Assembly (NCBI GenBank): GCA_965219575.1
Contig: OZ244779.1
Span: 64,001 to 128,000 of the forward strand
DNA length: 64,000 nucleotides
Reading direction: 5' to 3'
Source: Candidatus Oxydemutatoraceae bacterium
GTDB taxonomy: Bacteria; Pseudomonadota; Gammaproteobacteria; Poriferisulfidales; Oxydemutatoraceae
Part shown: positions 1 through 64,000 of the stretch, in pieces
How positions within the stretch are numbered: the stretch's first letter is position 1
How the letters are laid out: every line of letters begins with the position of its first letter
Program-made: the position numbers and the translations under genes
Notes under the pieces: model-generated
Told to the model about the DNA's origin: nothing
The model's input: the letters and a program-made list of their open reading frames with translations, nothing else
The model's database searches: none

Positions 1-195
1 AGCCGGTAGGTCAATCGGCGTCACATTGTGCAGAACCTCAACATGATTGCTAAACGCATGCATTGCAAAGTGCGTAGGCCACCCCTCCGAAGGAGGGGAA
101 TGTACCGCTCCTACGGTTCATGGATACTTTTTCAACAGCCCCACGCGTATCTGCACGAGTAGTATTGACCCATCCCCCTCCTTCGGAGAGGAATG
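1..195. repeat. Mosaic intergenic repeat (CCGATTGA-hairpin module, CCCCTCC/GGAGGGG hairpins, TTTTTCAACAGCCCC end)
   Basis: Same modules recur at 10625-10910, 14228-14398, 39613-39897 and elsewhere. Confidence 0.85.
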
Positions 196-210
196 GTTTG
201 CCTTTACAGC

Positions 211-1425
211 TTAGTATTTTATTTGTGCAACCGACGGTTTGAGTGTATAACCTTGCATCATCTGCGCAAACTCTATAAGCGTCTCAATACCGCTTTGTTC
301 CGCTTGCCGACACCATTCGCATAGGGCTTCTTTGAGGTTGTGATAATCCTTATGTTTTATCACATACAGCAGTTCGTGCAGTCGGTGTCTAAAATCGCAA
401 ACCAATTTTAAGGTTTCGTTTTTGAGCATAGCTTCGTTGAGTATTGCGTGTTCGTTAATACTAACATGATTGCGATGTTTGGGCAGAATATGTTTGACGC
501 GCATTAACATCTGATGACAAGCGTCGTCCGCCTTCGTAAGTTCGGCTTGCAATACCGGCTTCAGCACCTTGTTGACAAATTCGTAGGTCACATGTAGGCG
601 GCTTTCAAAGAGTGCTTTGGCAGTATCCAAATCGAGATTTTTTTCGGTCTTGTGCTTGCGCGCCGGGATTGGTGCCAAACGCAATATGGTAGCAAGTTTT
701 AACCGATGTAGTATGCAAATGTAAAACCAGCCTATATCAAACTCCCACCACTTTGCCGACAATTTCGCAGAACTAGGATAAGCATGATGATTATTATGCA
801 ATTCCTCTCCGCCTATCAAAATACCGAGATTGGAAAAGTTAGTCGAGTAATCGTCGGTAGGATAATTCCTATAACCTCTGAAATGTCCTATGCCGTTGAC
901 GACACCGGCAGCAAAGAAAGGTATCCACAACATTTGAATTGCCCATATTGCGACCCCGTAAAAACCGAATAGCACAAAGTGCATTGCCAATAATGCCAGA
1001 ACACCGAAATCGCCACGACCGCTATAAAGACTCTTTTCTATAGCATCGTCCGGTGTGCCACGCCCATAGATCTCCATTGTATCGGCATTAGTCGCTTCTT
1101 CGGCATAAAGTTCGGCACCCTGCCATAATACCGAGTATATCCCTTTTACGGTCGGGCTATGCGGGTCGTCGTCGGATTCGCACTTGGCATGGTGCTTGCG
1201 GTGCACCGATACCCACTCTTTGGTTTTCATCCCGGTGGTCAGCCACAACCAAAAACGCATGGCGTGGCACACTGCAGGGTGAAAGTCAACCGCCCGATGC
1301 GCTTGCGAGCGATGCAAGTATAGCGTGACACAAATAATCGTCAAATGGGTTAGGAGTAATGCAACGACTATATATCCCCACCAATCCAACTGCCACAATC
1401 CGTAGCCTGTTAATACATCAAACAT
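211..1425 (-). CDS. desA: Delta-9 acyl-CoA/fatty acid desaturase (DesA-type)
   Basis: His boxes HRSQAH, HRKHH, HNNHH; N-terminal TM helices; WWEFDIGW motif. Confidence 0.9.
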   Translation of the reverse strand: MFDVLTGYGLWQLDWWGYIVVALLLTHLTIICVTLYLHRSQAHRAVDFHPAVCHAMRFWLWLTTGMKTKEWVSVHRKHHAKCESDDDPHSPTVKGIYSVLWQGAELYAEEATNADTMEIYGRGTPDDAIEKSLYSGRGDFGVLALLAMHFVLFGFYGVAIWAIQMLWIPFFAAGVVNGIGHFRGYRNYPTDDYSTNFSNLGILIGGEELHNNHHAYPSSAKLSAKWWEFDIGWFYICILHRLKLATILRLAPIPARKHKTEKNLDLDTAKALFESRLHVTYEFVNKVLKPVLQAELTKADDACHQMLMRVKHILPKHRNHVSINEHAILNEAMLKNETLKLVCDFRHRLHELLYVIKHKDYHNLKEALCEWCRQAEQSGIETLIEFAQMMQGYTLKPSVAQIKY

Positions 1426-1619
1426 AACTGCGTAGTATAAACCATATTGCTTGTCATGTGTAGGGGTAGTTTATTCCCCCTCCCTCTGCATGTATTATGC
1501 AGGCAAAATTATCGCGTTTACTCTTGGTTTAGGGAACCGTAATCAGGGTGTGCATGGCGGTTAGAATTTTGCGAGTCATGTTGCGTTTCGGGCGGTTCTA
1601 TCAAATGCAGGCTTAGTCC

Positions 1620-1862
1620 TTACTTCGCTACCATCAACATGACGCTTGCCAAGAACACACCGATAATCGAGGTCATTGCAACGATGCTCCCGATGAATAA
1701 TGCAACGCCCCATTTACCAATGTCTGCACGAAGTTTCGATTGGGCAGCTTTTATTTCCGCTATCTCGGATGTCACCTCGGCCTTAAACTCTGCTATCTCG
1801 GTCTTAAACTCTGTGCGCATGTTAACTATCATTTCGTATAGTTTTTCGTTAGATATCTTCAT
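1620..1862 (-). CDS. Small coiled-coil protein with C-terminal TM anchor (DUF1640/CCDC90-like, subfamily A), 80 aa
   Basis: EFKTEIAEFKAE heptad/hendecad pattern, hydrophobic C-terminus, GGAG RBS; paralogues at 55265 and 56998. Confidence 0.75.
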   Translation of the reverse strand: MKISNEKLYEMIVNMRTEFKTEIAEFKAEVTSEIAEIKAAQSKLRADIGKWGVALFIGSIVAMTSIIGVFLASVMLMVAK

Positions 1863-2235
1863 CTCTTTTCTCCTATTGCTAAATTATAAATAAATACCCT
1901 GCTGAAGCAAGGTTTCGCTACGGATACTAATAGCACAGCGGCATATTGGCGAGATTCGGCAATCCGACGAACGGTAGTAAATATTAGATAGACGGTGTGA
2001 GGTTGTAGGAGGATGGTGCGTTTGGAGTGTACCGATACTGTGCTTGTGCAGACCTGCGGCGACTGTTGAAAAAGTATTGGTAACGCAAAAATCCAACCGC
2101 TTGCGCCAACAAATAATGGTTTCCATAAATTGGATGGATGAATGTATAAATCATGCAGATACGACGGGGCTGTTGAAAAAGTACCGTTCTGCACGAACCC
2201 AACCGCTATGCGCCGAATAATTATCCAACCCACCC

Positions 2236-2261
2236 GTAGGGGCGGACTAACATGTCCGCCC
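2236..2261 (+). repeat. GTAG-type REP hairpin (left of RAYT)
   Basis: GTAG + GGGCGGAC...GTCCGCCC palindrome. Confidence 0.9.
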
Positions 2262-2433
2262 TAAAGTGCCGTTCTGAACAGCCGCAACCGCTTGCGCCAT
2301 TTGGGTTTGGTTTCCATAAATTAACTGGTGTACGATTTTATTTGTGCAGACGCAACGCATCACAATTCTACACAACGCTACGCCGATTGACCTACTGGTT
2401 CAATCGACAGTTCTGTTTTTCAATAGCCCCATG

Positions 2434-3000
2434 TCAACCCCTTGCAACTTTATTTTCTGTATTCAATGTATCGGTTGACCATTTCTGTGGGTTATATTTG
2501 ATGTATTTACGGATTTCATGTAAAAATATCTCATTATCGATAATACCATCCCAATAACTGCGCTGCCATAGCTTATTATCGAATCTCTCCCAGCCGTATC
2601 GCTTAACACCACGAATATAATCTGTGGTTGTCATAGTCTTCCACCATCGCACAATACAACTTAAAGATATTTTTTGGTTATCATGCGCAACGATAGAATG
2701 GCATTGTTGCTGCGCTTCTGTAATAGCAATAATAAAATGAATGTGATTCGGCATCACCATGCACTCATCGCATTTTATACCGGCAAACTGATGCTCAATT
2801 TGATAAAACCAAAACCATAGCATATTACCGGCATCATTACATTGCATTTGATTATTGATAATATCGCCGAATAAATATAATTTATTCCGAACACAGATTG
2901 TGACGAAATACATTCCCGGTTGAGCATAGTCGTATCCTTTCAATCGCATAGATTGACGACGGCGAGCATAAGTTTTAGGTTTGACATTTTTGTTTCTCAT
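2434..3000 (-). CDS. REP-associated tyrosine transposase (RAYT, Y1/HUH, IS200-like fold)
   Basis: RRQSMRLKGYDY...YFVTIC N-terminus, HUH motif MPNHIH, WQRSY, catalytic YIKYNP; flanked by inverted REPs. Confidence 0.92.
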   Translation of the reverse strand: MRNKNVKPKTYARRRQSMRLKGYDYAQPGMYFVTICVRNKLYLFGDIINNQMQCNDAGNMLWFWFYQIEHQFAGIKCDECMVMPNHIHFIIAITEAQQQCHSIVAHDNQKISLSCIVRWWKTMTTTDYIRGVKRYGWERFDNKLWQRSYWDGIIDNEIFLHEIRKYIKYNPQKWSTDTLNTENKVARG

Positions 3001-3165
3001 AAATAATCCTTGTGGGTTAAGAATTGAATAGATGTGTATATCAAAAATTTATCAAGATAGTGAGTTTGTCTATTTAGCAATTCGACAGACGGTAGCAAAT
3101 AAACGACGAGTGGTTGTCGTAATTAGGTGGCGCAAGCGGTTGGGTTTGTGCCGAACGGTACTTTA

Positions 3166-3191
3166 GGGCGGACATGCCAGTCCGCCCCTAC
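3166..3191 (-). repeat. GTAG-type REP hairpin (right of RAYT, inverted)
   Basis: GGGCGGACATGCCAGTCCGCCCCTAC. Confidence 0.9.
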
Positions 3192-3319
3192 GGCTCGGTG
3201 GTTATCGTAAATTCAATGGCGCAAAGCGGTTACGGTTTTGCAGAACAGTATTTTTTCAACAGCCTCACGACACAACCACCCCGTCAGGCTGCGCCTGCCA
3301 CCCCTCCAGAGGAGGGGAA

Positions 3320-4690
3320 TTAACTTGTACAAGTTCGCACGAAATCGCTAAACCGTTCTGCCCACCGCCCGCACGCATTGCGCTGATGGGTATACGCAGC
3401 CAGTAAATTCTTATAGACGATGCCGTCGCGCCCGTTTCCCAAACCTACACCTCTGGAAACTTTATACGCAGTAGGATAACTTTGTTTCATATCAACAAGA
3501 CGGGAATAATGAAACTCGTGTGCGTGGATCACATGACTCGTGTTGTCCTCGCCTCCCCCACCCCATATCGTCTCGCCGCTTTCGTTCAACTCGACATACC
3601 CTCTGCCTTGCGGTGTTTCGTACATTTGTGTATCGGCATCTATCACGCCGCACATTTCAAAACACCGACCCTGCCAATGAATACTACCGGTCAAATACAT
3701 CAGACCACCACATTCGGCATAGACGGGCATGCGGTCTTCTATCGCCTCGCCGACTGCATGACGTAATGCCCGATTCGCTTCGAGCGCACCCGCTTGGGTT
3801 TCGGGGAAACCGCCGCCGATAAACAAACCGTCAATCGGCGGCAGTCGGCTATCTGTCAGACTATTGATAAAGACTAATTCCGCACCGCAACTTTCGAGTG
3901 TCTCCAAATCATCCGGATAATAAAAGTTAAATGCCGAATCTTTGAACACACCGATACGTATGTCCGCATCGGGCTTTTTGTGTTTACTGCAAGTATGCGC
4001 AAGCGGTGTCGCCTGCGCCGCAAGTCGCATAATCTTTTCCAGATCTATTTGCGGTGCGATACACTCCGATAGGGTTTCAATAAATCGTAATGCGCCGGTT
4101 GCTTCGTTGGCGGGAATAAGACCTAAATGTCGCTCGGGCAGTGATAATGCTTTATCTTTCATAACGGCACCCATTACCGGTATATCGGTGTATCGTTCCA
4201 CCGCAGCGATGAGTTTTGATTGGTGGCGGGAGCCGCCTACTCGATTCAATATCACACCGCCGATGGACAATTCGCGGACAAAATTTTCATAGCCCAATAA
4301 CAATGGGGCAATGCCTCGTGTCATGCCTTCGCAATCGACGACCAACAAGATCGGACAACCGAGTAGTTCGGCAAGTGCCGCATTACTGTCGCTGCCGTCT
4401 AAAGAAATACCGTCGTAGAGACCTTTGTTCGCTTCTATCACTGCGGTTGTTCCCGGCGGCGACTTGTCCGCCACCATCGCAACGATCTCGTCGTTTGATT
4501 GAACATTGAAATCAAGGTTATAACATGTGCCACCCGCCGCTGCGGATAGCCATTGTGGGTCTATATAGTCGGGTCCCTTTTTATAAGGTGTGGGGTTCGC
4601 CGCTCGGGCTTTGAGCAATGCGATTAAGGCGGTGGTGAATATCGTTTTGCCCGACGATTTGTGCGTGGCACTAACGAATAATCTATTCAT
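3320..4690 (-). CDS. dsrN: Cobyrinate a,c-diamide synthase family; most likely siroheme amidase DsrN
   Basis: SATHKSSGKT P-loop, KKGPDYID, GGGFPE, AECGG, HEFHY; no cob genes nearby; sox genes in window. Confidence 0.75.
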   Translation of the reverse strand: MNRLFVSATHKSSGKTIFTTALIALLKARAANPTPYKKGPDYIDPQWLSAAAGGTCYNLDFNVQSNDEIVAMVADKSPPGTTAVIEANKGLYDGISLDGSDSNAALAELLGCPILLVVDCEGMTRGIAPLLLGYENFVRELSIGGVILNRVGGSRHQSKLIAAVERYTDIPVMGAVMKDKALSLPERHLGLIPANEATGALRFIETLSECIAPQIDLEKIMRLAAQATPLAHTCSKHKKPDADIRIGVFKDSAFNFYYPDDLETLESCGAELVFINSLTDSRLPPIDGLFIGGGFPETQAGALEANRALRHAVGEAIEDRMPVYAECGGLMYLTGSIHWQGRCFEMCGVIDADTQMYETPQGRGYVELNESGETIWGGGGEDNTSHVIHAHEFHYSRLVDMKQSYPTAYKVSRGVGLGNGRDGIVYKNLLAAYTHQRNACGRWAERFSDFVRTCTS

Positions 4691-6419
4691 ACGCTTGATT
4701 TATTTGATCTTGATAACGTTCAACGACTCGGGCGCGTTTTAGTTTGAGCGTCGGCGTGAGCAAACCGTTTTCAATCGTCCATGGTTCGGTCAAACAAACG
4801 ATGCGGCGTATTTTGGCATAAGCGGGAAAGGCATCCATCAACCGATTGACATGTTTATTCAATGCCGTCCGTAGACGAGTAGACGACAGTTCGGTGTCGG
4901 CAGCCAAGGTCGGGTGTGTCTTTAGATAGTGCGCTATCGCCTCTTGATCAAGCACCAAGAGAGCAATCAAGAATGCACGCCCCTCGCCGTGAACCATCGC
5001 TTGCTGGAATAGTGGATCGTGTACCAGCACATGTTCTATATCGGCGGGGGCGATTTTCTCGCCGTTGCTCAATACAATAATTTCCTTAATTCTGCCGGTA
5101 ATATACAAACGCCCCGCTTGATCCAGTCGCGCTTGGTCGCCGGTGTGCAACCAACCTTCGCCGTCTATAGCCTCGGCGGTTTTATCGGGAAGCCGCCAAT
5201 AACCTTGCATTACATTGGAGCCACGCACTAATAACTCGTCGTTTTCGGAGATTTTAACTTCCACGCCCGGCAATGCCTTGCCGACACTGCCTATGGCAAG
5301 GTCGGGAAAGTTAACCGAAACGACAGGGGAAGATTCGGTCAAACCGTAGCCTTGATAGATCGTCGCACCCAATGCTGCAAACAATTTGGACAATGCCGGA
5401 TCCAACGGTGCGCCGCCGCTAATCGTATAGCGCATACGCCCGCCGAAGACTTGTCTGAGTTTGCTTGCAAACAACAGATCCATAATCGGCCATATCGGCG
5501 CGCTAATCAGTCTTGCAAACAGCGAAGACCTGCGGTACCAGCCGAGTGCCACCGTAAATTCAAATAATTTTTGTATCAACAAAGGGCGTTGCGATAGCGA
5601 TGTCGTCAGACGATCGTACATCTGTTCGTAGAGGCGCGGCACCGAAATAAGTACCGTCGGCTTGATGTCTTGCAAGTCCGATTTGATTTGCTGCAAAGAC
5701 CGAGAAAAAGCGACTTTAGCACCGACCCACATCGTCATATAGTAGCCGGCGGTACGCTCGAAAGAATGAGACAACGGCAAAAAGGACAAAAACAAGTCGT
5801 CGGGGCCGATATTCGCAACGGTTGCTGCCGCTTGCGCATTCTTTAAGATATTGGCGTGAGTGAGCATCACGCCTTTAGGCGGTCCGGTCGTCCCCGAAGT
5901 ATAAATAATAGACGCAAGTGCCTCACCGTCTATCTCGTCGGGGAGCAGCGCATCAGCTTCGGCTTCCCAGTCCGACATACACACACATCGGGGTTCGTTA
6001 TCCACTTTTTTATCTATAGAAACCACACGTTGTAATTCCGGCAAATCATCTAAAACCAAATTCTCAATTCGCGTCGCATCGCTAAATAACAACTTAGCAC
6101 CCGAATCTTTTAAGATATGGGCAACATTGCCGGCATTGTCGTGATTATAAAGCGGCACGGTGATCAATCCGCAACCCAACGCCGCTTGGTCAAACACAAT
6201 CCAGTCTATGCCGTTTGCGAGCATGATCGCAACGCGATCTCCCGCTTGTAAGTTCTCCGACCTGAAACTGTGTTGCATTCGACCTATGCGTTTTGCGATA
6301 TCCTGCCATGTGTATTCGTGCCAAGCGTCGCGTGCTTTGTGCCATTGCAAATAAGCGCATCGGTCGCCCGACACGCGAAGCCGTTCTAAAAACAATCCGT
6401 AGAGACTTTGAGGTTCCAT
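4683..6419 (-). CDS. Long-chain fatty acid-CoA ligase (AMP-dependent synthetase)
   Basis: YTSGTTGPPKG, QGYGLTE, WLHTGD, LLTPTLKLKR motifs. Confidence 0.92.
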   Translation of the reverse strand: MEPQSLYGLFLERLRVSGDRCAYLQWHKARDAWHEYTWQDIAKRIGRMQHSFRSENLQAGDRVAIMLANGIDWIVFDQAALGCGLITVPLYNHDNAGNVAHILKDSGAKLLFSDATRIENLVLDDLPELQRVVSIDKKVDNEPRCVCMSDWEAEADALLPDEIDGEALASIIYTSGTTGPPKGVMLTHANILKNAQAAATVANIGPDDLFLSFLPLSHSFERTAGYYMTMWVGAKVAFSRSLQQIKSDLQDIKPTVLISVPRLYEQMYDRLTTSLSQRPLLIQKLFEFTVALGWYRRSSLFARLISAPIWPIMDLLFASKLRQVFGGRMRYTISGGAPLDPALSKLFAALGATIYQGYGLTESSPVVSVNFPDLAIGSVGKALPGVEVKISENDELLVRGSNVMQGYWRLPDKTAEAIDGEGWLHTGDQARLDQAGRLYITGRIKEIIVLSNGEKIAPADIEHVLVHDPLFQQAMVHGEGRAFLIALLVLDQEAIAHYLKTHPTLAADTELSSTRLRTALNKHVNRLMDAFPAYAKIRRIVCLTEPWTIENGLLTPTLKLKRARVVERYQDQINQAYE

Positions 6420-6594
6420 ATTAAGTTTGCCTGTAATGAGACTAATAGTATAAACTTATTTGAACCCCGGATTAACAAATCATTGTTTTATGATATGATG
6501 TTATCCTCTTTACCGGTTGGAAGATTATTATGAAAGAGATAATAACCGAGGGCATTGCAAAATTTCAAAATCAAACATTACGAGGAGTTAAATA

Positions 6595-6825
6595 ATGGAT
6601 ATAGTTTATGAAACCATAAAAAAAATCCCCGGCGTGTCCGATAATGAAGCACACGAGGTTGCATCAAGGCTGGGTAAATCAAGTGATGTTGCTACCAAAG
6701 CCGATTTAGAAAAACTAAAAGCAGAAATGTATGCGCTAAATAATCGTACCATCACCTGGATTTGTGGGTTTATCGTTGCCTATTCTTTAGTGTTGATTGC
6801 ACTAACACAGCTAGTCATTAGTTAA
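6595..6825 (+). CDS. Small DUF1640/CCDC90-like protein (subfamily B), 76 aa
   Basis: VATKADL beta-layer motif, coiled coil, C-terminal TM; GAGGAG RBS; paralogue at 11086. Confidence 0.75.
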   Translation: MDIVYETIKKIPGVSDNEAHEVASRLGKSSDVATKADLEKLKAEMYALNNRTITWICGFIVAYSLVLIALTQLVIS

Positions 6826-6962
6826 TGAGCGAGGATTGGTATCTCAGCAATCCCATAAACAATTTATGATCTGCGTAGGCAACCGCCTAAAGAGTAATCA
6901 AACAAAGAAATAAAAGCAACGACAGAATGTGATATTCGTAAAACCACGACCTAAGCCACATA

Positions 6963-7396
6963 ACCGTAGGGGTGGGCATAAACTTGGTGGATAAATGTAT
7001 AAATCGTGCAGACACGCTGCGACCACCCCGTCAGGCTGCGCCTGCCACCCCTCCACAGGAGGGGAATGGACCAACACTATACTCGGGCAGACACGGCGGG
7101 ACTGTTGAAAAAGTGCGGCATCCTACGAATCCAATCACTTGCGCCATTTGGTTTTGGTTTCCATAAATTGGCTGGATGAATGTATCAATCGTGCCGACCA
7201 ACGCGTTACGGGCGGACATGCTAGTCCGCCCCTACATTTTATGAAATACTTTTTCAACAGCCCCACGCTACCACCACCCCATGAAAAGGCTTACATTTTT
7301 TATATATGCTAGGGTTCTGCACAATGTTACGCCGATTGACCTACTGGCTCAATCGGTGGTTCTATTGCGCCTGCCACCCCTCCACAGGAGGGGAAT
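6963..7396. repeat. Mosaic intergenic repeat including a TIR element 7098-7264 with one REP
   Basis: GGGACTGTTGAAAAAG...TTTTTCAACAGCCCC; REP near 7210-7235; two CCCCTCC/GGAGGGG hairpins. Confidence 0.85.
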
Positions 7397-7430
7397 TATG
7401 GTTGTCGTAGATTAGTTGCTTTGATATAGG

Positions 7431-8384
7431 ATGAATAACAGATACGAGCAATTGTACGGTTGGCTGGAACAGAAGTTCGGCCGAGACTCTTTCACCCTGC
7501 AAGCACTCAATAACGACGCAAGTTTCAGGCAGTATTACAGGGTTTTCACAAACGGGGATACATTCATCGCAAGCGATATGCCGCCCGATAAGGAGAACCC
7601 GGTTGCATTTAAGGACATCACAACCCTACTCGCAGATAATCATGTGCGGGTGCCGTTGATACACGCCTGTGATGTTGCCACCGGACTATTCCTGCTAGAC
7701 GATTTCGGCAACACGACTTACCTCGAGGCACTCTCGGCAGACACCGCCGACCCGTTATATCGGCTTGCGATAGACGAGTTGTTGAAAATACAAAGGATTG
7801 AAACGGACACATTGCCGCCTTACGACAGCACCCTGTTGCTCGAAGAGATGCAACTGTTTACCGATTGGTATTGCAAGGTTCATTTAGGCAAGAAACTCAA
7901 CGCAGACGACGAAAAACTCATCGCACAAAGTTTCAATTGTTTGATAGATAATGCGCTGCAACAACCACAAGTTTTCGTACATCGCGACTATCATTCGCGC
8001 AACCTGATGCGCTGTGCCGACCATTCGGTAGGTGTGCTGGATTATCAAGATGCCGTCTTAGGACCTATTACCTACGACCTGGTCTCTTTGCTAAAGGATT
8101 GTTATATAGAATGGCAACCCGCACAACAATTAAAATGGTTACACTATTTTTTGGAGCATACACCGCGGCGATTAGACGAAGCGCAGTTTACACGCTGGTT
8201 TGACTTGATGTGCATACAACGGCATCTAAAAACAACCGGCATTTTTGCTCGCCTCAATCACCGCGACCACAAACCCGCTTATCTGGCCTCTATCCCGAGA
8301 AACCTACGCTACATAAAACAAGCGATTACCAATTATCCCGAACTTGCGGGGTTGCATGAATTCATCGAAGGGCTTGCACAATGA
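7431..8384 (+). CDS. amgK: MurNAc/GlcNAc anomeric kinase (APH family)
   Basis: DASFRQY, HRDYHSRN, DYQDA motifs; overlaps murU. Confidence 0.88.
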   Translation: MNNRYEQLYGWLEQKFGRDSFTLQALNNDASFRQYYRVFTNGDTFIASDMPPDKENPVAFKDITTLLADNHVRVPLIHACDVATGLFLLDDFGNTTYLEALSADTADPLYRLAIDELLKIQRIETDTLPPYDSTLLLEEMQLFTDWYCKVHLGKKLNADDEKLIAQSFNCLIDNALQQPQVFVHRDYHSRNLMRCADHSVGVLDYQDAVLGPITYDLVSLLKDCYIEWQPAQQLKWLHYFLEHTPRRLDEAQFTRWFDLMCIQRHLKTTGIFARLNHRDHKPAYLASIPRNLRYIKQAITNYPELAGLHEFIEGLAQ

Positions 8385-9049
8385 AGGCGATGATCTTGGC
8401 GGCAGGTCAAGGCATGCGCATGCGTCCGTTGACCGAGCGTATTCCCAAAGCATTGATTGAAGTGAACGGTGCGTGCTTGATAGAACACCATCTGATGCGT
8501 ATACGAGACGCCGGTATCACCAATGTCGTCATCAATTTGGGACACTTGGGCGCAATGATAAAAGACACGCTAAAAGACGGTAGTGCCTACGGTGTGCGCA
8601 TCGTTTATTCGGACGAAGGGACGCACACTTTGGAAACCGCCGGCGGCATCGTCAATGCTCTGCCGTTGCTAGGCGACGACCTTTTCTTCGTCATCAATGC
8701 CGATGTCTATACGGATTACCAGATTCATCCGATCACACTCCAAGCACCCATGCAGGCACATTTGATTATGGTGAACAATCCCTCGCATAACCCCGACGGA
8801 GACTTCGGCATAGCCGATGACCGCTTAGTTCATAATGCGGCAACCCAACTCACTTTCAGTGGCATGGGCTATTACACCGTCGCTTTATTCGAAGGGTTGA
8901 AGCCGCAACGCTTACCGTTGCTTAAGGTTCTGCAACCGGCAATCGCGCGCGGTTTGATTAGCGGCGAATATTATCAAGGAAAATGGGTGGATATCGGTAC
9001 AATGGAACGATTAAATTCGCTACTTACCGACACCACTACACCGACATAA
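8381..9049 (+). CDS. murU: MurNAc-1-phosphate uridylyltransferase
   Basis: MKAMILAAGQGMRMRPLT, LETAGGI, NPSHNPDGDF. Confidence 0.9.
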   Translation: MKAMILAAGQGMRMRPLTERIPKALIEVNGACLIEHHLMRIRDAGITNVVINLGHLGAMIKDTLKDGSAYGVRIVYSDEGTHTLETAGGIVNALPLLGDDLFFVINADVYTDYQIHPITLQAPMQAHLIMVNNPSHNPDGDFGIADDRLVHNAATQLTFSGMGYYTVALFEGLKPQRLPLLKVLQPAIARGLISGEYYQGKWVDIGTMERLNSLLTDTTTPT

Positions 9050-9058
9050 GCAACCATC

Positions 9059-9958
9059 GTGAAACATATCATCTCACAATCCGAACGGCATCTCAGCACC
9101 GGAAATTGCCCCGAATGGCTATATAAAGTAGTGCAGGATAATGTTCGCACCGCGCTTGCCGAAGATATGCCGGAGGAAGACCTCAGCACGCGTATGGCAC
9201 AACCTCAAACGACCGGAGCGGCGGTAATCGTATCCAACGAAGCTGCAATAATTGCAGGTCAATTTTGGGTGGACGAAGTGTTTAATCAAATACAAGCCGA
9301 CCTCTCGGTGGAGTGGCACACAAAAGACGGACACGCGGTCAGTGCCGGACAACAGCTCTGCACCATCGGCGGACGGTTGCCGGCGATACTGCACGCAGAA
9401 CGATGCGCATTGAATTTTTTGCAAACACTCTCGGGAACTGCGACCACCGTGGCGCACTATGTGGCACAATTAGGCAAAGCGAACCACACACTCATAGCGG
9501 ATACCCGCAAAACCATCCCCGGCCTCAGATTGGCACAAAAATACGCCGTAGTCTGCGGCGGCGGCATCAATCACCGCCTTGATTTATCCGACGGTGTGCT
9601 ATTAAAAGACAACCATATCGCAATGCACGGATCTGTTGCTCAAGCCGTCGATGCGATACGCAAGCACACACCCGATAAAATCATAGAAGTAGAAGTTCGG
9701 ACACTGCTACAAATAGAGCAAGCACTTGCAGCGGAGGTTGATGTCATCATGCTGGATAACTTTGCATTGAGCGCCATCCCGAAAGCCGTTGCGATAATCT
9801 CGGGCAAAGCCAAAGTAGAAGTATCGGGTAACATAAAACTCCAAGACATCAAGACCATTGCAAGTTATGGGGTAGATTATATTTCCATAGGCGCACTGAG
9901 CAAACATCTACACGCAATAGACATGAGTATGAAAGTCAAACCGCATATAGGGCAATGA
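9059..9958 (+). CDS. nadC: Quinolinate phosphoribosyltransferase
   Basis: DTRKTIPG, NHRLDL, LKDNH, MLDNF motifs. Confidence 0.95.
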   Translation: MKHIISQSERHLSTGNCPEWLYKVVQDNVRTALAEDMPEEDLSTRMAQPQTTGAAVIVSNEAAIIAGQFWVDEVFNQIQADLSVEWHTKDGHAVSAGQQLCTIGGRLPAILHAERCALNFLQTLSGTATTVAHYVAQLGKANHTLIADTRKTIPGLRLAQKYAVVCGGGINHRLDLSDGVLLKDNHIAMHGSVAQAVDAIRKHTPDKIIEVEVRTLLQIEQALAAEVDVIMLDNFALSAIPKAVAIISGKAKVEVSGNIKLQDIKTIASYGVDYISIGALSKHLHAIDMSMKVKPHIGQ

Positions 9959-10602
9959 AATATAACTCGCATCGCTTTATAGAATATGCTCTTGAACACG
10001 AGGCAATCAAGCTAGGACAATTCAAACTGAAATCGGGCAGAACAAGCCCTTATTTTTTTAACGCCGGCGTATTCAACGACGGACAGGCTCTATGGGAACT
10101 CGGAAACTTCTACGCGCACACGATTGTTCAATCGGGTATTGATTTTGATATGCTGTTCGGACCGGCGTATAAGGGAATACCCCTAGTTTGCGCAACGGCT
10201 ATTTGCCTACAACAACAGGGCATGCATAAACCGTTTGCTTTCAATCGCAAGGAGGAAAAAACACACGGCGAAGGCGGACACCTGATAGGTGCCCCGCTCA
10301 AGGGGCGTGTCTTGATCGTGGACGATGTCGTGAGTGCCGGCACCGCCGCACGTCACTCGTTGAAATTGATCGAATCCCACGGCGCAAAGGCAGTCGCTTT
10401 CATCGTGTCATTTGACAGACAAGAAAAAGGTCACGGCAATACATCGTCAATTGCCGAGTTGAAAGCACAATTCGGAATTGAGGTGTTATCGGTTGCCACG
10501 CTTAAAGATTTAGTCGCAGTCGTTAAGCAAAACGACCGCTACACGAAGTTTCTGAGCGACCTGACAGCGTATCAAGCACAATACGGTTTTCCCGCAGTTT
10601 AA
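9955..10602 (+). CDS. pyrE: Orotate phosphoribosyltransferase
   Basis: LKSGRTSPYFFN, FGPAYKGI, VDDVVSAG. Confidence 0.96.
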   Translation: MKYNSHRFIEYALEHEAIKLGQFKLKSGRTSPYFFNAGVFNDGQALWELGNFYAHTIVQSGIDFDMLFGPAYKGIPLVCATAICLQQQGMHKPFAFNRKEEKTHGEGGHLIGAPLKGRVLIVDDVVSAGTAARHSLKLIESHGAKAVAFIVSFDRQEKGHGNTSSIAELKAQFGIEVLSVATLKDLVAVVKQNDRYTKFLSDLTAYQAQYGFPAV

Positions 10603-10624
10603 TGTCTGAAAGTATAGTGCTGGT

Positions 10625-10907
10625 ACATTCCCCTCCTTTGGAGGGGTGGCCTATGCATTTTGCAATGCATGCGTTTAGCAGTCATGTTGAGGTTCTGAAC
10701 AAAGTCACGCCGATTGACCTGCTGGTTCAATCGGCGGTTCTATTCAGCCTGACGGGGTGGTTGTGTCGTATCTGCATGATTTATACATTCATCCATCCAA
10801 TTTATGGAAACCGTTATTTGTTGGCGCAAGCGGTTGGTGTCGTGCAGAACGGTACTCTAGGGCAGAAATATTAAATTGCCGATTGACCCACCGGCTCAAG
10901 CGGCGGT
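10625..10907. repeat. Mosaic intergenic repeat; contains an empty TIR-insertion site
   Basis: Reverse strand of about 10745-10795 reads ...CATGCAGAT ACGAC ACAACCACCCCGTCAGGCTG. Confidence 0.85.
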
Positions 10908-10964
10908 TTATTGTAGCGAACCTTCCAGAAAAACTTTGTTTCTAACGCAAATAGCCGTGCCGGG
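10908..10964 (-). pseudogene. 3' relic of a KVFLEG-tail gene (PGTAICVRNKVFLEGSLQ*)
   Basis: 50/57 nt identical to 12410-12466; no start codon before an upstream in-frame stop. Confidence 0.75.
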
Positions 10965-11085
10965 GCGACTTCGAGTAGCTCGAGGTCGCCCCGGCGACGG
11001 ACACCGGTGGCTTCGGGCACCTGCGTGGTCAACAAATGTTAATATGTGTTATATTTCATATATATCTACATAGGAAAAAATAGAG

Positions 11086-11304
11086 ATGTCAGAAATAGCA
11101 CTTTACGACACATTAAGAAAAATAAACGGAGTATCCGATGCCGAAGCAAAGGAAGCTGTTGCCGATATTGCTAGTTCAAAGGACGTAGCAACTAAAATGG
11201 ATATATCAGAACTAAAGGCGGTGATAGCAAAGCTAGAAACGCGTATGACTTGGAAGCTAGTAGGTATTGGTATAGCGATTATCGGAGTGATTAAATATCT
11301 CTAA
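11086..11304 (+). CDS. Small DUF1640/CCDC90-like protein (subfamily B), 72 aa
   Basis: GVSDAEA...DVATKMDI, C-terminal hydrophobic helix; paralogue of 6595. Confidence 0.75.
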   Translation: MSEIALYDTLRKINGVSDAEAKEAVADIASSKDVATKMDISELKAVIAKLETRMTWKLVGIGIAIIGVIKYL

Positions 11305-11441
11305 AATAGTCTCAAAACTTTGGCACCGTACACCTTTTTGGGGGGTTTTTCAAGGAGATATAACTAGAGATCCGTGCAGGGTTAGAGAAATTACTTGTTG
11401 GTTTGACAAATTCTCTCACCATTATTTCTTTTGGCGTGATA

Positions 11442-12191
11442 TTAAAGACCCAGCCCCGCTAACAAATCACTTTGAGCAGAACCTGAAACACCTTTTGTAC
11501 TAGCAGCTGCACTCTCTCTAGTGGTTTCTAAACCCCAAGAGTACCAACCATCTCTTTTCACTCTAGCAAAAAGTTCTATTCTCTTTTGAACCGGAAACAT
11601 CTTTTCTATATTCTCTGCAACTTCAATAGGTTTCTCGCTATGCTGTTTTCTAGGACAGTTGATCAATTGTTTAATGTTCCTAGCACCTCTGGGATGAGGA
11701 ATACGACCCCGCTTAAACAATAAACAGAGTTCACAATAAGACATAGTATATTGACCCGGATTGTGTGCCATCTTATCCCACACAAAGGCAACCGTTTTGT
11801 ATTCAAACCCCCATGCTGCTCCGAGTTCAATAGCCTGTTGCAAATGTGGGTTGGTTGTCCACATAAACAATAAACTGTCGTTCTCTGCTATTGATTTTAT
11901 ATCCAGCTTCTTAAGATCGGATGTTTTGATGGTCGGATACTTAAAGTTGGCTGCACTAACAAAAACATCTTTGTTCCAACCCTTGTTGTTTTCAATGGTA
12001 GCGGTTTTATCGAATTGTAATTTTCCGTTGTAATGCCATGGCGGGTCGGCATACAGAATTGAGAATTTCATATCGGGCAGTGGTGGGTAAAATCGCTTAA
12101 GCATATTTACCTTTGTTTTTCTTTTTGCTTTCGCATTGTATATCTCATAACCTGATTTCGCCTCGTTGATTTGTAGATTGTTCATCATCAT
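11442..12191 (-). CDS. MT-A70-family N6-adenine methyltransferase (orphan)
   Basis: ILYADPPW catalytic motif, LFMWTT, WGFEYKT, HSEKP, IELFAR; AT-rich. Confidence 0.9.
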   Translation of the reverse strand: MMMNNLQINEAKSGYEIYNAKAKRKTKVNMLKRFYPPLPDMKFSILYADPPWHYNGKLQFDKTATIENNKGWNKDVFVSAANFKYPTIKTSDLKKLDIKSIAENDSLLFMWTTNPHLQQAIELGAAWGFEYKTVAFVWDKMAHNPGQYTMSYCELCLLFKRGRIPHPRGARNIKQLINCPRKQHSEKPIEVAENIEKMFPVQKRIELFARVKRDGWYSWGLETTRESAAASTKGVSGSAQSDLLAGLGL

Positions 12192-12269
12192 CTCCTATGC
12201 AGTAAGTTATTTATGAATGTCTCGCACACTTCTACCATGTGCCAACCAGCGTATGTATTATATCCACAA

Positions 12270-12412
12270 AATGAATGGGTGAATGTGTTCATCATGCAGA
12301 TATGGCGCGACCACATAAGAGGATAAACCTTAGTTTATCCGACCTACATTCTTATGTTGAGGTTCTGCACAAAGTCACGCCACTTGCCCAACTGGAGCAA
12401 GTGGCGGTTCTA
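12270..12412. repeat. Mosaic repeat with a compensatory-variant hairpin GCCACTTGC/GCAAGTGGC
   Basis: Aligns to the GTTGAGGTTCTGCACAAAGTCACGCC... module. Confidence 0.75.
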
Positions 12413-12682
12413 TTGGAGCGGACCCTCCAGAAAAACCTTGCTTCTAACGCAAATAGCTGTGCCGGGGATAGGTAAAATATCGTTAGGAAAATCCAATTGG
12501 GCATTAGCGGTACTAGAACTGGTGATTCCAATAGTGATTTTTATGGTTTTACACATATCAAAAGAATCACTCAGTGTTAATCGCATAGGCACATTGACGT
12601 TCTCCCAAAATTTAGTACTAATGCTTAAAGTTAGTTTTTCCGATAAACTAGAGAAGTTAAAAACATTACAGGAGAACTTAAC

Positions 12683-12949
12683 ATGAAGAGAAAACGTTTT
12701 AGTGAAGAACAAATCATTAAGGCATTAAAGTCAAATCAAGCCGGCATGAAAGTAATCGATATCTGTCGTGATCTAGGCATCGCCGAACAGACATTTTATC
12801 GCTGGCGCAGCAAGTATAATGGCATGGAAGTGGCAGAAGCTAAACGCCTGCGAGAGCTTGAAGCCGATAATAGCAAGCTCAAGAAGCTATTGGCTGAATC
12901 GGTGATGCAGTGTGAAACACTTAAGGAGGTATTATCAAAAAAGTGGTAA
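12683..12949 (+). CDS. IS3 transposase OrfA
   Basis: MKRKRFSEEQII HTH, TFYRWRSKY. Confidence 0.93.
   Translation: MKRKRFSEEQIIKALKSNQAGMKVIDICRDLGIAEQTFYRWRSKYNGMEVAEAKRLRELEADNSKLKKLLAESVMQCETLKEVLSKKW
12923..12943 (+). promoter_or_regulatory. -1 programmed frameshift signal
   Basis: AAGGAGG (12923-12929) upstream of AAAAAAG (12937-12943) at the OrfA/OrfB overlap; OrfB is in the -1 frame. Confidence 0.8.
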
Positions 12950-13767
12950 AGCCGGCGCAACGCAAGCAGATTGTCAAAGATCTAGTGAGCGCGGGTCGGC
13001 ATAGTGAACGCACTGCGTGTGCCCTTGCCAGTATTAGTCGCACTGCATATCGCTATCAGGGCAACCAAGCCGATAAAGATCGTCAACTGGAAGTTGCGTT
13101 ATTGGAGAAGGCAAAGCAATATCCACATTATGGCTATAAGATGTTGCATGCGCTTTTGAAGAGCGAAGGCCGGGTCGTCAATGTGAAGCGTACCTATAGG
13201 CTTTATAAGAAGCTCAGGCTCGAATTGAGAACCAAGAAGCGCAAGAAGCTGTGTCATCCGCGTGGCGTGCCGAAAACACCGGCAACGGTGAATGAGTGCT
13301 GGTCAATGGACTTTGTGCATGACCAGTTTAGCGACGGCAGATGCTTTCGGGTATTGAACATAGTAGATAACTTCAGCCGTGAATGTGTCGGACAGATTGT
13401 TGATGTTTCGATCACCGGTCAACGCGTAGCAAACTATCTATCCGAATTGATAGAATGGCTCGGTGTGAAGCCGGCACGCATCGTCTGCGACAATGGCACC
13501 GAGTTTAGATGCAAGGCGATGTTTCACTGGAGCCGAGATCAGCAGGTGGAATTGGACTTTATCCAACCCGGCAAACCGACCCAGAATGCCTTTGTAGAAA
13601 GTTTCAACGGCAAGTTCCGAGACGGTTGTCTGAACCAGTTCTGGTTTCGTTCAATAAAAGAGGCGAGAGAGATTATAGAAGCCTGGCGAATAGATTATAA
13701 TGAAGTGCGTCCGCACAGCGCATTGGGTTATCAACCCCCAAGTGTATTTGCGGAGGCTATAGCATGA
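12943..13767 (+). CDS. IS3 transposase OrfB (DDE/rve)
   Basis: WSMDF, CDNGTEF, ESFNGKFRD, RPHSALG. Confidence 0.93.
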   Translation: MVKPAQRKQIVKDLVSAGRHSERTACALASISRTAYRYQGNQADKDRQLEVALLEKAKQYPHYGYKMLHALLKSEGRVVNVKRTYRLYKKLRLELRTKKRKKLCHPRGVPKTPATVNECWSMDFVHDQFSDGRCFRVLNIVDNFSRECVGQIVDVSITGQRVANYLSELIEWLGVKPARIVCDNGTEFRCKAMFHWSRDQQVELDFIQPGKPTQNAFVESFNGKFRDGCLNQFWFRSIKEAREIIEAWRIDYNEVRPHSALGYQPPSVFAEAIA

Positions 13768-14227
13768 AAACTAACTTTGTATATGGTAATAAAAATGGGG
13801 TAACGTCAACATCTTGTTGATCATCGGAATCCATGCAGAGTCGGTAAGAAATACCGGCGGAACTAGAAAAGTCAAGGAAACGACCTAAAGAACAGTTAGT
13901 AAGAGGAGGAGTATAATTGCTCTCATCCGCCAAACTCCCTTCGCTGGGACTAACATCCAAAGACTGAATTTGAGTCACTAACACCTCGCTAACCGTGAGT
14001 TGACGGCTTAACTTGACATTGAAATCTATTATGCGCCCCATAGAGGTTCGAGTGGTTTCTACATCTCCTAGGCCAACAAAAACTTGTGCGGAAGCCACAT
14101 TTGCCGAGCAAACGAGCAGTAAGCACAAACCGGCATGGATTAGATAACGTCGTAAGTATTTCATCACCCCAAATTTTTTCATAGCCCACCATTATATCAG
14201 TACGCCAGAACCCAATTTAATAATGAT

Positions 14228-14398
14228 ATGGATGAATGTATAAACATAGTACGGATACGACACAACCACCCCGTCAGGCTGAATAGAACCGCCGATTGAA
14301 CCAGTCGGTCAATCGGCGTGACTTTGTGCAGAACCTTAACATGACTGCTAAACGCATACATTGCAAAATCCATAGGCCACCCCTCCACAGGAGGGGAA
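14228..14398. repeat. Mosaic intergenic repeat (second empty TIR-insertion site)
   Basis: GGATACGACACAACCACCCCGTCAGGCT plus CCGATTGA and CCCCTCC hairpins. Confidence 0.85.
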
Positions 14399-14400
14399 TA

Positions 14401-14431
14401 AAATAAAAAAGCCCTGCGGAGCAGGGCTTTC
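14401..14431 (-). terminator. Rho-independent terminator of groEL
   Basis: AAAGCCCTGC-GGA-GCAGGGCTTT stem followed by a T-run on the minus strand. Confidence 0.8.
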
Positions 14432-14456
14432 TTGTTTAAGCAGATGTTGCTACGGA

Positions 14457-16109
<1,653 letters not shown>

Positions 16110-16120
16110 CTATTGTCGGT

Positions 16121-16411
16121 TTAAGACTCAAGAATAGCCAACACGTCATCTTCACGCATAACGACTATATCTTCTCCGTCCAGCTTGATTTCGGTACCTG
16201 AATACTTACCGAACAAAATCTTATCGCCCTTTTTGAGGGTTAAAGCACGAACCGTGCCGTCATCCAGCAGTTTGCCCTCTCCGACTGCTACGACTTCTCC
16301 TCTCATAGGCTTTTCAGTAGCACTGTCGGGAATGACAATGCCACCAGGGCTTAATTTCTCTTCTTCCGTGCGTTTTACTACGACACGGTCGTGTAAAGGT
16401 CGAATATTCAT
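16121..16411 (-). CDS. groES: Co-chaperonin GroES
   Basis: [19 protein letters not shown]. Confidence 0.99.
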
Positions 16412-16490
16412 TCTTCGTAGACTCCTATTTATAATGTTTATTTCAATGATTTTAATTAAGGTATCGCATTTTATACCTAATTAGGCATAG

Positions 16491-16517
16491 ATATAAGGGT
16501 AATCTCTAAAAATTCAA
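16491..16517 (-). promoter_or_regulatory. Candidate sigma-32 promoter of groES-groEL
   Basis: Minus strand TTGAA-N13-CCCTTATAT resembles the heat-shock consensus. Confidence 0.5.
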
Positions 16518-16571
16518 TAAAAAAAGTTAAAAAAATTAAATTGGCGTGCTTGTCTATGGTTTCGGGCAATG

Positions 16572-16896
16572 TGAGACAGCCCTGTGCATGCGGTATAACA
16601 CAACTATCGCAAGCGATAAGAGTAGCAACAGCGAGTAGCCCACAAAACCACCACTGCTACTACGCTTCTTTCATCTCACGCTCCGACAAAAGGTTCTCGT
16701 CGCTGACCGTGAACTCATAATATCCTCTCCCCCCTTCGACATGGGCAACCAATGCCAAATAATCACCCGCTCTAGGGGCAATCCATTCAATGCTCGATAC
16801 ATCGCTGCCACGATAACGCTCACTCCGTTCTATTAAACTCGTCGCGTCGGGATCATATAAGCTCAACTCCGTCACCATTCGGGTATTATCATAGCC
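16572..16896 (-). pseudogene. 3' relic of a second copy of the CLCA-like/vWA gene
   Basis: Near-identical to about 33417-33755, with a small deletion; cut by the IS end at 16897. Confidence 0.85.
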
Positions 16897-17344
16897 TGAC
16901 GTTACCCCATTTTTAGGGCCACCTGCAATGTCAGTTTTCATGCTATTGCCTCCGCAAATACACTCGGAGGTTGATACCTCAATGCGCGGTGCGCACGGAC
17001 TTCATCATAATCTATGCGCCAGTCTTCTATAATCTCTCTGGCCTCTTTTATTGAACGAAACCAGAACTGGCTCAGGCAACCAGCTCGGAACTTGCCGTTG
17101 AAACTTTCTACAAAGGCATTCCGGGTCGGTTTGCCGGGTTGGATAAAGTCCAATTCCACCTGCTGGTCTCGGTTCCAGTGGAACATGGCATTGCATCTAA
17201 ACTCGGTGCCATTGTCGCAGACGATGCGTACCGGCTTTGCGTCGAGCCGTTCTATCAATTAAGTTCTCCTGTAATGTTTTTAACTTCTCTAGTTTATCGG
17301 AAAAACCAACTTAAACATTGGTACTAAATTCGGGGAGAACGTCA
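16897..17344 (-). mobile_element. Internally deleted IS3 copy (448 bp), both IRs retained
   Basis: Same TGACGTT ends as 12595-13808; left-end leader fused at about 17258 to the distal OrfB; no target duplication. Confidence 0.9.
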
Positions 17345-17351
17345 GTATCAT

Positions 17352-20300
17352 TTATTGAAGAGGGCCTTCTAAAAATACTTTGGTGCGAATCCTAAGCAGC
17401 GGACGAGTTGTATAAACACGCTCCGGCGAATAAACCGCTTCGCGATAACCTTGACCATCGGTATAAGTCCCTTTGACGCGAAATAGACTGCCATCCTCTA
17501 CTACAGAGAACCTGTTGCCACCTTCCACCAAAATACTAGAACCCGATATCATGTACCGTATCCCGCCGGCATCGTCGATATTCATCCAATGACTCTCCGA
17601 GGGACAACGCCCTTCATTCCCTTCACAGACTTGCCATTGATACACCACAGTCCCACTAGTGCCTCCGTCGGGATCGTCGGATAATATCATCGCCGTTAAT
17701 GTCGTCCCTCCGCTTACTATTTCTACGGAGATTCGTATCGTTGCAGAACCATTATTTTTCTTCCTCACTTCTACCAATACCGCACTTGTCGTAGCGAGCT
17801 CCCCGTCGCTCACTTCTACCTCCAAATTGAGCGTCGTTCGGGTGGATGCAGCATCTTTTATATAGTCGGGTGGAATGTCGAGTGTTGCCGGGTTGCTATT
17901 GTCATTGCTAAATACCCCGGAATCCTCGCTCCAGCGATACATTAAGTCGTCATAGTTTGCATCACTTGCACTCACGCTAATATTTTGCGTATCGCCTTCA
18001 CCGATCACCTCCGTTGCAGTAGTGCTTGTGATAACCGGTCGTTCATTTGCAACGATATAGGAGTTGGATTGAATAACCACAGACTGTCCTAGATTATCCA
18101 TGATTATTAGGTCTAGTCTATAACTGGTGCCGGTCGCGCGTCCCAATTTATTGTCCGCTATCATATAGGTTCGGCTGGTAGCATCCGTTATAGCAACACC
18201 CTCTCTATACCACCGATAATTCACCCCAACGATATTGTCCGCATCCTCTAGCGTTGAAGTCGCACGCAGTAACCATTTATTGCTATTATCCGGTTCTATG
18301 CGCACACGACCGGTCGGCTTCTTACCAACACGCACCAGCAAAGATACATTGGCGGTTGATCCTCTGCTATCCGTTGCGGTGAATACGACAGTGGCTGTTC
18401 CTGCTATAACACCGGTTAGTGTGAAGGTTATACTCGTATCGGTCGTTATCGTATCGGTTTGTGTCGGTATCACCGATACGATAGTCCGGCTTGATGACCT
18501 CGCCGCCAAAACGACACCATCGCCGACATCAAAATTAGTGTCCGATATCAAAACCATTACTTGCGTGGTGTTGCCCAACCTTATCGCCGGCTGCGGTGCG
18601 GCAATAAGCTCAAGCATCGGGGCTTCGTTCCCTTCGACTGCCACCTCAAACCGTTTTGAGACCTCGGAGTTCGACACACCTCTGCGGTCATTCACCGTCG
18701 CAGTGACTGTCGTAATACCGGCACCGATACCGGTAATCTTAATCGTGCGCGTCGTACCCGCTCCCGCTACACTTACGCTTGCAACTTCGGGTTCATCCGA
18801 TTGAATACCGAATATTAGATCACTTGATATATCGTCGGCATCGGCATCGCTTAGCTCCACACCAAACACAGCCTCTGCCCCTTCTAACAGACTGATACGT
18901 TGCGAAGGTATACCGCTAATCGTCGGCGAATTATTTACACGCTCTCTATGAGTATATCCCGGTGTATCAATCGTTTCGCGATAACCTTGACCATCGGTAT
19001 AAGTCGCTTCTGCACGAAATACACTGATATCTTTTACTATCTGAAATCTACTGCCGCCTTCCAACAAAATACTAGAACCCGATATGATGTACTGTGCTTC
19101 GTTAGCTCCATCAATATCCAGCCAATCATTCGCCGAGGGACAAGAGAATCCGTTCCCTTCACATACCTGCCATTGATACGCCACAGCCTCACCGGTGCCT
19201 CCGTCAGGATCATCGGAGGATACGGTTGCCAGGATTGCCGTATCTCCGTTTATTTCGTCTAGGGAAACTCCTAATCTTGCAAAATCATTATTTTTCTTGT
19301 TCACCACGACCAGTACCGTTCTTGTCGTAAAGAGCTCCCCGTCGTTTACTTCCACCTCCAGATTGAGTATCGTTTGGGTGGATACGGCATCTCTTATATA
19401 GTAGGGTGGAATGCTTAATCTCGCCGGGTTGCTATTCTCATTGCTTAATACCCCGGAGTCCCCAATCCAGCGATACACTAAGTCGTCATAGTTCGGATCA
19501 CTCGCTGTCACGCTAATATCCTGCCTGTCACCCTCACTGATCTCTGCTACAGGAACGGTAATAACAGGTTGTTCATTTGCAACCTCATAGGGGTTCGATC
19601 GAATAACTACCGATTGCCCTAGACTATCCATAACCGTCATTTCTAAACTATAGCTTGTGCCTACGGCGCGTCCATTTCTACTGTCCGGTATCGTATAGGT
19701 CGGGTTGGTAGCATTCGCTATCGCAACACCCTCTCTATACCATTGATAATTTACCTCAACAATGCCGTTCGCATCCTCTACCGTTGAAGCCACACGCAGT
19801 AACCATTGATTACTGCTATCCGGTTCTATGCGCACACCACCGGTCGGCTTCGCATCGACAGACACCAGCAAAGAGACACTATCGGTTGACACGCTCCTAT
19901 CCGTTGCAGTGAATACAATAGTCGCTGTTCCTGCTTTAATACCGCTTAGTGTGAAGGGTACGCTCATATCGGTCGCTATAGGGTCGGTTCTCGTCGGTAT
20001 CACCGATACGATAGATCGGCTTGACGACATCGCCTCCAAAACAACACCATCGCCCACATCAAAATCGGCATCCGACACCAAAACCATTACCTGTGTGGTA
20101 TTGCCCAGCCCTATCGTTCGATTGGGTGCGGCAATAACCTCAAGCATCGGGGCTTCGTTCCCTTCAACCTCCACCTCAAACCGTTCCGAGACTTCGGAGT
20201 TCGACACACCTCTACCATCGTTGACCGTCGCAGTGATGGTCGCAATACCGACACCGATAGCGGTAATCTTAATCGTACGGGTCGTACCCGCTCCTTCTAC

Positions 20301-23300
20301 ATCAACCCTTGCAACTTCGGGTGTGCCGGATTGAATACCGAATACCAGATCGCTAGAAATATCGTCGGCATCGGCATCATTTAGCACTACCTCAAACTCG
20401 GTCTCTGTTCCTTCCAACAACCTAATCCGGCGCGCAGGTAGACCACTAATCGTCGGCGACACATTCACACGCGTTGAATAACTATAGCCTTGCGAATACA
20501 CCGCCTCGCGATAACCTTGACCATCGGTATAAGTCCCTGCTGCGCGAAATAGACTGCCACCTTCTACTAAAGGAAACGCACTGCCACCTTCCACCGAAAT
20601 ACTAGAACCCAATATCATGTATTGTGTTCCGGTAGCGTCGTCAATATCCAGCCAATCATTTGCCGACGGACAGCCCGCTTCATTTCCTGCACAGACTTGC
20701 CATTGATACGCCACAGCCCCATTAATTCCATTGTCGGGATCGTCGGATAATACCATCGTCGTCAATGTCGTCCCTGCGCTTACTATTTCTATGGCGGTTC
20801 CTAATCTCGCCGAACCATTGTTTCTCTTATTCACCACAACCGATAATGTTCTTGTCGTAAAGAGTGCCCCGTCGCTTACTCTCACCTCCAGATTGAGGGT
20901 TGTTCGGGCGGATGCGGCATCTTTTATATAGTCCGGTGGAATACCGAGTGTTGCCGGATTGCTATTGTCATTGCTCAATACCCCGGAATCCTCGCTCCAG
21001 CGATACATTAAGTCGTCATAGTTCGGATCACTCGCACTCACGCTAATGTCCTGCGTATCACCTTCGTTTATCATTTCCGCTCCGGAAACGATAATAACCG
21101 GTCGTTCATTCGCAATCGTATGCGAGTTCGACTGGATAATTACCGATTGTCCTATACTATCCACAACCATCATTTCTAAACTATAGCTTGTGCCTGCAGT
21201 GCGTCCTGCTCTAGTGTCCGGTATCGTATAGGTTTGACTGGTGGCACCCGCTATCGCAACACCATTTCTATACCACCGATAATCTACCTCAACGATACCG
21301 TTCGCATCCTCTATCGTTGAAGCTGCGCGTAGTAACCATTTATCACTGTTATCCGGTTCTATGCGCAAGCTACCGCTCGGTTTTGCATCAATCAATAATG
21401 TGAAGGTCGTCCGTGTGCTGCCGCCTATACCGTCATCGACAAACACGGTCACCATCAAACCTGTCTCGTTCTTGCTTGCATCTCCGATTAGCGGCACACC
21501 GACCAAAGTTCCCGTCGTAGTGATTACGATGCTTTGCGGCAACCCGACTGCGCTATACCTTAATACATCATCGTCGGCATCGGCAAAAAACTCGCTGGTC
21601 TTCAGCTCGAATGCTTCTCCTACCGTTGCCACAACTCGCGACGGCACATTGTCGAACAACACCTGCGGTGGTGTATTGACCCGTACCATAACCTCTGTAT
21701 CGGTACTAACATTCTTACTATCGGTTGCGGTGAATGTAATTGTCGCTTCTCCACTTTGCTTGGCGGTTAGCATGAGGGTGATAATCGTATCGGTCGTTAT
21801 CGTGTCGGTTTGTGTCGGTAGCACCGATACCCTAGATCGGCTTGACGACACCGCCTCCAAAACAACACGATCGCCGACATCAAAATTAGTGTCCGACAGC
21901 AGCACCACGACCTGTGTAGTGTTGCCCAGCCCTATCGTTTGCATAGGTACGGCAATCACCTCAAGCATCGGGGCTTCGTTCCCTTCCACTTCCACCTCAA
22001 ACCGTTCCGAAACCTTGGAGTTTGACACACCTCTATCATCATTGACCGTCGCAGTGATTGTTGCAATACCGGCACCAACACCGGTAATCTTAATCGTACG
22101 GGTCGTACCTGCTCCCGCCACATCAACTCTTGCAACTTCGGGTGTATCGGACCGAACACCGAATACTAGATTGCTAGAAATATCGTCGGCATCGAGATCG
22201 TTTAGCTCCACCTCAAACTCGGCCTCTGTTCCTTCAAACAGCCTGATCCGTTGTGCAGGCAGGCCGCTAATCGTCGGCGACGCATTGACACGCGTTGAAT
22301 AACTATAGCCTTGCGAATACACCTCCTCACGATAACCTTGACCATCGGTATAAGTCCCTTCTACACGAAATAGACTGCCACCCTCTACTAAGGGAAATGT
22401 ACTGCCATCTTCCACCAAAATACTAGAACCCGATATCATATACCGTATCCCGCCGGCATCGTCAATATTCATCCAATGACTCTGCGAAGGACAACGCCCT
22501 TCATTCCCTTCACAGACTTGCCATTGATACACCATAGTCCCACTAGTGCCTCCGTCGGGATCGTCGGATAATATCATCGCCGTTGATGTCGTCCCCCTGC
22601 TTCCTATTTCTACGGAGATTCGTATCGTTGCAGAACCATTATTTTTCTTCCTCACTTCTACCAATACCGCACTTGTCGTAGCGAGCTCCCCGTCGCTCAC
22701 TTCTACCTCCAAATTGAGCGTCGTTCGGGTGGATGCGACATCTTTTATATAGTCGGGTGGAACATTGAGTGTTGCCGGGTTACTATGCTCATTACTCAAT
22801 ATCCCGGAATCCTCGCTCCAGCGATACATTAAGTCGTCATAGTTTGCATCACTCGCACTCACGCTAATATTTTGCGTATCGCCCTCAGCGATCATCTCCG
22901 CTGCAGTAATGCTTGTGATAACCGGTCGTTCATTTGCAATGACATAGAGGTTGGATTCGATAACCACCGATTGTCCCAGGTTATCCATGATTATTAGGTC
23001 TAGTCTATAACTTGTGCCGGTAGCACGCCCCGCTCTATTGTCGGTTATCATATAGGTTCGGCTGGTAGCATCCGTTATAGCGATACTGTTTCTATACCAC
23101 CGATAATTCACCCCAACGATATCGCTTGCATCCGCTATCGTTGAAGTCGAACGCAACAGCCATTTATTAGTGTCGTCCGGTGTTATGCTAACACTGTCGT
23201 TTGGTCGTGCATTAACACGCACCGATAGAGCCACACTACCGCGCAACCCGGCACCGTCCATTACGATGAATGTTATCGCCGCTGTTCCTGCCTTAACACC

Positions 23301-26300
23301 GGTTAATGTAAAGGTTATGCTCGTATCGGTCGTTATCGTATCGGTTTGCGTCGGTACCACCGATACGATAGACCGGCTCGATGACATCGCCTCCAAAACG
23401 ACACGATCGCCGATATCAAAATTAGTGTCCGACACCAACACCACGACCTGTGTGGTGTTGCCCGGCTTTATCGCGAGCTGCGGCGCAATAATAATCTCAA
23501 GCATCGGAGCTTCGTTCCCTTCGACTTCCACCTCAAACTGTTTTGAAACCTCGGAGTTCGACACACCTCTGCCGTCATTCACCGTCGCAGTGACTGTCGC
23601 AATACCGACACCGATAGCGGTAATCTTAATCGTGCGGGTCGTACCTGCTCCCTCTACACTTACGCTTACGACTTCGGGTTCATCCGATTGAATACCGAAT
23701 ATTAGATCACTTGATATATCGTCGGTGTCGGCATCGCTTAGCACTACAACAAACTTGGTCTCGGTTCCTTTGAACAGCCTAATCCGTTGCAAAGGTATAC
23801 CGCTAATCTTCGGCGAATTATTCACACGCTCTCTATGAGTATATCTCGGAGCGTCAATCGTTTCACTATAACCTTGACCATCGGTATAAGTCGCTTCTGC
23901 ACGAAATACACTGCTATCTTTTACTATCTGAAATCTGCTGCCGCCTTCCAACAAAATACTAGAACCCGATATGATGTACTGGGCTTCGGTAGCTCCCTCA
24001 ATATCCAGCCAATCATTCTCCGAAGGACAAAAGAATCCGTTCCCTTCACATACCTGCCATTGATACGCCACAGCCTCACCGGTGCCTCCGTCAGGATCAT
24101 CGGAGGATACGGTTGTCATGATTGCCGTATCTCCGTTTATTTCGTCTAGGGAGAGTCCTAATCTTGCAGAGCCATTATTTTTCTTGTTCACCACGACCAG
24201 TACCGTTCTTGTCGTAAAGAGCTCCCCGTCGCTTACTCCCACCTCCAGATTGAGTATCGTTTGGGTGGATACGGCATCTCTTATATAGTAGGGTGGAATG
24301 CTTAATCTCGCCGGATTGCTATTCTCATTGCTCAATACCCCGGAGTCCCCAATCCAGAGATACATTAAGTCGTCATAGTTCGGATCACTCGCTGTCACGC
24401 TAATGTCCTGCGTATCACCCTCACTGATCATCTTTGCCACAGGAACGGTAATAATCGGTCGTTCATTTGCAACCGTATAGGAGTTTGAGCGAATAACTAC
24501 CGATTGCCCTAGACTATCGATGACCGTCATTTCTAAACTATAGCTTGTGCCTGCGGCGCGTCCCTCTCTATTGTCCGCTATCGTATAGGTCGGGCTGGTA
24601 GCACCCGCTATCGCAACACCCTCTCTATACCATTGATAATTTACCTCAACAATGCCGTTCGCATCCTCTACGATTGCAGTCAATAGCCATTGGTCATCGG
24701 GATCTACACGCACACCACCGGTCGGCTTCGCATCGACAGACACCAGCAAAGAGACACTATCGGTTGACACGCTCCTATCCGTTGCAGTGAATACAATAGT
24801 CGCTGTTCCTGCTTTAATACCGCTTAGTGTGAAGGGTACGCTCATATCGGTCGCTATAGGGTCGGTTCTCGTCGGTATCACCGATACGATAGAGCGGCTT
24901 GACGACATCGCCTCCAAAACCACACGATCGCCGACATCAAAATTAATGTCCGATATCAAAACCATTACCTGTGTGGTGTTGCCCAGCCCTAGTATTTGCT
25001 GTGGGAAAACAATAACCTCAAGCATCGGGGCTTCGTTCCCTTCGACTTCCACCTCAAACCGTTCCGAGACTTCGGAGTTCGACATACCTCTACCATCGTT
25101 GACCGTCGCAGTGATTGTCGTAATACCGACACCGATAGCGGTAATCTTAATCGTACGGGTGGTACCCGCGCCTTCTACATCAACCCTTGCAACTTCGGGT
25201 ATGTCGGATTGAATACCGAATACCAGATCGCTTGATATATCGTCGGCATCGGGATCGTTCAGCTCCACCTCAAACTCGGTCTTTGTTCCTTCCAACAACC
25301 TAATCCGTTGTACGGGTAGTCCGTTAATCGTCGGCGACGCATTGACACGTTTTGAATAACTATAGCCTTGCGAATACACCTCTTCGCGATAGCCCTGACC
25401 ATCGGTATAAGCCCCTTCTACGCGAAATAGACTGCGACCTTCTACTAAAAGAAATAGATCGCCACCTTCCACCGAAATACTAGAACCCAATATCATGTAT
25501 TGTGTTCCGGTGGCGTCGTCAATATCCAACCAATCATTAGCCGACGGACAACCCGCTTCATTTCCTGCACAGACCTGCCATTGATACGCCACAGCCCCAC
25601 TCATTCCATTGTCGGGATCGTCGGATAATACCATCGTCGTCAGTGTCGTCCCTGCGCTTACTATTTCTATGGAGGTTCCTAATCTCGCAGAACCATTGTT
25701 TCTCTTGTTCACCACGACCGATACCGTCCCGGTCGTAGCAAGCTCTCCATCGCTTACTCTCACTTCTAAATTAACTGTTGTCCGAGAGGATACGGCATCT
25801 TGTATATAGTCCGGTGGAATACCGAGTGTTGTCGGATTGCTATTGTCATTGCTCAATACCCCGGAATCCTCGCTCCAGCGATACATTAAGTCGTCATAGT
25901 TCGGATCTCTCGCAATCACGCTAATGTCCTGCGTATCACCTTCGTTTATCATCTCCGCTACAGTAATACTTGTGATAATCGGTCGTTCATTCGCAATCAT
26001 ATAGGAGTTTGATTGGATAACTACCGATTGTTCTATACTATCAATGACCGTCAGTTCTAAACTATAGTTTGTGCCTGCGGCGCGTCCTGCTCTATTGTCC
26101 GGTATCGTATAGGTCGGGCTGGTAGCACTCGCTATCGCAACACCATTCCTATACCACCGATAATTTACCTCAACGATACCGTTCGCATCCTCTACCATTG
26201 CAGTCAACAACCATTGGTCATCGGGATTTACACGCAAGCTACCACTCGGTTTCGCATCAATCAATAGTGTGAAGGTCGTCCGTGTGCTGCCGCCTATACC

Positions 26301-29300
26301 GTCATCGACAGACACGGTCACCATCAAACCTGTCCCGTTCTTGCTTGCATCTCCGATTAGCGGCACACCGACCAAAGTTCCCGTCGTAGTGATTACGATG
26401 CTTTGCGGCAACCCGACTGCGCTATACCTTAATACATCATCGTCGGCATCGGCAAAAAACTCGCTGGTCTTCAGCTCGAATGCTTCTCCTACCGTTGCCA
26501 CAACTCGCGATGGCACATCGTCGGACAACACCTGCGGTGGTGTATTGACCCGTACCATAACCTCTGTATCGGTACTGACATTCTTACTATCGGTTGCGGT
26601 GAATGTAATCGTCGCTTCTCCACTTTGCTCGGCGGTTAGCATGAAGGTTATCATCGTATCGGTCGTTATCGTGTCGGTTTGTGTCGGTAGCACCGATACC
26701 CTAGATCGGCTTGACGACATCGCTTCCAGAACAACACGATCGCCGACATCAAAATTAGTGTCCGACACCAGCACCACGACCTGTGTGGTGTTGCCCAGTC
26801 CTGTCGTTTGCTCGGGTGCGGCAATAACCTCAAGCATCGGGGCTTCGTTCCCTTCGACTTCCACCTCAAACCGTTCCGAAACCTTGGAGTTTGACACACC
26901 TCTATCATCGTTCACCGTCGCAGTGATTGTCGCAATACCGGCACCGATAGCGGTAATCTTAATCGTGCGGGTCGTACCCGCACCTGCCACATCAACCCTT
27001 GCAACTTCGGGTATATCGGACTGAACACCGAATACTAGATTGCCGGAAATATCGTCGGCATCGGCATCATTTATTGTTACATTCAATGTGGTTTCTGTTC
27101 CTTCAAACAGCCTGATCCGTTGCAAAGGTAGACCGCTAATCGTCGGCGACGCATTGACACGCCCTGAATAACTATAGCCTTGCGAATACACCACTTCGCT
27201 ATAGCCCTGACCATCGGTATAAGTTCCTTCTACACGAAATAGACTATCACCCACTACTAAGGGAAGTGTGCTGCCATCTTCCAGCAAAATACTAGAATCC
27301 GATATGATGTATTGTGTTCCGCCGGCGTCGTTAATATTCATCCAATTACTCTCCGATGGACAACGCCCTTCATTCCCTTCACAGACTTGCCATTGATATC
27401 CTACAGCCCCACTAACTCCATTGTCGGGATCGTCGGATAATACCATCACCGCTAATGTCGTCTCTCTGCTTCCTATTTCTATGAGGTTTCCTAAAGTTGC
27501 AGAACCATTGTTCTGCTTGTTGACCACCACCGATACCGTCCCGGTCGTGGCGAGCTCTCCGTCGCTTACTCTCACCTCTAAATTAACTGTTGTTCGGGTG
27601 GATGCGGCATCTTTTATATAGTCCGGTGGAATGCCGAGTATTGCCGGGTTACTATGCTCATTGCTCAATATTCCGGAATCCTCGCTCCAGCGATACATTA
27701 AGTTGTCATAGTTCGGATCACTCGCACTCACGCTAATATTTTGCGTATCGCCTTCACCGATCATCTTCGTTGCAGTAGTGCTTATGATAACCGGCCGTTC
27801 ATTCGCAACTCTAAGCGAGTTGGATTGAATAACTACCGATTGCCCTATACTGTCTATAACCGTCAGTTCTAAGCGATAGCTTGTGCCGGTCGCACGCCCT
27901 TCTCTATTATCCGCTATCATGTAGTTCCGATTGGTGGCATTAGCTATCACAACGCCATTTCTATACCACCGATAATCCACCTCGGCTATACCGTTCGCAT
28001 CCTCTATCGTTGAAGTCGAACCCAATAACCATTTATTGCTGCTATCCGGTTCTATGCGCACACTACCGGTCGGCTTCGCATCGACACGCACCGACACGGT
28101 TTCACTATCGGCCGCCCCTTTGCTATCGATTACAGTAAACCTAACCATTGCAGTACCCCCTCTGACACCTTTCAGCGTAATGCGCTCCGTCTTATTACTA
28201 CTTATTCCGGCAATTTGCCTCGGCTCTACTAACACTTCCGATACCACGGATGATGTTAATAACACCCTATCGCCGGCATCAAAATTATCATCCATCACTT
28301 CGACCGAGATCACTATCCTGTCATCCACCGATATCAATTCGGACAGTGATGTGATTGTAATTTTAGGGGCATCGTTCGTTTCTGTGGTCACCACAAATGT
28401 CGTACTACTTACAGAATCGGCTGAACCTTCACCGTCGTCCACCGACACCGTAATCTCCGACCTACCGATATCCGAACCGGTGAAAACACGAAGTGTACGA
28501 ACTAAACCGCCGCCTTCGGCTATGCTCGCAGTTGCAATGTTGTCGTTGCTAGACTTAACACCGGTCTTGAATTGGGTCGGATCGTCGCCAATACCGACAC
28601 TTAATACGACATTCAAATCTTTCACGGTCTCCGTCAATAATCTGATATCCGATATCGGTTCTATAGGTGCTGTGCGTACGATTTGAAGTTGCCCGGTCAG
28701 CGGTGTGCCGCAATCCGGATCTTCGGCAGTGCCACATGCCGGTTGACTTTGATCAAGTCCTACCGCATATTCAAGCGTCGGGTATTGATCGGTTGCGCTA
28801 AAATCCCAATCGGCAGTACTCCAATCGTAATAAATCTCTGTCACACTATTGCCCGGTTGCGTAGGTATTTGCATCTCTACACTGGTCCTAGAAATGCCAC
28901 CGGCACTTACTACGGTGGGGTTATTGGTTTTATTCCAATAACTTTTTTCAACATGACCGTCCCTATTCTCTCCGATTAGTCCGCCGCTATTGGCATCTCC
29001 TCTTACACGACCTGTCGCATAGCTTTTAGTAACTCTGCCGACACCCGAGTTGTTAGCTAGACCTAGATTAACCCCGACTAATCCACCGACCCCGTCTTTG
29101 CCTCTCACATTACCTTGAGCATAGCTGTTTATAATGGCTCCTCTTGCACTCCATCCGACCAAGCCTCCGATATAGCGATTCGCACCGTCCACATTACCTC
29201 TAGCATAACTATTCGTAATCGTACCCTGAAGATTATTACCGACAAAGCCTCCGACTCCGTTATCGCCTTTTACAAATCCGAGAGCATAACTATTCGTAAT

Positions 29301-32300
29301 AGCTCCTGAATTCCAACCGGCTAAACCCCCCACATCCGCCCTGCCTATAATGCGCTCTCCGGTATAACTATTTGTAATAATCCCGCTATTTTCCCCGGCT
29401 AAGCCACCGACTCTACCGCCCCCGTCCACTTTGACTTCCGCTCTGCTACGCATAATAATCCCGGTATTGTTGTTCCTGCCAACCAGACCACCGACTTCTT
29501 CCTCACCGTTCACATTCCCTTTTGCATAGCTATCGCTGATTGTGCCACCGTCGTTATCACCCACCAAACCACCGACATTCCGACGAAGTCCCACTACCGT
29601 ACTGCTTGAATAACTATCGGAAATCGTCCCACCACGATGCCAACCGACTAATCCTCCCACATCGTACGTGCCACTCCCTCTCACTTGTCCTGTTACATAA
29701 CTACCGATGATAGAACCGCCCTGTTTGTACCCGACTAAGCCACCTACACCTTGATTACCCGAAATATTCACATCTAATAAGCCGACATTTGCTATCTCGG
29801 CATTACTCGCCGTGATACCGAATAAACCAACACCTCTCGCAGCACTACTCCTATCTATTCTTAAGTTAGCAATCGTATGACCCTTTGCATTGAATGTGGC
29901 ATCAAAAGGTGCTTTTGAAGTACCGATCGGTAGCCAACCCGAACCCGTCGTCCAAGCCGTGCCGATAATTCCACTACGATAACTTGTGCTTCGTTCAAAA
30001 TCTAAACTCCGTTTTAGTTCATAGCCCTTACAACCCGCATCGGGACAACCTGTGGTAATCTTATCCGCCGTCTCGTTTTGTCTATAACCGCTACCGTCCA
30101 ACTGATAGCGAATGGCATCCAAACCTTCCAAATCATTTATTTCTATCAAGCCGTTGTTGTCTATATCAACATCTGTTATAAAAATAAATACTTCGGATAT
30201 AAGTACTTGTACATAGCCTTGCCCGTCGGTATAAGCATACTGTACGCGATACTCGGCGTAGGCCGTATCTTCGGGAACACGATACATATTGCCGGTAACA
30301 CCTTCTATGTCTATCCAATCGGCGTTTATATCCGCTCGCCGTTGCCACAAATAACTATTTATCGTGCCGGAACCGTCCGGGTCTGTTGACAAGTCTACTT
30401 CGGGGGCAGTTAATGTTCTATCCGATCGTGTAATAATAGGATCCGACTGTACTGCGGTACCATTATCCGCCTTAGCGATTGTCAATCTTAGGTCTTTAGT
30501 CTCAGTCTTCGTGCCATCGTTGATTTCCAATCTAATCGTAATCTCACGATCATCTTCGGTTTTGCTCAGGGAAAGCTCGGGTATCGGTACATCCAAAACC
30601 GCTTGACTAATTCCTTCCACCGGTAGTAGACGAAGCATTCCCGATACTTGTGTCCATTTATAACGCAATGTACTTTCATCTACATCCCGGGCGGTTGTTC
30701 TCTTTAGTATGATGCGCTCACCCTCGTTAAAAGTTCTATCGTTAAAGGCAAGCGTATATCGGATCAGTACATCATGGGATGTTAGCACTTCAACGGTAGC
30801 CGTAGTAACACCGACAGTGTTCAATGAAATCTCGGAACTCGTAGTACCACTCGGCATCCGTTCTCTGAAACCCCCACTACTTTCAATAATAATATCGGTA
30901 TCAAAGTTCGCAGCAGCCGGGGTCAGACGGATTTGCCTTATGTCGGTCTCGTCTATAACGCGATAACTTAATACTTCGGGCTTAAAGAACGGCGACAATA
31001 TCAAGCTACTCGGCAAACCCAATCGGAGCAACCCGAGACGTTGGTTCGGCTGCAATGTGCCGTCGCTATATTTGAGAGCAGGGTATTGTTCGGATGTGCC
31101 GAAATCCCATACATCGTCATCCCAGCTACTATATATCCCGGTCGATGTCGTGGGCAATTGCAACTCCGAAGTCGTCTTGCCTCTGCCACCGACACTACTC
31201 GCTCTACCGCTGGTCTGCCTATCCCAATAGCTATGTGTAATAACACCTGAACCAGCTGCGTTAAAACCGCCAGCATCGCGTTCCGCTACCACATTGCCGG
31301 TAGCATAGCTATTGGTAATAACACTCAGATGGAATCCGACAAAACCGCCAGCACCGCTTTCCGCTACCACATTGCCGGTGGCATAGCTATTGGTAATACT
31401 ACCATCAGTATCATGAAATCCGACAAAACCGCCACCGTCGTTGCCCGCTGTCACATTGCCGGTAGCATGGCTATTGGTAATAACAGCTGAACTAAATCCA
31501 ACAAAACCGCCAACGGTTTCGCCTCCCCGCACATGACTGGCCGCATAACTATTGGTAATACTGCCTCCTTCAGCCACTCCGATAAAACCGCCAACGGTTT
31601 GTACCGCTGCCACACTGCCGGTAGCATAGCTATCGGTAATAACAGCTGAACTAAATCCAATAAAACCGCCAACGGTTCCTCTCCCTCCCACATGACTGGC
31701 CGCATAACTATTTATAATGCGTGTTCCCTCACTTTGCCCGATAAAACCACCGGTTACTATGTCCCCTTCCACATTGCCGATAGCATGGCTATTTCTAATA
31801 CTACCAACTAAACTAATTCCGATAAAACCACCAACACCTCTGCTTTCCTCACCTCCTTGCACACGGCCGGTCGCATAGCCATTGATAATATTTACATCAT
31901 CAGTACTCCCGATAAAGCCGCCTACTCTTGAGCCTCCTTGCCCTCCCTGCACATTCCCGATAGCATAACTATTCATAATGCGTGTTCCCCCACTTTGCCC
32001 GATAAAACCGCCAATGTTTTCGCTTCTTTGGCGTACTTGTACCATACCGATTGCATAACTATTTGTAATACTACCACCGAGAGCGTGTCCGATAAAACCG
32101 CCCACTCTCCTTATTCCTGTAACACTTCCGGTTGCGTAGCTGTCGTCAAAATCAATGGCTCCAATAGCCCCACCCAAAAAACCGCCCACTCTCCTTATTC
32201 CTGTAACACTTCCGGTTGCATGGCTTTTATCAATCCTTCCACCTTTTTCATTGATAAGACCTACTAGGCCACCTACCCCTATCGCTATGCCTGTTGCGAC

Positions 32301-33374
32301 CACCTCACCATGAGCAGAACTATTCTCAATGTGTATAATATCGGCATTACCAACTAATCCACCTACCCAGTATTCCCCTTCCACCGTCCCGGTGGCATGA
32401 CTGTTAACAATTCTCCACGCTCTATCTGAAAAACTATCTAATGCTGTCCCAACCCTACCTATTAGTCCACCTACGCTAATAGCTCCGGTAACATTCCCGA
32501 CTGCACGACTATTAATGATTTGACCGGTTCTGAAAAAAGTTTCGGCAGTCGTTCCGACTAACCCACCTACCTCCGCAACTCCCGATACGGTGTTGAATGC
32601 TTGACTATTTTTAATTGTGGAATAAGTGCTACCTACTAAACCACCCACTTTATCGCCTGTTCCTATCACAACGCCGGTTGCAGAACTGTTCTCAAGAACG
32701 GGAGATGCAAGAGATGTAAAACTATTATAACCAACCAGTGCACCTATCCGAGAAACACCTCTTATACTGCCGCTAACATAGCTATTTCTAATTTTTCCGG
32801 GCTCGTTACGAGCAACCAAAGCCCCTACTCTTGATTTCCCCTGAATATTCACATCCAGTAGCCGAATATCCTTAATTTCCCCCCCGACACCATTAACAGC
32901 AAATAGACCGACATTATCGCTATTAGGCCTATTGATCGTCAAATTTCGGATAGCATAACCATTACCTTCAAACGTACTATCCTGGACTATATTCCCACTC
33001 CCGAAAGGTGCTACAACACTCCCGATCGGTAGCCAACCCGAACCTACCACCCAATCCGTGCGAATTACTCCACTGCGATAACTGTTAGCATCTAGAAAAT
33101 CTAAACCTCTCATCAGCTCATAACCCCTACAACGATTACCGGGACAACCTGCGGTGATCTTCTCTGCCGACTCGTTAGCTTTATAACCGGTGCCGTCCAG
33201 TTGATAACGGATGACATTCAGCCCCTCCAAATCGCAAATATCTATTAACCCATCGTTATCCTTGTCTATATCGGTCAAAGAACAAGGAGATAAAGGCAAT
33301 GTCTGTGCCGCGGCAAACTGCCATGGCATAGCACAAAGAAAAAATGCCAATAGAATAAATATTTTGTGTGCCAA
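17352..33374 (-). CDS. Giant secreted adhesin-like protein, 5340 aa (GLUG-type beta-helix regions, cadherin/Ig-like repeats, KVFLEGPLQ tail)
   Basis: Signal peptide, DIDKDNDGLID Ca-type loops, many VGGLVG/VGGFIG repeats, about 7 repeated modules ending YTDGQGY. Confidence 0.88.
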   Translation of the reverse strand: MAHKIFILLAFFLCAMPWQFAAAQTLPLSPCSLTDIDKDNDGLIDICDLEGLNVIRYQLDGTGYKANESAEKITAGCPGNRCRGYELMRGLDFLDANSYRSGVIRTDWVVGSGWLPIGSVVAPFGSGNIVQDSTFEGNGYAIRNLTINRPNSDNVGLFAVNGVGGEIKDIRLLDVNIQGKSRVGALVARNEPGKIRNSYVSGSIRGVSRIGALVGYNSFTSLASPVLENSSATGVVIGTGDKVGGLVGSTYSTIKNSQAFNTVSGVAEVGGLVGTTAETFFRTGQIINSRAVGNVTGAISVGGLIGRVGTALDSFSDRAWRIVNSHATGTVEGEYWVGGLVGNADIIHIENSSAHGEVVATGIAIGVGGLVGLINEKGGRIDKSHATGSVTGIRRVGGFLGGAIGAIDFDDSYATGSVTGIRRVGGFIGHALGGSITNSYAIGMVQVRQRSENIGGFIGQSGGTRIMNSYAIGNVQGGQGGSRVGGFIGSTDDVNIINGYATGRVQGGEESRGVGGFIGISLVGSIRNSHAIGNVEGDIVTGGFIGQSEGTRIINSYAASHVGGRGTVGGFIGFSSAVITDSYATGSVAAVQTVGGFIGVAEGGSITNSYAASHVRGGETVGGFVGFSSAVITNSHATGNVTAGNDGGGFVGFHDTDGSITNSYATGNVVAESGAGGFVGFHLSVITNSYATGNVVAERDAGGFNAAGSGVITHSYWDRQTSGRASSVGGRGKTTSELQLPTTSTGIYSSWDDDVWDFGTSEQYPALKYSDGTLQPNQRLGLLRLGLPSSLILSPFFKPEVLSYRVIDETDIRQIRLTPAAANFDTDIIIESSGGFRERMPSGTTSSEISLNTVGVTTATVEVLTSHDVLIRYTLAFNDRTFNEGERIILKRTTARDVDESTLRYKWTQVSGMLRLLPVEGISQAVLDVPIPELSLSKTEDDREITIRLEINDGTKTETKDLRLTIAKADNGTAVQSDPIITRSDRTLTAPEVDLSTDPDGSGTINSYLWQRRADINADWIDIEGVTGNMYRVPEDTAYAEYRVQYAYTDGQGYVQVLISEVFIFITDVDIDNNGLIEINDLEGLDAIRYQLDGSGYRQNETADKITTGCPDAGCKGYELKRSLDFERSTSYRSGIIGTAWTTGSGWLPIGTSKAPFDATFNAKGHTIANLRIDRSSAARGVGLFGITASNAEIANVGLLDVNISGNQGVGGLVGYKQGGSIIGSYVTGQVRGSGTYDVGGLVGWHRGGTISDSYSSSTVVGLRRNVGGLVGDNDGGTISDSYAKGNVNGEEEVGGLVGRNNNTGIIMRSRAEVKVDGGGRVGGLAGENSGIITNSYTGERIIGRADVGGLAGWNSGAITNSYALGFVKGDNGVGGFVGNNLQGTITNSYARGNVDGANRYIGGLVGWSARGAIINSYAQGNVRGKDGVGGLVGVNLGLANNSGVGRVTKSYATGRVRGDANSGGLIGENRDGHVEKSYWNKTNNPTVVSAGGISRTSVEMQIPTQPGNSVTEIYYDWSTADWDFSATDQYPTLEYAVGLDQSQPACGTAEDPDCGTPLTGQLQIVRTAPIEPISDIRLLTETVKDLNVVLSVGIGDDPTQFKTGVKSSNDNIATASIAEGGGLVRTLRVFTGSDIGRSEITVSVDDGEGSADSVSSTTFVVTTETNDAPKITITSLSELISVDDRIVISVEVMDDNFDAGDRVLLTSSVVSEVLVEPRQIAGISSNKTERITLKGVRGGTAMVRFTVIDSKGAADSETVSVRVDAKPTGSVRIEPDSSNKWLLGSTSTIEDANGIAEVDYRWYRNGVVIANATNRNYMIADNREGRATGTSYRLELTVIDSIGQSVVIQSNSLRVANERPVIISTTATKMIGEGDTQNISVSASDPNYDNLMYRWSEDSGILSNEHSNPAILGIPPDYIKDAASTRTTVNLEVRVSDGELATTGTVSVVVNKQNNGSATLGNLIEIGSRETTLAVMVLSDDPDNGVSGAVGYQWQVCEGNEGRCPSESNWMNINDAGGTQYIISDSSILLEDGSTLPLVVGDSLFRVEGTYTDGQGYSEVVYSQGYSYSGRVNASPTISGLPLQRIRLFEGTETTLNVTINDADADDISGNLVFGVQSDIPEVARVDVAGAGTTRTIKITAIGAGIATITATVNDDRGVSNSKVSERFEVEVEGNEAPMLEVIAAPEQTTGLGNTTQVVVLVSDTNFDVGDRVVLEAMSSSRSRVSVLPTQTDTITTDTMITFMLTAEQSGEATITFTATDSKNVSTDTEVMVRVNTPPQVLSDDVPSRVVATVGEAFELKTSEFFADADDDVLRYSAVGLPQSIVITTTGTLVGVPLIGDASKNGTGLMVTVSVDDGIGGSTRTTFTLLIDAKPSGSLRVNPDDQWLLTAMVEDANGIVEVNYRWYRNGVAIASATSPTYTIPDNRAGRAAGTNYSLELTVIDSIEQSVVIQSNSYMIANERPIITSITVAEMINEGDTQDISVIARDPNYDDLMYRWSEDSGVLSNDNSNPTTLGIPPDYIQDAVSSRTTVNLEVRVSDGELATTGTVSVVVNKRNNGSARLGTSIEIVSAGTTLTTMVLSDDPDNGMSGAVAYQWQVCAGNEAGCPSANDWLDIDDATGTQYMILGSSISVEGGDLFLLVEGRSLFRVEGAYTDGQGYREEVYSQGYSYSKRVNASPTINGLPVQRIRLLEGTKTEFEVELNDPDADDISSDLVFGIQSDIPEVARVDVEGAGTTRTIKITAIGVGITTITATVNDGRGMSNSEVSERFEVEVEGNEAPMLEVIVFPQQILGLGNTTQVMVLISDINFDVGDRVVLEAMSSSRSIVSVIPTRTDPIATDMSVPFTLSGIKAGTATIVFTATDRSVSTDSVSLLVSVDAKPTGGVRVDPDDQWLLTAIVEDANGIVEVNYQWYREGVAIAGATSPTYTIADNREGRAAGTSYSLEMTVIDSLGQSVVIRSNSYTVANERPIITVPVAKMISEGDTQDISVTASDPNYDDLMYLWIGDSGVLSNENSNPARLSIPPYYIRDAVSTQTILNLEVGVSDGELFTTRTVLVVVNKKNNGSARLGLSLDEINGDTAIMTTVSSDDPDGGTGEAVAYQWQVCEGNGFFCPSENDWLDIEGATEAQYIISGSSILLEGGSRFQIVKDSSVFRAEATYTDGQGYSETIDAPRYTHRERVNNSPKISGIPLQRIRLFKGTETKFVVVLSDADTDDISSDLIFGIQSDEPEVVSVSVEGAGTTRTIKITAIGVGIATVTATVNDGRGVSNSEVSKQFEVEVEGNEAPMLEIIIAPQLAIKPGNTTQVVVLVSDTNFDIGDRVVLEAMSSSRSIVSVVPTQTDTITTDTSITFTLTGVKAGTAAITFIVMDGAGLRGSVALSVRVNARPNDSVSITPDDTNKWLLRSTSTIADASDIVGVNYRWYRNSIAITDATSRTYMITDNRAGRATGTSYRLDLIIMDNLGQSVVIESNLYVIANERPVITSITAAEMIAEGDTQNISVSASDANYDDLMYRWSEDSGILSNEHSNPATLNVPPDYIKDVASTRTTLNLEVEVSDGELATTSAVLVEVRKKNNGSATIRISVEIGSRGTTSTAMILSDDPDGGTSGTMVYQWQVCEGNEGRCPSQSHWMNIDDAGGIRYMISGSSILVEDGSTFPLVEGGSLFRVEGTYTDGQGYREEVYSQGYSYSTRVNASPTISGLPAQRIRLFEGTEAEFEVELNDLDADDISSNLVFGVRSDTPEVARVDVAGAGTTRTIKITGVGAGIATITATVNDDRGVSNSKVSERFEVEVEGNEAPMLEVIAVPMQTIGLGNTTQVVVLLSDTNFDVGDRVVLEAVSSSRSRVSVLPTQTDTITTDTIITLMLTAKQSGEATITFTATDSKNVSTDTEVMVRVNTPPQVLFDNVPSRVVATVGEAFELKTSEFFADADDDVLRYSAVGLPQSIVITTTGTLVGVPLIGDASKNETGLMVTVFVDDGIGGSTRTTFTLLIDAKPSGSLRIEPDNSDKWLLRAASTIEDANGIVEVDYRWYRNGVAIAGATSQTYTIPDTRAGRTAGTSYSLEMMVVDSIGQSVIIQSNSHTIANERPVIIVSGAEMINEGDTQDISVSASDPNYDDLMYRWSEDSGVLSNDNSNPATLGIPPDYIKDAASARTTLNLEVRVSDGALFTTRTLSVVVNKRNNGSARLGTAIEIVSAGTTLTTMVLSDDPDNGINGAVAYQWQVCAGNEAGCPSANDWLDIDDATGTQYMILGSSISVEGGSAFPLVEGGSLFRAAGTYTDGQGYREAVYSQGYSYSTRVNVSPTISGLPARRIRLLEGTETEFEVVLNDADADDISSDLVFGIQSGTPEVARVDVEGAGTTRTIKITAIGVGIATITATVNDGRGVSNSEVSERFEVEVEGNEAPMLEVIAAPNRTIGLGNTTQVMVLVSDADFDVGDGVVLEAMSSSRSIVSVIPTRTDPIATDMSVPFTLSGIKAGTATIVFTATDRSVSTDSVSLLVSVDAKPTGGVRIEPDSSNQWLLRVASTVEDANGIVEVNYQWYREGVAIANATNPTYTIPDSRNGRAVGTSYSLEMTVMDSLGQSVVIRSNPYEVANEQPVITVPVAEISEGDRQDISVTASDPNYDDLVYRWIGDSGVLSNENSNPARLSIPPYYIRDAVSTQTILNLEVEVNDGELFTTRTVLVVVNKKNNDFARLGVSLDEINGDTAILATVSSDDPDGGTGEAVAYQWQVCEGNGFSCPSANDWLDIDGANEAQYIISGSSILLEGGSRFQIVKDISVFRAEATYTDGQGYRETIDTPGYTHRERVNNSPTISGIPSQRISLLEGAEAVFGVELSDADADDISSDLIFGIQSDEPEVASVSVAGAGTTRTIKITGIGAGITTVTATVNDRRGVSNSEVSKRFEVAVEGNEAPMLELIAAPQPAIRLGNTTQVMVLISDTNFDVGDGVVLAARSSSRTIVSVIPTQTDTITTDTSITFTLTGVIAGTATVVFTATDSRGSTANVSLLVRVGKKPTGRVRIEPDNSNKWLLRATSTLEDADNIVGVNYRWYREGVAITDATSRTYMIADNKLGRATGTSYRLDLIIMDNLGQSVVIQSNSYIVANERPVITSTTATEVIGEGDTQNISVSASDANYDDLMYRWSEDSGVFSNDNSNPATLDIPPDYIKDAASTRTTLNLEVEVSDGELATTSAVLVEVRKKNNGSATIRISVEIVSGGTTLTAMILSDDPDGGTSGTVVYQWQVCEGNEGRCPSESHWMNIDDAGGIRYMISGSSILVEGGNRFSVVEDGSLFRVKGTYTDGQGYREAVYSPERVYTTRPLLRIRTKVFLEGPLQ

Positions 33375-33398
33375 TTTTTTAATGGCTGCCGTGCTTGT

Positions 33399-36092
33399 TT
33401 ATGGTGGCGGACGATTTGAGACAGCCGTGTGCATGCGGTATAACACAACTATCGCAAGCAATAAGAGTAGCAACAACGGATAACCCACAAAACCACCACT
33501 GCTACTGCTACTACGATTCTCCGCTTCTCTCATCTCACTCTCCGACAAAAGGTTCTCGTCGCTGACCGTGAACTCATAATACCCTCTACCCCCCTCGGCA
33601 TGGGCAACCGATGCTAAATAATCACCCGCTCTAGGGGCAATCCATTCAATGCTCGATACATCGCTGCCACGATAACGCTCACTTCGCTCTATTAAACTCG
33701 TCCCGTCAGGCTCGTATAAGCTCAAATCCGTCGCCATTCGGGTATTATCGTAGCCCATTAAATTACTCGTCTGTAGATAATAGCTTTCACCCTCGCGCAT
33801 CGTATTAAACACATACCAATTCACCTGGCCGGCACGCTCGATTGAACTTTTATCCAAATACGGTATGCTCGTAATCGTCGTCGGTTGAACCGACAACGGC
33901 GGTGGCATCAGCTTCTCTTCGGTATTCACCACATCTACTTGGTCATAAACAACCCGCTCAAATATCGGGGCCTGTTGCGGCACCGTCGGCACATTGAAAA
34001 TTGCAGAGTCGCCCGGTGACAGCACCGGATGATATAACAAACTCGTATCGTCCAACAATGCATGACCGTCAAGGTTGCTTACGGTCACCTTAATCTCGCA
34101 TATCCCGTCTTGAGAATAATCCGCCAACATCGCCGAATACAAACCGTCGGCGGCAGTCTCATCCGGCGCATTGCCGTCGTCGGTCAATACAACAGACATC
34201 GTAGAATCATCCGGCATCGTAATATCCGCCTTCACATCGGCACGGGTTATCGGCAACCCACCGGCGACATTGACCAAAATCGGGATAGGCTCGGGATAGG
34301 TGACCACCTCGCTCGGAACCTCCTGAACGATAATTTCCGCACCGGCATTGATGCCGACAACGATATCGCTACGCACCGCCGCCTCATACGCAAAGTTTCC
34401 GGTACCGGTAATCCGCACTTCCCATATACCCGGTGTCGGGGAACCGATATAATAGATTGCTTGTGTATCGCTTTCTAAATAACGCACCCCGTCGGTTGCT
34501 AAGTTGTCGGCATATGCTTGATCTATAATCACACCGGTCGGGTCTTGTAGCGTAAAGCTGTCAAAGTAAGCATCATCATCCCACCTCAAAATAAAACTTG
34601 CCGACTCGGTCATCTCCGATATGACCGTATCGGTCGTCACCACATCCTCAAAGAAGCGATTATGCAACGATACCGATTTTGCCAACTGGGCATTGCGGAT
34701 TAACGACTCATTCCTGAATACACTAGGCAAAAAGCTAGGCAGTCTTTGTGAGTCTACTTCCATCTTGAATCGGTTCCTCGTCTTTAGCGTGGCATCCTGC
34801 AAAACCACCCGACCCTCGGTATCCAGTTCCACCGTGTAGACCGATATGCCGTTGTCCTTAAAATACCCGTAGTCCGACTGTTCGGTCTCGCCGTCGGAAA
34901 TGATGACCAGTGCGCGATGACCGTCGCTCGCTACATTCGCAAAAAGTGTCTGTGCCTCCGCCAAAGCCGCTTCATAGTCGGTGCCACCGTCGGCAACCAA
35001 TGAATCAATCACCGACTGGATCATCCTCAGGTTTTCTATAGCATCCAATCGGCTCGGCATCACTTCGGTTCTGGCAATGTCGTCAAAACCGATAATTCCC
35101 AGTTCTATCGGAGGAGCCTCTGCATAGAGTACCTCTACTACATCTTTGGTAGCTTGTTTTGCCACTGCCAATCGTTGATTATCCCCCATACTCGCAGAAT
35201 GATCCATCATCATAACAACGGTGCCGGTACTTGAAACCCAATCGATTGTCGGCGGCGTGCAGGTATAAGAGTCGAATAGCCGATCAAAATCCGGCAAACC
35301 GACACCTGCTTGGAATAAATGGTCTTGTCTCGGGAAACGTGCGTTCAGTTGGTCTGCCCTAATACGATCAAGGTAGGCCGGTTGTATAAGGACTTCCCAT
35401 GCCGATTTCCCGTAACAATCTGATTGCACAGTGATGATATTTCCTTCCTTCGGATAATCTCCGGGATGACTAAACCTACGAAAATCTTTGTTTATTACCC
35501 CCATTAGAGTAGGCAGTTCATTATGCAATGTCACAGTTATTTGGCATGAAGCCGCCAAGGCAAAAGTATATTCATCGTATAGAGACCATAGACTATGGCC
35601 TAGTTCGTGGGCCATAACCAGACCACCAACATTCGGGATATGATGAATAAGTCGTTCAATAGACGGTTTCCCATAAGTAAACCCTCCTAGAGCGGCATTT
35701 GATATTCCTGGAGAATTACGGTAAGTGACATCGGCAGGACGTCCATCCGTATAAATAGAAACTCTGCGTATCCTTGAATTAGCCACAGAGGATTGACACC
35801 AAGAATTCGCAAATTGTCTAATCTCTTCGTTTACAGCATCTCTGTTCTCGCCTTCCCACTCCGAAGGATCAGCTGGACGCATTGAATACGAAATATCACA
35901 TTCTACAATTTTACCCTGATTGTTGTTCACAACCTCGCATTGCGAGTAAACCGGGCTAGCCCATAAACTCAAAAAGATCAAAACAAGCAGGGAAAGTTGC
36001 TTATCGTGGGAGTGAAACTGTACACCTGCTCCCCCCAACAACATTTTTTTGATGTAAGACTTATAATAACATCCGTTGTAGTGTTCTAACAT
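33399..36092 (-). CDS. CLCA-like zinc metalloprotease-vWA surface protein with GlyGly-CTERM anchor
   Basis: HELGH...LYDEY, MIDAS DHSAS, ISDG, DDGNAPDETAADGLYS, SSSSGG-TM-R tail; start uncertain. Confidence 0.8.
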   Translation of the reverse strand: MLEHYNGCYYKSYIKKMLLGGAGVQFHSHDKQLSLLVLIFLSLWASPVYSQCEVVNNNQGKIVECDISYSMRPADPSEWEGENRDAVNEEIRQFANSWCQSSVANSRIRRVSIYTDGRPADVTYRNSPGISNAALGGFTYGKPSIERLIHHIPNVGGLVMAHELGHSLWSLYDEYTFALAASCQITVTLHNELPTLMGVINKDFRRFSHPGDYPKEGNIITVQSDCYGKSAWEVLIQPAYLDRIRADQLNARFPRQDHLFQAGVGLPDFDRLFDSYTCTPPTIDWVSSTGTVVMMMDHSASMGDNQRLAVAKQATKDVVEVLYAEAPPIELGIIGFDDIARTEVMPSRLDAIENLRMIQSVIDSLVADGGTDYEAALAEAQTLFANVASDGHRALVIISDGETEQSDYGYFKDNGISVYTVELDTEGRVVLQDATLKTRNRFKMEVDSQRLPSFLPSVFRNESLIRNAQLAKSVSLHNRFFEDVVTTDTVISEMTESASFILRWDDDAYFDSFTLQDPTGVIIDQAYADNLATDGVRYLESDTQAIYYIGSPTPGIWEVRITGTGNFAYEAAVRSDIVVGINAGAEIIVQEVPSEVVTYPEPIPILVNVAGGLPITRADVKADITMPDDSTMSVVLTDDGNAPDETAADGLYSAMLADYSQDGICEIKVTVSNLDGHALLDDTSLLYHPVLSPGDSAIFNVPTVPQQAPIFERVVYDQVDVVNTEEKLMPPPLSVQPTTITSIPYLDKSSIERAGQVNWYVFNTMREGESYYLQTSNLMGYDNTRMATDLSLYEPDGTSLIERSERYRGSDVSSIEWIAPRAGDYLASVAHAEGGRGYYEFTVSDENLLSESEMREAENRSSSSSGGFVGYPLLLLLLLAIVVLYRMHTAVSNRPPP

Positions 36093-36183
36093 TTTATAAC
36101 TCTATATGACTTCATAATAATATTATAAGCAAAAACAGTGTCGCAACTGCAAGTTTTATGTAACTCACCGAAATAAGTATCAT

Positions 36184-36426
36184 TTATTGGAGAGGGCCTT
36201 CTAAAAATACTTTGGTGCGAATTCCTAAGCAGCGGACGACCGGTACCGTCCGGTTGATAGCGAATGGCATTCAATCGCTCCAAGTCGCAAATATCGATCA
36301 GTTATCGTTATCCTTGTCTATATCGGTCAACGAACAAAGGGATAACGGCGATGTCTGCGTCGTGGCAAACTGCCACGGCATAGCAAACAACACAAATATC
36401 TATAGGATAAGTATTTTGTATGTCAA
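36184..36426 (-). pseudogene. Internally deleted relic of the giant gene (first ~190 nt fused to last ~55 nt)
   Basis: Matches 33187-33374 and 17352-17406; contains a stop and frameshifts. Confidence 0.85.
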
Positions 36427-36444
36427 TTTTTGACAACCCTCGCT

Positions 36445-36864
36445 TCAATCTTTTTCTATATCAATGATGCGCCCCGATGTTTTGCATCTAAAACGGGAAA
36501 CCCGTCTAACATTCAAATACGGCATCAAATATCTGATAATGAAAAAACGGCGTGTCAACGGCAACAAACACAAAAGACCGACAGCATCGGTGAAAAATCC
36601 GGGTGCGATCAATAACAATCCGCCTACCAAACATAAGAAACTCTCTGCCAACGCTATCTCCGGCGGCTCGCCTCGGGCTACGGTTTCTCTAAATCTTCTC
36701 ATCGTTGCAAATCCTTGATTTTGCAACACTAAAATACCGATGAGCGCAGTGATGAATATCAGGGCGATCACCGTTAATGCGCCGATTTCGGCACCGATGA
36801 CGATGAACAAATAAATCTCAAGCAGAGGGAGGACAATAAAAATAATTCCGAGTGATAAACGCAT
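36445..36864 (-). CDS. fxsA: FxsA membrane protein
   Basis: PLLEIYLFIVIG, LLIAPGFFTD; start taken at ATG 36864. Confidence 0.9.
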   Translation of the reverse strand: MRLSLGIIFIVLPLLEIYLFIVIGAEIGALTVIALIFITALIGILVLQNQGFATMRRFRETVARGEPPEIALAESFLCLVGGLLLIAPGFFTDAVGLLCLLPLTRRFFIIRYLMPYLNVRRVSRFRCKTSGRIIDIEKD

Positions 36865-36908
36865 GACGTTACAATATAATAAATCGTGAAAATTAGCTAG
36901 GAATATAA

Positions 36909-37223
36909 ATGGACAACTTAATTTCTTTGGTGCAAAGCAGTATAGATAAATACGAACAAGCAGAGCGTATTGCCGACACACTGATAGAGGAGAAACTTTG
37001 TGCGTGTATTCATATTGTAGGACCTATGACTTCTATTTATCGCTGGGACGGGCGCGTCGTCAACGACCAAGAATATCTGCTCAGTGCTAAAACGGCGCGG
37101 GCTAAAGTCTCGGCATGCAAAACTCGTTTGATGCAACTGCATACTTATGATTTACCGGAAATCATCGTTCTGCACATAGATGACGCAAGCGAGGATTATG
37201 CAAAGTGGGTTTGCAATCAATGA
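36909..37223 (+). CDS. cutA: Divalent-cation tolerance protein CutA
   Basis: SIYRWDG, HTYDLPEI. Confidence 0.92.
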   Translation: MDNLISLVQSSIDKYEQAERIADTLIEEKLCACIHIVGPMTSIYRWDGRVVNDQEYLLSAKTARAKVSACKTRLMQLHTYDLPEIIVLHIDDASEDYAKWVCNQ

Positions 37224-39025
37224 TGTCTTGCATTAGAAATCTGTTGGTGCTTTGCTTGCTTGTATCGGCAGATGCCGTGTTTGCGCAGAACTCTGTCATC
37301 GTCCAACAACAGGATGAATTCCTGCCACCCGACGAAGCGTTTGCGTTGCGTGTCGAGCGTATCTCTTCCGAGCGTTATGTCGCACAGTGGCGGATTGCGC
37401 CCGAATACTATATTTACCGAGATAAAACAACCATTGTCGAGCAGGATGGCAATCGTCCGAGCCAATACCAAATGCCGGCAGGCGAGATACTGGAGGATCC
37501 CTTCTTCGGTAAAACCGAAGTCTATCGCGATGTGCTTTCGGTGCCGTTTATAGCTCAAGGCGAGGCGGTGACACTCTCTTATCAAGGTTGTGCCGATGCC
37601 GGGTTGTGCTACCCCGTGCAAACCAAACAATTCCTACTCGCCGATGCCACACCGGTCGGCGGCGCAACGATGAGTGACGGTGGCGGCGGTAGCGCACAAA
37701 AATCCGAACAGCAGTCGCTTGCCGACTACTTGCGTGATACTAAGCTATGGCTTGCGGCAATTGCTTTCTTCGGCATGGGGTTGCTATTGGCATTTACACC
37801 CTGCGTGTTGCCTATGGTGCCGATTCTTTCTATGGTTATCACTATGGCAAAACAAAGCGCATCACCACACAAAGCATTCACCTTGTCTCTCGTCTATGTG
37901 TTGTCTATGGCAATCACATTTAGTATCGCCGGTATTGCGGTTGCACTATACGGGCAAAATATACAGGCGTGGTTCCAAAGACCCATGGTACTGGTGCCGT
38001 TCGCCGCAGTCTTCGTATTGCTCGCATTGGCGATGTTCGGTACTTATGAACTCAGGCTACCGGTATCGCTGCAAACCCGCTTAAGTCAAGTCGGTCAAAA
38101 CCGGCAAGGTAGCCTATACGGTGCTGCAACAATGGGGCTTTTATCTTCTCTGGTCGTTAGCCCGTGTGTGACCCCGCCGCTAATCGGCGCATTGTTATTC
38201 GTCGCCCAAAGCGGTGACATCGCAACCGGCGGTGTCGCCTTGCTCTTTCTAGGCCTAGGAATGGGGGCACCGCTTTTATTGGTAGGCACTTCGCTGTCGA
38301 AGTTAATGCCCAAACCCGGACCCGCATTGGACATATTCAAAAACATATTCGGCTTTATTATGCTGGGTTTTGCGATATGGCTTCTAGACCGCATCGCCAC
38401 CGGTTATGCGACGATGCTGTTGGCAGGCATACTACTACTTTCCTTCGCCGTCTATCTGATGAACTTAAAACTTGCCACCCCACCGGCACGGTTGTCTGTG
38501 ATAATGATTACGCTTGTCGCGACTCTTTACGGAACGCTATGGTCGGTGAATGCAATTGTCGGGAGAAGCAGTCTATGGCTGCAACCTTGGATGATACAGG
38601 CGGACAACCTACACGCATCCGAAACACCCCATCGCTTTGTGCGCTACACCGCACTAGCAGAGGTGCGCGAGGCGATTACTCAAGCGGAAGCAGTAGAAAA
38701 ACCCGCAATACTCATCTTTTATGCCGACTGGTGTATCAGTTGCAAAGAACTTGAAAATTTCACTTTCGCAAACTCTTCGGTGCAACAAGCAATGAACGAC
38801 TTTTCGGTCTTTGAAGCCGATGTGACCATACCCGATGCGAATAGCGAAGAGATGCTCAAGCAATTCGGCTTGTTCGGACCGCCGGCCATTTTGTTTTTCG
38901 ACACCAGAGGCGAAGAAATTCCGCAAATGCGCATCGTCGGTTTTATCGGTGCCGATTCCTTCGTAGAACATCTAGGAGACGCGCGCAAACTAAGCCACCG
39001 CATTACAGATAAAACAAATACCTAA
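37220..39025 (+). CDS. dsbD: Thiol:disulfide interchange protein DsbD
   Basis: QGCADAGLCY, FTPCVLPM, SPCVTPPL, WCISCK. Confidence 0.95.
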   Translation: MMSCIRNLLVLCLLVSADAVFAQNSVIVQQQDEFLPPDEAFALRVERISSERYVAQWRIAPEYYIYRDKTTIVEQDGNRPSQYQMPAGEILEDPFFGKTEVYRDVLSVPFIAQGEAVTLSYQGCADAGLCYPVQTKQFLLADATPVGGATMSDGGGGSAQKSEQQSLADYLRDTKLWLAAIAFFGMGLLLAFTPCVLPMVPILSMVITMAKQSASPHKAFTLSLVYVLSMAITFSIAGIAVALYGQNIQAWFQRPMVLVPFAAVFVLLALAMFGTYELRLPVSLQTRLSQVGQNRQGSLYGAATMGLLSSLVVSPCVTPPLIGALLFVAQSGDIATGGVALLFLGLGMGAPLLLVGTSLSKLMPKPGPALDIFKNIFGFIMLGFAIWLLDRIATGYATMLLAGILLLSFAVYLMNLKLATPPARLSVIMITLVATLYGTLWSVNAIVGRSSLWLQPWMIQADNLHASETPHRFVRYTALAEVREAITQAEAVEKPAILIFYADWCISCKELENFTFANSSVQQAMNDFSVFEADVTIPDANSEEMLKQFGLFGPPAILFFDTRGEEIPQMRIVGFIGADSFVEHLGDARKLSHRITDKTNT

Positions 39026-39030
39026 AAACG

Positions 39031-39600
39031 ATGACCATCCGCAGCCGTCTCATACTGATCACTGCACTACTATCCGCTGCAATCGGTGCTTTTACCGCCT
39101 TTTATATAAACTACTACCTTTTGCCCGAAGCTACGACGGCAACAGACCATCCGTTGATCGGCACCGCGCGTCCCGATTTCAGTCTTTACGATCTAGATGA
39201 AAACTATACCTCGGTTTCAACTTGGGACGGAAAAATTGTGCTACTAAATTTTTGGGCAGCGTGGTGTCCACCGTGTCGCCGAGAAATTCCGGTATTTAAC
39301 GAAGTCCGTGAATTTTTCCACGACGACGGCTTTGAGGTCGTCGGCATTGCGATTGACGAAAAAGAAAAAGTCTTGGAGTTTCTGGAATCTATGCCTCAAG
39401 TGCGGTATCCCCAACTGATCGGCTACGACGACGCTTTGACGATTGCATCGGTGCTCGGCAACCAATCGGGCGGACTCCCGTACAGCGTGATACTCGATCG
39501 GCAAGGCACGATCCGCTATATCAAAGCCGGTGAACTCGACAAGCAAACACTCATCTCGCAGATTGAACCGTTGCTCGCCTTGATTGCCGGCAAAGACTAG
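39031..39600 (+). CDS. TlpA-family thioredoxin-like disulfide reductase
   Basis: N-terminal TM, NFWAAWCPPCRRE. Confidence 0.9.
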   Translation: MTIRSRLILITALLSAAIGAFTAFYINYYLLPEATTATDHPLIGTARPDFSLYDLDENYTSVSTWDGKIVLLNFWAAWCPPCRREIPVFNEVREFFHDDGFEVVGIAIDEKEKVLEFLESMPQVRYPQLIGYDDALTIASVLGNQSGGLPYSVILDRQGTIRYIKAGELDKQTLISQIEPLLALIAGKD

Positions 39601-39612
39601 CATTGAGTTAAT

Positions 39613-39897
39613 ACATTCCCCTCCTTCGGAGGGGTGGCCCATGCATGTTGCAATGCATGCGTTTAGCAGTCATGTTGAGGTTCTGAACAAAGTCACGCCG
39701 ATTGAGCCGTTAGGTCAATCGGCAACTCTGATGTCCGCCCGTAACAACGCGTTTGCCGGCACGATTTATACATTTATTAATCCAGTTTATGGAAACCAAA
39801 ACCACATGGCGCAAGCGATTACAGCTGTGCAGAACGACACTTTAGGGCGGACATACAAGTCCGCCCCTACGGTTCGTGGATACTTTTTCAACAAGCC
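39613..39897. repeat. Mosaic intergenic repeat with REP
   Basis: CCCCTCC hairpin, CCGATTGA hairpin, REP near 39845-39870. Confidence 0.85.
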
Positions 39898-39912
39898 CGA
39901 ATGATTTGCGTC

Positions 39913-42195
39913 CTAGCGGAGGGCACCCTCTAGAAATACTTTTACATTCACCCGAATGGTCGTCAAAGAGATACCCTCCGTCTCAACCTTCTCGGGATAT
40001 CCTTGTCCGTCGGTATAGCTTAATCCGGCACGAAATATCCTACTGCCGTCTTTCGAAGTAAAGGTTTCGCCACCCTCCAACTCAATTTCAGGTCCCGATA
40101 TGATGTACTGCGGCGCAGTCGCCCCGGCAATATTCTTCCAATCATCGTCCGTAGCACAACGCCCCTCATCCTCCGTACACACTTGCCACTGATACATCGC
40201 ATTTTCATCGGGACCACCGTCGGGGTCGGTGGATATTATCGTCGCCGTTAGGGTCACCGCACTGCTTCCTATCTCTACCGAGTCTTCTATGGTCGCCCGA
40301 CCGTTATTTATCTTTCTCACCGACAACATCACCATCCTTGCCGTAGAGAAAGTGCTGTCGCTTACTTCCACCCTCAGAACGAGCGTCGTGCTCGTCAATG
40401 CAGCGGCTACAAAGTCCGGAGGAATACGCAATAGTGCCGTGTCTCTATCGGTATTATCCAATGCCTCGGTGTCTCCGCTCCAGCGATATGTCAAGTAATC
40501 GTTGTTCATATTGATTACCTGCACGCTAATGCTTTGCGTCGAACCTTCGTCTATCGTCGTCATCGGTACGGTAATACCGGCAATAATCGGCGGCGTGTCC
40601 TCTTCGTCTACTCTGACATTCAGCAAGACCGGTTCGGATCGTGCATTATCACGACCGCTATCGTCCGTTGCCACCAATCTCAGTTGTGTCACCGATGTCG
40701 CAACCGCAGCCGAGATTCTAATTCTTAGGTCAAACATGTTTACGGTATCATCGCTCGGAGGCACCTGTACGCTTGTAGTTATTAAATCCTCTCCGTCTAT
40801 ATCTAAGGCACTCCATTCCACGGTGAGTCTATTGCCTATATCTTCATCGTCGTCGGACACCACCATGCGAATTCTGCTTTCTCCCCTTTTGAACAGCGTG
40901 ATTTCGGTGTCGGAGCGCGGAGATATAATTTGCGGTTGTGCGTTCCTTGCGTAGCGTAATATGGTTTCGCATACAGGCTGCTGAGAGGTGCCACAGGCCG
41001 GGGTGTCGCTACCACTACCCGGCGCATATCTGACCACCGGGTATTGCTCGGATGTACCGAAATCCCAGTTTTCCTCGCGCCATAAATAATAAGGTTGGGT
41101 GTTGGAGGTTGCGATATCCGTGTTCGGACTCATCGGGCTTCGCAATTCCTCTGTGGTGAAACCACGGAAATTGCTAACAATACTGGAATCACCCCTAGTT
41201 TGATACGGTAATAGATTTGCCCCCTTCTCCGTATCCCAATAACTATTTTCTATGGTTCCCGATGGATTATGTCTTATTATCGGGTGGTTAACATTCGTAG
41301 ATATGATGTAAAGGGTGTTGGATGTATCTCCTCCGTTTGCTCTTTTTATTATTCCTTGATAATCACGCATCCCTAGAGTTAATTGAAAGGAGCTATCGGA
41401 CAGTTTGCCGTTGCTATCTATTTCGTTTCTGATCAATGCGGCACCACCCCTACCTCGAATTTGTAAGTTGACATCAACATTAGATATTTCACCGTTGTTA
41501 ACATAAATCAAAAGACTCTTTCGTATCGGATTAAATCTCTCGGTTATTTCCCCTCCAATATAGCAGTTTATAATCTCTCCTCTGTTATCGTAAACGAAAT
41601 AAGACTCTGCAAAATTGAGGCGTCTCCCTACCCGCATATTCAAAAAATTCAGGTTGCGGATTTGCCCATTTAAGTCGGCTATAAATCCTAATCGGTTATC
41701 GGTATTATCCGATCTATTTTGAAATAAGTTTGATATGCTGTGACCGTTGCCTTCCAGAATGCTTAAGAAGTCTCCCATATTAGACCAGCCTCCGCCTGTC
41801 GTCCAATCCTCGTTGACCATGCCATTTCTGTAGCTATCGCCGTCCTGAAAATCCAAATCGCGCACGAGTTCGTAACCATTACAGCCATCGGCACGACAAC
41901 CTGTGGTGTCCGGCTGAGTTGCAGGGCTATTGTTAGTGCTATAACCGGTGCCGGTGATTTGATAACGCATGTTAAATAGATCTTCCAAATAACACATCTC
42001 TATCAAGCCGTCGTTGTCGTTGTCTATGTCGGCATCAGCACAGACCGCTTCGGCATTGGGTGAGAATTCACTCCACGAATCACCTATGAACATCGGCTCT
42101 GTTTGAGCCAATGCCGACTGTACAAAAATTGATCCCAAACACAGCAGAATTAACCATTTGCCGAGTCCCACATGAGTTGTGTCTTTATGTGCCAT
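39913..42195 (-). CDS. Secreted short paralogue of the giant protein with KVFLEGALR tail (about 760 aa)
   Basis: MAHK start and signal peptide, DIDNDNDGLIE, WDFGTSEQYP, YQWQVC, YTDGQGY shared with the 5340-aa protein. Confidence 0.82.
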   Translation of the reverse strand: MAHKDTTHVGLGKWLILLCLGSIFVQSALAQTEPMFIGDSWSEFSPNAEAVCADADIDNDNDGLIEMCYLEDLFNMRYQITGTGYSTNNSPATQPDTTGCRADGCNGYELVRDLDFQDGDSYRNGMVNEDWTTGGGWSNMGDFLSILEGNGHSISNLFQNRSDNTDNRLGFIADLNGQIRNLNFLNMRVGRRLNFAESYFVYDNRGEIINCYIGGEITERFNPIRKSLLIYVNNGEISNVDVNLQIRGRGGAALIRNEIDSNGKLSDSSFQLTLGMRDYQGIIKRANGGDTSNTLYIISTNVNHPIIRHNPSGTIENSYWDTEKGANLLPYQTRGDSSIVSNFRGFTTEELRSPMSPNTDIATSNTQPYYLWREENWDFGTSEQYPVVRYAPGSGSDTPACGTSQQPVCETILRYARNAQPQIISPRSDTEITLFKRGESRIRMVVSDDDEDIGNRLTVEWSALDIDGEDLITTSVQVPPSDDTVNMFDLRIRISAAVATSVTQLRLVATDDSGRDNARSEPVLLNVRVDEEDTPPIIAGITVPMTTIDEGSTQSISVQVINMNNDYLTYRWSGDTEALDNTDRDTALLRIPPDFVAAALTSTTLVLRVEVSDSTFSTARMVMLSVRKINNGRATIEDSVEIGSSAVTLTATIISTDPDGGPDENAMYQWQVCTEDEGRCATDDDWKNIAGATAPQYIISGPEIELEGGETFTSKDGSRIFRAGLSYTDGQGYPEKVETEGISLTTIRVNVKVFLEGALR

Positions 42196-42268
42196 TTGTA
42201 TGAGATGTTCCGGAATCATTTTTCTATCAACCGTATTATACATAGTCATAACGGGGTGGTGATGGCAG

Positions 42269-42477
42269 GGGGCTGTTGAAAAAATACCGTTTTGCACGAT
42301 TGTAACCGCTTGCGCCATTTGGTTTTGGTTTCCATAAATTGGATGAATGAATGTATAAATCATGCCGGCCAACGCGTTACGGGCGGACATGCCAGTCCGC
42401 CCCTACGGGTGGTTTGCGAATATTCACGGCGCACAGCGGTTAGATTTGTGCGATGTCCACACTTTTTCAACAGTCCC
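42269..42477. mobile_element. TIR-bounded MITE-like element with one REP
   Basis: GGGGCTGTTGAAAAA...TTTTTCAACAGTCCC; flanks GGCAG/GGCGG. Confidence 0.7.
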
Positions 42478-42541
42478 GGCGGTTGTGAACACTCTATTGA
42501 GAGGTTTTACAACACCGAGTGGTCGGGGTTGTACGGGGTGA

Positions 42542-43402
42542 TTACAATGCCATCATCAAATCCATCACTTGCTTGTGTTGCCATACATCGTGCACCCTAA
42601 AAATTTTGACACCGGCTTGTAATCCGAGCACCGTCGTCGCACAACTTGCCGGCACGCGCTGTTGTGGCTCGGCTACACGGCACACTTCCCCCATAAAACG
42701 TTTGCGGCTGGTGCCTAGCAACACGGCGTAGCCTAGTGCGGTTATTTTGTTCAGATGCTTTAGAAGCTCAAGGTTATGTTCGGTGTTTTTCCCGAAACCG
42801 ATGCCCGGATCTAGAATGATCGCATCCTCGCTCAACCCGTAATTCTTTGCCACTTCGGCACGGGCAACCAAAAAGTCGCATACCTCACCGACCACACCGT
42901 CGTACTGCGGTTGTTCGTTCATAGTTCCCGGTTCGCCCTGCATGTGCATCAGGCAAATCGGTACTTGTCGGTCTGCCGATAGTTCCAGCATTGCCGGATC
43001 GTCTCGCCCTGCCGAAACATCGTTGAGCATTGCGACACCATAATCTAAAGCAGCTTCGGCAACCTCGGATAAAGTGGTATCTATGCTCATTATCGTATCG
43101 GGATAACATTCTGATATTGCCGCGATGATATCCACCACGCGCGCCTTCTGCTCTGCGGCACCGACCCGTTGCGCACCGGGGCGCGTCGATTCACCCCCTA
43201 TGTCGATGATGTCGGCACCTTGCCCTATCATTGTCCCCACACCCTCGACAATCTGTTCAGGTTTGCCCCATTTGCCTCCGTCCGAAAAGCTGTCGGGGGT
43301 GAGGTTCAGGATTGCCATCAATCGGGGCTTGCTTAAATCTAGTTTCATTATTTCTTGCTCAATACGACTATTATATTCTTGATTGCACTTTTCCATATCC
43401 AC
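42542..43402 (-). CDS. folP: Dihydropteroate synthase
   Basis: NLTPDSFSDGG, GGESTRPG, DPGIGFGK, SRKRF, RVHDV. Confidence 0.96.
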   Translation of the reverse strand: MDMEKCNQEYNSRIEQEIMKLDLSKPRLMAILNLTPDSFSDGGKWGKPEQIVEGVGTMIGQGADIIDIGGESTRPGAQRVGAAEQKARVVDIIAAISECYPDTIMSIDTTLSEVAEAALDYGVAMLNDVSAGRDDPAMLELSADRQVPICLMHMQGEPGTMNEQPQYDGVVGEVCDFLVARAEVAKNYGLSEDAIILDPGIGFGKNTEHNLELLKHLNKITALGYAVLLGTSRKRFMGEVCRVAEPQQRVPASCATTVLGLQAGVKIFRVHDVWQHKQVMDLMMAL

Positions 43403-43458
43403 GATTTATTCTTTCTGGTGGAATGGGCAGTTGTGCTATAGTCAAGTCACTGGAGTAA

Positions 43459-43728
43459 TTGAGGCAATATGGTATGAATACAAACTTGAATACAGTGCAC
43501 CACCAGCAACAAGTGATCAAAAACAACAATAGTTTAGTTGATTTATTGGCGGTGCTAGTTATAGGAGGAATAGGAATGGCTATATCTTCCGGCGCAGGCG
43601 ATGATACGCTAGCCTACGCATTAGGTCTGATTATAATGATACTTGTCATCGTACGGCTTTCTTTTGACTGCTTGAGCGCATATCGTGATTATAAGGATCG
43701 CACCAAAAACAAAAATAAAGGTCAATAA
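43459..43728 (+). CDS. Hypothetical two-TM membrane protein
   Basis: Two hydrophobic helices, basic tail, AT-rich. Confidence 0.5.
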   Translation: MRQYGMNTNLNTVHHQQQVIKNNNSLVDLLAVLVIGGIGMAISSGAGDDTLAYALGLIIMILVIVRLSFDCLSAYRDYKDRTKNKNKGQ

Positions 43729-43733
43729 ATTAA

Positions 43734-43901
43734 AGGGCTGTTGAAAATGTATCCATGAACCGTAGGGGCGGACTAGCATGTCCGCCCGTAACGCGTTGTG
43801 CCAGCACGATTTATACATTCATCCATCCAGTTTATGGAAACCAAAACCAAATGGCGCAAGCGGTTGAATTTGTGCGATGCCGACACTTTTTCAATAGACC
43901 C
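43734..43901. mobile_element. TIR-bounded MITE-like element with one REP
   Basis: AGGGCTGTTGAAAA...TTTTTCAATAGACCC; internal GTAG REP. Confidence 0.7.
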
Positions 43902-43915
43902 AAATTACAACTAAT

Positions 43916-44863
43916 TCAGAAAGCGTCGCGCCTATAAACACGAATACTATCGCCTATATCAAATGCCGTAAGGTCTTCACCGAACATCACCTCGCCTTTA
44001 TACCCCGCCTTTATCTCGGATAATACATCGGCGCGATCTTTGCCGAAAATAAGCGCATGAACTAAAACCGTTTGGCGAGGATTGCTTTGCTTCAATAAGC
44101 GGTTCAATTCCGAGGGTCTGGTGTGATACAAAATAACTTTGCGTAAGCGCGGGTTACGCTCTAATAAGGCATCGCTTGCATCGGCAATCTCGTGGATCAA
44201 TAAATCCGCACCTTCGGCGTGTTCGGCTATTTTTTCCGAGTAGCGGGTGTCGCCCGAAATCACCAAACGACGTCCTTTATAATCGATCCGATAACCGAAA
44301 GCGGGTTTGACGACACCGTGATCGACCAAAATCGCCTCGACGGTCAAGTCTTCCTCCGAATAAACAACGCCCTCGTCAATTTCACGAACATCGATGCGAA
44401 TGCCCGCTTCGGGCAAATCGGTATACTGCTTGCGTAGCGAGATATCGAAGGAATAAGCCTTTAGGATTTGCTGCACATGCTGTTCACTGCCGACGGGACC
44501 CCACAGCCGTATCGGATCGGCGCGTTGAAAAACCCAACCGGAAAGCATTAAATCAGGCAAACCGATAATGTGGTCGTAGTGCAGATGGGTGATGAATAGC
44601 TTATTAATGGTATTGTAGTCCAATCTCAACTGATAGATTCGCTGTGCAACGCCGCGCCCGGCATCGAACAATAACTTCTGCGCGCCGGCTTCGACCAGTA
44701 CCGCCGCACTGCCGCGTTCAATCTCCGGGCGCGGCGTGCCGGTGCCGAGCAAGCTAACCACCATCACATCGGCAGTCGCAACCGCAGTGCTCATAAATAA
44801 AAAAAGCGCGCAGTACCACGCTCTGATAACAGCACCAACCATTCTCAACGATAATCGCTTCAT
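43916..44863 (-). CDS. Exported MBL-fold hydrolase (RNase Z/AtsA arylsulfatase-like)
   Basis: LLGTGTP, THLHYDH, SGDT, LIHE; N-terminal signal peptide. Confidence 0.8.
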   Translation of the reverse strand: MKRLSLRMVGAVIRAWYCALFLFMSTAVATADVMVVSLLGTGTPRPEIERGSAAVLVEAGAQKLLFDAGRGVAQRIYQLRLDYNTINKLFITHLHYDHIIGLPDLMLSGWVFQRADPIRLWGPVGSEQHVQQILKAYSFDISLRKQYTDLPEAGIRIDVREIDEGVVYSEEDLTVEAILVDHGVVKPAFGYRIDYKGRRLVISGDTRYSEKIAEHAEGADLLIHEIADASDALLERNPRLRKVILYHTRPSELNRLLKQSNPRQTVLVHALIFGKDRADVLSEIKAGYKGEVMFGEDLTAFDIGDSIRVYRRDAF

Positions 44864-46654
44864 TTATTTTTCCACCTGTAGCACCGCTAAAAATGCCTCT
44901 TGCGGTACGTTGACTTTGCCGATTTGTTTCATACGCTTTTTGCCTGCTTTTTGTTTTTCCAACAACTTACGCTTGCGGGTAATATCTCCGCCGTAACATT
45001 TTGCCGTAACATTCTTGCGCAATGCTTTGGTCGTCGCTCGTGCAATAACGCGAGAACCTATGGCAGCTTGTATCGCAACATCAAACATTTGCCGAGGAAT
45101 TAGGGTTGCCATTTTTTCTACTAAAGTGCGCCCTAGCGTTTGTGCATGATTTCTATGCACTATCGCCGATAACGCGTCAACCCGATTGCCGTTGATCAGC
45201 ATATCCAACCGGATCAAGTCGGCAATCTTATAGCCGGCCAGATAGTAGTCAAAGGATGCATAACCTCTGGTGATAGATTTTAGACGATCAAAGAAATCGT
45301 AGACTATCTCGTTCAACGGCAATTCGTACTCTATCGCAGCTTGTAGACCGACATAATGTATCTTTTTTTGTACGCCTCGCTTTTCTATACATATTTTCAT
45401 CACATCGCCGATATGGTTTTGAGAAACCAGTATCGTTGCTAAAATCATAGGCTCTTCGATCCTTTCCACTTCGTTTGCAGGGGGCAGGGTGTCGGGGTTG
45501 TGCACCTCCACCACTTCGCCGTTTTTGAGTGTGACCCTATAGGTGACGGTCGGCGCAGTGGTGACCAAAGCCTTGCCGTATTCACGCTCTAAACGTTCTT
45601 GTATAACCTCCATGTGCAACATGCCGAGAAAACCGCAACGAAAGCCGAAGCCCAAAGCCTGAGAAGTCTCCGGCTCGTAGACCAACGCAGCATCGTTCAG
45701 GTTCAATTGATCCAAAGCGGCGCGTAAATCCGGATAATCTTCGGAATTGACCGGATAAATCCCGGCAAACACCCGCGGCGGTATTTTCTTGAACCCTGCC
45801 AGTGCTTGTGTTGCCGGGCTTTGTGCGTTAGTCCAGGTATCTCCGACACGGACTTCCTCTATGCGCTTGATGCCGGCGATCACAAACCCGACATCGCCGG
45901 TATACAAACACGAGTGCATCACGCGCTCGGGGGTATAAACCCCCACCGCTTCGACTTTGTGGGTGGTTTTATTCGCCATAGACAGTATTTTACTTCCGAC
46001 TTCCAGTTGACCGTCTACGACCCGCACCAACGCAATCACACCCAAATACTGATCAAACCAAGAGTCTATAATCAACGCTTTCAACGGTGCATCGACCACA
46101 CCTTGCGGCGGCGGAATTTTAGCGACGATATGCTCGAGCAGTGCTTGCACCCCTTCACCGGTTTTAGCACTGACCAAACAAAGCTCGCTTATGTCCAGCC
46201 CGATCAAATCGACGATTTCTTGCTCGACGCGCGCCACCTCGGCAACCGGACGATCAATTTTGTTCAGCACCGGCAGCACGACGAGGTTTTGTTCTACTGC
46301 GGTGTAGCAAACTGCGATGCTCTGCGCTTCGACGCCTTGTGTTGCATCGACGACCAACAGCGCACCCTCGCAAGCGGATAGCGAACGCGATACCTCGTAG
46401 CTGAAGTCCACATGCCCAGGCGTGTCTATAAAATTGAGCTTGTACTGCTCACCGTCGAGTGCGGTATAATTCAACGATACCGCCTGCGCCTTGATCGTGA
46501 TGCCGCGTTCTCGTTCTATATCCATTGTGTCGAGCACCTGTGATACCATCCGGCGACCGCTATATCCGCCGCATAATTCGATAAATCTGTCGGCGAGCGT
46601 TGATTTGCCGTGATCTATATGCGCGATAATTGAGAAATTTCGGGTTTTATTCAT
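44864..46654 (-). CDS. lepA: Elongation factor 4
   Basis: [31 protein letters not shown]. Confidence 0.98.
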
Positions 46655-46726
46655 AATGACATAAATTATAGATGAGCGACGATTGTATAACACTATTTTT
46701 TGAAAATCACATGTAGAGACAGAATA

Positions 46727-49097
<2,371 letters not shown>

Positions 49098-49212
49098 TGT
49101 GTCGTATCTGTAAAATTTATACCCAAATTTCACATTTTTGTAATATCTAATTTGTCAACTGCTATATAATCAGGAATGCTTTATGTTGATATAACATTTG
49201 TGGAGAAATGAA

Positions 49213-49584
49213 ATGCAGAAAATAAGATACGGCATCTTAAATATTATTGCTATCGCGTGTGCCGTCGCGTTGTGGTTTCCGACAACGACAAGCTCGGAAG
49301 AGAAAAACCAAATGCATATGATTGAAGAAGGCAAAGCACTCACCCTCGATAGAAAAAAAGGTAACTGCGTCTCGTGCCATTACATTGTCGGTGCCGAATC
49401 CCCGGGCAACATCGGGCCGGCTTTAATAGCAATGAAAGCACGATACCCCAAAGCCGAATTACGACAGCGCATTTGGGATATCACCCAATCTGCGCCCGAG
49501 GCTGCGATGCCGCCGTTCGGCAAACATCAAATTTTGAGCGAAGAAGAAATAGATAAAATTACCGAATATATTTACACACTATAA
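49213..49584 (+). CDS. soxX: Sulfur oxidation c-type cytochrome SoxX
   Basis: KGNCVSCH, GNIGPAL, MPPFG. Confidence 0.93.
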   Translation: MQKIRYGILNIIAIACAVALWFPTTTSSEEKNQMHMIEEGKALTLDRKKGNCVSCHYIVGAESPGNIGPALIAMKARYPKAELRQRIWDITQSAPEAAMPPFGKHQILSEEEIDKITEYIYTL

Positions 49585-49624
49585 ACACCCCGAATCATTG
49601 CAAGCTATTGAAGGAGGATTAAAA

Positions 49625-50083
49625 ATGGATAAAGCAAGGAGAAAACTACTGATAGGAACCGGTGCCGGTCTGCTGCTCGCAAGTTGGTCGCCGCAATCCG
49701 TGTTTGCGACGCGCGCATCCGAAGAGGCGTTCGGTTCAAAATCACTGGACGAGAGCATCAAAGAACTCATCGGAGATGCCGATGTGATTGAAGACAACGA
49801 GCATATTCATATCAAGGCACCGACCATATCCGAGAACGGTGCCGTGGTGCCGATCTCGGTGGAAGTTGATATGGATAATGTTGATGCGATTAGTCTCTTG
49901 GTCGAAAAAAACCCTTTGCCGCTGACTTCTAGTTATAAGTTTCACAAGGCTTCCGCCCCGTATATCTCGACGCGAATCAAAATGATGGAAACTTCGGATG
50001 TGATTGCGTTGGTGACCGCGGACGGTAAGCACTACAAAGCAACCGAGCTTGTCAAAGTGACAATCGGCGGTTGCGGCGGTTAA
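49625..50083 (+). CDS. soxY: Thiosulfate carrier SoxY
   Basis: Tat signal, ENGAVVP, C-terminal VTIGGCGG. Confidence 0.96.
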   Translation: MDKARRKLLIGTGAGLLLASWSPQSVFATRASEEAFGSKSLDESIKELIGDADVIEDNEHIHIKAPTISENGAVVPISVEVDMDNVDAISLLVEKNPLPLTSSYKFHKASAPYISTRIKMMETSDVIALVTADGKHYKATELVKVTIGGCGG

Positions 50084-50099
50084 AACACGAGGCGTTAAG

Positions 50100-50411
50100 A
50101 TGTCCGATTCTATGAAAATTCGCACCAAAATAGAAGGTGATTATATAGAGGTCAAAGCCCTGATAAAACATCCTATGGAAACCGGTATTAGAAAAGACAA
50201 ACAAGGTAATGTGGTTCCGGCACATTATATCGAGGACTTGACCGCAGAGGCCAACGGCAAAGTCGTATTCTCCGCCGAGTGGGGGACGGGAATTGCCGCA
50301 AACCCTTACATTTCTTTCAGATTCAAAGGTGCCGAAGCCGGTGACGAGCTGAAACTTAGCTGGAAAGACAACACCGGGGCTTCGGACTCTTTGACCGTTC
50401 CCATCAAATAA
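50100..50411 (+). CDS. soxZ: SoxZ
   Basis: HPMETG, NPYISF, WKDNTG. Confidence 0.95.
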   Translation: MSDSMKIRTKIEGDYIEVKALIKHPMETGIRKDKQGNVVPAHYIEDLTAEANGKVVFSAEWGTGIAANPYISFRFKGAEAGDELKLSWKDNTGASDSLTVPIK

Positions 50412-50422
50412 ACGGAGGCATC

Positions 50423-51262
50423 ATGAAAAAAAGACATATTTTAATTACTCTAGCAACAGCAATCGCATTCGCCGTCGGTAGCTATGCGGTAGCCGACTAT
50501 CGGGCGGATATCGAGCATTATCAGGATTATCTGAAGGCTAAATTCCCGAACATCGATCCTGCCGAATTCGCAAACGGCTACTATGCGTTGAGCGAAGAGA
50601 TGCGTCAAAACTGGGAAGCGATAGAGGAGTTTCCACCGTATTCAATCTATGTGGATGCCGGCGAGGAAATGTGGAACACACCCTTTGCAAACGGCAAAGG
50701 TTATAAAGACTGTTTCCCCGACGGACCGGCGATAGGACACAAATATCCGCATTGGAATAAGGCACAAGGCATGGTGATGACTTTGCCTTTGGCAATCAAC
50801 CAGTGCCGCGAGCGTCACGGCGAAAGCCCGCTGGGTTACAAGAAAGGTCCGATTGCTTCATTGTGGGCTTATATCGCATATCAAAGCCGTGGACAGGTGA
50901 TAGATGTCGTCGTGCCGGAGGACGACCCTAAAGCATTGGAAGCGTATAACAAAGGCAAGGAATTTTATTTTGCACGACGCGGGCAGTTGAATTTCTCGTG
51001 TGCGCATTGCCACTTCAATAACGCCGGCATGAACTTGCGAACCGAGATTCTCAGCCCGGTGATGGGGCAAACAACCGGCTGGCCGGTATACAGATCAAAA
51101 TGGAACGACATCGGCACCCTACATCGTCGTTATTCCGGGTGCAACGAACAAGTGCGTGCCAAAGCCTTTACACCTCAGGGAGAGGAGTATCGTAATTTAG
51201 AATATTTCCATATGTCGCTGAGTAACGGTCTTCAACTCAACGGACCGTCGGCTAGGAAATAG
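50423..51262 (+). CDS. soxA: SoxA c-type cytochrome
   Basis: RRGQLNFSCAHCH, WPVYR, GCNEQVR. Confidence 0.95.
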   Translation: MKKRHILITLATAIAFAVGSYAVADYRADIEHYQDYLKAKFPNIDPAEFANGYYALSEEMRQNWEAIEEFPPYSIYVDAGEEMWNTPFANGKGYKDCFPDGPAIGHKYPHWNKAQGMVMTLPLAINQCRERHGESPLGYKKGPIASLWAYIAYQSRGQVIDVVVPEDDPKALEAYNKGKEFYFARRGQLNFSCAHCHFNNAGMNLRTEILSPVMGQTTGWPVYRSKWNDIGTLHRRYSGCNEQVRAKAFTPQGEEYRNLEYFHMSLSNGLQLNGPSARK

Positions 51263-51272
51263 AGGCGGCGCA

Positions 51273-51590
51273 ATGCGCTATACCAAACCCATTAGCAGAT
51301 ATCTGATCGGATTACTCTTGCTAATGTTCGTCGCCGTCGGCAATGCCGAGACCGACTTCGAAAAATTGATCGACGAGGCGATTGCGGCGCAGAAAAAAGC
51401 GAATGAGGTCGGTGGCGAATGGCGAGATGTTCAGAAATTCATAGATGGTGCGAAAAAAGCCTATGCCGAGAACAACAAAGAGGAAGCGATGAAGTTGGCG
51501 CAGAAAGCCAAAATGCAGAGCGAGTTAGGCTATCGGCAAGCAGTCTCTCAGCAAGGCAAAATTCAAATACCGTCGTACCTGCAACGGTAG
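51273..51590 (+). CDS. soxK: SoxXA-binding protein
   Basis: Small exported helical protein with GGEWRD, between soxA and soxB. Confidence 0.75.
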   Translation: MRYTKPISRYLIGLLLLMFVAVGNAETDFEKLIDEAIAAQKKANEVGGEWRDVQKFIDGAKKAYAENNKEEAMKLAQKAKMQSELGYRQAVSQQGKIQIPSYLQR

Positions 51591-51620
51591 GCGCAAAGCC
51601 TCTTAAACTCGGCAGGTTTA

Positions 51621-53366
51621 ATGAACTTAACCCGTCGTCAATTCATCGCTTTAATGTCAAGTGCGGCAGCAGCCGGTCTGCTACCGCACGCAACTTTTGC
51701 TACCACCGAAGACTTTTACGACTTTCCTTTTTCCGGAAATCTCCGATTGTTGCATTTCACCGACTGCCACGCACAACTACTGCCGGTATATTTTCGTGAA
51801 CCGAACACCAATATCGGGATAGGCGATGCTTCGGGGCGCGTGCCGCATGTGGTCGGCAAAAATTTACTCAAACTCTACCCGGGATTGACCGAGCCTTATA
51901 TACACGCGTTGACCTATTTGGACTTCGTCGAAGATGCACAACGCTACGGAAAAGTGGGCGGGTTTGCGCACTTGGCAAGTTTGGTAAAACAACTGCGCGC
52001 CGAAGCCGGAGAAAATCGTACACTACTGCTCGACGGCGGCGACACATGGCAAGGCTCGGGTACCGCCTATTGGACGAGCGGCGAGGATATGGTCGGTGCG
52101 TGCAACCTGCTCGGTGTGGATGTGATGACCGGACACTGGGAGTTTACCTACGACGATAGCGAAGTCATGGAAATACTGAAAAAAGTCAACGGCGATTTCG
52201 TCGCACAAAATGTTCTTTTGACCGAAGAAGGACTGTTTGACGGCAAGCCTGCCTACGACGAAGCAAGCGGACATGTATTTCCGCCGTATGTGATGAAAAA
52301 CCTAAACGGCGTGCGCGTGGCAGTCATCGGACAGGCGTATCCTTATACGCCTATTTCCAACCCCAAGCGATTTATTCCCGATTGGACTTTCGGAATACGC
52401 GAGAGCGAGTTGCAAGAGACCGTTGCCGATATCCGCAACCGAGAAAAGCCGAATGTTGTCGTCCTACTATCGCATAACGGTGCCGATATTGATTTGAAAT
52501 TGGCATCGCGCGTCGAGGGCATCGATGTTATATGCGGCGGACACACACACGACGGCGTATTGAAGGCAATTGAAGTTTCTAATCGCAGCGGGCGGACTTT
52601 GGTTACCAACGGCGGTTCCAACGGCAAGTTCTTGGGAGTCATGGACTTAAGCGTCAAAAACAACAAAATTGCCGACTATCGCTATCGCCTGCTACCGGTG
52701 TTCTCCGACATGCTACCACCCGATCGAGAAATGCAAAACTATATAGCGCAGGTTCGCAAGCCTTACATAAATAAACTTGAGGAGAAAATCGCCGTCGCCG
52801 ATGATTTGCTGTACCGCCGCGGCAATTTCAACGGCACCTTCGACCAGTTGATCTGCGAAGCCCTAAACGAACGCTTGGATACGCAAATCGCATTATCACC
52901 GGGTTTTCGCTGGGGTACGACGGTTTTGCCGGGACAGGCTATTACTATGGAACACATATTAGACCAAACATGCATGACATACCCGGAGACTTATGCAACC
53001 GAGATGACCGGACAACAGCTGAAACTAATCTTTGAGGATGTATGCGATAATCTGTTTAACCCCGACCCGTATCTGCAACAAGGTGGGGACATGGTTCGTG
53101 TCACCGGCATGAATTATGTTTGCGACCCGACCGCAAGTATGGGCAAAAGGATTACCGATATGCGGCTTGACGACGGCAAAGCGATCGAACCCGATAAAAG
53201 TTATAAGGTTTCGGGATGGGCGACTGTCGGTTCAAAGTCGCCGGGAGAACCGGTGTGGGATGTGGTTGCCGATTACTTGCGTGATAAAAAAGTCGCGTCG
53301 GTGAAAAAGCTGAATACACCCAAACTGGTGAATATAGACCACAACTTAGGATGGAGTAAAATATGA
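51621..53366 (+). CDS. soxB: Thiosulfohydrolase SoxB
   Basis: Tat signal, TDCHAQ, DGGDTWQG, GHWE, GGHTHD. Confidence 0.97.
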   Translation: MNLTRRQFIALMSSAAAAGLLPHATFATTEDFYDFPFSGNLRLLHFTDCHAQLLPVYFREPNTNIGIGDASGRVPHVVGKNLLKLYPGLTEPYIHALTYLDFVEDAQRYGKVGGFAHLASLVKQLRAEAGENRTLLLDGGDTWQGSGTAYWTSGEDMVGACNLLGVDVMTGHWEFTYDDSEVMEILKKVNGDFVAQNVLLTEEGLFDGKPAYDEASGHVFPPYVMKNLNGVRVAVIGQAYPYTPISNPKRFIPDWTFGIRESELQETVADIRNREKPNVVVLLSHNGADIDLKLASRVEGIDVICGGHTHDGVLKAIEVSNRSGRTLVTNGGSNGKFLGVMDLSVKNNKIADYRYRLLPVFSDMLPPDREMQNYIAQVRKPYINKLEEKIAVADDLLYRRGNFNGTFDQLICEALNERLDTQIALSPGFRWGTTVLPGQAITMEHILDQTCMTYPETYATEMTGQQLKLIFEDVCDNLFNPDPYLQQGGDMVRVTGMNYVCDPTASMGKRITDMRLDDGKAIEPDKSYKVSGWATVGSKSPGEPVWDVVADYLRDKKVASVKKLNTPKLVNIDHNLGWSKI

Positions 53367-53899
53367 AAACAAACACAAAAGCTATAAAACACACTGCAAA
53401 GTGTATCGTCAAAACCGCTTTATTGCTTAGCTATATCGCCTTGTCGTTAACAACCCAAGTCGCGATCGCCGAGGACAAGCCGGTTTTCCTTGAAATTAGA
53501 CAACTGACTGCCGAGTCGGCAATGAAAATCGGCAACGCCGCATTGGAGGATTGCACCCGGCGCGGGTTCAAGGTCGGTGTGAGTATCACCTCGCGCGAAG
53601 GTCAACTACTTTTTTTCATCCGCCATCCGCTGGCCGGACCCCATACTCCGATGATTAGTCACGCCAAAGCATATACCTCTTCGACGATGGGGGTTACAAC
53701 ATCCGCACTCACCGGAACCAACACGCAAAAGCTCAACTACTACGAGAACATTACCACCTTAGGCGGCGGTGTGCCGATTGTCGTTGCCGGTCATCAATAC
53801 GGTGGCATCGGTGTATCCGGTGCAACACCCGAAGCCGACGAAGAATGTGCCGAAGTCGGCATCAAAACCATCGAGGAAGATTTAGAGTTCAGTGAATAG
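53363..53899 (+). CDS. GlcG/HbpS heme-binding protein
   Basis: KAYTS, GGGVPI, GGIGVSGA...DEECA. Confidence 0.85.
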   Translation: MKTNTKAIKHTAKCIVKTALLLSYIALSLTTQVAIAEDKPVFLEIRQLTAESAMKIGNAALEDCTRRGFKVGVSITSREGQLLFFIRHPLAGPHTPMISHAKAYTSSTMGVTTSALTGTNTQKLNYYENITTLGGGVPIVVAGHQYGGIGVSGATPEADEECAEVGIKTIEEDLEFSE

Positions 53900-55037
53900 G
53901 CCGTCTTTTGATTACACGCCCTGCCGCAACTGCGCTTTGCAGGCAGTGCTATGGTTCAATAAAAATGTATTGATGCTGGCTTGCCTGACACTTCTCGCAG
54001 TATGCTCGGCGGCTATCGCCGACAGCGAGATCGGGTCGCCGGCGGTTGAACCGGACGGCGACGGCTCTATGAGCAATGTATACGCACAAGAAAGACCCGA
54101 CTGGTTCGGCATGTCTTTCTTGGATATCGCCGAGGATGTCGAAGAGGCGGCAGCCGAAGACAAACACTACGGACTCTATTTTTATCAGGATGGGTGCCCT
54201 TATTGTGAAAAGTTAATCAACGATAACTTCGGACAATACCGCATTAACGAATATGCAAAAGCGAACTTCAACATCGCGCCGATCAACATTTTCGGTGCCG
54301 TCGAAGTAACCGACCTCGACGGTATTCCGAGACCGGAAAGTGCTTTTTCCGAACACCGAAAAATTCAATTCACACCGACGATGATTTTTTTCTCACCGCT
54401 GGGAGAAGTCTTTCGCATGAACGGCTATTATCCACCGCATAAATTCCTCGCAATGCTGGAATATATAACCGACGAATACTACCTCGAAGACATAACTTTT
54501 ATAGACTTCCTGCAGACCAAAGAAGTCTCTCCGGCATCCGATGAGATGCACTACGCTTCGGAAATGTTGCGCCCTCCGCTCGATATGACCGAAAACACGC
54601 TAGGCGCAAACAAACCCGTCTTGGTTTTGTTCGAACAACCGCGCTGTTTGGCGTGCGACGAATTGCATCTTGATGTCCTGAAACGAGAAGCAAGCAACGA
54701 ACTATATCGACAATTTGAAACGGTAATGATTAATGTCTACGGCAAGGAAACCCTCGTGCCGCCGAACGGCGGTGGCGAAACCAGCGAAAAAGCATGGGCG
54801 CGTGAACTGGGCATCAAATACACACCGTCTTTGGTGTTCTATCAACGGCAAAGCGAAAGCCAACCATTAGCCGAAGTGTTTCGCGTCGAAGGCTATGTGA
54901 AAACCTTTCATGTGCAATCGGCAATGGAATATATACTATCGCAGGCTTATGCAAAACCTCAAGACTTCCAAGAATTCATCAGATTACGCGCCGAGTCAAT
55001 GAGACCCGAAGACGGCTATTTAGACATCATGCACTAG
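53892..55037 (+). CDS. Double thioredoxin-fold protein (SoxW-like)
   Basis: CPYC and CLAC motifs, FTPT/YTPS cis-Pro loops. Confidence 0.78.
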   Translation: MNRPSFDYTPCRNCALQAVLWFNKNVLMLACLTLLAVCSAAIADSEIGSPAVEPDGDGSMSNVYAQERPDWFGMSFLDIAEDVEEAAAEDKHYGLYFYQDGCPYCEKLINDNFGQYRINEYAKANFNIAPINIFGAVEVTDLDGIPRPESAFSEHRKIQFTPTMIFFSPLGEVFRMNGYYPPHKFLAMLEYITDEYYLEDITFIDFLQTKEVSPASDEMHYASEMLRPPLDMTENTLGANKPVLVLFEQPRCLACDELHLDVLKREASNELYRQFETVMINVYGKETLVPPNGGGETSEKAWARELGIKYTPSLVFYQRQSESQPLAEVFRVEGYVKTFHVQSAMEYILSQAYAKPQDFQEFIRLRAESMRPEDGYLDIMH

Positions 55038-55063
55038 AGCCTCCCCCCAATTCACAAAAACCA

Positions 55064-55264
55064 CCGTAGGGGCGGACTTGTATGTCCGCCCTAAAGTGTC
55101 GTTCTGCACAGCCGTAATCGCTTGCGCAGTATGGTTTTGGTTTCCATAAATTAACTGGTGTACGATTTTATTTGTGCGGACGCAACGCGTTACAGTTCTG
55201 CATAACGTTACGCCGATTGAGCCGGTAGGTCAATCGACGGTTCTATTTTTCAACAGCCCCATGT
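55064..55264. repeat. Mosaic repeat colinear with 2234-2434
   Basis: REP + spacer + CCGATTGA hairpin + TTTTCAACAGCCCCATGT. Confidence 0.88.
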
Positions 55265-55540
55265 TTATGATGCCACCGCCAATACAACGCTTGCCAAGAA
55301 TACACCTATAATCGAGGTCATCGCAACGATGCTTCCGATGAATAATGCAACACCCCATTTTGTGATGTCTGCTCTTAGTTCCGATTGGGCTGCTTTTACT
55401 TCTGCTATCTCGGATTTAACTTCAGCCTTAAACTCCGTTATCTCAGACTTAACTTCAGCCTTAAACTCCGCTATTTCAGACTTAAACTCTGTGCGCATGT
55501 TAACTATCATTTCGTATAGTTTTTCGTTGGTTATGTTCAT
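55265..55540 (-). CDS. Small coiled-coil/TM protein (subfamily A), 91 aa
   Basis: Paralogue of 1620; start at MNITNEKL after GGAG. Confidence 0.75.
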   Translation of the reverse strand: MNITNEKLYEMIVNMRTEFKSEIAEFKAEVKSEITEFKAEVKSEIAEVKAAQSELRADITKWGVALFIGSIVAMTSIIGVFLASVVLAVAS

Positions 55541-55731
55541 ATCTTTCTCCATATTGAAATTATAAATAAATACCTCGCTAAAGCAAGGCTTCGCTACGGA
55601 TACTAATAGCACAGCGGCATATTTCCGAGATTCGGCAACCCGACGAACGGTAGCAAATATCAGACAGACGGTGACCTTGGCCCATTTTTAGTGCCACATC
55701 CATAACGAATTTTCATCCTGCCGCCTCAAAT

Positions 55732-55758
55732 TTGACAGCCCCCCCCCCATGCTAAATT
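55732..55758 (+). promoter_or_regulatory. Sigma-70 promoter with C10 tract in the spacer
   Basis: TTGACA-G-C10-ATGC-TAAATT (15-bp spacer, extended -10 TG). Confidence 0.7.
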
Positions 55759-55824
55759 CCCTATTTTTAATTAATAAAACATAAGACTGTTAAAGTTTAT
55801 AGTAATCAACAAAGGAGAAAGGAA

Positions 55825-56871
55825 ATGATGTATTGGGCAATGCGTACTTACAGAAAATCAGAAAAGCATACTTACAAAAAAGCGGCAGAGCTGCGCAAAT
55901 TCCTTGCTAACGAATTATTCTCAAAGGGTCGGCTACGTCAAGGTTGGGGATGGGAACACGATCAGGACCTTCGCAAAATTCGAGAAATGTTGCGTAAGGG
56001 CAAGACGCTCAATGACGGACAGAACAAAGCTAACGGAAATCGATTTATGCTTGATGGCGACCCTTCACAACACATGAACGTCGGTGATATCGTTCTAGTG
56101 CCGAACATGCCGTACGACGGCACCTTCACGCTTTGCCGCATCACTGGCCCCTACGAATATGAAGTCTCAGAGCATGGTGAATTCGGTCATATTCTACCTG
56201 TTGAGGTGCTGACACTAAGTGGTGTTGCAAACAATCACGAACTGGTTGATGCTGGACTTCGCCAAAGCCTGCGATGTCTTCGCCGGAAATGGTGCATATC
56301 TCCTTACTCCGACTGTCTGGAGGCGATAATCCAGAGCAATCTTTCTGCCGAATCCCTTGCACAGGGCGTCACGGCAGCGGAGCGTACCGACAGCCTTGTT
56401 TCTGAACTCATCACCGAACCAATTAACGTTATGGCGAGCGATCTCGCAGATAAGCTCCCCAAATTCCTTCAAGGTGCGGAATGGGAGACTGGCATCCTGT
56501 CCGCGTTGGAACCGTTGTTTCCGGCAACCGTTCGACACACTGGTGGCAGAAGCGAACAAGGCGCGGACTTGGAAGTCGTCATTTCCAACCCTTTTGACGA
56601 TAGTAAAAATTGGATAGTGCCGATTCAGGTCAAAGACCATTGGGGCACTGAAAGAAAGGGTGTTGTCCGCCAACTCGAAGAAGCCTATGATACGCGCTCC
56701 GAGAGAGGCATTGTCATTGCCGTGGTGCTCCTCGTAACCAGAGCAGAATCTTCCCCTGAATTGGAAGCGGAGATGTCTCGGTTAAGCGATGAAAAAGGCG
56801 TACCGTTCATATTCTGTAGCGGTGATGATTTGATGCAGATTCTCGCAAGGGGTTTCTTGAAGCGCATCTAG
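55825..56871 (+). CDS. Putative restriction-like PD-(D/E)xK endonuclease (Mrr-like C-terminal domain)
   Basis: LRQGWG N-terminal domain; EQGADLEV...IQVK catalytic pattern. Confidence 0.7.
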   Translation: MMYWAMRTYRKSEKHTYKKAAELRKFLANELFSKGRLRQGWGWEHDQDLRKIREMLRKGKTLNDGQNKANGNRFMLDGDPSQHMNVGDIVLVPNMPYDGTFTLCRITGPYEYEVSEHGEFGHILPVEVLTLSGVANNHELVDAGLRQSLRCLRRKWCISPYSDCLEAIIQSNLSAESLAQGVTAAERTDSLVSELITEPINVMASDLADKLPKFLQGAEWETGILSALEPLFPATVRHTGGRSEQGADLEVVISNPFDDSKNWIVPIQVKDHWGTERKGVVRQLEEAYDTRSERGIVIAVVLLVTRAESSPELEAEMSRLSDEKGVPFIFCSGDDLMQILARGFLKRI

Positions 56872-56997
56872 GCAACACGCTTATCCTTGGGCTGGTTGTC
56901 CGCAGACCCTTGGAGTTGAGTTTGGGCAAAACGATATTTTTCAGCATTCCCACATGTCTGCACTAGTTAAATTCCCCTCCTATGCACTTGCAAATGG

Positions 56998-57219
56998 TTA
57001 TGATGCCACCGCCAATACGACGCTCGCCAAGAATATACCTATAATTGAGGTCATCGCAACGATGCTTCCGATGAATAATGCAACACCCCATTTTGCGATG
57101 TCTGCTCTCAGTTCCGATTGGGCTGCTTTTATTTCAGCTATCTCGGATTTAACCTCAGCCTTAATCTCTGTGCGCATATTAACTATCATTTCGTATAGTT
57201 TTTCGTTGGTTATGTTCAT
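56998..57219 (-). CDS. Small coiled-coil/TM protein (subfamily A), 73 aa
   Basis: Paralogue of 55265 and 1620. Confidence 0.75.
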   Translation of the reverse strand: MNITNEKLYEMIVNMRTEIKAEVKSEIAEIKAAQSELRADIAKWGVALFIGSIVAMTSIIGIFLASVVLAVAS

Positions 57220-57452
57220 ATCTTTCTCCATATTGAAATTATAAATAAATAGCCTGCTAAAGCAAGGCTTCGCTATAGATACTAATAGCACAAAGGCCTA
57301 TTAACGAGATTCGGCAAACCGACGAACGGTAGCAAATATTAGACAGACGGAGACATTAGCCCATTATTAGTGCCACATCCATAGCGAATTTTCATGCTGT
57401 AGCCTTCGTAAATAGACTAGGGCTTGATACGCCAAAATTATCAACCCAAAAT

Positions 57453-57485
57453 TTGACAGCCCCCCCCCCCCCCCCGTGCTATACT
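57453..57485 (+). promoter_or_regulatory. Sigma-70 promoter with C16 tract in the spacer
   Basis: TTGACA-G-C16-GTGC-TATACT (21-bp spacer, extended -10 TG). Confidence 0.7.
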
Positions 57486-57550
57486 TCCGACTTTTAACTA
57501 ATAAAACACTAATAGTAATTCAAACCATATAAATAAGGAGAGAAAATAAA

Positions 57551-58438
57551 ATGGCGAAAATAAACCTTGCTCATTTGCTAGATATAAACTTGGATCAGTT
57601 GAACCAATACAAATTTCATGCTGCTGTATGGAATGGTTGGAAACATCCTTTGGATGATTTCATAAAAGATGGAAAAATTGCAGGTAGAGGAGACGATTCG
57701 CTTTGGTGGGGGTGGCAAGCCTATCATGAGGAAGGAAAGAAAGATAGGTGGACACGTCAATACATTGTGTCGTTCATGCAATTTTACCCTGAAGGCATAA
57801 AAATGTGGTTATTCGGCGGTATATTTGAGGTGAAGGGGAAAAGAGAGGATGGTTATTATGATGTACATTTAACAGACAAAGGAAAAGAATGGATTGGTCG
57901 CTTAAAAGTTTCTTATCCGGAACCTAAAAGACAAAGATATCCATATTTAGAGAATGTTTATGATGATCTCGAATTTAGTGAGATGCTAAAAGTACGATAT
58001 TCTGGTGCAATCTTCCCTGGCTATGAAAATGTTAGTCTGAAATTTGATGAACTTGAGTTTATCGTCAATGCCAATAAAGAGGACTGGAAAAACACTTTAT
58101 CCTCTGTCAAAGGCATTTACGTTATTTTTGATAAAGAGACTGGCAAAAAATATGTAGGTTCAGCCTACGGAGAGAATGGAATTTGGGGTAGATGGTGTCA
58201 ATATGTGGAGCATCTTCACGGCGGTAACAAAGAACTAAAAAAACTCCTTGAAGGCGATAGCCTGCAGGAAATATTTCAAAAAGAAGATTCTAGAGATTAT
58301 GTAAGAAAAAATTTTAGATTCACGATGATTGAATGGACATCTTACAAAAACAAAACCGACGACTCATACATCATAGGACGAGAGAACTTTTGGAAAGAAG
58401 CACTTCTGAGCCGCGAGTTTGGATATAACGCAAATTGA
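57551..58438 (+). CDS. GIY-YIG nuclease family protein
   Basis: KGIYVI...YVGSAYG...RW..Y, HGGN, REnFWK, GYNAN; AT-rich. Confidence 0.88.
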   Translation: MAKINLAHLLDINLDQLNQYKFHAAVWNGWKHPLDDFIKDGKIAGRGDDSLWWGWQAYHEEGKKDRWTRQYIVSFMQFYPEGIKMWLFGGIFEVKGKREDGYYDVHLTDKGKEWIGRLKVSYPEPKRQRYPYLENVYDDLEFSEMLKVRYSGAIFPGYENVSLKFDELEFIVNANKEDWKNTLSSVKGIYVIFDKETGKKYVGSAYGENGIWGRWCQYVEHLHGGNKELKKLLEGDSLQEIFQKEDSRDYVRKNFRFTMIEWTSYKNKTDDSYIIGRENFWKEALLSREFGYNAN

Positions 58439-58579
58439 TTAAACCAACATACAATTAAAAAGGGACATTTTTAGGCAACCTTCCCAATATTGCACTTTCA
58501 CACTTACTAATCCCTACACATAAAATTAAATAGTAGCGTTTTGTCTCCCGATTTCGTTATTAGCATCGGAGGGTAGTAT

Positions 58580-59098
58580 TTACTGCCCCCTTGTCATTGC
58601 CAAATAAACCTGCGCTAACAGATGCGCATCTGTCAATGCGCCGTGCAGCTTGCGGTGGCTGTTATCAATCCCATAACGGCGGCACAACGCATCTAGTGTT
58701 CTGGGTTGTAAATGTCGTCTTTTAGCCATTTTCAGTGTGTCGGCAACAGTACATCGGGCTTCTGCGATAAACTTTTTGCGGTTCAAAAGTTGCAGTTCGC
58801 TGTCTAAAAAACTTAAATCAAACCGCGCATTGTGTATCAAAATTTGCGCACCTCGTACAAAAGATATAAGTTCATCACAAATGTCTGCGAACAACGGACT
58901 ATCTTTTAGCATCTTCCATGTATAGCCATGGATTTTTGTTGCATCTCTGTCTACTTTGCGTTGGGGATTTATCGTAGTATGGAAACTACGCTCCGTGATA
59001 GTACGGCCTACGATCTCAACACAAGCAACCTCTAAAATCCGATGCCCCTCTTGCGGATCCAATCCGGTGGTCTCGGTATCTAGAGCGATTTGTCTCAT
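58580..59098 (-). CDS. dnaQ: DNA polymerase III epsilon-like DEDDh exonuclease (short form)
   Basis: LDTETTG, HNARFD, LDALC, HGALTD; ends MTRGQ. Confidence 0.88.
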   Translation of the reverse strand: MRQIALDTETTGLDPQEGHRILEVACVEIVGRTITERSFHTTINPQRKVDRDATKIHGYTWKMLKDSPLFADICDELISFVRGAQILIHNARFDLSFLDSELQLLNRKKFIAEARCTVADTLKMAKRRHLQPRTLDALCRRYGIDNSHRKLHGALTDAHLLAQVYLAMTRGQ

Positions 59099-59194
59099 TG
59101 CTAACTCCTGTCTATTATTCTCGTGTGCCTTATTGAACGCTCATTATAAAAATTGCAATCACTCTGTCAATCCTAATGACGTTCCCTCATTTTT

Positions 59195-59717
59195 ATGCCA
59201 CCCCATGTAAAGGTTTTACATTCTACAATATGGACTAAGATTTTGTACGATATTACGCCGATTGACCCACTGGCTCAATCGGCGTTTCTATTGCGCCTGC
59301 CATTCTTCCGAAGGAGGGGAATGTACCAGCACTGTACTTATGCAGACCATTACGGGCTGTTGAAAAAGTATCGCCGGCGTGCAACCGTAACCGCTTGCGC
59401 CGTGAATTTATAATAACCACCAAGCCGTAGGGGCAGACCTGTGTGTCTGCCCTTAAGTACCGTTCTGCACGACACCAACCGCTTGCGCCGTATAGTTTTG
59501 GTTTCCATAAATTGAATGGATGAATGTATAAATCGTGCCGGCCAACGCGTTACGGGCGGACATGTTAGTCCGCCCCTACGGTTCGTGGATACTTTTTCAA
59601 CAGCCCCCATTAGCAACCACCCCGTCAGGCTGCGCCTGCCATTCTTCCGAAGGAGGGGAATGGACCGACACTATAATTATGCAGATACGCCACGGCTGCC
59701 TTTCCACAGGAGGGGAA
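59195..59717. repeat. Large mosaic intergenic repeat
   Basis: All repeat modules present; hosts the TIR element 59353-59607. Confidence 0.85.
59353..59607. mobile_element. TIR-bounded MITE with inverted REP doublet and 5-bp target duplication
   Basis: CGGGCTGTTGAAAAAG...CTTTTTCAACAGCCCC flanked by CATTA/CATTA. Confidence 0.8.
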
Positions 59718-59734
59718 ACGGCTCGCTCCTATAA

Positions 59735-60751
59735 ATGGTATATAATATGCTTTTAGTGAAACAGACGACTAAAAACCTTTCTCCTACAACCCGCCTACAA
59801 CTTAATAAACAAGGCGAGCTAAGACATTTCCTGTGTATAGCGGGACTTTCTCAAAGTTTATTAAAAAGATTATTCAACACTGCCACTTCGTTCATTCAAG
59901 AAAAGAACTCGGTGGTTAAGAAAGTGCCTTTGCTGCGCGCCAAAACCGTTGCCAATCTTTTTTTTGAGAGTAGTACCCGCACCCGTTCCACTTTTGAACT
60001 TGCGGCAAAACGATTGTCTGCCGATGTGCTCAATTTGAATACGAGCGTTGCCGCGGTTCAAAAAGGCGAGTCGTTATTGGATACCTTAAAAAGTCTGGAA
60101 GCCATGAATGTGGATATCTTCGTCGTCCGACACAGCGACAGCGGTGCTGCGCAGTTTATTGCTCGGAACATAAAAAAGGGTGTTGCCGTAATCAACGCCG
60201 GCGACGGTAGCCATGCGCACCCCACGCAAGCCTTATTGGATATGTATACCATCATGCAACATAAACCGGATTTAGCGTCGCTCAATATTGCGATCATCGG
60301 GGACATAAGACATTCTCGGGTGGCGCGCTCGCAAATCTCAATACTCAAAACAATGGGGGTTAAAAATATCCGCTTGATCGGTCCCACAACTTTGTTGCCG
60401 TCGTTTGCCGAAAAACTGGAAGGGCAGGTTTTTCATACCGTAGAAGAGGGTGTCTCAGGTGCCGATGTCATTATCGTATTGCGTCTGCAAAAAGAGCGTA
60501 TGCAGGGTGGTTTCCTCCCCAGCATGAACGAGTATTATCATTGTTACGGGATGACTATAGAGCGCCTCAAGCTCGCCGCACCCGACGCTATGGTGATGCA
60601 CCCGGGACCTATCAACCGCGGGGTTGAAATCAGTTCTTTGGTTGCCGACGGGCATCAATCGGTCATACTAGAGCAGGTAACCTACGGCATTGCGATTAGG
60701 ATGGCAGTTATGTCTCATGTGGTCAGCGGACAAATGCAGGAGGTTCTCTGA
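59735..60751 (+). CDS. pyrB: Aspartate carbamoyltransferase catalytic subunit
   Basis: [24 protein letters not shown]. Confidence 0.97.
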
Positions 60752-62037
60752 TGAATCTACTGATTAAAAATGCTCGCTTGCTTAATACGGAGAAAGCACC
60801 TGCCCCCCCAACCGATATTGCTATTCGGCAAGGTGCTATAGAAGTTATAGGTGAAGTGCCTGCGAATTTTGTTGCCGAGCGTACCATCGATGCCAAAGGT
60901 TTATCGGCAATTCCCGGTTTAGTCGACTTGAGCGTTTATCTACGAGACCCAGGCTTCGAATACAAAGCGACGATCGCATCGGAAACCAGAGCGGCAGCGG
61001 CAGGTGGTGTTACCACATTGTGTTGTATGCCCGACACCGAACCCAGAATAGATTCGGCATCCACCGTTGAACTGATACAAAAGCGGGCGCACGATGCCGA
61101 TTTCTGCAAGGTTTTGACTATAGGTGCGATGACGAGAAAGCTGGCAGGACTAGAACTCAGCGAGATGGCTGCGCTCAAAGAGGCGGGCTGCGTTGCAGTG
61201 AGTCATTGCCACTATCCGTTTGCCAATGCTTTGATATTGCGGCGTGCAATGGAGTATGCGTCCGGGCTGGGCTTGAAGCTATTTATACAACCTTTTGATA
61301 AGTCTCTGGCGATGAACGGTTGCGCCCACGAAGGTGCTTTGGCATTGCGTTTGGGGTTGGCAGGCATTCCGGCAGCATCCGAAACCGCGATTTTAAGCCA
61401 ATGTATAGAAATTGCCGAAGACTTGGATGTGGCAGTGCATTTCTGTCGTCTCTCGTGTGCGCGCTCGGTAGAACTGGTTGCCACTGCACAAGCACGGGGT
61501 TTGGCAATCAGTGCCGATGTGAGTGCGCATCAACTCTTTCTAAGTGAGGAGATGCTGATACACTTTGATCCCAATTACCATGTATTGCCGCCGTTGCGTA
61601 GCGAGCAAGATCGCAACGCATTGCGCGCCGCGATTCAAGACGGCACGATCTCTGCAATATGCTCCGACCACCAACCGCACGATATCAGTGCCAAATTGGT
61701 GCCTTTCCCGTCCAGCGAACCGGGCATCTCTGCGATAGAAACTTTGCTCCCCCTAGCACTGCGCTTGGTCGACGAAAATGTCGTTGATTTGACAAAAGCG
61801 ATTGACTTGCTAACCCGAGGTCCGGCGGCGGTGCTTAATTGGGGTTGCGGCACATTGCAGAAAGGTGGGGTTGCGGATCTTTGTCTGGTTGATTTAGATG
61901 AGAAGTGGACTTTGTCGGCGCAGCATCTGTATAGTAGTGGCACCAATTCGCCTTTTGTCGGTGAAACATTCAAAGGGCGTATACATTACACAATATGCAA
62001 CGGCAAAGTGAGTTATGAGTCCAAGTCCTCCCGATAA
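60751..62037 (+). CDS. pyrC: Dihydroorotase-like protein (probably inactive PyrC')
   Basis: Amidohydrolase fold; DLSVYLR in place of DxHxHxR. Confidence 0.85.
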   Translation: MNLLIKNARLLNTEKAPAPPTDIAIRQGAIEVIGEVPANFVAERTIDAKGLSAIPGLVDLSVYLRDPGFEYKATIASETRAAAAGGVTTLCCMPDTEPRIDSASTVELIQKRAHDADFCKVLTIGAMTRKLAGLELSEMAALKEAGCVAVSHCHYPFANALILRRAMEYASGLGLKLFIQPFDKSLAMNGCAHEGALALRLGLAGIPAASETAILSQCIEIAEDLDVAVHFCRLSCARSVELVATAQARGLAISADVSAHQLFLSEEMLIHFDPNYHVLPPLRSEQDRNALRAAIQDGTISAICSDHQPHDISAKLVPFPSSEPGISAIETLLPLALRLVDENVVDLTKAIDLLTRGPAAVLNWGCGTLQKGGVADLCLVDLDEKWTLSAQHLYSSGTNSPFVGETFKGRIHYTICNGKVSYESKSSR

Positions 62038-62902
62038 ACGCGCAACCATCTTTGTTGAACAAGCAAAGGTGCTCAATCATACCGCATATCCTGCACAGCA
62101 ATATCGTATGATTTTACATGCGCCGCGTTGTGCGGAGACTGCGCGCCCCGGCAATTTCGTACATCTGCGCTGTAGCGAGACATTGGCAATGAGGCGACCG
62201 TATTCAATTATGTCGGTATCAAGGCAGCAAGGTCATATAGAACTGCTATACAAAGTGGTCGGCAAAGGCGGTGAGGCACTATCGCAAAAACGAACCGGCG
62301 ACGAGGTCAATCTTCTAGGACCCATAGGTAATTGTTTTACACCGCACCGACAGCGTCCCGAATTATTACTGCTGGGCGGCGGAGTCGGTATCCCGCCGAT
62401 ATTTTTCTTGGCACGACAAATCAAACAAGATAAGGTTTATAAACCTTTGGTCATGGTTGCTTCGGAGGTTCCTTTTCCCTTTGAGTTAAAACCCTCGCAG
62501 TTGCAGGTGTCGGAAATAAGCCTCGATTGTCATCTCGCTTTGGCGGAACTTGAGGCATCGGGCATTGCGTCTCGGCTGGCAAGTGGGCGCAAAAAACAAG
62601 GGTGCTTTGACGGCTACATAGATGCCTTTGCGCGCACCTATTTGGAAAAAATATCTCGGCAAAGACTAGCGCGCACTGAGCTATTCGCTTGCGGTCCCGA
62701 AGCCATGCTAAAAAGCGTCGCCGAACTTTCTGCCGAGTTCAAGGTGCCGTGTCAAATTGCGGTGGAGGAGTATATGGCATGCGGTGTAGGCGGATGCGCC
62801 GGCTGTACGATTGCAGTTCGGCAAAACGGCAAAAACGAGATGAAGCGCGTGTGTGTGGACGGCCCGGTATTTAACGCAAACCAATTAGTGGGCTTTGTCT
62901 GA
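62015..62902 (+). CDS. pyrK: Dihydroorotate dehydrogenase electron-transfer subunit
   Basis: RRPYS, GGGVG, CGP, MACGVGGCAGC...CVDGP. Confidence 0.9.
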   Translation: MSPSPPDKRATIFVEQAKVLNHTAYPAQQYRMILHAPRCAETARPGNFVHLRCSETLAMRRPYSIMSVSRQQGHIELLYKVVGKGGEALSQKRTGDEVNLLGPIGNCFTPHRQRPELLLLGGGVGIPPIFFLARQIKQDKVYKPLVMVASEVPFPFELKPSQLQVSEISLDCHLALAELEASGIASRLASGRKKQGCFDGYIDAFARTYLEKISRQRLARTELFACGPEAMLKSVAELSAEFKVPCQIAVEEYMACGVGGCAGCTIAVRQNGKNEMKRVCVDGPVFNANQLVGFV

Positions 62903-63587
62903 ACATCGGCATATCCGCACCAACCTGTTGCTCGTGCGGGCAGCGATAGCACAAGCCGAAGCACACGCGTACCGTCCTCAAGGCAGCGTGCGTTTGCTCG
63001 CAGTCAGCAAAACCAAAAGCGTCTCCGAGATTTGCGCTGCACTCGATGCCGGACAGTACGATTTCGGGGAAAACTACTTGCAGGAGGCACTGAGCAAAAT
63101 TGAACAGCTTAAAGACGAGAAAATCCGTTGGCATTTTATAGGTTCTATACAAAGCAATAAAGCCCGCGATATTGCCCGGCATTTTGATTGGGTGCATAGC
63201 ATAGAAAAAATCTCTATTGCGCAGCGCATAGCTCGTCTACGCCCGGCGACATTACCGCCGCTCAATATATGTATACAAGTGAATATAGACCGAGAACAGA
63301 GTAAGTCGGGCTGTAGCATTACACAGGTGCATGCCTTAGCAGATCAAATCGCACAACTGCCACAGCTTGAACTACGCGGTCTAATGGCTATTCCCAAACC
63401 TACCTCGGATACGCAACTTCAATATGAGACATTTGTAGAATTGCATACCCTATTTGAACAAATGAAACCCCGATATAAAAATTTTGACACACTCTCCGCC
63501 GGTATGAGCGGCGATTTTGAACAGGCGATTAAAGCGGGGGCTACACTGATCCGTATCGGCACCGCAATCTTCGGACCTCGCAAATAA
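62895..63587 (+). CDS. yggS: PLP homeostasis protein YggS
   Basis: LAVSKT, FGENY, GLMAIP, GMSGD, RIGTAIFG. Confidence 0.96.
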   Translation: MSEHRHIRTNLLLVRAAIAQAEAHAYRPQGSVRLLAVSKTKSVSEICAALDAGQYDFGENYLQEALSKIEQLKDEKIRWHFIGSIQSNKARDIARHFDWVHSIEKISIAQRIARLRPATLPPLNICIQVNIDREQSKSGCSITQVHALADQIAQLPQLELRGLMAIPKPTSDTQLQYETFVELHTLFEQMKPRYKNFDTLSAGMSGDFEQAIKAGATLIRIGTAIFGPRK

Positions 63588-63619
63588 GATGTTGACATCG
63601 GCCCATTTTTAGGACCACC

Positions 63620-64000
63620 CCGTGGAAAGGTTTTACATTTTGTACCATGTGTTAAAGTTCTGCACAACGTTACGCCGATTAACCTACTGGCTTAATCGGC
63701 GGTTCTATTGCGCCTGCCACCCCTCCAAAGGAGGGGAATGTACCGACATTGTACTTAGTGCAGACTCTTAGGGGCTGTTGAAAAAGTATCCACGAACCGT
63801 AGGGGCGGACTTGCATGTCCGCCCGTAACGCGTTATGCCTGCACGATTTATACATTCATTCATCCAATTTATGGAAACCAAAACCATATGGCGCAAGCGG
63901 TTGAGTTTGTACGGAACGGTACTTAAGGGCAGACACACAGGTCTGCCCTACGGCTTGGTGGTTATTATAAATTCACGGCGCAAGCGGTTACGCTTGCACG
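63620..64000. repeat. Mosaic repeat with a TIR start (63771) and REP doublet, running off the window
   Basis: GGGGCTGTTGAAAAAG; REPs near 63799-63824 (+) and 63927-63951 (-). Confidence 0.85.

Follow-up and report, generated by a model that had tools for sequence, protein, structure and literature searches.

A RAYT gene between IS1182-type ends in the genome of a Candidatus Oxydemutatoraceae bacterium: a probable mobile insertion cassette

According to Bertels et al. (2017, PMC5581495), RAYTs spread REPs and REPINs but are usually single-copy and seemingly unable to copy themselves, so that their persistence and their arrival in new genomes call for an explanation. This picture agrees with the preliminary description of the DNA analyzed here, where they were regarded as stationary. 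In the window, i.e. the whole stretch of 64,000 nucleotides under analysis, a RAYT gene is found inside a unit of 1101 bp (2166-3266) that has inverted ends and the same five bases, ACGAC, on both sides. This arrangement raises the question of how the gene came to its present site. From the sequence of the locus and its relatives we consider the unit to be, with good probability, a non-autonomous derivative of an IS1182-family element, i.e. a mobile insertion cassette, in which the RAYT would be a passenger moved in trans. Full-text literature searches yielded no report of a RAYT inside a unit bounded by terminal inverted repeats with a target duplication.

The unit and its passenger

The inverted ends at 2166-3266 and the ACGAC on both sides, as given in the preliminary description, were confirmed. 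The arms (2168-2214 and 3218-3264) comprise 47 nt and are imperfect, with 83% complementarity. The left terminal inverted repeat (2166-2214, forward strand) starts with the core GGGGCTGTTGAAAAAGT (2166-2182), which is followed by a 'B' module. In the right terminal inverted repeat (3218-3266, reverse strand) the inverse of the core, read from 3266, is GAGGCTGTTGAAAAAAT, and a B module follows here as well. Compared to the family consensus GGGGCTGTTGAAAAAGT, the left end agrees at 16/17 and the right end at 15/17 positions, and the core CTGTTGAAAAA is identical. ACGAC occupies 2161-2165 on the left and 3267-3271 on the right. The left arm of the unit is at the same time a complete MITE of 265 bp (2166-2430, forward strand) with a degenerate inner end at 2416-2430. 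The bases flanking this MITE do not match (ACGAC versus ATGTC), i.e. a duplication around the MITE alone is lacking, and this was counted in favor of the unit having moved as a whole.

The RAYT is the sole open reading frame of the unit with a family match, and an IS1182-family transposase is absent inside. The gene (2434-3000, reverse strand) encodes a protein of 188 aa with an intact HUH motif (H86, H88) and an intact Tyr149; all 13 sequences of an alignment that includes the query share these three residues. Pfam Y1_Tnp scores 24.1 bits against the protein (cut-off 23), and the best NCBIfam match is the RAYT equivalog NF047646 with 49.1 bits (E = 5e-13), below its cut-off of 80. A six-frame search of the whole genome with PF01797 gave no match at E ≤ 0.001, a result that is uninformative because the match is weak and the protein scan does score. 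Among 1057 homologues found, several bear the source annotation 'REP element-mobilizing transposase RayT', and the cluster of 99% identical RAYTs (P0001) has 10 member sequences. No PDB entry matched the RAYT sequence at E ≤ 0.1. In metagenome scans, the protein found relatives at 33-40% identity only, and the 28-mer spanning the junction between the inner end and the RAYT had no match.

The region upstream of the gene (3001-3160, reverse strand) is conserved with congener RAYT loci and probably contains the native promoter or leader; similarity to the RAYT loci of the congeners G001 and G004 stops near 3160. The gene is placed between two inverted GTAG-tagged REP hairpins, with 72-nt arms that are 86% complementary. 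One hairpin is located downstream (2236-2261, forward strand; GTAG GGGCGGAC taacat GTCCGCCC) and the other, in inverted orientation, upstream of the RAYT (3166-3191, reverse strand). GTAG-tagged hairpins of this type occur 272 times genome-wide (128 + 144) and thus represent a high-copy extragenic repeat. The passenger has everything that belongs to a native RAYT unit, namely the upstream region, the intact Y1/HUH gene and the two inverted GTAG-REPs together with 'B' modules. The RAYT presumably acts on the GTAG-REP hairpins and not on the cassette ends.

The target site and the origin of the ends

After removal of the unit the flanks join to CATGCAGAT-ACGAC-ACAACCACCCCGTCAGGCTG. The left half of this target is a truncated repeat unit (2059-2160, forward strand) that consists of a GCGA-CTGTTGAAAAAGT cap, a B module and a 'T' module ending in GCAGAT; it is absent from G003, the closest congener. 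The right half is a 'U' module, ACAACCACCCCGTCAGGCTG (3272-3291, forward strand), of which about 157 are present genome-wide. As had been proposed, the removal recreates a site that exists uninterrupted in the window: the exact 34-mer lies at 10745-10778 (reverse strand), as a site elsewhere and not as an allele of the RAYT locus. Genome-wide it has 2 exact occurrences and 12 with up to 3 mismatches. The nearly identical empty site that had been placed at about 14251-14280 was likewise found, with the part GGATACGACACAACCACCCCGTCAGGCTG present at 14253-14281 (forward strand). Short contigs from 4 runs of one study hold the stretch and contain joints that skip from 2160 to 3267. These joints were rejected as an empty allele or a trace of excision, since their sides are shorter than 31 letters and other uninterrupted T|U copies explain them.

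The same ends are widespread in this genome. With at most 1 mismatch, the 17-mer end matches 190 times on the forward and 170 times on the reverse strand (about 360 ends), and adjacent ends form 189 pairs with size peaks at about 201, 245 and 289 bp. Exact flank duplications of 5 bp are present at 29/176 and of 4 bp at 27/176 of the pairs of 100-500 bp, compared to shuffled expectations of 1.6 and 2.4, respectively, and a shuffle maximum of 6. The 29 exact 5-bp duplications comprise 22 different 5-mers. Thus, ACGAC is a target duplication and not, as the preliminary description had also considered, an invariant part of every repeat copy. It is the commonest 5-mer at the T|U target (25/77 T-side and 17/108 U-side junctions), and the chance of the ACGAC pair taken alone is about 0.05, i.e. 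only moderately unlikely; that the pair is a real duplication follows from the rebuilding of one split target upon removal together with the strong family-wide signal. Some of the MITE duplications are located in unique DNA, e.g. beside a tRNA-like end or inside a DDE_Tnp_1 gene. The preferred site of the ends in this genome is the T|U junction, between a 'T' end GCAGAY and a 'U' start RCRACCACCCC, and not the REP loop. As about 180 paired short copies with the same 17-bp ends, 4-5-bp duplications and distinct size classes (201/245/289 bp), these elements resemble the MITEs of DDE-type insertion sequences. Unlike those, they are filled with a patchwork of REP hairpins and BIME-like modules and not with deleted IS sequence, and only about 17 bp are shared with the parent IS. 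Copies at 45059 and 2129533, and likewise at 411519 and 476860, are 100% identical over about 209 bp and have differing sites and duplications; judged by such pairs, the MITE family apparently was active recently.

The preliminary description had likened the ends to IS1182/IS5-type termini, and the IS1182 type is supported by the congeners. Full-length IS1182-family elements with the same 17-bp ends were found in G001, G003 and G004 (n = 19, 1461-1827 bp, ends GGG[GA]CTGTTGAAAAAGT). Their target duplications are exact 4-bp repeats in 16/19 and an exact 5-bp repeat in 1/19 cases. Intact transposase ORFs of these elements encode 521-580 aa. The 521-aa protein of G004 scores 388.4 bits with NF033551 (IS1182, cut-off 270), and the two halves of a frameshifted copy in G003 score 83.5 bits with DUF772 and 69.2 bits with DDE_Tnp_1_6. 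About 11 partner loci are present in G001, about 12 in G004 and 1, the frameshifted one, in G003. The elements of G001 and G004 are mostly inserted in the loop of the GTAG-REP hairpin, and the G003 copy is inserted in the T|U type of target. When genome contigs were scanned with the 521-aa transposase, all close relatives came from records titled 'candidatus Porisulfidus'; outside of these records there were one 28% match and one short fragment. In the genome under study (98.9% complete, a single contig, with plasmids, if any, outside the assembly), neither DUF772 nor DDE_Tnp_1_6 was detected, and a transposase remnant of about 32 codons covers residues 6-48. Thus, the action of such an enzyme here must be in trans, and the full-length transposase gene with these ends, for which a search had been recommended, is found in congeners and not in this genome.

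Other elements of this genome were considered as partner. Neither end pairs of up to 2.5 kb nor pairs of up to 15 kb with matching 5-mers contain a DDE transposase with these ends; the long end pairs contain IS110-family genes, a PDDEXK_2 gene or ordinary genes, and the IS110 and PDDEXK_2 assignments were checked with Pfam. In the whole-genome inventory of repeats of at least 500 bp, no element has the cap ends; judging by their proteins, we take the elements of this inventory to be IS3-like, an rve-type 1.9-kb element, two IS1595-like types and a TnpB-like element. Tn3 elements, whose ends begin with GGGG and which generate 5-bp duplications, were rejected, as PF01526 has no match in the genome. 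The one PF01609 gene, presumably IS1380-like from its ends, is itself interrupted by a MITE. IS1016/IS1595 elements have 'GGGgctg' ends and 7-9-bp duplications, and they were dropped because flank matches of 6-7 bp are nearly absent in the MITE family.

Copies, orthologous loci and competing explanations

Three RAYT copies are present in this genome, namely copy 1 in the window (100%), copy 2 (99%) and a truncated, older copy 3 (87-88%); a duplication of the flanks is found at copy 1 only. G004 has five RAYT copies, and none was found in G002 and G003. Copy 2 is located about 1.03 Mb away and is 99.5% identical over exactly 2166-3266, with 5 differences, 3 of which fall within the final 44 bp on the right. 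Its left boundary is the same to the base and the left 265 bp are identical, with unrelated sequence beyond, and on the right side the similarity continues for about 25 bp into a U module that is present at both loci. With GAAGT on the left and ACGAC on the right, the flanks of copy 2 form no matching duplication. Copy 3, 89% identical to the unit, has the same upstream end junction with the RAYT and also lacks a duplication. This junction implies that the cassette form is older than the recent duplication and that two or more new loci must have received it.

Orthologous loci do not always contain the RAYT: downstream of cobB, a cobyrinic acid a,c-diamide synthase-like gene (window 3320-4690), it is missing in 4/4 congeners, and G003 has about 105 bp where this genome has about 1240 bp. 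At the locus of copy 2 the flanks are 32 bp apart in G001 and about 190 bp apart in G004. The RAYT is absent from the loci of copies 1 and 2 in every comparable congener. As for the RAYT loci of G001 and G004 themselves, 3/6 of those looked at (L003, L010, L011) have REP arrays but no such ends within 500 bp, and at the other 3/6 the ends come from neighboring MITEs and do not enclose the gene. Thus, the enclosure of the RAYT is seen in this genome only. With three copies, and with copy-1 and copy-2 loci that are not shared by the congeners, the RAYT described here does not conform to the pattern 'typically one copy, vertically inherited'.

In the mechanism that we favor, an IS1182-family DDE transposase supplied in trans would have bound the two outer ends, moved the entire 1101-bp unit and inserted it by a staggered cut at the T|U site of another intergenic repeat, and repair of this cut would have duplicated ACGAC. 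Copy 2 may have arisen by the same process or by a later one. The earlier suggestion that the RAYT was moved as cargo by a DDE enzyme in trans is therewith supported, the mobilization itself being what we infer. Several observations speak against this reading. Copies 2 and 3 are without a matching duplication, ACGAC is already the commonest 5-mer at the target, and the right end departs from the consensus at two positions. The full-length elements mostly have 4-bp duplications and reside in REP loops, whereas the unit has 5 bp and a different target. A transposase is not resident now, yet some MITE copies are identical. A gene-conversion tract might have ended where the three right-arm differences between copies 1 and 2 are found.

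Recombination might also account for the locus, although we consider this unlikely. A plain MITE would have inserted first at the T|U site and made the ACGAC pair, and the RAYT would have been copied in later by RecA-type recombination or gene conversion through REP and B modules common to the MITE interior and the RAYT flanks, with no DDE step moving the RAYT. Since MITE interiors share REP, B and T modules with native RAYT flanks, homology arms of 50-260 bp exist. The clustering of 3/5 differences within 44 bp at the outer edge of the right arm, next to 265 identical bp on the left, the missing duplication at copy 2 and the missing transposase are likewise consistent with such a course of events. 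Evidence against it comes from the left arm, whose identity with copy 2 extends as far as the first base of the end, with unrelated sequence outside, from the right arm, which is 43/46 identical to copy 2 whereas the B modules of different MITEs differ far more, and from the end-to-RAYT junction that the older copy 3 has in common with the unit.

Transposition of the unit and the MITEs by the RAYT itself, through single-strand Y1/HUH chemistry and with ACGAC as target or cleavage motif instead of a duplication, appears highly improbable. The RAYT is intact with conserved HUH motif and tyrosine, GTAG-REP hairpins lie inside the MITEs, and the three genomes rich in ends (about 340-410 each) all have RAYTs, while none was found in G003 (94 ends) and G002 (5 ends), as judged from 5 related genomes only; these observations would fit such a movement. 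On the other side, G003 has its 94 ends although no RAYT was found there. The ends, moreover, belong to a DDE element, the REP hairpins of the unit are internal and not at its boundaries, and the flank duplications are of 22 different sequences. A guide-specified Y1 target, as known from IS200/IS605 elements, would not yield many different duplications. This point on Y1 targets also rests on passages of Nunvar et al. (2010, PMC2817692). Slightly less probable still is a unit that was never mobile, with a resident RAYT, ends contributed by unrelated neighboring MITEs and a chance ACGAC pair. The high density of ends, about one per 5-6 kb, and the frequency of ACGAC at the target would allow for this, but the outer flanks rebuild a single contiguous target, the RAYT is absent at the locus in all four congeners, and an almost identical copy with the same boundaries exists about 1 Mb away, the last two of these findings already contradicting this explanation.

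Relation to known elements and possible layering

Mobile insertion cassettes (MICs) consist of IS ends around passenger genes, contain no transposase and are mobilized in trans. Papers in which this term appears include PMC3913671 and PMC4337579. The unit resembles such cassettes in its two IS-type ends, its duplication, the lack of such a transposase inside, its passenger gene and the existence of an autonomous relative with the same ends. It differs from them in that the passenger is itself a (domesticated) transposase, one from a different superfamily and accompanied by the REPs that are its substrates, that one arm of the unit is a whole MITE and that the autonomous partner is not in this genome.

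With regard to RAYTs flanked by inverted REPs, as described in passages of Nunvar et al. (2010, PMC2817692) and Bertels et al. (2017, PMC5581495), the conserved Y1/HUH gene, the two inverted GTAG-REPs and the abundance of the REP are in agreement. Unlike the RAYTs of these passages, the one analyzed here has three copies, two of them 99.5% identical, is bounded by DDE-type ends with a target duplication and is absent from orthologous loci of congeners. IS200/IS605 elements, according to the relevant passages of Nunvar et al. (2010, PMC2817692), are without inverted ends and target duplications. The RAYT shares their Y1/HUH fold family, but the unit has both inverted ends and a duplication, and the IS200 profile NF033573 scores only 16.8 bits against the RAYT protein (cut-off 55).

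The locus offers a concrete route for a RAYT, in that the ends of an unrelated DDE insertion sequence surround the gene with its REPs, which would be duplicated as cargo. It suggests that arrays of REP/BIME-type modules can be mobilized by DDE enzymes when capped by 17-bp ends, and some apparently RAYT-driven REP expansion may be DDE-driven. It is also a warning for annotation, as MITE-like and REP-like repeats can be identical pieces of DNA. More tentatively, and with somewhat more doubt than confidence on our side, two transposon systems might have merged into a layered one in this genus. REP hairpins made by the RAYT, and intergenic repeats related to them, would possibly serve the IS1182-family element as landing pads. 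Its 17-bp ends might have become wrapped around REP/BIME modules, giving rise to hundreds of MITEs, and the element might have captured the RAYT gene itself. The spread of REPs and the duplication of the RAYT in this genome would then perhaps result largely from cut-and-paste or copy-and-paste by DDE enzymes rather than from HUH chemistry. If this layered reading were true, an immobile 'domesticated' RAYT would have become mobile again as a passenger and could move from one genome to another along with the repeats on which it acts.

Insertion sequences that target REPs include IS1397/ISKpn1 and IS621. ISPpu9 is another one, according to PMC8450116. The IS1182-family element of G001 and G004 is similar to them in its predominant location in the GTAG-REP loop; it differs from those named in its family, and the preferred site in the genome analyzed here is the T|U junction. 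As a separate observation, the IS110-family elements of this genome are located in REP loops in 5/5 copies looked at.

Architecture and termini of the RAYT cassette

The cassette at window 2166-3266 (copy 1, 1101 bp) encloses a RAYT (REP-associated tyrosine transposase) gene on the minus strand (2434-3000), whose 188-aa product matches Pfam Y1_Tnp with 24.1 bits (cut-off 23). Its best NCBIfam match is REP_Tyr_transpos with 49 bits, which does not reach the equivalog cut-off of 80. The protein has 1057 database homologues, several of which carry the source-given name RayT, and H86 and H88 (HUH) as well as Tyr149 are invariant in an alignment of 13 sequences. GTAG-tagged hairpins are located on either side of the gene (2236-2261, plus strand; 3166-3191, minus strand) within inverted arms of 72 nt that are 86% complementary, and 272 hairpins of this type are present in G000, the genome holding the window. 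The gene and its two flanking hairpins thus show the classical RAYT/REP layout as described by Nunvar et al. 2010 (PMC2817692).

Outside the REPs the cassette ends in inverted arms of 47 nt (83% complementary) with the invariant core GGGGCTGTTGAAAAAGT, and it is flanked on both sides by ACGAC. Removal of the cassette together with one ACGAC yields a 34-mer that is found exactly at window 10778..10745 (minus strand) and nearly so at 14253-14281. The inverted ends, ACGAC flanks and uninterrupted sites of the preliminary description were therefore all recovered at the coordinates given there. Taken alone, the ACGAC pair is just moderately improbable (chance expectation of about 0.05), ACGAC being the commonest target 5-mer.

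A MITE family with the same ends and its target sites

The 17-bp terminal core of the cassette (cap end) was matched with at most one mismatch 190 + 170 times in the 2.37-Mb G000 genome. Neighbouring forward and reverse ends form 189 pairs, the sizes of which peak at ~201, 245 and 289 bp. Among the pairs of 100-500 bp, identical 5-mers lie directly outside the ends in 29/176 and identical 4-mers in 27/176, as compared to means of 1.6 and 2.4, respectively, and a maximum of 6 for shuffled pairings. As many as 22 different 5-mers are represented in the 29 exact 5-bp duplications, some of which lie in unique sequence. With such varied duplications across the family, ACGAC has to lie outside the repeat proper, and the pair around the cassette is a target duplication, as had been supposed, rather than an invariant part of each repeat copy. 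ACGAC/GTCGT accounts for nine of the 29 because the family favours one site, the junction between the end of a 'T' module (GCAGAY) and the start of the 'U' module (RCRACCACCCCGTCAGGCTG) of another intergenic repeat. Of 597 end matches, 77 abut the T side and 108 the U side of such a junction; just 24 T|U sites, ten of them with ACGAC, are still uninterrupted, versus at least 185 junctions in which a cap end is inserted.

Size-class consensuses begin with the end core, after which come 'B' modules, GTAG-REP hairpins and T modules. The MITE interiors are REP mosaics, composed of the modules that also flank RAYT in G000 and in its congeners, and all subfamilies share no more than ~17 bp. Within the five related genomes compared (genus 'candidatus Porisulfidus' in the record titles), cap ends number 360 in G000, 343 in G001, 5 in G002, 94 in G003 and 413 in G004. 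None occur in 36 genomes of nine other genera; of all genomes searched, only those of this genus have cap ends. Some MITE copies with 100% identity over ~209 bp occupy separate sites and differ in their duplications (45059 and 2129533; 411519 and 476860). A 293-bp MITE with a (C)ACAT duplication interrupts a DDE_Tnp_1 gene near its 3' end (G000:C1:1764033-1766157, outside the window), which clearly shows that a member of the family has inserted into unique coding sequence.

Several further features of these repeats were observed. At G000:C1:470160-471145, outside the window, five or more cap units follow one another head to tail every ~192 bp, each preceded by ...CAGATACGAC. Some cap ends (window 2059-2160; G000:C1:27220 and 426670) start with GCGA-CTGTTGAAAAAGT directly after a T-type 5-mer and lack GGGG; the opposite side at 27220 reads CCCC-ACGCA-GCGAC, which looks like a 9-bp duplication or a remodelled end. 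Genome-wide, the T|U repeat has conserved flanks and a variable central 5-mer (ACGAC, CCTTA, ACGCC, ACGCA, CTTCG and others), also inside the window (e.g. 10765-10769 and 14257-14261); these central 5-mers may be excision footprints.

IS1182-family elements of the congeners and their remnant in G000

No DDE transposase lies between long cap-end pairs of G000. The closest congener, G003, has a frameshifted gene encoding DUF772 and DDE_Tnp_1_6 domains between two ends that span 1461 bp and are inserted at a T|U site (ACGAC / ACGCT). A search of the genus with the N-terminal half of this gene retrieved one locus in G003 and fragments only in G002 and G000, as against ~11 loci in G001 and ~12 in G004, where the open frames measure 519-645 aa. 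The 521-aa protein of G004 scores 388 bits against NCBIfam IS1182 (cut-off 270). All 19 full-length copies inspected (L034-L052, from 22 loci) have the ends GGG[GA]CTGTTGAAAAAGT and a length of 1461-1827 bp; as read by eye, exact duplications of 4 bp are present in 16/19 and of 5 bp in 1/19, with none in 2/19. The suggested resemblance of the cassette ends to DDE-type (IS1182/IS5) termini is thus borne out, for IS1182, by the congeners, and the full-length transposase with these ends that was to be sought in G000 exists instead in G001, G003 (frameshifted) and G004.

Nearly all full-length elements of G001 and G004 (L024, L031, L032, L034-L051) occupy the loop of a single kind of REP hairpin, GGGAGGGC-ATGTTA-GCCCTCCC, with the duplication ATGT/ACAT. 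The cap ends of G000 and G003 favour the T|U junction rather than a REP loop, and target preference appears to differ between the lineages. The IS and REP systems are entangled: in two congeners the IS has inserted into REP loops, and REP modules make up its MITEs. IS110-family elements (Pfam DEDD_Tnp_IS110 and Transposase_20; L065:1-1751, G000:C1:1375400-1377150, and four further copies) also sit in the GTAG-REP hairpin loop (GGGCGGAC..|..TCCGCCC) in 5/5 examined, each hairpin within a cap-family MITE.

In G000 (one contig, 98.9% complete) neither DUF772 and DDE_Tnp_1_6 nor Tn3-type proteins gave a match. Its single DDE_Tnp_1 gene is unrelated (open frame of 508 aa) and belongs to an element with the ends CCCTAAATCCGCA, which we take to be IS1380-like. 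The IS3, IS1595, IS1380 and TnpB labels in our repeat inventory of G000 are presumptive and follow protein appearance, whereas the IS110, PDDEXK_2 and IS1182 assignments were tested by profile. Of the IS1182-family gene, all that is left is ~32 codons with stops (genome 1975557-1975652). Given identical MITEs and no enzyme gene, the enzyme was therefore lost recently from G000 or supplied by DNA not in the assembly.

Cassette copies, empty loci and possible routes of movement

RAYT is absent downstream of cobB (cobyrinic acid a,c-diamide synthase-like gene, window 3320-4690) in all four congeners, and G003 has ~105 bp there in place of ~1240 bp in G000. At the locus of copy 2 (genome 1094633-1095732, minus strand; five positions differ from copy 1) the flanks are 32 bp apart in G001 and ~190 bp apart in G004, so that orthologous loci lacking RAYT, as sought by the preliminary description, exist for both copies. 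In G003 the same flanks (L056 and L059 versus L005 of G000), adjacent in G000, G001 and G004, are ~1.2 Mb apart and inverted; thus a rearrangement breakpoint of G003 falls at this repeat-rich site. Compared with the congeners, RAYT similarity of G000 extends no further than the gene plus ~160 bp upstream, with no common flanks, and the RAYT loci of G001 and G004 have REP arrays, the gene not being enclosed by cap ends.

The sequence itself establishes the architecture of the cassette, the identity of its ends with IS1182-family ends, duplications throughout the MITE family, a missing enzyme gene and an occurrence at two loci that is specific to the lineage. The preliminary description had RAYT moved as cargo by a DDE enzyme acting in trans. 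The ends, the duplication, the new loci and the lack of a resident enzyme agree with this, and we infer the movement itself from them; of the further copies it had asked to be counted, copies 2 and 3 were found, neither with a matching duplication. The enzyme would bind the two outer ends, make a staggered cut of 4-5 bp at a T|U site and move the whole unit, and the substrate of RAYT would be the GTAG hairpins rather than the cassette ends. Alternatively, a RAYT segment may have recombined into a resident MITE, which we consider unlikely. This possibility follows from the unmatched flanks of copy 2 (GAAGT on one side, ACGAC on the other) and of copy 3 (truncated, 89%), together with the clustering of 3/5 copy differences in the outer right arm (3223, 3234 and 3249), a pattern compatible with local gene conversion or with the border of a conversion tract. 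In favour of movement as cargo, the similarity of copy 2 begins precisely with base 1 of the left end, copy 3 keeps the upstream end-B-REP-B-promoter junction of the cassette, and the left arm (2166-2430) is itself an entire MITE, inner end included, that no separate duplication surrounds, ACGAC bracketing the full 1101 bp.

The unit has the architecture of a mobile insertion cassette, a known kind of non-autonomous IS derivative with cargo; what is new is that the cargo is a RAYT with its own REPs. RAYTs are described by Bertels et al. 2017 (PMC5581495) as single-copy and apparently unable to copy themselves, and in G000 a mechanism becomes visible by which such a gene would be duplicated.

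A second cargo-like unit (L063:150-2110, G000:C1:433049-435009) spans 1961 bp between outer cap ends and carries a PDDEXK_2 'nuclease family transposase' gene split in two ORFs. It has matching 5-mers TGCGT at a T|U-type target; with TGCGT/ACGCA fairly common among target 5-mers, the match may be due to chance. Elsewhere in the window, a fatty-acid desaturase ORF (window 211-1425, minus strand, 404 aa) matches an ISL3 DDE transposase profile over residues 282-392 (E = 5e-7, 30 bits, cut-off 23). The whole ORF is kept in G002 at 76% DNA identity, which makes its ISL3-like C-terminal stretch look like a fusion that has become fixed, or the relic of a domain, rather than a recent insertion.

Follow-up and report, generated by a model that had tools for sequence, protein, structure and literature searches.

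In chaperone-usher pili, a donor strand with alternating hydrophobic residues completes the fold of another subunit. In the type V pili of Bacteroidota, C-terminal strands are exchanged between lipoprotein pilins that are proteolytically activated and polymerize head to tail. Other secreted proteins carry C-terminal signals that dedicated machines read: GlyGly-CTERM is recognized by rhombosortase, and the C-terminal domain of the type IX system (T9SS) by PorV/PorU. Here we analyzed a 64-kb stretch (the window; 64,000 nucleotides) from a Candidatus Oxydemutatoraceae bacterium, in which several secreted proteins share a C-terminal tail of the form KVFLEGxL(Q/R). We consider it likely that this tail is a donor-strand, or split-domain, docking tag: the detached first strand of a domain, which would couple its carriers to a common adaptor.

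It is useful to contrast the proposed arrangement with these systems. As in chaperone-usher pili, a short strand from a second polypeptide would fill a one-strand gap, and both partners are Sec-exported. Indeed, a hallmark of donor-strand systems is present, namely an acceptor fold without a strand that its intact relatives have in cis. Unlike in those pili, the acceptor is an unnamed DWVLVELR domain with a dockerin-like module rather than a pilin Ig fold, the donors are about 50–150 different non-pilin proteins rather than one fibre's subunits, and the split arose when a domain still intact in relatives underwent fission. As in type V pili, the C-terminal strand of one secreted protein is predicted to enter the groove of another, but here the cargoes are many and the adaptors one or a few, the proteins lack a lipobox, and the arrangement does not entail a polymer. 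Finally, as in the cohesin–dockerin pairs of cellulosomes, many secreted proteins would be held on a common scaffold by a small tag, and an acceptor has a Dockerin_1 match. However, the cargo tag here is a 14-residue strand, a search of the window's genome (G000) for cohesin PF00963 gave 0 matches at E ≤ 0.1, and what we propose is fold completion, not domain–domain contact.

Other identities of the tail were considered and rejected. Like the tripartite signals (GlyGly-CTERM/rhombosortase, MYXO-CTERM, PEP-CTERM, LPXTG), it sits at the extreme C-terminus of Sec-exported surface proteins, and such signals form the alternative end of giant proteins in the same family (genome G011). The tail has neither a hydrophobic helix nor a basic cluster, and all 43 copies in G000 stop three residues after FLEG, in line with the sequence-only reading, which had set it apart from LPXTG, PEP-CTERM and GlyGly-CTERM for want of a transmembrane helix. 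The NCBIfam library, which was positive on the G011 giants (MYXO-CTERM matched, GlyGly-CTERM weakly), gave no sorting-signal match on the window carriers. A BAM β-signal was rejected because the terminal residue is Q or R in G000 (42 and 1 copies) and R or E in other genomes, never aromatic, again as first noted. Giant adhesins with a signal peptide and a C-terminal tag recall T9SS, but the T9SS domain is a folded unit of 70–100 residues from Bacteroidota, whereas this tail, in a gammaproteobacterial family, has 14 residues, is coil on the carrier model and has no NCBIfam match. A membrane-anchor signal was likewise rejected.

Tail-bearing genes in the window and the genome

The sequence-only reading had located five tails, on three genes and on relics at 10908 and 36184; all five are present where it placed them, on the minus strand. 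The gene at 17352..33374 (minus strand) encodes a 5340-aa protein with a signal peptide, GLUG repeats, and cadherin-like and Ig-like modules, and its tail, LRIRTKVFLEGPLQ, occupies 17355-17396 ahead of the stop at 17352-17354. The gene at 39913..42390 (minus strand) gives 825 aa from its first ATG and about 760 aa from the Met before the signal peptide GLGKWLILLCLGSIFVQSALAQ; the latter, with a signal peptide ending in SALAQ, is likely the true start. Its tail, IRVNVKVFLEGALR (39916-39957, stop at 39913), is the sole R-ending tail among the 43 in G000, and a Pfam search of this carrier matched no family. The last ~225 residues of these two proteins are 48% identical, so that the carriers, described at first as unrelated, are so only with respect to the small third protein.

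That protein (~185 aa) is also not encoded by a full-length gene of 184 aa, as had been supposed. An IS3-family element on the plus strand (12683..13767; orfA 12683-12949, orfB 12943-13767, the latter with rve/rve_3/HTH_21 domains) splits it into an N-terminal fragment with a signal peptide (13757..14182, minus strand; residues 7-127 match paralogue residues 1-120) and a C-terminal fragment (12410..12712, minus strand), which matches paralogue residues 119-179 and ends in ICVRSKVFLEGPLQ (tail 12413-12454, stop 12410). Signal peptides are visible in each of the three genes. The relic at 36184..36270 (minus strand) is a 28-codon frame ending in GIRTKVFLEGPLQ and a stop; about 62 nt of it match the 5340-aa gene's 3′ end almost perfectly, and a 1-nt indel shifts the upstream frame. 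The relic at 10908..11048 (minus strand), a 46-codon frame ending in ICVRNKVFLEGSLQ and a stop, resembles the small carrier's 3′ end (stop 12410) and has neither a start codon nor an upstream gene body.

Genome-wide, the pattern [KR][VIL]F[LIVM]EG.[LIVMF].-stop occurs in 42–43 copies in G000. The reversed DNA pattern, our control, gave 0 matches in all 19 genomes of the family, and the tail count therefore lies far above chance. A profile search returned 51 tail matches in G000 and at least 150 in a relative (G006). Carriers reach 16,068 aa, 37 of the 43 have a signal peptide by a crude rule, and tail-bearing signal-peptide proteins make up 18% of the coding capacity of G000. Without their tails, the G000 carriers form three BLAST components (of 36, 6 and 1), and the tail is found after differing last domains. 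Confinement to close paralogues and a mostly internal position had been named as grounds for doubting the motif; instead, it occurs on at least three unrelated protein groups in G000 and in six genera, and in 74 of 76 database matches the motif reaches the very C-terminus.

An unnamed domain probably made in two parts

The tail most likely corresponds to the first β-strand of a domain, the rest of which is produced as a secreted protein of its own. The landmarks of this domain are, in order, FLEG(P/A)(Y/L), (L/I)P..(Q/D)PY, DWVLVELR, HRNH and YDF, with a dockerin-like calcium-loop module next, and no Pfam or NCBIfam model matched it. In distant acceptor homologues, ..[KR].FLEGP[YF].. stands 42–51 residues upstream of DWVLVELR in 10 of 11 cases, the 11th being an N-terminally cut record; among close homologues with the DWVLVELR motif, the upstream strand is present in 0 of 31. 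The strand is also in cis at both G005 loci examined (VKARAWLQGAY, IRARVFLQGAY) and in a 650-aa protein of G012 (..NVLLGGAVR-GSVPSTPY-MTTDL..). Tails of G012 end in ..KVYLGGAVR-stop, and GGAVR is thus a lineage-specific variant common to its tails and its cis strand. The cis forms follow ..[KR].F[LM][EQG]G[PA][YFL] x(3-6) M.T.L..(L/I)P..(Q/D)P(Y/F). The tail is homologous to this cis strand, matching it both in residues and in spacing to the next conserved block: the tail ends at G-P-L-Q, and the acceptor starts at M.T.L. The fission point is exact. In alignment A5, acceptor signal peptides fill the columns of the cis forms' FLEG strand, and mature acceptors begin at the conserved M.T.L..(I/L)P..DPYC, just where the strand ends; the acceptors of G002, G006, G017 and G009 share this point. 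As a lead only, the cis form seems commonest in Bacteroidota.

Tail-bearing genomes encode 1–5 stand-alone secreted acceptors of ~290 aa. Those of G000 lie at G000:2246056-2246925 and 2216875-2217765. The latter gives the sole Dockerin_1 match in G000 (33 bits, cut-off 22.9), no such match being reported for the former, and positions 206-274 of the A5 profile weakly match solved dockerins (E 0.009–0.9). The acceptor gene at 2216875-2217765 ends 6 nt before the start of a 4598-aa tail gene (2203073-2216869), and in G001 an acceptor (23047-23715) lies directly ahead of a 2741-codon frame that ends in a tail at 31981. Most G000 carriers are not adjacent to an acceptor gene, and the stoichiometry is lopsided, with 2 acceptors to about 50 carriers in G000 and 1 acceptor match to at least 150 tails in G006.

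Tails and acceptors match in their distribution. We surveyed 53 genomes of the order, 19 in the family (f1) and 34 in its sister families f2–f4. Tails occur in 17 of the 19 f1 genomes, in all six genera, as do acceptor homologues in 17 of 19; for each, the count elsewhere is 0 of 34. The two co-occur in 16 genomes and are jointly missing from 35, a match that rests on few independent events (one family, one co-loss in G011 and one fused species, G005). The exceptions are G016, with tails and no acceptor in an 85%-complete assembly of 230 contigs, and G005, with no tails and 24 domain matches in open frames of 687–17496 aa, all but one longer than 1200 aa. G005 represents the fused state of strand and domain. 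The full genome of G011 contains neither tails nor the DWVLVELR motif. Some acceptor matches are weak, as in G018 (E 4.8e-4) and G014 (E 4e-6).

A different view, also raised at the outset, is that the tail is a C-terminal sorting signal for a dedicated secretion, processing or anchoring machine, such as an outer-membrane transporter or a peptidase, with the acceptor either irrelevant or a receptor subunit. The extreme C-terminal position, the Sec signal peptides of the carriers and the last residue, uniform within a genome (Q, R or E), all agree with it. So do the giants of tail-less G011, which end instead in a choice-of-anchor U domain followed by a GlyGly/MYXO-CTERM-like helix and RRRR. 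Across the 19 family genomes, tail and choice-of-anchor U counts show an inverse correlation (Spearman −0.49, nominal p 0.03, without correction for kinship), and the two look like alternative ends of the same protein class. We nonetheless regard a sorting signal as improbable, since no candidate machine emerged: G000 has a single Omp85 and lacks ShlB/TpsB, the distribution of the outer-membrane candidates tested does not fit, and the two compact secretin clusters are shared with G011 and G005, which have no tails. Among genes recurring next to the tails, none is a credible candidate for export or sorting, and repeat-element pseudo-ORFs make up the one sizeable cluster; no NCBIfam sorting-signal model matched either. 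Nor would a sorting signal account for the tail's identity with a domain's opening strand, given that the rest of this domain is encoded apart with the same distribution.

The conservation of the tail bears on a further possibility, namely that tails are functionless stumps left by stop codons that truncated an ancestral C-terminal FLEG-DWVLVELR-dockerin module, the acceptors being unrelated leftovers or having another role. G005 and G012 contain the fused state, which makes truncation plausible as the origin of the tails, and relics or decayed ends are frequent (in the window, 10908 and 36184; in G010, locus L096). That the tails are without function is, however, very unlikely. Fourteen residues are conserved, as hydrophobic-R-hydrophobic-R-x-[KR]-V-F-L-E-G-P-L-Q-stop. 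The 43 tails of G000 are all distinct over 45 nt of DNA, yet F, L, E and G are invariant, through 2, 5, 2 and 4 codons respectively, and the stop is always three residues past G. Selection on the tail acts at the protein level: the nine core codons show 3,564 synonymous and 771 non-synonymous pairwise differences, which bears out the early remark that codons vary synonymously. Moreover, the tail is kept in six genera and on unrelated proteins with different last domains, and the acceptors gained signal peptides exactly at the fission point, with frames open in every genus examined.

Predicted docking of the tail

On its own carrier, the tail is modelled as an unstructured appendage: the cadherin-like domain has a pLDDT of 95–97, and tail residues 128-141 are coil at about 70. 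A complex of a tail carrier, the metagenome homologue P0037 (tail IRIRSKIFLEGPLQ) rather than a window protein, with an acceptor scored 0.87, against 0.00 for the best of 3 controls, although this score may only mirror an intact domain learned from sequences, since the halves of split genes tend to pass in this way. Among solved complexes, 58 of 80 attain the mark for this score, as do 2 of 110 mismatched pairs, counts that hold only roughly because our own alignments were fed to the model. At least 92% of contacts agree between runs, and the partner pLDDT is at least 71. The modelled interface on the carrier is exactly residues 127-141, with the tail docked in the domain core; on the acceptor, it includes the invariant L91, G95, H153, H156 and F176 and the nearly invariant V65, A85 and Y174. 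Docking in trans is thus a prediction of the model. Together with the cis-strand alignment and the matched distribution, it supports the early suggestion of a donor strand that completes a partner's fold.

It is hard to credit that the tail acts alone, as an amphipathic arginine-faced strand in or on the outer membrane or LPS or by stacking tail to tail with no protein partner: the hydrophobic/basic alternation (I-R-I-R-x-K-V-F-L-E in G000, L-R-L-R-L-R-V-F-L-E in G006), the free strand on the carrier model and its occasional placement elsewhere in a protein would suit such a role, but a generic amphipathic strand needs neither an invariant FLEG nor a fixed stop distance, the intact domain conserves the same residues in its cis strand, and tails and acceptors were lost together in G011.

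Under the docking reading that we prefer, the single chain of strand, domain and dockerin-like module seen in distant relatives and in G005, where it often lies within giant proteins, is split in the other f1 species in the loop after the strand. The donors would be dozens of Sec-exported proteins stopping three residues after FLEG, and the acceptors small secreted proteins whose mature start falls at the expected end of the strand. Once exported, the amphipathic tail would be inserted into the acceptor core as its missing strand (donor-strand complementation), linking any carrier by non-covalent contacts to a shared adaptor with a dockerin-like module. What the intact C-terminal module does in cis, presumably cell-surface attachment or assembly, would then fall to this adaptor; both the site of docking and the ligand of the reconstituted module are things we infer. 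In this way, a single adaptor could receive dozens of giant adhesin-like proteins. We lean slightly toward the broader proposal that domain fission has given rise to a proteome-wide plug-and-socket arrangement, in which a 14-residue strand tag on 50 to >150 secreted proteins per genome completes the fold of one or a few adaptors and loads giant adhesins on a dockerin-like handle.

If docking in trans is true, it would explain how proteins of up to 16,000 residues, with a signal peptide and no known anchor, are displayed in a reduced symbiont genome. It would also define a new, widely conserved, unnamed domain and name the tail's likely partner, and it would provide a short natural peptide tag with a cognate acceptor, one 260-residue protein. 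Such a system would be nature's equivalent of engineered split-protein tags and a novel mode of cell-surface organization in bacteria. A search of published full texts, supplements being outside its scope, with the motif strings and the genus name found no description of it. Fused and split states of the domain coexist within a single genus (G005 versus G010 and G013), an unusual natural series that makes it possible to test directly how fold complementation evolved.

At locus L096 of G010, a frameshifted remnant of choice-of-anchor U and GlyGly-CTERM lies downstream of the tail. Finally, in three proteins of G000 that lack the domain, the strand is found at an internal position or at the mature N-terminus, and the internal copies precede a Gly-rich linker; such placements fit a docking strand, though it did not predict them.

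Conservation and distribution of the tail

A six-frame scan recovered five copies of the 14-residue tail (of the kind IRIRAKVFLEGPLQ) in the window, each on the minus strand. They close the 5340-aa ORF (17352..33374), the ORF at 39913..42390 and a 100-codon frame (12410..12712), and two short relic frames end in tails at 36184 and 10908. When the DNA of these tails was aligned, near-identity, over about 62 nt, was confined to the 17352/36184 pair. Parts of the 12410/10908 pair also share DNA, and the other pairs differ mainly at third codon positions. Because DNA is shared by these two pairs alone and the variation is synonymous, a DNA-level repeat is rejected as the source of the tails.

The whole source genome (G000; 2.369 Mb, one contig, of which the window covers positions 64001-128000) contains 42–43 copies of the pattern [KR][VIL]F[LIVM]EG.[LIVMF].-stop, and the DNA is distinct in 43 of 43. 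F, L, E and G are invariant among these tails and are written with 2, 5, 2 and 4 codons, respectively. Pairwise comparison of the nine core codons gave 3,564 synonymous versus 771 non-synonymous differences. Thus, the tail is conserved at the protein level, as the sequence-only reading had proposed from synonymous codon variation, and it is under purifying selection. All but one of the 43 tails end in Q, and 37 of their carriers have a signal-peptide-like start by a crude rule. In a crude G000 gene set, tail proteins account for 131,943 of 727,329 residues (18%), the longest being 16,068 aa.

Beyond G000, the strict DNA pattern K-V-F-L-E-G-x-L-Q-stop was recovered from 4 of the 41 genomes of relatives, these 4 belonging to a single genus, and the relaxed pattern V-F-L-E-G-x-L-x-stop in 10 of the 19 genomes of the family, where a reversed control pattern had no matches. 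Of 401 sampled genomes of the class, G000 and G007 alone gave multiple relaxed matches, and four more genomes gave a single match; the control pattern gave 11 matches in 10 genomes of the same sample. A profile search of five genomes negative by pattern uncovered diverged tails, reading ..LRVRIRVFLEGAVIP-stop (G010), ..LRLRVRVFLQGALQ-stop (G009) and ..IRLRAKVYLGGAVR-stop (G012). A profile built from 19 tails of seven genomes was then run over 53 genomes of the order. It matched 17. All belong to the family, where they make up 17 of 19 genomes and span all six genera; the three sister families gave 0 of 34. Each tail-bearing genome has from 2 to at least 150 matches (the latter in G006; 51 in G000). 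The only family genomes without tails, G011 and G005, are each single-contig and 97–100% complete.

The last tail residue is uniform within a genome. It is mostly Q in G000, G001, G003 and G004, with occasional other endings among the matches listed; R in all matches listed for G002 (16; fragmented assembly) and G006 (26); and E in all matches listed for G017 (25) and G018 (14). Against 1.84 billion representative proteins, a 23-tail G000 profile gave 76 matches at E ≤ 0.001, of which 74 finish exactly at the protein's last residue; none of ten database matches looked up carries a name. A word search of a 5.8-billion protein set with the tail region returned the query alone and was uninformative. 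Tails can also lie in tandem: at locus L063 (G006:C3:497000-516999), a 156-nt unit is repeated four times (tails at G006:C3:513720-514214), each unit re-encoding ..MRIDLGSSLRLRLRVFLEGPLR and a stop, inside an array of 14 tail genes spaced 1.3–3 kb apart.

The carriers had been described from sequence as mutually unrelated. This does not hold for the 5340-aa and ~760-aa proteins, which have in common a repeated 225-residue module, 48% identical up to the tail. The tail-stripped G000 carriers form three separate BLAST components (36, 6 and 1 members); the tail is therefore common to unrelated groups, though its carriers are not all mutually unrelated. The small "184-aa" gene, taken at first to be intact, is split by an IS3-family element, and its halves match residues 1–120 and 119–179 of intact paralogues. 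GLUG, cadherin-like and Ig-like modules are present in the 5340-aa protein, and no Pfam family matched the ~760-aa and small window proteins. Near the other end of the carriers, x-A-Q follows a hydrophobic run within the first 70 residues in 33 of 43, versus 131 of 1858 other G000 ORFs, and the signal peptide likewise ends in A-Q in most of the acceptors described below. A Gln in this position, directly behind the cleavage site, is reminiscent of the Bacteroidota "Q-rule".

A domain split after its first strand

A likely partner of the tail emerged from a comparison with tail-less G011. When G000 ORFs were searched against the whole G011 genome (tblastn), 639 had no match, 251 of these being single-copy and 87 of the single-copy ORFs having a signal-peptide or membrane-like start. 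Reading the list of 87 revealed two secreted paralogues with a DWVL(V/I)ELR motif: acceptor 1 (G000:2246056-2246925, 289 aa, signal peptide) and acceptor 2 (G000:2216875-2217765, 296 aa, signal peptide and a Dockerin_1 match), whose gene is separated by 6 nt from the start of the 4598-aa tail gene downstream of it. G000 has two acceptors and about 50 carriers; no cohesin was found in this genome.

A search with acceptor 1 returned 45 proteins, 34 close and 11 distant. DWVLVELR is present in 31 of the 34 close homologues, and a FLEG-like upstream strand in 0 of these 31. Such a strand does precede DWVLVELR by 42–51 residues in 10 of the 11 distant homologues (for example ..LKIFLEGPF.., ..ARVFLEGPY.. 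and ..AKVFLQGAL..), the eleventh record being N-terminally cut. In the alignment of acceptors with these fused, or cis, forms, the strand columns are filled by the acceptor signal peptides, and mature acceptors start at the next block, M.T.L..(I/L)P..DPYC. The acceptors of G002, G006, G017 and G009 likewise have a signal peptide at the strand position and a mature start at this block. The tail is homologous to strand 1 of this domain, and the domain is split at the loop that follows strand 1.

The acceptor family is found in as many genomes as the tail. Of the 53 genomes in the order, 17 have it; all are family members (17 of 19, versus 0 of the 34 outside). It is absent from the 85%-complete G016. 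G011 has no acceptor and no DWVLVELR motif in any frame. Tail-less G005 has 24 domain matches, all inside open frames of 687–17496 aa and all but one in frames >1200 aa. At both G005 loci read, a cis strand (..VKARAWLQGAY.. and ..IRARVFLQGAY..) is followed by the domain and two dockerin-like loops, and one of these modules is the C-terminal end of a 1554-codon frame. Tails and strand-less acceptors therefore co-occur, are jointly lost in G011 and give way to the fused form in G005. A 650-aa G012 protein carries the strand in cis as ..NVLLGGAVR-GSVPSTPY-MTTDL..; since the G012 tails end in ..KVYLGGAVR-stop, a lineage-specific variant is common to tail and cis strand. The domain itself has no model in Pfam or NCBIfam and no sequence relative among solved structures, where only the dockerin-like part matches solved dockerins, weakly. 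Its nearest protein-atlas clusters are unnamed proteins of 200–250 aa, some with Dockerin_1, commonest in Bacteroidota, which we treat as a lead only.

A carrier fragment modeled from a 17-sequence alignment reached a mean pLDDT of 89 (95–97 in its cadherin-like domain), and tail residues 128–141 were coil at about 70; the tail thus lies outside the last carrier domain. A single-sequence fold of a 179-aa carrier failed, with a pLDDT of 30. When the mature acceptor and the last 42 residues of the modeled carrier were combined, with their alignments, the complex scored 0.87 versus 0.00 for the best of three controls. Among solved complexes, 58 of 80 attain that mark, and among mismatched pairs, 2 of 110; these counts hold only roughly because our own alignments were supplied. 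Runs agreed in at least 92% of contacts, with partner pLDDT of at least 71. On the carrier, the interface coincides exactly with residues 127–141; on the acceptor, it takes in the invariant alignment columns L91, G95, H153, H156 and F176, along with V65, A85 and Y174, which are nearly invariant. The model may know the intact form, so that split halves can pass; the score therefore indicates that tail and acceptor together resemble the whole domain, not that they bind in the cell.

From the homology and these models, we consider it likely that the tail completes the acceptor fold in trans. Carriers and acceptors would be exported by Sec, the tail would then fill the missing strand of the acceptor, and many different cargoes would in this way be joined to few adaptors bearing a dockerin-like module. 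The strand also occurs at the mature N-terminus or internally in three G000 proteins, where a Gly-rich linker but no domain comes after it; these proteins could dock likewise. It is useful to compare this scheme with two known systems, of neither of which it is a member. In its working, with the tail as donor strand, it resembles the donor-strand complementation by which pili are assembled; in attaching many cargoes to one shared handle, it resembles cohesin–dockerin tagging. Fold completion by a donor strand is already known; what would be new here is its unusual, proteome-wide use, next to the newly recognized domain. A literature search, which did not extend to supplements, found no description of the tail motif. 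On donor-strand complementation and dockerin jointly, the search found a general review, and for the genus it returned no paper about the tail system.

Sorting signals and export machines

The alternative that the tail is recognized by a sorting or secretion machine fared less well. From sequence, the tail had been set apart from known C-terminal signals by its lack of a TM helix and terminal aromatic. This was borne out on the 43 G000 tails, in which no hydrophobic helix, basic cluster or terminal aromatic follows the motif, and the suggested check of NCBIfam for an existing sorting-signal model gave no match on the window carriers. The tail belongs to none of three known classes, namely tripartite sorting signals, T9SS domains and BAM signals.

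No plausible export or sorting gene recurs beside the 43 tail genes of G000. The sole sizeable neighbor cluster consists of repeat-element pseudo-ORFs, whereas ATPases, methyltransferases and effector-like proteins form the small ones. The repeat element, with pseudo-translation HSPP.EGWPMH..SSHVEVLNKVTPI.., flanks several tail genes (window 10602-10874, 12275-12475, 14197-14568, 39584-39904 and about 42230-42390) and supplies 36 of the 199 neighbor ORFs.

Genome-wide candidates were followed by their presence in tail-less genomes. Of four secretins in G000, one belongs to a compact type IV pilus/T2SS-like cluster (G000:C1:1222786-1231058) that is conserved in tail-less G011 and is therefore not tail-specific. 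This cluster encodes a lipoprotein secretin, three unknowns, a GspE-like ATPase, a GspF-like protein and a 298-aa pilin-like protein, and is kept in G007, G011 and G014. It is flanked on one side by a 15,535-aa tail gene and on the other by a 5,772-aa gene (G000:C1:1232414-1249732) that ends in a degenerate tail, ..IRVFPEGLLL-stop. In G001, G003 and G004, a second compact secretin cluster is situated close to tail genes, yet it is also found in tail-less G011 and G005. The MetA-pathway-like outer-membrane barrel L072 (G000:C1:2232519-2233532) is missing in G011, but it follows the clade of genera g1, g3 and g4, is missing from tail-bearing g2, g5 and g6, and occurs in the tail-less sister families f3 and f4. 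In G014, L072 is broken by one in-frame TGA, its match falling in two pieces. The other outer-membrane candidates tested likewise have a distribution that does not fit the tail: L067, which is porin-like, occurs in 17 of the 19 genomes of the family, tail-less ones included, L071 is present in tail-less G005, and L068 was found in 0 of 5 genomes. An extra Omp85/TpsB transporter is dismissed, as the one Omp85 match in G000 is BamA-like (778-aa frame) and ShlB/TpsB gave no match there.

Alternative ends and adjoining loci

Tail-less G011 is placed in one family with G000, at 61.6% versus 47% G+C. Its whole contig contains giant ORFs of up to 17,453 codons, another having 10,081. These giants end in a choice-of-anchor U domain, then a glycine run, a hydrophobic helix and RRRR, the known tripartite kind. 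Among four G011 C-termini, NCBIfam choice_anch_U matched two (37 and 36 bits; cut-off 32) and MYXO-CTERM two (21–22.5 bits; cut-off 20). Across the 19 family genomes, tail counts and choice-of-anchor U matches are inversely related (Spearman −0.49, nominal p 0.03), a correlation that is descriptive only because it is uncorrected for kinship. The G011 ends and these inverse counts suggest that one and the same protein class has two alternative endings, a classical anchor signal or the tail. Between G007 and G011, a search for orthologous giants in which a swap of signals could be followed yielded no pairs.

Both kinds of end meet at locus L096 (G010:C1:234976-238020), at about 236000-236520 on the minus strand. 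Within about 200 nt after a tail, ..IRIRVFLEGAVIPSSAP-stop, a decayed choice-of-anchor U and a GlyGly-CTERM-like end lie in two other frames, which may record the replacement of one type of end by another. In the window, a 897-aa VWA-domain protein (33399-36092, minus strand) adjoins the 36184 relic and ends in SSSSSGGFVGYPLLLLLLLAIVVLYR.., GlyGly-CTERM-type in look, with no NCBIfam model match to this end. Just downstream of the 5340-aa gene, a 93-aa copy of the VWA C-terminus lies behind a truncated IS3 orfB (16660-16941 and 16938-17258, both minus strand). The junction of tail end and VWA gene seems to have been duplicated and then broken by the IS.

Other loci were noted in passing. The stretch from the 36184 relic to the 39913 carrier contains genes for DsbD, a TlpA-like redoxin, CutA and FxsA. 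A sulfur-oxidation-type cluster (49198-55037, plus strand) encodes a SoxA/TsdA cytochrome c domain, a SoxB-like 5'-nucleotidase C domain and a thioredoxin-like protein; five of its ORFs (49198-49584, 50423-51262, 51621-53366, 53363-53899 and 53892-55037) have no G011 counterpart. Finally, a family of 466–708-aa proteins with an N-terminal ..F(L/V)(S/G)R(F/I)V(T/S)W.. motif adjoins G000 tail genes (G000:C1:169511-170911, 1786923-1790795 and 2266399-2268525). The same family also adjoins a 585-aa secretin (2264621-2266378) with an FHA-like neighbor. By eye, this arrangement resembles a locus for type III secretion and its effectors.

Follow-up and report, generated by a model that had tools for sequence, protein, structure and literature searches.

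It is probable that the 64,000-nt stretch of DNA analysed here (the window) contains a defence-island locus with two nucleases, in which a segment of 520 bp was duplicated locally, and that the resulting sister promoters carry slippage-prone poly-C spacers. The features of the two units (A and B) and of the genes behind them are listed in Table 1. As the earlier note had proposed, both downstream genes were found to be of the defence-nuclease type, and a duplicated upstream expression region is common to both.

Table 1. Features of the two repeat units and the adjoining genes (positions are those of the window).
Feature	Position	Strand	Remarks
Small gene A	55265..55540	-	91 aa; ORF, start MNITNEK behind GGAGA site
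Native leader and promoter region of small gene A	55541..55660	-	upstream alignment
IS3-family right-end relic, unit A	55661..55727	+	42 nt shorter than the unit B copy; IS-end alignment
Candidate promoter A	55732..55758	+	TTGACA 55732-55737, G, C10 55739-55748, ATGC, TAAATT 55753-55758; spacer 15 nt
Predicted type IV restriction enzyme gene (cargo 1)	55825..56871	+	348 aa; YTH/EVE-like reader and Mrr-type PD-(D/E)xK nuclease
Small gene B	56998..57219	-	73 aa paralog, fewer 11-residue repeats than A
Native leader and promoter region of small gene B	57220..57339	-	upstream alignment
IS3-family right-end relic, unit B	57340..57435	+	terminal repeat and 3' end of transposase reading frame
Candidate promoter B	57453..57485	+	TTGACA 57453-57458, G, C16 57460-57475, GTGC, TATACT 57480-57485; spacer 21 nt
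UzuA (Uzume) nuclease gene (cargo 2)	57551..58438	+	295 aa; C-terminal GIY-YIG domain
DnaQ-like DEDDh exonuclease paralog	58580..59098	-	172 aa, without C-terminal tail

Each unit comprises a minus-strand small gene, the leader of this gene, a right-end relic of an IS3-family element and a sigma-70-like promoter with a poly-C spacer. The homology upstream of the two nucleases was confirmed by repeat search and MAFFT to be a real direct repeat (55261-55781 versus 56994-57508, approximately 90% identity over about 520 nt). The identity between units A and B was 93.7% over 174 nt in the 3' part of the small gene, 92.9% over 168 nt covering its 5' part and the leader, 85.1% over 67 nt of the IS relic segment, 100% over the 11 nt AAATTTGACAG, and 78.8% over the 33 nt from the poly-C run through TAATAAAACA. 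The units differ by three indels: 54 nt in the small gene, which falls among 33-nt coding repeats, 42 nt in the leader, and C10 versus C16. It had been claimed that the homology extends to the start codons. Shared motif patches do continue this far, as could be gathered from the motifs given in the note, but strong identity stops at 55781 and 57508, which is 43 nt 5' of each nuclease ATG, and in these final 43 nt only patches (ATAGTAAT and AAGGAGA) are common to both units.

The IS3 relic is homologous to the terminal repeat and the transposase 3' end of intact copies, and it is approximately 76% identical over 85 nt to 15 dispersed IS ends. The intact copies encode a transposase of the NF033516 family, to which the transposase at 12943-13767 was matched with 221.5 bits. 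Because the same IS3 right-end relic is present at the same place in both units, units A and B are of single origin. The statement that no integrase or methyltransferase is adjacent held for all ORFs annotated at 51621-62037, although each unit contains the IS3-end relic.

Both small proteins are of the coiled-coil, tail-anchored kind; in protein A, 11-residue repeats form a coiled coil at the N terminus, and the C terminus is a hydrophobic anchor. Both small genes are divergent from the nucleases. Synonymous changes between the paralogs exceed nonsynonymous ones; judged from its sequence, the small gene is under purifying selection. The family comprises 85 unnamed proteins, and this small membrane-protein gene is specific to the genus. 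The search against Pfam and NCBIfam gave only sub-threshold coiled-coil matches (CCDC90-like, E 1.3e-4), with no XhlA among the matches listed, and in the ESM Atlas only unnamed clusters were found. The leader is conserved in all copies, as was demonstrated by alignment of six upstream regions from genomes G000, G001 and G004. Its folding z-score was -0.17, and searching 55000-59700 against Rfam (E up to 1) gave no leader RNA family and one chance-level match. At six other copies of the small gene, upstream plus-strand ORFs of 83-193 aa were observed, most of which overlap longer minus-strand ORFs.

The cargo 1 product (structural model with pLDDT 95.7) is a predicted modification-dependent (type IV) restriction enzyme. 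Its earlier assignment to the PD-(D/E)xK nucleases was supported by the agreement of catalytic residues, Mrr_cat relatives and fold matches. Residues E221, D248, Q268 and K270 are invariant in the family (40 sequences), and Mrr_cat was matched by 28 of 40 relatives, whereas the protein of the window itself reached only E 0.04. The top Foldseek matches were MspJI and AspBHI, and the C-terminal domain gave Z 10-11.4 to AF1548, FokI and MspJI. Residues 1-175 were aligned to YTH and EVE domains, the latter from PH1033 and MJECL36, with Z 8.4-9.1 and an rmsd of about 3.0 over about 120 residues. No Pfam model matched this reader domain, and the PDB sequence-profile search with the whole enzyme returned nothing below E 0.46. 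A modified base would be recognised by the YTH/EVE-like pocket domain, and cleavage would be the task of the Mrr-type PD-(D/E)xK domain. Type IV restriction enzymes that are fusions with PUA-superfamily domains are described in PMC6765204. Like MspJI and AspBHI (PDB 4f0q and 4oc8), the cargo 1 enzyme combines a predicted N-terminal modified-base reader of PUA-like fold with a C-terminal PD-(D/E)xK domain, and no cognate methyltransferase was found among the ORFs annotated at 51621-62037. Unlike in those enzymes, the reader is nearest to YTH/EVE domains and not to SRA, and the identity to MspJI is 12-15%.

The cargo 2 product was identified as the GIY-YIG nuclease UzuA. This protein constitutes Uzume, a single-gene anti-phage system. 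The PADLOC check assigned the protein to profile PDLC03973 (E 5.8e-49), with residues 55-295 aligned to positions 46-278 of the 278 in the profile, and Pfam, PADLOC and fold matches agree on the GIY-YIG call that had been made from the sequence. The GIY-YIG domain PF01541 scored 23.7 bits against a cut-off of 22.6, and the comparison with the I-TevI catalytic domain gave Z 7.0, rmsd 2.9 and 28% identity over 82 aligned residues. The N-terminal domain gave weak fold matches only (Z <=4.1), to ASCH, AbaSI, EVE and YTH, which may serve as a lead. The gene was also correctly described as AT-rich, with a GC content of 0.36-0.38 versus 0.46-0.53 for the other nuclease. No detectable domain is common to the two nuclease families, since the profile-profile probability was 2.8%.

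In matching the UzuA profile and in having a C-terminal GIY-YIG domain, which is noted for UzuA in bioRxiv 10.1101/2024.10.26.620412, the cargo 2 product is like Uzume. Unlike in known Uzume, UzuA of this genus often adjoins a short DnaQ-like exonuclease, which is also present in the islands of G001 and G004, and here UzuA lies behind a poly-C candidate promoter. CMoRE (PD-T4-3; PDB 9u75) is, according to PMC12923530, a type IV enzyme of the GIY-YIG class that acts specifically on 5hmC. UzuA is similar to CMoRE in that the GIY-YIG domain is joined to a second domain, which in CMoRE has a sensing role, and the folds match with Z 6.3 over the nuclease domain, but the GIY-YIG domain is C-terminal in UzuA and N-terminal in CMoRE.

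The locus belongs to a defence island whose site, between a thioredoxin-like gene and pyrB, is variable across the genus. The site was annotated in four genomes of the genus, and its defence genes differ among them: besides those described here, it holds UzuA genes, SIR2-HerA and a type IIG enzyme in G001, two type II R-M systems and Dsr1 in G003, and a type IV ortholog with HEC-05/GmrSD in G004. In G004, a relic of the small gene lies beside the thioredoxin-like gene and a full copy lies further in, at positions matching those of units A and B. The DNA preceding UzuA in G000 could be aligned with that preceding a UzuA-N-like gene of G001. This alignment starts at the -35-like site, includes the -10 and reaches the ribosome-binding site, and the G001 promoter region has a pyrimidine-rich spacer where G000 has the C run. 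From TAATTAATA onward, the 5' UTR of the type IV gene can be aligned with that of the G004 ortholog, upstream of which there is no such unit. The resemblance of the promoter to the UzuA-type promoter of G001 and the retention by the type IV gene of its own 5' UTR, as in G004, suggest that the promoter was copied and that the genes were not captured. The ancestral segment would have consisted of a small-gene paralog, its leader, the truncated IS3 end and a promoter that was originally that of UzuA. A copy of this segment would then have landed before the type IV gene and joined the native 5' UTR at a short TAA(C/T)TAATA match. This junction microhomology and this direction of copying are inferred from three alignments.

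The poly-C tracts lie within candidate promoters, since each is flanked by the -35/-10-like hexamers TTGACA and TAAATT or TATACT. Neither promoter was called by the consensus scan because the spacers of 15 and 21 nt are not within its limits. Sigma-70 prefers a spacer of 17 nt. In all assemblies examined, the spacer was 14-15 nt in promoter A and 21-23 nt in promoter B, and never 17 nt. A TG stands two bases 5' of each -10, so both promoters may be largely independent of the -35 and, hence, of tract length. Runs of 10 C's did not occur in 100 shuffles of the window, and C16 is the longest C/G run of the genome. Both long C runs of the window fall at the same homologous promoter position, and their lengths are unequal despite the identical 11 nt that precede them.

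Tract lengths were compared in assembled contigs from 4 of 12 sequencing runs (no RNA run was among those listed), and 3 of the 4 cover the tracts; these are assemblies and not reads, and homopolymers are error-prone in assembly. Tract A contained 10 C in the genome and in run X5, and 9 in runs X7 and X8. Tract B contained 16 C in the genome and in X8, and 18 in X5, while the X7 contig breaks at the tract. The two additional C's in tract B were the sole difference of X5 over contigs of 1502 and 2102 nt. Strain assemblies that are otherwise nearly identical thus have poly-C runs of unequal length (9/10 and 16/18), and for this reason the poly-C promoters are likely slippage-prone. No C/G run of at least 8 was present at the loci of relatives examined, and therefore the tract is young. 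A joint from 55236 to 59271 in an X7 contig was considered as an excision and rejected; its short side has 22 letters and lies within dispersed REP-like repeats.

In the duplication and slippage reading, tract length would affect nuclease expression. The sister promoters, with poly-C between -35 and -10, would drive both nucleases, and replication slippage would change the length of the C run and shift promoter strength stochastically, so that cells of one clone would differ in the nuclease expressed. Homopolymer switches in promoter spacers are known for porA (poly-G) and opc (poly-C) of Neisseria and fim (poly-C) of Bordetella. As in these cases, a long G/C run is present, here between -35-like and -10-like hexamers, and differs in length among close strains (here, assemblies). 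Unlike porA, opc and fim, which encode surface antigens, the tracts described here lie upstream of intracellular defence nucleases, are present twice via promoter duplication, and were not seen with a spacer of ON length (17 nt).

A neutral history is less probable. In this reading, the island already contained two paralogs, duplication or gene conversion made them and the DNA upstream of them alike, and the poly-C lengths changed through slippage only incidentally, without consequence for regulation. The smooth decay of identity away from the small gene, from 93.7 to 78.8%, and the G004 relic and full copy at the positions of units A and B are consistent with it, as are the constant absence of a 17-nt spacer and the TG before each -10, owing to which the -35 may not matter. 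However, identity is 100% over the 11 nt that include the -35 hexamer, amid flanks that have diverged to 85% and 79%, which suggests constraint, and C16 is far beyond chance, with both long C runs at one homologous promoter position.

A broader form of the duplication and slippage reading is tentative and rather unlikely to hold in full. According to it, the poly-C promoter spread by duplication from UzuA to an unrelated second gene, a clone can vary both type IV-like nucleases stochastically and independently of each other, and the small-gene paralogs serve as homology anchors through which promoter modules and defence cassettes can be shuffled. The logic of contingency loci would then apply to defence islands of a sulfur bacterium that is free-living or symbiotic, and not a host-adapted pathogen.

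The earlier note had interpreted the repeat as a reusable platform, a unit with a fixed junction at which newly arriving defence genes are taken up and then expressed. Two unrelated cargo genes do lie behind homologous units, the junction is at a common TAA(C/T)TAATAAAACA motif, and the site is a defence hot spot. This interpretation is nevertheless very improbable: the small gene occurs 17 times in four genomes of the genus, and a divergent nuclease faces only two of these copies, both at this locus, no integrase is annotated among the neighbours at 51621-62037, and the candidate promoter resembles that of UzuA itself in G001. When the unit was compared with 30 relatives by BLAST, no match among those listed covered the promoter part. 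The exact 19-mer of the promoter core had one match in the genome collection and six in the metagenome collection, all in unrelated sequence, in scans from which records of the source genome may be left out. Integron-type gene-cassette platforms likewise place a promoter-bearing unit before interchangeable cargo, but the locus has neither an integrase nor repeated recombination sites, and there are only two cargo genes, each with its own 5' UTR and ribosome-binding site. The suggested partnership, in which the small tail-anchored protein would serve each nuclease as regulator, sensor or immunity factor and was for this reason co-duplicated, agrees with the divergent arrangement at both nucleases and with purifying selection on the small gene, but is highly doubtful, since 15 of the 17 copies lie apart from any such nuclease (4 of them at a conserved site behind a UPF0102 gene), the G004 type IV ortholog and the G001 UzuA genes have other neighbours and no small gene beside them, and G002 has UzuA, yet gave no small-protein match.

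These findings indicate that common upstream DNA in a defence island need not imply a capture platform. The two promoters provide a natural pair (C9-10 and C16-18) for gauging how defence expression depends on spacer length. A type IV nuclease can impose a cost, because it attacks DNA with modifications that the cell may acquire, and random ON/OFF variation would let a population hedge protection against this cost. If the duplication and slippage reading is true, contingency switches can pass between defence genes via simple local duplication.

A repeat search and pairwise alignment of the window, which covers bases 64001-128000 of a genome consisting of one contig of 2.37 Mb, revealed two direct repeats, units A and B, each carrying a small gene, its leader, an insertion sequence (IS) relic and a putative promoter. 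Identity between the units was 93.7% over 174 nt in the 3′ part of the small gene, 92.9% over 168 nt comprising its 5′ part and the leader, 85.1% over the 67-nt IS relic segment, 100% over the 11 nt of AAATTTGACAG and 78.8% over the 33 nt from the poly-C run through TAATAAAACA. The earlier note had described a repeat upstream of both nuclease genes with homology stopping at the ATG. The repeat was confirmed, but its homology fades ahead of the start codon, because the final 43 nt before each ATG have only patches in common, ATAGTAAT and AAGGAGA. Three indels distinguish the units: one of 54 nt among the small gene's 33-nt coding repeats, one of 42 nt in the leader, and the difference in poly-C length. 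Coordinates are collected in the table.

Positions of the features discussed (window coordinates unless a congener locus is named)
Feature	Position	Strand	Size or content
Unit A	55261-55781		
Small gene A	55265-55540	minus	91 aa
Tract A	55739-55748		C10
Type IV enzyme gene	55825-56871		348 aa
Unit B	56994-57508		
Small gene B	56998-57219	minus	73 aa
Tract B	57460-57475		C16
UzuA gene	57551-58438		295 aa
DnaQ-like exonuclease gene	58580-59098		172 aa
Third intact small-gene paralog	1620-1862		80 aa
Deletion in run X8	56772-56823		52 nt
Dispersed repeat	59354-59607		~254 nt
REP-like hairpin elements (examples)	55064-55158; 59425-59519		
REP-associated tyrosine transposase (RAYT) gene	2434-3000		
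Desaturase/ISL3 protein gene	211-1425		404 aa
Long ORF	17352-33374	minus	5340 aa
Truncated IS3 transposase fragment	16938-17258		
DnaQ-like copies, G001 (L022)	6772-7296; 8043-8559		
DnaQ-like copy, G004 (L021)	6462-6986		
UzuA-N-only ORFs, G001 (L022)	7418-7900; 16497-17018		160 aa; 173 aa
Methyltransferases and Dsr1, G003 (L023)	8203-17993		

Both putative promoters consist of TTGACA, a G, the C run, (A/G)TGC and then TAAATT or TATACT, which puts a spacer of 15 nt (unit A) or 21 nt (unit B) between the -35 and the -10. A run of ten C's did not occur in 100 shuffles of the window, and the genome contains nine C or G runs of at least 9, the C16 being the longest. The two long C runs occupy one homologous promoter position, differ by 6 bases and follow 11 identical nt. 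Two G11 runs lie elsewhere in the genome (G000:C1:960367-960377 and 619127-619137), one of them just upstream of an ATG-like context, which could be another length-variable site.

Tract lengths were compared in the contigs of 4 of the 12 sequencing runs that contain the locus; these four came from four studies. Run X5 had the tract A of the genome and two extra C's in tract B, and its contigs, 1502 and 2102 nt long, showed no other difference. Tract A was one C shorter in both X7, whose contig broke at tract B and had three other substitutions, and X8, which had C16 in tract B, several substitutions and the 52-nt deletion. In X12, tract A was outside the contigs, and coverage was too thin to judge tract B and other differences. 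These differences, seen in assembled contigs, in which homopolymers are error-prone, and not in reads, fit slippage-prone tracts. The X8 deletion lies close to the 3′ end of the type IV gene and would put the last ~33 codons out of frame, so that this strain may have an inactive gene.

For sigma-70 promoters a spacer of 17 nt is optimal, and here this would need C12. A regulatory effect of tract length is plausible but unproven, because the spacers in all observed states (14-15 and 21-23 nt) are off this optimum and the TG two bases ahead of each -10 could lessen the dependence of the promoter on its -35.

For the protein encoded behind unit A, 427 cluster representatives reached an E-value of at most 0.001, and E221, D248, Q268 and K270 were invariant in 40 aligned members of the family. 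Pfam Mrr_cat was matched by 28 of these 40, and by the window's own protein at E 0.04 only. The best Foldseek matches of its AlphaFold model (mean pLDDT 95.7) were MspJI and AspBHI; residues 196-348 matched AF1548, FokI and MspJI with Z 10-11.4, and residues 1-175 matched YTH domains and the EVE proteins PH1033 and MJECL36 with Z 8.4-9.1. The protein is thus built like a modification-dependent type IV restriction enzyme, of the kind represented by the PUA-superfamily fusions surveyed in PMC6765204.

The protein encoded behind unit B matched the PADLOC UzuA profile (E 5.8e-49) and Pfam GIY-YIG above the cut-off. It has more than 2000 relatives, the named ones labelled "GIY-YIG nuclease family protein". 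Its C-terminal domain gave fold matches to I-TevI (Z 7.0) and to PD-T4-3/CMoRE (Z 6.3), the latter described as a 5hmC-specific enzyme (PMC12923530). For the N-terminal domain the fold matches were weak, none exceeding Z 4.1; many were to modified-base readers, a likeness that is a lead only. The fold and profile matches, together with a GC of 0.36-0.38 for the GIY-YIG gene, bear out the previous identification of a PD-(D/E)xK-like gene and an AT-rich GIY-YIG gene. No domain shared by the two families was detectable at the sequence level.

The adjacent DnaQ-like exonuclease has the exonuclease domain only, is a paralog of a full-length 227-aa DnaQ elsewhere in the genome, and recurs in the islands of the congeners G001 and G004. 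In G001 the DnaQ-like gene is twice the divergent neighbour of UzuA, in tandem, with one UzuA truncated and one DnaQ-like gene frameshifted. The exonuclease is a possible accessory of Uzume in the genus. G001 also has two ORFs matching the N-terminal half of UzuA only, one of them directly behind an IS3-family end.

The small gene product starts with MNITNEK behind a GGAGA site and continues into 11-residue repeats and a hydrophobic tail. Synonymous outnumbered nonsynonymous codon differences between copies A and B (8 to 4) and in further paralog comparisons (18 to 10 and 16 to 10); 85 unnamed relatives of 57-154 aa were found among 379 candidates; and clear copies were present in four of the five genus genomes searched (G000, studied here, G001, G003 and G004), with no clear copy in G002. 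For these reasons it is a real gene. Four other genomes of the family gave weak matches only. The leader, a stretch of ~120 nt ahead of the gene, is conserved throughout the copies, in G000 as well as in G001 and G004; it matched no Rfam family and folded no better than shuffles. The third intact paralog has the same leader and no nuclease, and its upstream region merges with REP-like DNA and a RAYT gene. All paralogs differ in how many copies of the 33-nt coding repeat they contain.

The earlier note had read the repeat as a reusable module for capturing and expressing defence genes. This reading was not upheld. Among 17 small-gene copies (five in G000, including a degraded one, and four in each of G001, G003 and G004), a divergent nuclease gene was annotated next to only two, those of units A and B; short plus-strand ORFs also lie upstream of some other copies. 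Four copies occupy a conserved site behind a UPF0102 gene. When the 7.4-kb region was searched by BLAST against 30 relatives, the type IV cassette was matched in G004 only and UzuA in G001 and G002 only, and the promoter part was covered by none, in each case among the matches listed. The exact promoter-core 19-mer was found at one place in the species-representative genomes and at six in the metagenome contigs, each time within unrelated sequence.

Over ~85 nt the IS relic shares ~76% identity with the ends of about 15 dispersed elements. These ends comprise the terminal repeat and the final codons of a transposase matching the IS3-family model NF033516 (221.5 bits). The relic lies at the same place in both units, with a further 42 nt lost in A. 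The region upstream of UzuA aligns with that of a UzuA-N-like gene of G001 through a -35-like site, TGCTATA(C/A)T and ACTTT(T/C)AA to the ribosome-binding site, with a pyrimidine-rich spacer in G001 in place of the C run. From TAATTAATA on, the type IV gene's 5′ UTR aligns with that of its ortholog in G004, where no such unit lies upstream. These alignments and the shared relic indicate that a single ancestral unit belonged to UzuA. This unit would then have been copied to a place before the type IV gene, with the joint probably in a short TAA(C/T)TAATA match. Alternatively, the likeness of A and B could have arisen by gene conversion between two old small-gene positions. The two positions in the island may indeed be old, because in G004 a small-gene relic persists beside the thioredoxin-like gene, with a complete copy deeper inside the island. 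The event is specific to the G000 lineage, because A and B share more identity with one another (~93%) than with the island copies of G001 and G004 (83%).

The island is bordered on the left by HbpS-like and thioredoxin-like proteins and on the right by aspartate carbamoyltransferase and an amidohydrolase. The site is a defence hot spot, because in three congeners different defence genes lie next to one or both of these flanks (in G001 next to the right one only). G004 has a type IV ortholog (78% amino-acid identity) beside pyrB, HEC-05/GmrSD, a dCTP-deaminase-like gene and an IS; G001 has two UzuA-type genes (with a divergent DnaQ-like gene beside each), SIR2-HerA, a type IIG enzyme and a further UzuA-N-like gene; G003 has two type II restriction-modification systems and Dsr1. 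The G003 site, with cytosine and other methyltransferases of the two systems, is without both nucleases, which would be consistent with a conflict of methylases with type IV enzymes.

The dispersed repeat, found at many genome sites, and REP-like hairpin elements flank the island, and RAYT genes lie in the window and at two other genome sites. Residues 282-392 of a fatty-acid-desaturase protein match the ISL3 transposase Pfam model (E 5.1e-7), which suggests an odd fusion or a domesticated fragment. The truncated IS3 fragment adjoins the 5340-aa ORF, which has long internal repeats.

Homopolymer tracts in promoter spacers are a known switch in Neisseria porA and opc and Bordetella fim. Phase variation has also been published for restriction systems and for anti-phage functions. 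Particular to this locus, as far as its sequence indicates, is that duplication has carried a switch-like promoter, along with a neighbour gene and an IS relic, to a second nuclease unrelated to the first, and that both cargo genes are probable modification-dependent nucleases.

Follow-up and report, generated by a model that had tools for sequence, protein, structure and literature searches.

Homopolymer switches are textbook material for pathogen surface antigens and methyltransferase genes; to our knowledge, the regulation of many single-gene defence systems is much less known. In the porA promoter of Neisseria meningitidis, slippage in a poly-G tract changes the spacer and alters expression. 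The fim2 and fim3 promoters of Bordetella pertussis contain a "C-stretch" of about 12-16 C's upstream of the -10 box; its length determines how far away the upstream recognition site lies, which in these promoters is the site of the activator BvgA. For the meningococcal opc promoter, PMC3447861 cites low expression with C11 and high expression with C12 (Sarkari 1994), and promoter spacing is named as a recognised mode of phase variation in PMC5084427. In phase-variable restriction-modification, slipped-strand mispairing at homopolymers is described as the mechanism that switches defence genes (PMC12707154, PMC5084427). Uzume has been introduced as a single-gene GIY-YIG defence system (10.1101/2024.10.26.620412).

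Two promoter-like sites with poly-C tracts in their spacers were found on the plus strand of the window, which is the whole 64,000-nt stretch of DNA analysed here. Promoter 1 (55732..55758) consisted of a -35 box TTGACA (55732-55737), a G (55738), C10 (55739-55748), ATGC (55749-55752), and a -10 box TAAATT (55753-55758), with a spacer of 15 bp. Promoter 2 (57453..57485) consisted of TTGACA (57453-57458), a G (57459), C16 (57460-57475), GTGC (57476-57479), and TATACT (57480-57485), with a spacer of 21 bp. An earlier, sequence-only reading had described these two sites, and its tract lengths and spacers proved exact, as did its calculation that C12 would give 17 bp in both. It had also pointed to extended -10 motifs, and TGn was indeed present before both -10 boxes; such an element can free a promoter from the need for a -35 box. 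Both candidate promoters carry a homopolymer of at least about 8 bases between recognisable -35 and -10 boxes, as opc/porA-type spacer tracts do. The plus-strand leaders of gene 1 (55759..55824) and gene 2 (57486..57550) place the start codons (55825 and 57551) 66 and 65 nt 3' of the -10 boxes, and a GGAG-type ribosome site precedes each start codon. The two sites are paralogous copies within one duplicated module of about 540 nt and share the first ~25 nt of the gene 1 leader, so that they represent one invention rather than two independent cases.

The word TTGACAG followed by C7 occurred twice in the window versus 0 times in 100 shuffles, and C16 and C10 were the two longest C runs of the whole genome (2,369,097 bp). 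Across the genome, one G/C run of at least 16 was observed versus 0.0003 expected. Runs of at least 9 were present at the expected number (9 observed versus 7.9 expected), showing no genome-wide excess of long C/G runs; together with intact mutS and mutL genes, this argues against a general mutator state. A simple promoter scan, limited to spacers of 16-18 bp, called neither poly-C site and detected no alternative promoter with such a spacer downstream of the tracts and ahead of the start codons. An upstream candidate, TTGATA-17-CAAAAT (57424-57452), with its start inside tract 2, was rejected, since the stretch is missing from module 1. Rfam models searched on 54800-58700 (E up to 1) gave two chance-level matches only, and the conserved leaders are therefore not accounted for by a known RNA.

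As in opc and porA of N. meningitidis, where slippage alters promoter geometry and expression, the homopolymer here is situated within or beside the spacer that separates the -35 and -10 boxes. The locus differs from them in that the -10 boxes are TGn-extended, the lengths seen are all far from the optimum, and the genes encode predicted cytoplasmic defence nucleases rather than surface antigens. The arrangement also recalls fim2/fim3 in that paralogous genes each possess their own C tract of differing length; unlike the BvgA site in those promoters, no activator site was identified here.

Homologous promoters in two congeners supported the placement of the -10 box and TGn (all five sequences) and a -35-like hexamer, and thereby the location of the tracts within promoter spacers. 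In congener G004, the promoter of the gene 1 homologue lacked poly-C: a spacer of 16 bp, rich in A/T, separated its TTGACA from a -10 box with TGn. In congener G001, three paralogues of gene 2 were preceded by a -35-like box and a 19-20 bp spacer, again without poly-C; their -10 boxes were TATAAT or TACAAT, and only copy c, the spacer of which is pyrimidine-rich, had TGn. Because these congener promoters have spacers without poly-C, the poly-C appears to have replaced an ordinary spacer. In the sister species G003, the cassette recurred with C13 and a 21-bp spacer before the gene of a secreted VWA protein, and the leader of gene 2 was kept through to the ribosome site before different genes in G001 and G003. 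TTGACA or TTGACC was retained at -35 in G004 and G003. None of the three cassette copies, that of G003 among them, had an interruption in its C run, despite flanks only ~74% identical. A family-wide association of poly-C with the -35 box was considered and rejected, as three of the 19 family genomes contained TTGAC-N0-3-C9 (two sites in G000, one each in G003 and G011); long C/G runs themselves occurred in 16 of 19. When a genome collection, from which the window's own genome is possibly absent, was searched for the -35 box joined to C8 and flanked by AAAT, one stretch came back, an unrelated Bifidobacterium site. In a metagenome scan for TTGACAG-C8...TGCTA, none of the 24 stretches had, on our reading, the module flanks, and no further cassette relatives came from it.

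Both tracts precede genes of defence-type nucleases, in agreement with the sequence-only reading. Gene 1 (55825..56871, plus strand, 348 aa) encodes a predicted N-terminal YTH/EVE-like domain and a C-terminal Mrr-type PD-(D/E)xK nuclease, and, judged from sequence and a structure model, its product probably belongs to the modification-dependent (Type IV) restriction enzymes of the MspJI/Mrr type. Its own Pfam match to Mrr_cat was weak (E 0.04, 14.5 bits versus a 21-bit cut-off); its homologues are annotated PF28530 and PF04471, and D248, Q268, and K270, the Mrr-type D...QxK core, were invariant in 42 aligned sequences. Foldseek with the model (pLDDT 89.2) retrieved MspJI (E 5.5e-6) and AspBHI (E 3.7e-5), which likewise join an N-terminal modified-base-reader-like fold, here a predicted one, to a C-terminal PD-(D/E)xK nuclease. 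The whole-chain TM-score was only 0.25, and the N-terminal domain of the model was nearer to YTH/EVE-like folds than to the SRA reader (YTH/PH1033 folds, target TM 0.50-0.54). The description of both products as potentially toxic is doubtful in the light of this resemblance, because modification-dependent restriction enzymes spare unmodified host DNA. Phase-variable restriction-modification systems and phasevarions include a methyltransferase, and their repeats are usually located within the reading frames of mod, hsdS, or hsdM genes. At the present locus, the tract belongs to the promoter and each nuclease gene stands alone; the ORF survey found no methyltransferase gene in the interval.

Gene 2 (57551..58438, plus strand, 295 aa) is, by a near end-to-end profile match, a predicted UzuA of the single-gene defence system Uzume, and its GIY-YIG domain is C-terminal. 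Residues 55-295 aligned to positions 46-278 of the 278 of the PADLOC profile PDLC03973 (E 5.8e-49), and the Pfam GIY-YIG score was 23.7 bits versus a cut-off of 22.6. An anti-phage role like that of Uzume is predicted from these matches. Our literature searches yielded no account of a Uzume gene controlled by a homopolymer. Within the genus, the interval is a hotspot of defence islands, and its content turns over between species.

Tract lengths were obtained from the reference and from contigs of 4 (X2, X5, X7, and X8) of the 12 public runs that contain the locus; no RNA run was listed as containing it. Contig data drop minority variants, and C16-18 is near the limit of short-read accuracy. 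Tract 1 was C10 in the reference, X2, and X5, and C9 on single contigs in X7 (depth 55.6) and X8 (depth 8.19). Tract 2 was C16 in the reference and in X8, although X8 has SNPs relative to the reference. It was C18 in X2, on the sole contig spanning the tract (depth 17.2), and probably C17 in X5, in which it was one base longer than the reference, the position of the extra base not being listed; in X7, the contig ended in at least 25 C's. Apart from the tract, X2 and X5 were base-identical to the reference (no further difference in 1502 nt of X2 or 679 nt of X5). The length check that had been proposed earlier thus revealed differences between assemblies, two of them otherwise identical to the reference, and this variation is what a slippage-prone tract predicts. 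As had been supposed, both promoters are off-optimum: in this small sample, none of the five alleles at either tract gives a 16-18 bp spacer. Tract 2 exceeds the optimum by 4 to at least 13 bases, lengths more in keeping with drift of the tract than with a switch between two states. Among other features of the contigs, X7 had no contig over 57214-57387, a joint in X2 linked 57586 to 57804, one of its sides being only 21 nt long, and the high local depth of X5 at tract 2 probably came from unrelated low-complexity contigs.

In our analysis, the two sites are best read as candidate hypermutable promoter-spacer tracts of the opc/porA type, presently in a low state. A copy of one putative sigma-70-type promoter cassette would drive each nuclease gene; its -35 box is perfect, its spacer run consists of C's alone, and its -10 box is TGn-extended. 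Replication slippage would add or remove C's and so change the distance between -35 and -10. With about C11-C13, and hence a spacer of 16-18 bp, the perfect -35 box would add to the extended -10 box and transcription would be strong, whereas at the lengths seen (C9-C10 and C16 to at least 25) the extended -10 box would work alone and yield a low, basal level. The outcome would be a stochastic and heritable dial between low and high rather than a strict off and on. That slippage in the tracts acts in this way on the expression of the two defence nucleases is, in our estimate, about evenly balanced. Of the stochastic ON/OFF control put forward in the sequence-only reading, the length polymorphism is borne out; the missing 16-18 bp alleles, the TGn on both -10 boxes, and the distance of tract 2 from the optimum speak against it. 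The same absence of a 16-18 bp allele at either tract counts against a dial, as does the cassette copy of G003, also off-optimum at 21 bp. For tract 2, the number of steps to the optimum is too large for a practical reversible switch. Since the boxes of gene-2-type promoters in relatives are 19-21 bp apart, the -35 box may matter little there, and the -35-like box of such promoters may never have been used.

These points lead to a different account, which we hold to be possible although on the whole unlikely, in which the tracts are hypermutable and neutral: the extended -10 box would suffice, any spacer length would be tolerated, and slippage would proceed without a change of expression. The TGn of both promoters, the poor -35-like boxes of relatives, and the scatter of lengths around the optimum without an allele in it all agree with neutrality. 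The perfect TTGACA kept in both copies, its counterparts in G004 and G003, and the canonical G004 promoter with its 16-bp spacer argue against it. The persistence of pure tracts within diverged flanks is a further argument on this side, though the dynamics of slippage alone could maintain purity. We think it improbable that the length change was instead a one-way silencing or decay, by which the -35 box was uncoupled and costly defence genes were shut down on their way to loss. All alleles being off-optimum would suit such a course, as would the turnover of island content and an out-of-frame 52-nt deletion inside gene 1 in run X8 (joint from 56771 to 56824). In the reference, however, both nuclease reading frames are intact, gene 1 has the invariant catalytic residues of its family, gene 2 matches UzuA nearly end to end, and the extended -10 boxes should still yield basal transcription.

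An effect of DNA structure or of a binding protein rather than of spacing, such as a quadruplex formed by a template G run of at least 15 or an insulator between divergent genes, appears very improbable to us. Quadruplex-type folds need long G runs, and only tract 2, which lies between divergent genes, is long enough (16 to at least 25). Tract 1 is too short for such folds at C9-10, no supporting features were found, and the divergent small gene with the same leader occurs at three other places in the genome without any tract. That the true lengths are fixed and the differences are homopolymer errors of sequencing or assembly is barely credible. Long homopolymers are error-prone, the unplaced extra base of X5 could be read in this way, and the C run at the contig end of X7 is possibly inflated by read artefacts; C9 versus C10 is nonetheless well inside short-read accuracy at the depths given above, the C18 of X2 lies on its one spanning contig, and the reference and each of the 4 assemblies compared contain the tracts.

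Promoter-spacer homopolymer tracts are of an already known kind, and here they stand before predicted defence nucleases. If tract length sets expression, a population would carry cells with differing levels of defence; the cost of the nucleases would be spread, and part of the population could take up modified DNA. If length is without effect, the locus would be a useful warning that a spacer tract alone does not make a switch. In either case it offers a clean test case, with paralogous promoters, differing tracts, natural length variants, and tract-free relatives.

The surroundings of the promoters allow one more, rather doubtful, proposal, to which we give little weight: a portable contingency promoter of about 200 nt that recombined before unrelated accessory genes and would give each of them stochastic, heritable expression. 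Its parts would be an IS3-end remnant, the -35 box, the poly-C, the extended -10 box, and a conserved 60-nt leader, and its targets would be the Type IV-like nuclease and the Uzume nuclease here and the secreted VWA protein in the sister species. The cassette would then be a mobile regulatory module and not a gene-specific switch. The left part of each module is a minus-strand ORF for a small coiled-coil protein with a C-terminal transmembrane segment (55265..55552 in module 1 and 56998..57231 in module 2). This gene is present in 5 copies in the genome, and its product had a weak CCDC90-like (DUF1640) Pfam match below the cut-off (E 1.3e-4). Upstream of the promoters lies a remnant of the right end of an IS3-family element. 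In module 2 (57352..57435, annotated on the plus strand), it comprises the inverted repeat and the last orfB codons, read on the minus strand, and matches about 10 IS copies at 76% identity across 85 nt; in module 1 it is shorter (55673..55727, plus strand) and was aligned to the ends of the 1215-bp copies. The full-length IS of 1215 bp is present in 9 near-full copies with a terminal inverted repeat, and its ORFs matched HTH_Tnp_1 (orfA, E 6.4e-23) and rve/rve_3 (orfB).

Two promoter-like sites with poly-C spacers lay on the plus strand of the window, each upstream of a nuclease-like gene, and their sequences and spacers were exactly those described by the sequence-only reading. Promoter 1 consisted of TTGACA (55732-55737), a G, C10 (55739-55748), ATGC, and TAAATT (55753-55758), giving a 15-bp spacer, and promoter 2 of TTGACA (57453-57458), a G, C16 (57460-57475), GTGC, and TATACT (57480-57485), giving a 21-bp spacer. 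An extended -10 motif (TG-n) preceded both -10 boxes, from which transcription is predicted to start, and a GGAG-type ribosome site, a start codon, and an intact ORF followed about 65 nt 3' of each. The search for TTGACAG plus a C run, which that reading had proposed genome-wide, was run on the window, where the word with C7 occurred twice versus 0 in 100 shuffles. The C16 and C10 tracts were the longest two C runs in the 2.37-Mb single-contig genome, in which 0.0003 G/C runs of 16 or more were expected. Since G/C runs of 9 or more occurred at expectation (9 observed versus 7.9 expected), the genome was not generally rich in such runs. Its mismatch repair genes mutS and mutL were intact.

The stretch was contained, as contigs, in 12 public sequencing runs from six studies, and four of these, one per study from four studies, were compared with the reference. 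The tract length, which a slippage-driven switch needs to vary, was not invariant in the reference and these 4 of 12 runs, ranging from C9 to C10 in tract 1 and from C16 to at least 25 C in tract 2. Runs X2 and X5 kept C10 in tract 1 and had 0 other differences over 55594-57095, identical flanks that could reflect one strain sampled repeatedly. Tract 2 was C18 in X2 (two C inserted; sole contig, depth 17.2) and one base longer than the reference in X5; the place of that base was not listed, and we infer C17 because the contig measured 2101 nt versus 2102 nt in X2 from the same first base. Run X7 carried C9 in tract 1 (depth 55.6), 2 other changed letters, and at least 25 C in tract 2 (16+9, at the end of the contig coming from gene 2), where the left flank had no coverage and part of the C run could be a read artefact. 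Run X8 carried C9 (depth 8.19) and C16, with 8 other changed letters. Tract 2 thus differed between otherwise base-identical assemblies and was unchanged in the SNP-bearing X8, the pattern that marks a hypermutable site, and the poly-C tracts are likely hypermutable. Contigs conceal minority variants and C16-18 is close to the accuracy limit of short reads; a sequencing artefact as the source of the length differences is a minor alternative. The X8 contig also joined 56771 to 56824, so that 52 nt of gene 1 (56772-56823) were absent, with 4-nt microhomology, and the last ~30 codons would be out of frame.

Both tracts belonged to a module of ~540 nt, located at 55244-55781 and recurring at 56935-57508 with >90% identity. 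From left to right it comprised a small minus-strand gene, the leader of this gene, an insertion sequence (IS) remnant, the poly-C promoter, and ~25 nt from the start of the downstream leader. As copies within one duplicated module, the two tracts have a single origin and later diverged to C10 and C16. The IS remnant, 42 nt longer in module 2 than in module 1, was the right end of an IS3-family element of 1215 bp with HTH_Tnp_1 and rve ORFs. A full copy of this element lay at 12594-13808, and the genome held 9 near-full copies (97-100% identical to the query copy) and fragments. The small gene, present in 5 copies in the genome, encoded a coiled coil with a C-terminal membrane helix. Its leader of ~120 nt (minus strand, 55553-55672 and 57232-57351) ended in a terminator-like hairpin (55589-55572; 57266-57253) right before the ribosome site, was conserved in all five genome copies and in copies in all four congeners, and had no match in an Rfam search. 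A repeat of ~26-37 nt adjoined module 1 (55211-55248) and occurred in at least ~200 places in the genome.

Matches to the region were found in 5 of 41 related genomes searched, being the window's own genome (G000) and the four other species of the genus (G001-G004). The gene-1 homologue in G004 had TTGACA, an A/T-rich 16-bp spacer with a T7 run, and a TGn-type -10. Three gene-2 paralogues in G001 followed -35-like hexamers, with a pyrimidine-rich 19-bp spacer and TGn TATAAT in copy c, and 20-bp spacers and TATAAT or TACAAT in copies a and b. In G003, TTGACC, a 21-bp spacer including a pure C13, and TACACT stood in a cassette homologous throughout (IS remnant, C13, leader, and ribosome site), which preceded a gene for a secreted VWA-domain protein and adjoined a DNA methylase gene. 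Comparison across G000, G001, G003, and G004 indicated that the predicted -10/TGn assignment is conserved in all five promoters (within G001, TGn in copy c only), that a putative -35-like hexamer lies upstream of the -10 in each homologous promoter, perfect only in G000 and G004, and that poly-C took the place of an ordinary spacer in some species of the genus. The cassette was found before three unrelated genes. Outside the genus, a genome-collection scan gave one match, which was unrelated, and 0 of 24 matches in a metagenome scan were related. The ~60-nt leader 3' of the -10 (57486-57550; ~1523-1589 and ~16430-16496 in the relatives' excerpts L051 and L034, the latter from G001) was conserved up to the ribosome site before UzuA, the UzuA-like paralogue in G001, and the VWA protein in G003, pointing to a translational or regulatory leader common to them.

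Both downstream genes, called nucleases from sequence inspection, retained that identity under profile and structure searches. Gene 2 (57551-58438, plus strand, intact ORF, 295 aa) matched the PADLOC UzuA model (E 5.8e-49) with a GIY-YIG domain exceeding the Pfam cut-off; UzuA is described as the GIY-YIG protein of the single-gene defence system Uzume (10.1101/2024.10.26.620412). Gene 1 (55825-56871, plus strand, intact ORF, 348 aa) belonged to a widespread family of ~340-aa proteins (179 at E ≤0.001 among 3377 candidates), some annotated with PF28530 plus Mrr_cat, and D248, Q268, and K270 were invariant in an alignment of the query and 41 of 120 homologues listed. Its AlphaFold model (pLDDT 89.2, pTM 0.70) best matched the solved structures of MspJI (E 5.5e-6) and AspBHI (3.7e-5) with a whole-chain TM of just 0.25, and its N-terminal domain matched YTH/PH1033-type folds (target TM 0.50-0.54). 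Gene 1 is probably a modification-dependent (Type IV) restriction enzyme. Across the genus, the interval from a thioredoxin-like gene to pyrB was a variable defence hotspot, holding SIR2-HerA, a Type IIG/ISP enzyme, and three UzuA-like paralogues in G001, and the gene-1 homologue, a GmrSD-type enzyme, and a dCTP-deaminase-like gene in G004. The G001 island also contained a second dnaQ copy split into two overlapping pieces (L034 6775-8559). An UzuA-like gene, with the N-terminal 150 residues common to both, followed each dnaQ copy, so the duplicated unit there was dnaQ plus promoter rather than small gene plus promoter.

A spacing of 16-18 bp lets both the -35 and the -10 be used, and an extended -10 is able to function alone. 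Slippage within the poly-C tract would alter the distance from the perfect -35 to the TGn-extended -10. No allele with a 16-18 bp spacer was seen in the reference or the four runs, which bears out the earlier view of both promoters as off-optimum; by this rule all the observed alleles, whose spacers measure 14-15 bp or 21 bp to at least 30 bp, would be left with basal, extended -10-driven transcription only, and a strong promoter would be expected of C11-C13 alleles. The chances that tract length sets nuclease-gene expression appear evenly balanced. The proposed principle, tract slippage changing -35/-10 spacing, is that of opc and porA; in Neisseria meningitidis, opc expression is low with C11 and high with C12 (PMC3447861). 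Such control suits tract 1 fairly well, as a change of one or two bases would bring it to a usable spacer, and tract 2 poorly, being 4 to at least 13 steps away and having counterparts of its type in relatives with 19-21 bp spacings. The main rival, a neutral slippery tract within a spacer-tolerant promoter, is possible and distinctly less probable than expression control. One-way silencing or decay of the defence genes, with which the out-of-frame deletion in gene 1 of X8 also agrees, is improbable, and effects of the tract on DNA structure are a minor alternative.

Contingency loci that consist of a homopolymer in a promoter spacer are an established type (PMC5084427; PMC3447861), and phase-variable restriction-modification is well known, with repeats usually in coding sequence (PMC12707154). 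A full-text literature search, judged mainly from listings and abstracts and no proof of absence, turned up neither Uzume nor a Type IV enzyme controlled by a homopolymer in its promoter. More unusual in this case are the genes carried as cargo, the tract lengths away from the optimum, and the placement of the cassette before three unrelated genes.

At least one 12-mer C/G window was present in 16 of 19 family genomes, with ~100 to 700 overlapping such windows in several complete genomes, and the -35 box plus C9 word in 3 of 19. Four of the five genomes of the window's own genus had one such tract each (C13-C16), and no C/G tract of 12 or more was found in G002. Pure C/G runs of C12 to C48 were common in the other genera of the family, for example C28 (L039 1501-1528), C24 (L040 1501-1524), C48, C21, and C14 (L046), and a C17 directly after a start codon (L042 1501-1517). 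These long runs mostly had no preceding -35 box, and some lay within ORF starts. The longest G run of the window's genome, a G11 at C1:960367-960377 tied with one at C1:619127, lay outside the window in the position of a ribosome-binding site, with 3 nt separating it from the start codon of a gene whose product is probably secreted. A G9 run at C1:1179762-1179770, also outside the window and seemingly placed in a long coding region of repetitive, adhesin-like character, could serve as a coding-frame contingency site.

Follow-up and report, generated by a model that had tools for sequence, protein, structure and literature searches.

A repeat family that is most likely an IS1182-type MITE fused with REP/RAYT features and nesting at a fixed site

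RESULTS

General features of the locus

The window, that is, the whole 64-kb stretch of DNA that was analysed, belongs to a sulfur-oxidising bacterium, since it encodes SoxY, SoxA, and a SoxB-like protein at 49.6-53.4 kb. Its intergenic DNA is dense with short repeats, the modules of which are shuffled in many orders. Besides the family with the terminal repeat T1, with which this work is concerned, the mosaic contains a B hairpin, a C hairpin, the module 'GTCAGGCTG', and around 13 GTAG-tagged REP hairpins of the form GTAGGGGCGGAC..GTCCGCCC. The entire window gave no Rfam match at the gathering score, and a 495-nt repeat region had no relatives on plasmids. A literature search with the TIR string in CC-licensed PMC and bioRxiv texts returned, judged by titles and among the 15 of 49 matches listed, no paper on MITEs; the titles were those of Staphylococcus agr-typing studies and one unrelated paper. 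The coordinates of the T1-related features are given in Table 1.

Several other elements were recorded in the window. A repeat of ~350-400 nt, the apparent product of which is a small protein containing short internal repeats in tandem, is present in three copies on the minus strand (1641-1997, 55260-55716, and 56998-57395), two of which adjoin poly-C promoters. The poly-C tracts (10 at 55739-55748 and 16 at 57460-57475) are located between TTGACA and TAAATT/TATACT, upstream of the ORFs 55825-56871 and 57551-58438, the second of which has a weak GIY-YIG match, and may be slippage-prone promoters. A 5,340-aa ORF on the minus strand (17352-33374) is composed of 7-8 tandem repeat units of ~1.5 kb that are 62-94% identical. 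It is followed by an 897-aa VWA-domain protein (33399-36092), and a relative of its repeat was found at 39955-40291, within ORF 39913-42195. An IS3-family transposase OrfB (NF033516, 221.5 bits), unrelated to T1, is encoded on the plus strand at 12943-13767 in a repeat-rich intergenic region. An ISL3 origin of T1 was considered and rejected, since the Pfam ISL3 match in ORF 211-1425 corresponds to a tail domain that DesA desaturases normally have; this minus-strand ORF encodes a DesA-family fatty-acid desaturase (NF049918, 524.8 bits), and its C-terminal 'ISL3-like' tail is not an IS remnant.

Table 1. Positions of the T1-related features in the window
Feature	Position	Strand	Remarks
Partial T1 element	1..154	+	Ends at 142, then ACGCGT (6 nt) and ATCTGC (GCAGAT on the minus strand)
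T1 half-element after GCAGAC and CTGCG	2048..2165	+	Inner end meets the T2 block interrupted at 2166
Filled T2, 1,101-bp T1..T1' unit 2166-3266	2155..3282	+	GCAGAT, ACGAC, unit, ACGAC, ACA, ACCACCCC
RAYT (REP-associated tyrosine transposase) gene, 188 aa	2434..3000	-	Centre of the 1,101-bp T1..T1' unit
Uninterrupted T2 block GCAGACACGCTGCGACCACCCC	7008..7029	+	
Filled T2, 167-bp short-form MITE 7098-7264	7087..7280	+	GCAGAC, ACGGC, MITE, ACGCT, ACC, ACCACCCC
Uninterrupted T2 block	10754..10775	-	Flanks identical to both junctions of the 2166-3266 insertion
Uninterrupted T2 block	14251..14272	+	Two mismatches in the GCAGAY half
209-bp MITE 42269-42477	42253..42482	+	Left GGGGTGGT, GAT, GGCAG; right GGCGG; of T2, the ACCACCCC half only
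GCAGAC, T2 left half	59342..59347	+	End of the 'U-tail' arm
CATTA, left duplication copy	59348..59352	+	
Long-form T1 MITE, 255 bp	59353..59607	+	TIR, L-arm with REP 1, central segment, R-arm with REP 2, TIR
Left T1 terminal inverted repeat	59353..59372	+	CGGGCTGTTGAAAAAGTATC
GTAG-tagged REP hairpin 1	59427..59457	+	GTAGGGGCAGAC..GTCTGCCC
GTAG-tagged REP hairpin 2	59549..59579	-	Inverted relative to hairpin 1, REPIN-like arrangement
Right T1 terminal inverted repeat	59588..59607	-	
CATTA, right duplication copy	59608..59612	+	
GCA and ACCACCCC, T2 right half	59613..59623	+	
Long-form MITE, opposite orientation, after GCAGAC and TCTTA	63760..64000	+	Cut by the window end

The T1 elements and their ends

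The T1 terminal repeat GGGGCTGTTGAAAAAGT is ~20 nt long, with the tip GGGG and the core CTGTTGAAAAAGT. When up to three mismatches were allowed, the T1 pattern matched the window 19 times versus 2.09 matches expected, and a count of 19 was reached by none of 100 shuffles. The match at 11833, which has three mismatches and no family context, was left out, so that 18 T1 ends were counted. The elements are non-coding and intergenic, with paired ends 167-259 bp apart, and they combine the properties by which bacterial MITEs are recognized, namely TIRs, a fixed-length duplication, many copies, and no coding capacity. The copies are 84-93% identical to one another, leaving out the composite 2166-2430 (67-73%); therefore, partly decayed duplications with 3/5 or 4/5 matching positions are to be expected among them.

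Position of the T1 ends in a bipartite block

The sequence-only reading from which this analysis started had placed five TIR tips exactly 5 nt after GCAGAC/T, at 2059 (CTGCG), 2166 (ACGAC), 7098 (ACGGC), 59353 (CATTA), and 63771 (TCTTA), and all five were recovered. In a scan of motif spacings in the 40-nt outer flank of each T1 end, GCAGAY was located outside the tip with a spacer of 5 in 5/18 ends and with a spacer of 6 in 1/18 (the end at 142, newly found), and with no other spacer. The motif GGGGTGGT, which is the reverse complement of ACCACCCC, was present at a spacer of 8 in 4/18 ends and likewise at no other spacer. The binomial probabilities calculated from the motifs' own window frequencies were ~2e-13 for the GCAGAY spacing and ~7e-14 for the GGGGTGGT spacing. 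The proposed enrichment of GCAGAY applied to its position beside T1 only and did not hold window-wide (61 occurrences vs 55.3 expected).

GCAGAY and ACCACCCC are the two halves of a single 22-nt block, T2, with the structure GCAGAY-N5-N3-ACCACCCC. The halves of 6-8 nt are conserved and the 8-nt spacer is variable, with the 5-mers ACGCT, ACGAC, ACGGC, CATTA, TCTTA, CTGCG, and ACGCG and the 3-mers GCG, ACA, ACC, GCA, and ATC. In addition to the uninterrupted copies in Table 1, a degenerate fourth copy is located near 12295. Read by eye, 12 repeat-context GCAGAY-type tails were distinguished, of which seven have a T1 end attached (one of them at 6 nt and a degenerate one at 4 nt), three are empty T2 blocks, and two continue otherwise. 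At 42253-42268, T2 is represented by its ACCACCCC half alone, with the spacing retained. The earlier designation of GCAGAY as the target was right in that it is part of the target, which as a whole has 22 nt and consists of two parts separated by 8 variable nt. These statements are based on a small sample from 64 kb, in which three filled sites are complete and four or five are one-sided, and on three short related loci.

The target had also been taken for another repeat family, and here the alignment of the T2 arm with the T1 R-arm led to a different assignment, the tip of a sister arm within the same superfamily. The alignment consists of an 8-nt tip, a 54-nt gap, the post-REP segment, and a shared interior. 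Since the 54-nt gap spans the remaining core and the REP, T2 corresponds to the end of a sister arm in which the REP is missing. The outer 8-10 nt of T2, GGGGTGGTTG, resemble the T1 tip GGGGCTGTTG. Most filled blocks are preceded by the 'U-tail', another variant of the REP-less sister arm. As a side observation, the long-form copy 48842-49100 has no GGGG tip at its right end (49080-49135), which is fused head-to-head with a T2-type arm remnant (..CAACAG joined to TTGTGTCGTATCTGT..).

T2 was also considered as a hairpin target, which was rejected, as folding of the three empty blocks, for two of which both strands were used, was no better than that of shuffled sequences (z -1.1 to +0.7). Consequently, the stem-loop targeting known for the IS1182 family does not explain the choice of this site.

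Five-bp duplications and independent insertions

All four left/right 5-mer pairs that had been named from the sequence were correct. The CATTA pair is exact (59348-52 and 59608-12), and the element between its two copies is therefore 59353-59607. The pair ACGGC/ACGCT (7093-97 and 7265-69) matches at 3/5 positions and GGCAG/GGCGG (42264-68 and 42478-82) at 4/5. The ACGAC pair is exact as well, and its right copy is located at 3267-71, 1.1 kb off beyond a gene, and not at the nearest right end at 2430. Since ACGAC is the commonest 5-mer of the uninterrupted block, this pair by itself is not copy-specific evidence. Two of the six complete pairs in the window have no clear duplication (43734-43901, and 48842-49100, where the right tip is irregular).

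The left and right 5-mers were compared at nine tip offsets, with permuted pairings as the null. The prediction that left and right 5-mers would agree more often than shuffled pairs was borne out in the window: for the six nearest pairs, only the tip+2 offset stood out, with a mean of 3.17 of 5 matches (permutation p=0.0026), while the other eight offsets gave p values of 0.07-0.89.

With ~45 nt of flanking sequence included on either side, the uninterrupted block 10754-10775 agrees in full with the left junction at 2166 as far as ACGAC and, starting from ACGAC, with the right junction at 3266. This block and the 2166-3266 insertion are paralogous sites, one empty and one filled, which reveal a clean duplication of 5 bp. 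The CATTA pair is not descended from the ACGAC pair, because both sides would have needed the identical change. GCAGAY is faced by the L-arm at 59353, 7098, 2166, and 2059 and by the R-arm at 63771 and 142, and the T2 position is occupied by short, long, and 1.1-kb forms. The duplication in one register, the difference between CATTA and ACGAC, the two orientations, and the empty paralogs together indicate that this position received insertions independently three times or more. The view that the copies arose by independent, site-specific insertions is upheld in part by the same evidence, with the restriction that T1 ends are also found elsewhere. The apparent preference for T2 may be inflated by survivorship, because insertion into existing repeats is harmless.

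T1-like elements in other genomes and the link to IS1182

A scan of genome contigs with a 15-nt T1 pattern gave at least 119 loci (numbered with the prefix L), nearly all from unrelated genomes; among the matches listed, only L003, L100, and L118, from 'Candidatus Porisulfidus' MAGs, are relatives of the window's repeats. In the matches listed, the 15-mer bounds short paired elements of 110-330 bp in MAGs labelled as many different phyla. The TIR core GGCTGTTGAAAAAGT was observed at the ends of short paired elements in the loci L007-L107, for example, at L011 2857-2976, L027 1376-1711, and L083 299-445.

In the unrelated genomes, 17 GG-tipped pairs had a mean of 2.35 matches at tip+2 versus 1.22 under the null (p=0.0002), and at that offset only. 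Five of these pairs matched at 4/5 positions or better, and three were exact (L011 CTTGT, L027 CTCAT, and L083 AAAAC). L014 (a duplicate of L013), L003 and L100 (window relatives), and L025 and L081 (other tips) were left out of the cross-genome pair counts. For 12 CAGG-tipped pairs from other genomes, no duplication was detectable at the nine offsets; this group has a longer TIR ((Y)TAGCAGGCTG...) that apparently extends further out. L013 and L067 were not counted as insertions in CCCCT..AGGGG hairpin loops, their 5-mers being mismatched in register.

The locus L040 contains a 1.55-kb IS with the TIRs GTGGGTGTTGAAAAAGT / ACTTTTTCAACAGCCAC, flanked by AGGCG at both ends, and its transposase belongs to the IS1182 family (NF033551, 388.6 bits, cutoff 270; Pfam DUF772, DDE_Tnp_1, and DDE_Tnp_1_6). 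Three of five annotated IS1182-family ISs on plasmids have (C/G)TGTTGAAAAA in both TIRs, one of the remaining two has GGTGAAAAACTC, and one has no TIR by the seed used. Five-bp flanking repeats were seen in L040 (AGGCG, with a boundary ambiguous by 1 nt) and L123 (GGGGG/GGGGG), and none in L121 and L122. Among the 73 inner ORFs of at least 200 aa beside T1 matches, in the matches listed, a transposase was encoded in one (L040), and no IS1182-family transposase was detected, either in the window or in the three loci related to it (tblastn, best E=0.42). Because TIRs of IS1182-family members contain the T1 core as well, the T1 elements are most likely IS1182-type MITEs mobilised in trans, an assignment based on the likeness of the TIRs to elements from distant phyla, with one chance find (L040) and five plasmid ISs.

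At L003 and L100, a T1 element is inserted in a REP loop, where it splits CTAACATG and has ACAT(G) on both sides, and RACAT precedes 3/18 of the T1 ends in the window. The REP loop is a second landing place of T1 elements. According to passages in PMC5678879, IS1272, a member of the IS1182 family, targets inverted repeats and stem-loops.

Two further observations were made in these loci. L025 3999-4146 (a 144-bp element) and L040 2469-4017, from two Acidobacteriota MAGs, have nearly alike flanks, AAC(C)AGGCG ... AGGC(C/G)ATTTCAC, which hints at a conserved target there as well. In L015, from a Desulfovibrionaceae MAG, T1-like tips are doubled in tandem at 3321-3500 and 4136-4330, and an element is nested in a T1-like tip (in the order CAGGCTGTTGA, element, TTGAAGACG) beside an 18-nt tandem duplication.

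The RAYT gene within a T1-bounded unit

The 188-aa RAYT protein has HUH and C-terminal Tyr motifs. It matched Pfam Y1_Tnp with 24.1 bits (cutoff 23) and NCBIfam NF047646 (REP-associated tyrosine transposase) with E=5e-13 and 49 bits, below the cutoff of 80. The gene is flanked by inverted arms of ~135 nt (2168-2299 and 3128-3264), each consisting of T1 and a GTAG REP, and this HUH enzyme is the sole transposase physically linked to the arms. More than 1,000 homologs were retrieved, one of which is 99% identical, many of them named RayT, each on a single contig; the database matches suggest a single-copy gene. One relative is encoded on the Porisulfidus contig that holds L003. A comparison with plasmids gave five distant matches with uninformative flanks, and a RAYT profile search of the T1-like loci from other genomes (583,704 bases, among the matches listed) gave none.

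GTAG-tagged palindromic REPs and a RAYT gene with inverted REPs on either side are features of REPIN/RAYT systems. Mobilisation in these systems proceeds without TIRs or duplications, whereas the present units have DDE-type TIRs and 5-bp duplications.

DISCUSSION

The feature is most likely an IS1182-type MITE that has been fused with REP/RAYT features and nests at a fixed site. Specifically, we assign a probability of roughly 0.6 to the reading that T1 elements are trans-mobilised MITEs of the IS1182 type, aimed at the 22-nt T2 block of a REP-less sister arm and nesting into mosaics. The T1 elements would be non-autonomous MITEs of 167-259 bp with ~20-nt TIRs of the IS1182-family DDE type, and an IS1182-type enzyme encoded elsewhere in the genome would move them in trans. 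Integration takes place by a 5-bp staggered cut, as the duplications show, and the preferred target would be the bipartite block (GCAGAY, 8 variable nt, ACCACCCC) at the tip of the REP-less sister arm. Since the cut would span bases 1-5 of the 8-nt spacer, the 5-mer would be found on both sides of the element. In this lineage, the arms would have acquired GTAG-tagged REP hairpins, so that the long form has the REPIN layout of two inverted REPs too, and one arm pair brackets the genome's RAYT gene. A transposase bound to the T1-mimicking T2 tip could place a second element at a fixed distance inside, and repeated nesting would build the intergenic mosaic repeat clusters. From the mimicry of the T2 tip, the spacing at 42253-42268, and the nesting in L015, we infer that a tip-like sequence may be recognized and integration directed a fixed distance inside it.

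A more far-reaching scenario, which we consider doubtful, is that a REPIN population with a RAYT gene, apparently single-copy and vertically inherited, acquired IS1182-type ends, by which two unrelated transposition systems would have become united in one element. A DDE enzyme would then carry the REPs and even the RAYT gene, as part of the 1,101-bp unit with its 5-bp duplication, a tip-mimicking 22-nt landing pad would steer the copies into harmless sites, and the clusters would grow by self-nesting.

Adjacency of T2 and T1 could also be inherited without any targeting, if a few ancestral T2-T1 composites had been amplified by segmental duplication, repeat recombination, and inversion into a BIME-like mosaic. 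The intergenic patchworks with the same modules in many orders and the hybrid junctions, for example, at 100-146 and 49080-49110, are in accordance with such a history, as is the fact that ACGNY is the most frequent 5-mer in empty blocks as well as beside T1, and the long-form copies at 59353 and 63771 are both located behind similar U-long units. We nevertheless regard this explanation as unlikely: the CATTA pair and the ACGAC pair do not come from a single event, the same position is shared by elements that differ in orientation, arm type, and size (two sizes), and the empty paralog equals the filled site base for base.

Mobilisation by the RAYT encoded at 2434-3000 appears quite improbable. 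In that case, the elements would be REPIN-like units, the T1 ends and long arms would correspond to the 'TIRs' of a TIRtron or REPtron, and GCAGAY would be a motif for single-stranded DNA cleavage or targeting. The gene is indeed located inside a T1..T1' unit with ~135-nt inverted arms that each have a GTAG REP, the long-form MITE carries two inverted GTAG REPs, the homologs named RayT are each on a single contig, and TGCAGAM terminates several modules (U-tail, T interior, and C module). RAYT-like genes with long TIRs that form repeat families are described in part of PMC3733652. However, HUH/Y1 transposition of the IS200/IS605 kind produces no target duplication and is orientation-specific, whereas the duplication found here is 5 bp long and register-specific, and the elements occur in both orientations. 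Moreover, T1-type elements with 5-bp duplications occur in many genomes, with no RAYT in the 583,704 bases of loci among the matches listed, and the same TIR core bounds DDE elements of the IS1182 family. A derivation from Tn3-family miniature elements (TIMEs) is very improbable, since of the hallmarks of Tn3-family ends the GGGG tip and the 5-bp duplication are present, but the common inverted repeat is only ~20 nt long instead of ~38 bp, the T1 core occurs in the TIRs of IS1182-family ISs, and the window contains no Tn3-type transposase or resolvase.

The preferred reading, a trans-mobilised IS1182-type MITE that nests in the T2 block, was compared with known systems. The mosaic resembles BIMEs in its clustered palindromic units and linker motifs of variable order in intergenic DNA, and it differs from them in that part of it can be explained by nested transposition with duplications. 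The transposases of IS30 and IS911 are drawn to sequences like their own ends, and insertion takes place adjoining the IR tip; by contrast, the T1 cut is located 11-16 nt inside the tip-like block. T1 elements share with members of the IS1182 family the TIR core CTGTTGAAAAA, and 5-bp flanking repeats were seen in two members (L040 and L123) and not in L121 and L122. Aimed insertion in inverted-repeat structures is described in part of PMC5678879 for the family, and T1 was seen in the REP loop at L003 and L100. Unlike the family members, they are non-coding and carry REPs, and their main target T2 is not a stem-loop. In addition, IS1272 replaces its target and leaves no duplication, according to the passages cited above, whereas T1 elements are flanked by a 5-bp duplication.

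With REPIN/RAYT systems and REPtrons/TIRtrons, as far as these are treated in sections of PMC3116915, PMC3337134, and PMC3733652, the family has in common the GTAG-tagged palindromes and the two inverted REPs of the long form. A RayT-type gene, apparently single-copy, between inverted REP-bearing arms corresponds to the REPtron/TIRtron layout, again according to sections of PMC3733652. The T1 units differ in having DDE-type TIRs and 5-bp duplications and a REP-REP spacing of ~90 nt, and the T1 type of TIR is widespread without RAYT. The insertion sequences IS1397, ISKpn1, and ISPpu9, which target REP/BIME sequences according to parts of PMC1525189, likewise use another interspersed repeat as a fixed-position landing site; they are autonomous ISs of other families, whereas here a MITE enters the end block of an arm that belongs to a sister MITE.

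The small repeats of bacteria are usually divided into REPs, REPINs, BIMEs, and MITEs, each kind with enzymes of its own, and here one element is marked by two of these systems, with DDE-type ends and duplications on the one hand and GTAG REPs with a RAYT gene on the other. In MAGs labelled as many different phyla, short elements with duplications of 5 bp have this TIR core at their ends, which may be of use for annotation. T2 offers a small, defined target of 22 nt, with two conserved halves and a variable spacer, in which the site choice of IS1182-type elements could be studied. If the reading held true genome-wide, it would provide a concrete, testable mechanism for the assembly of mosaic repeat clusters by aimed transposition.
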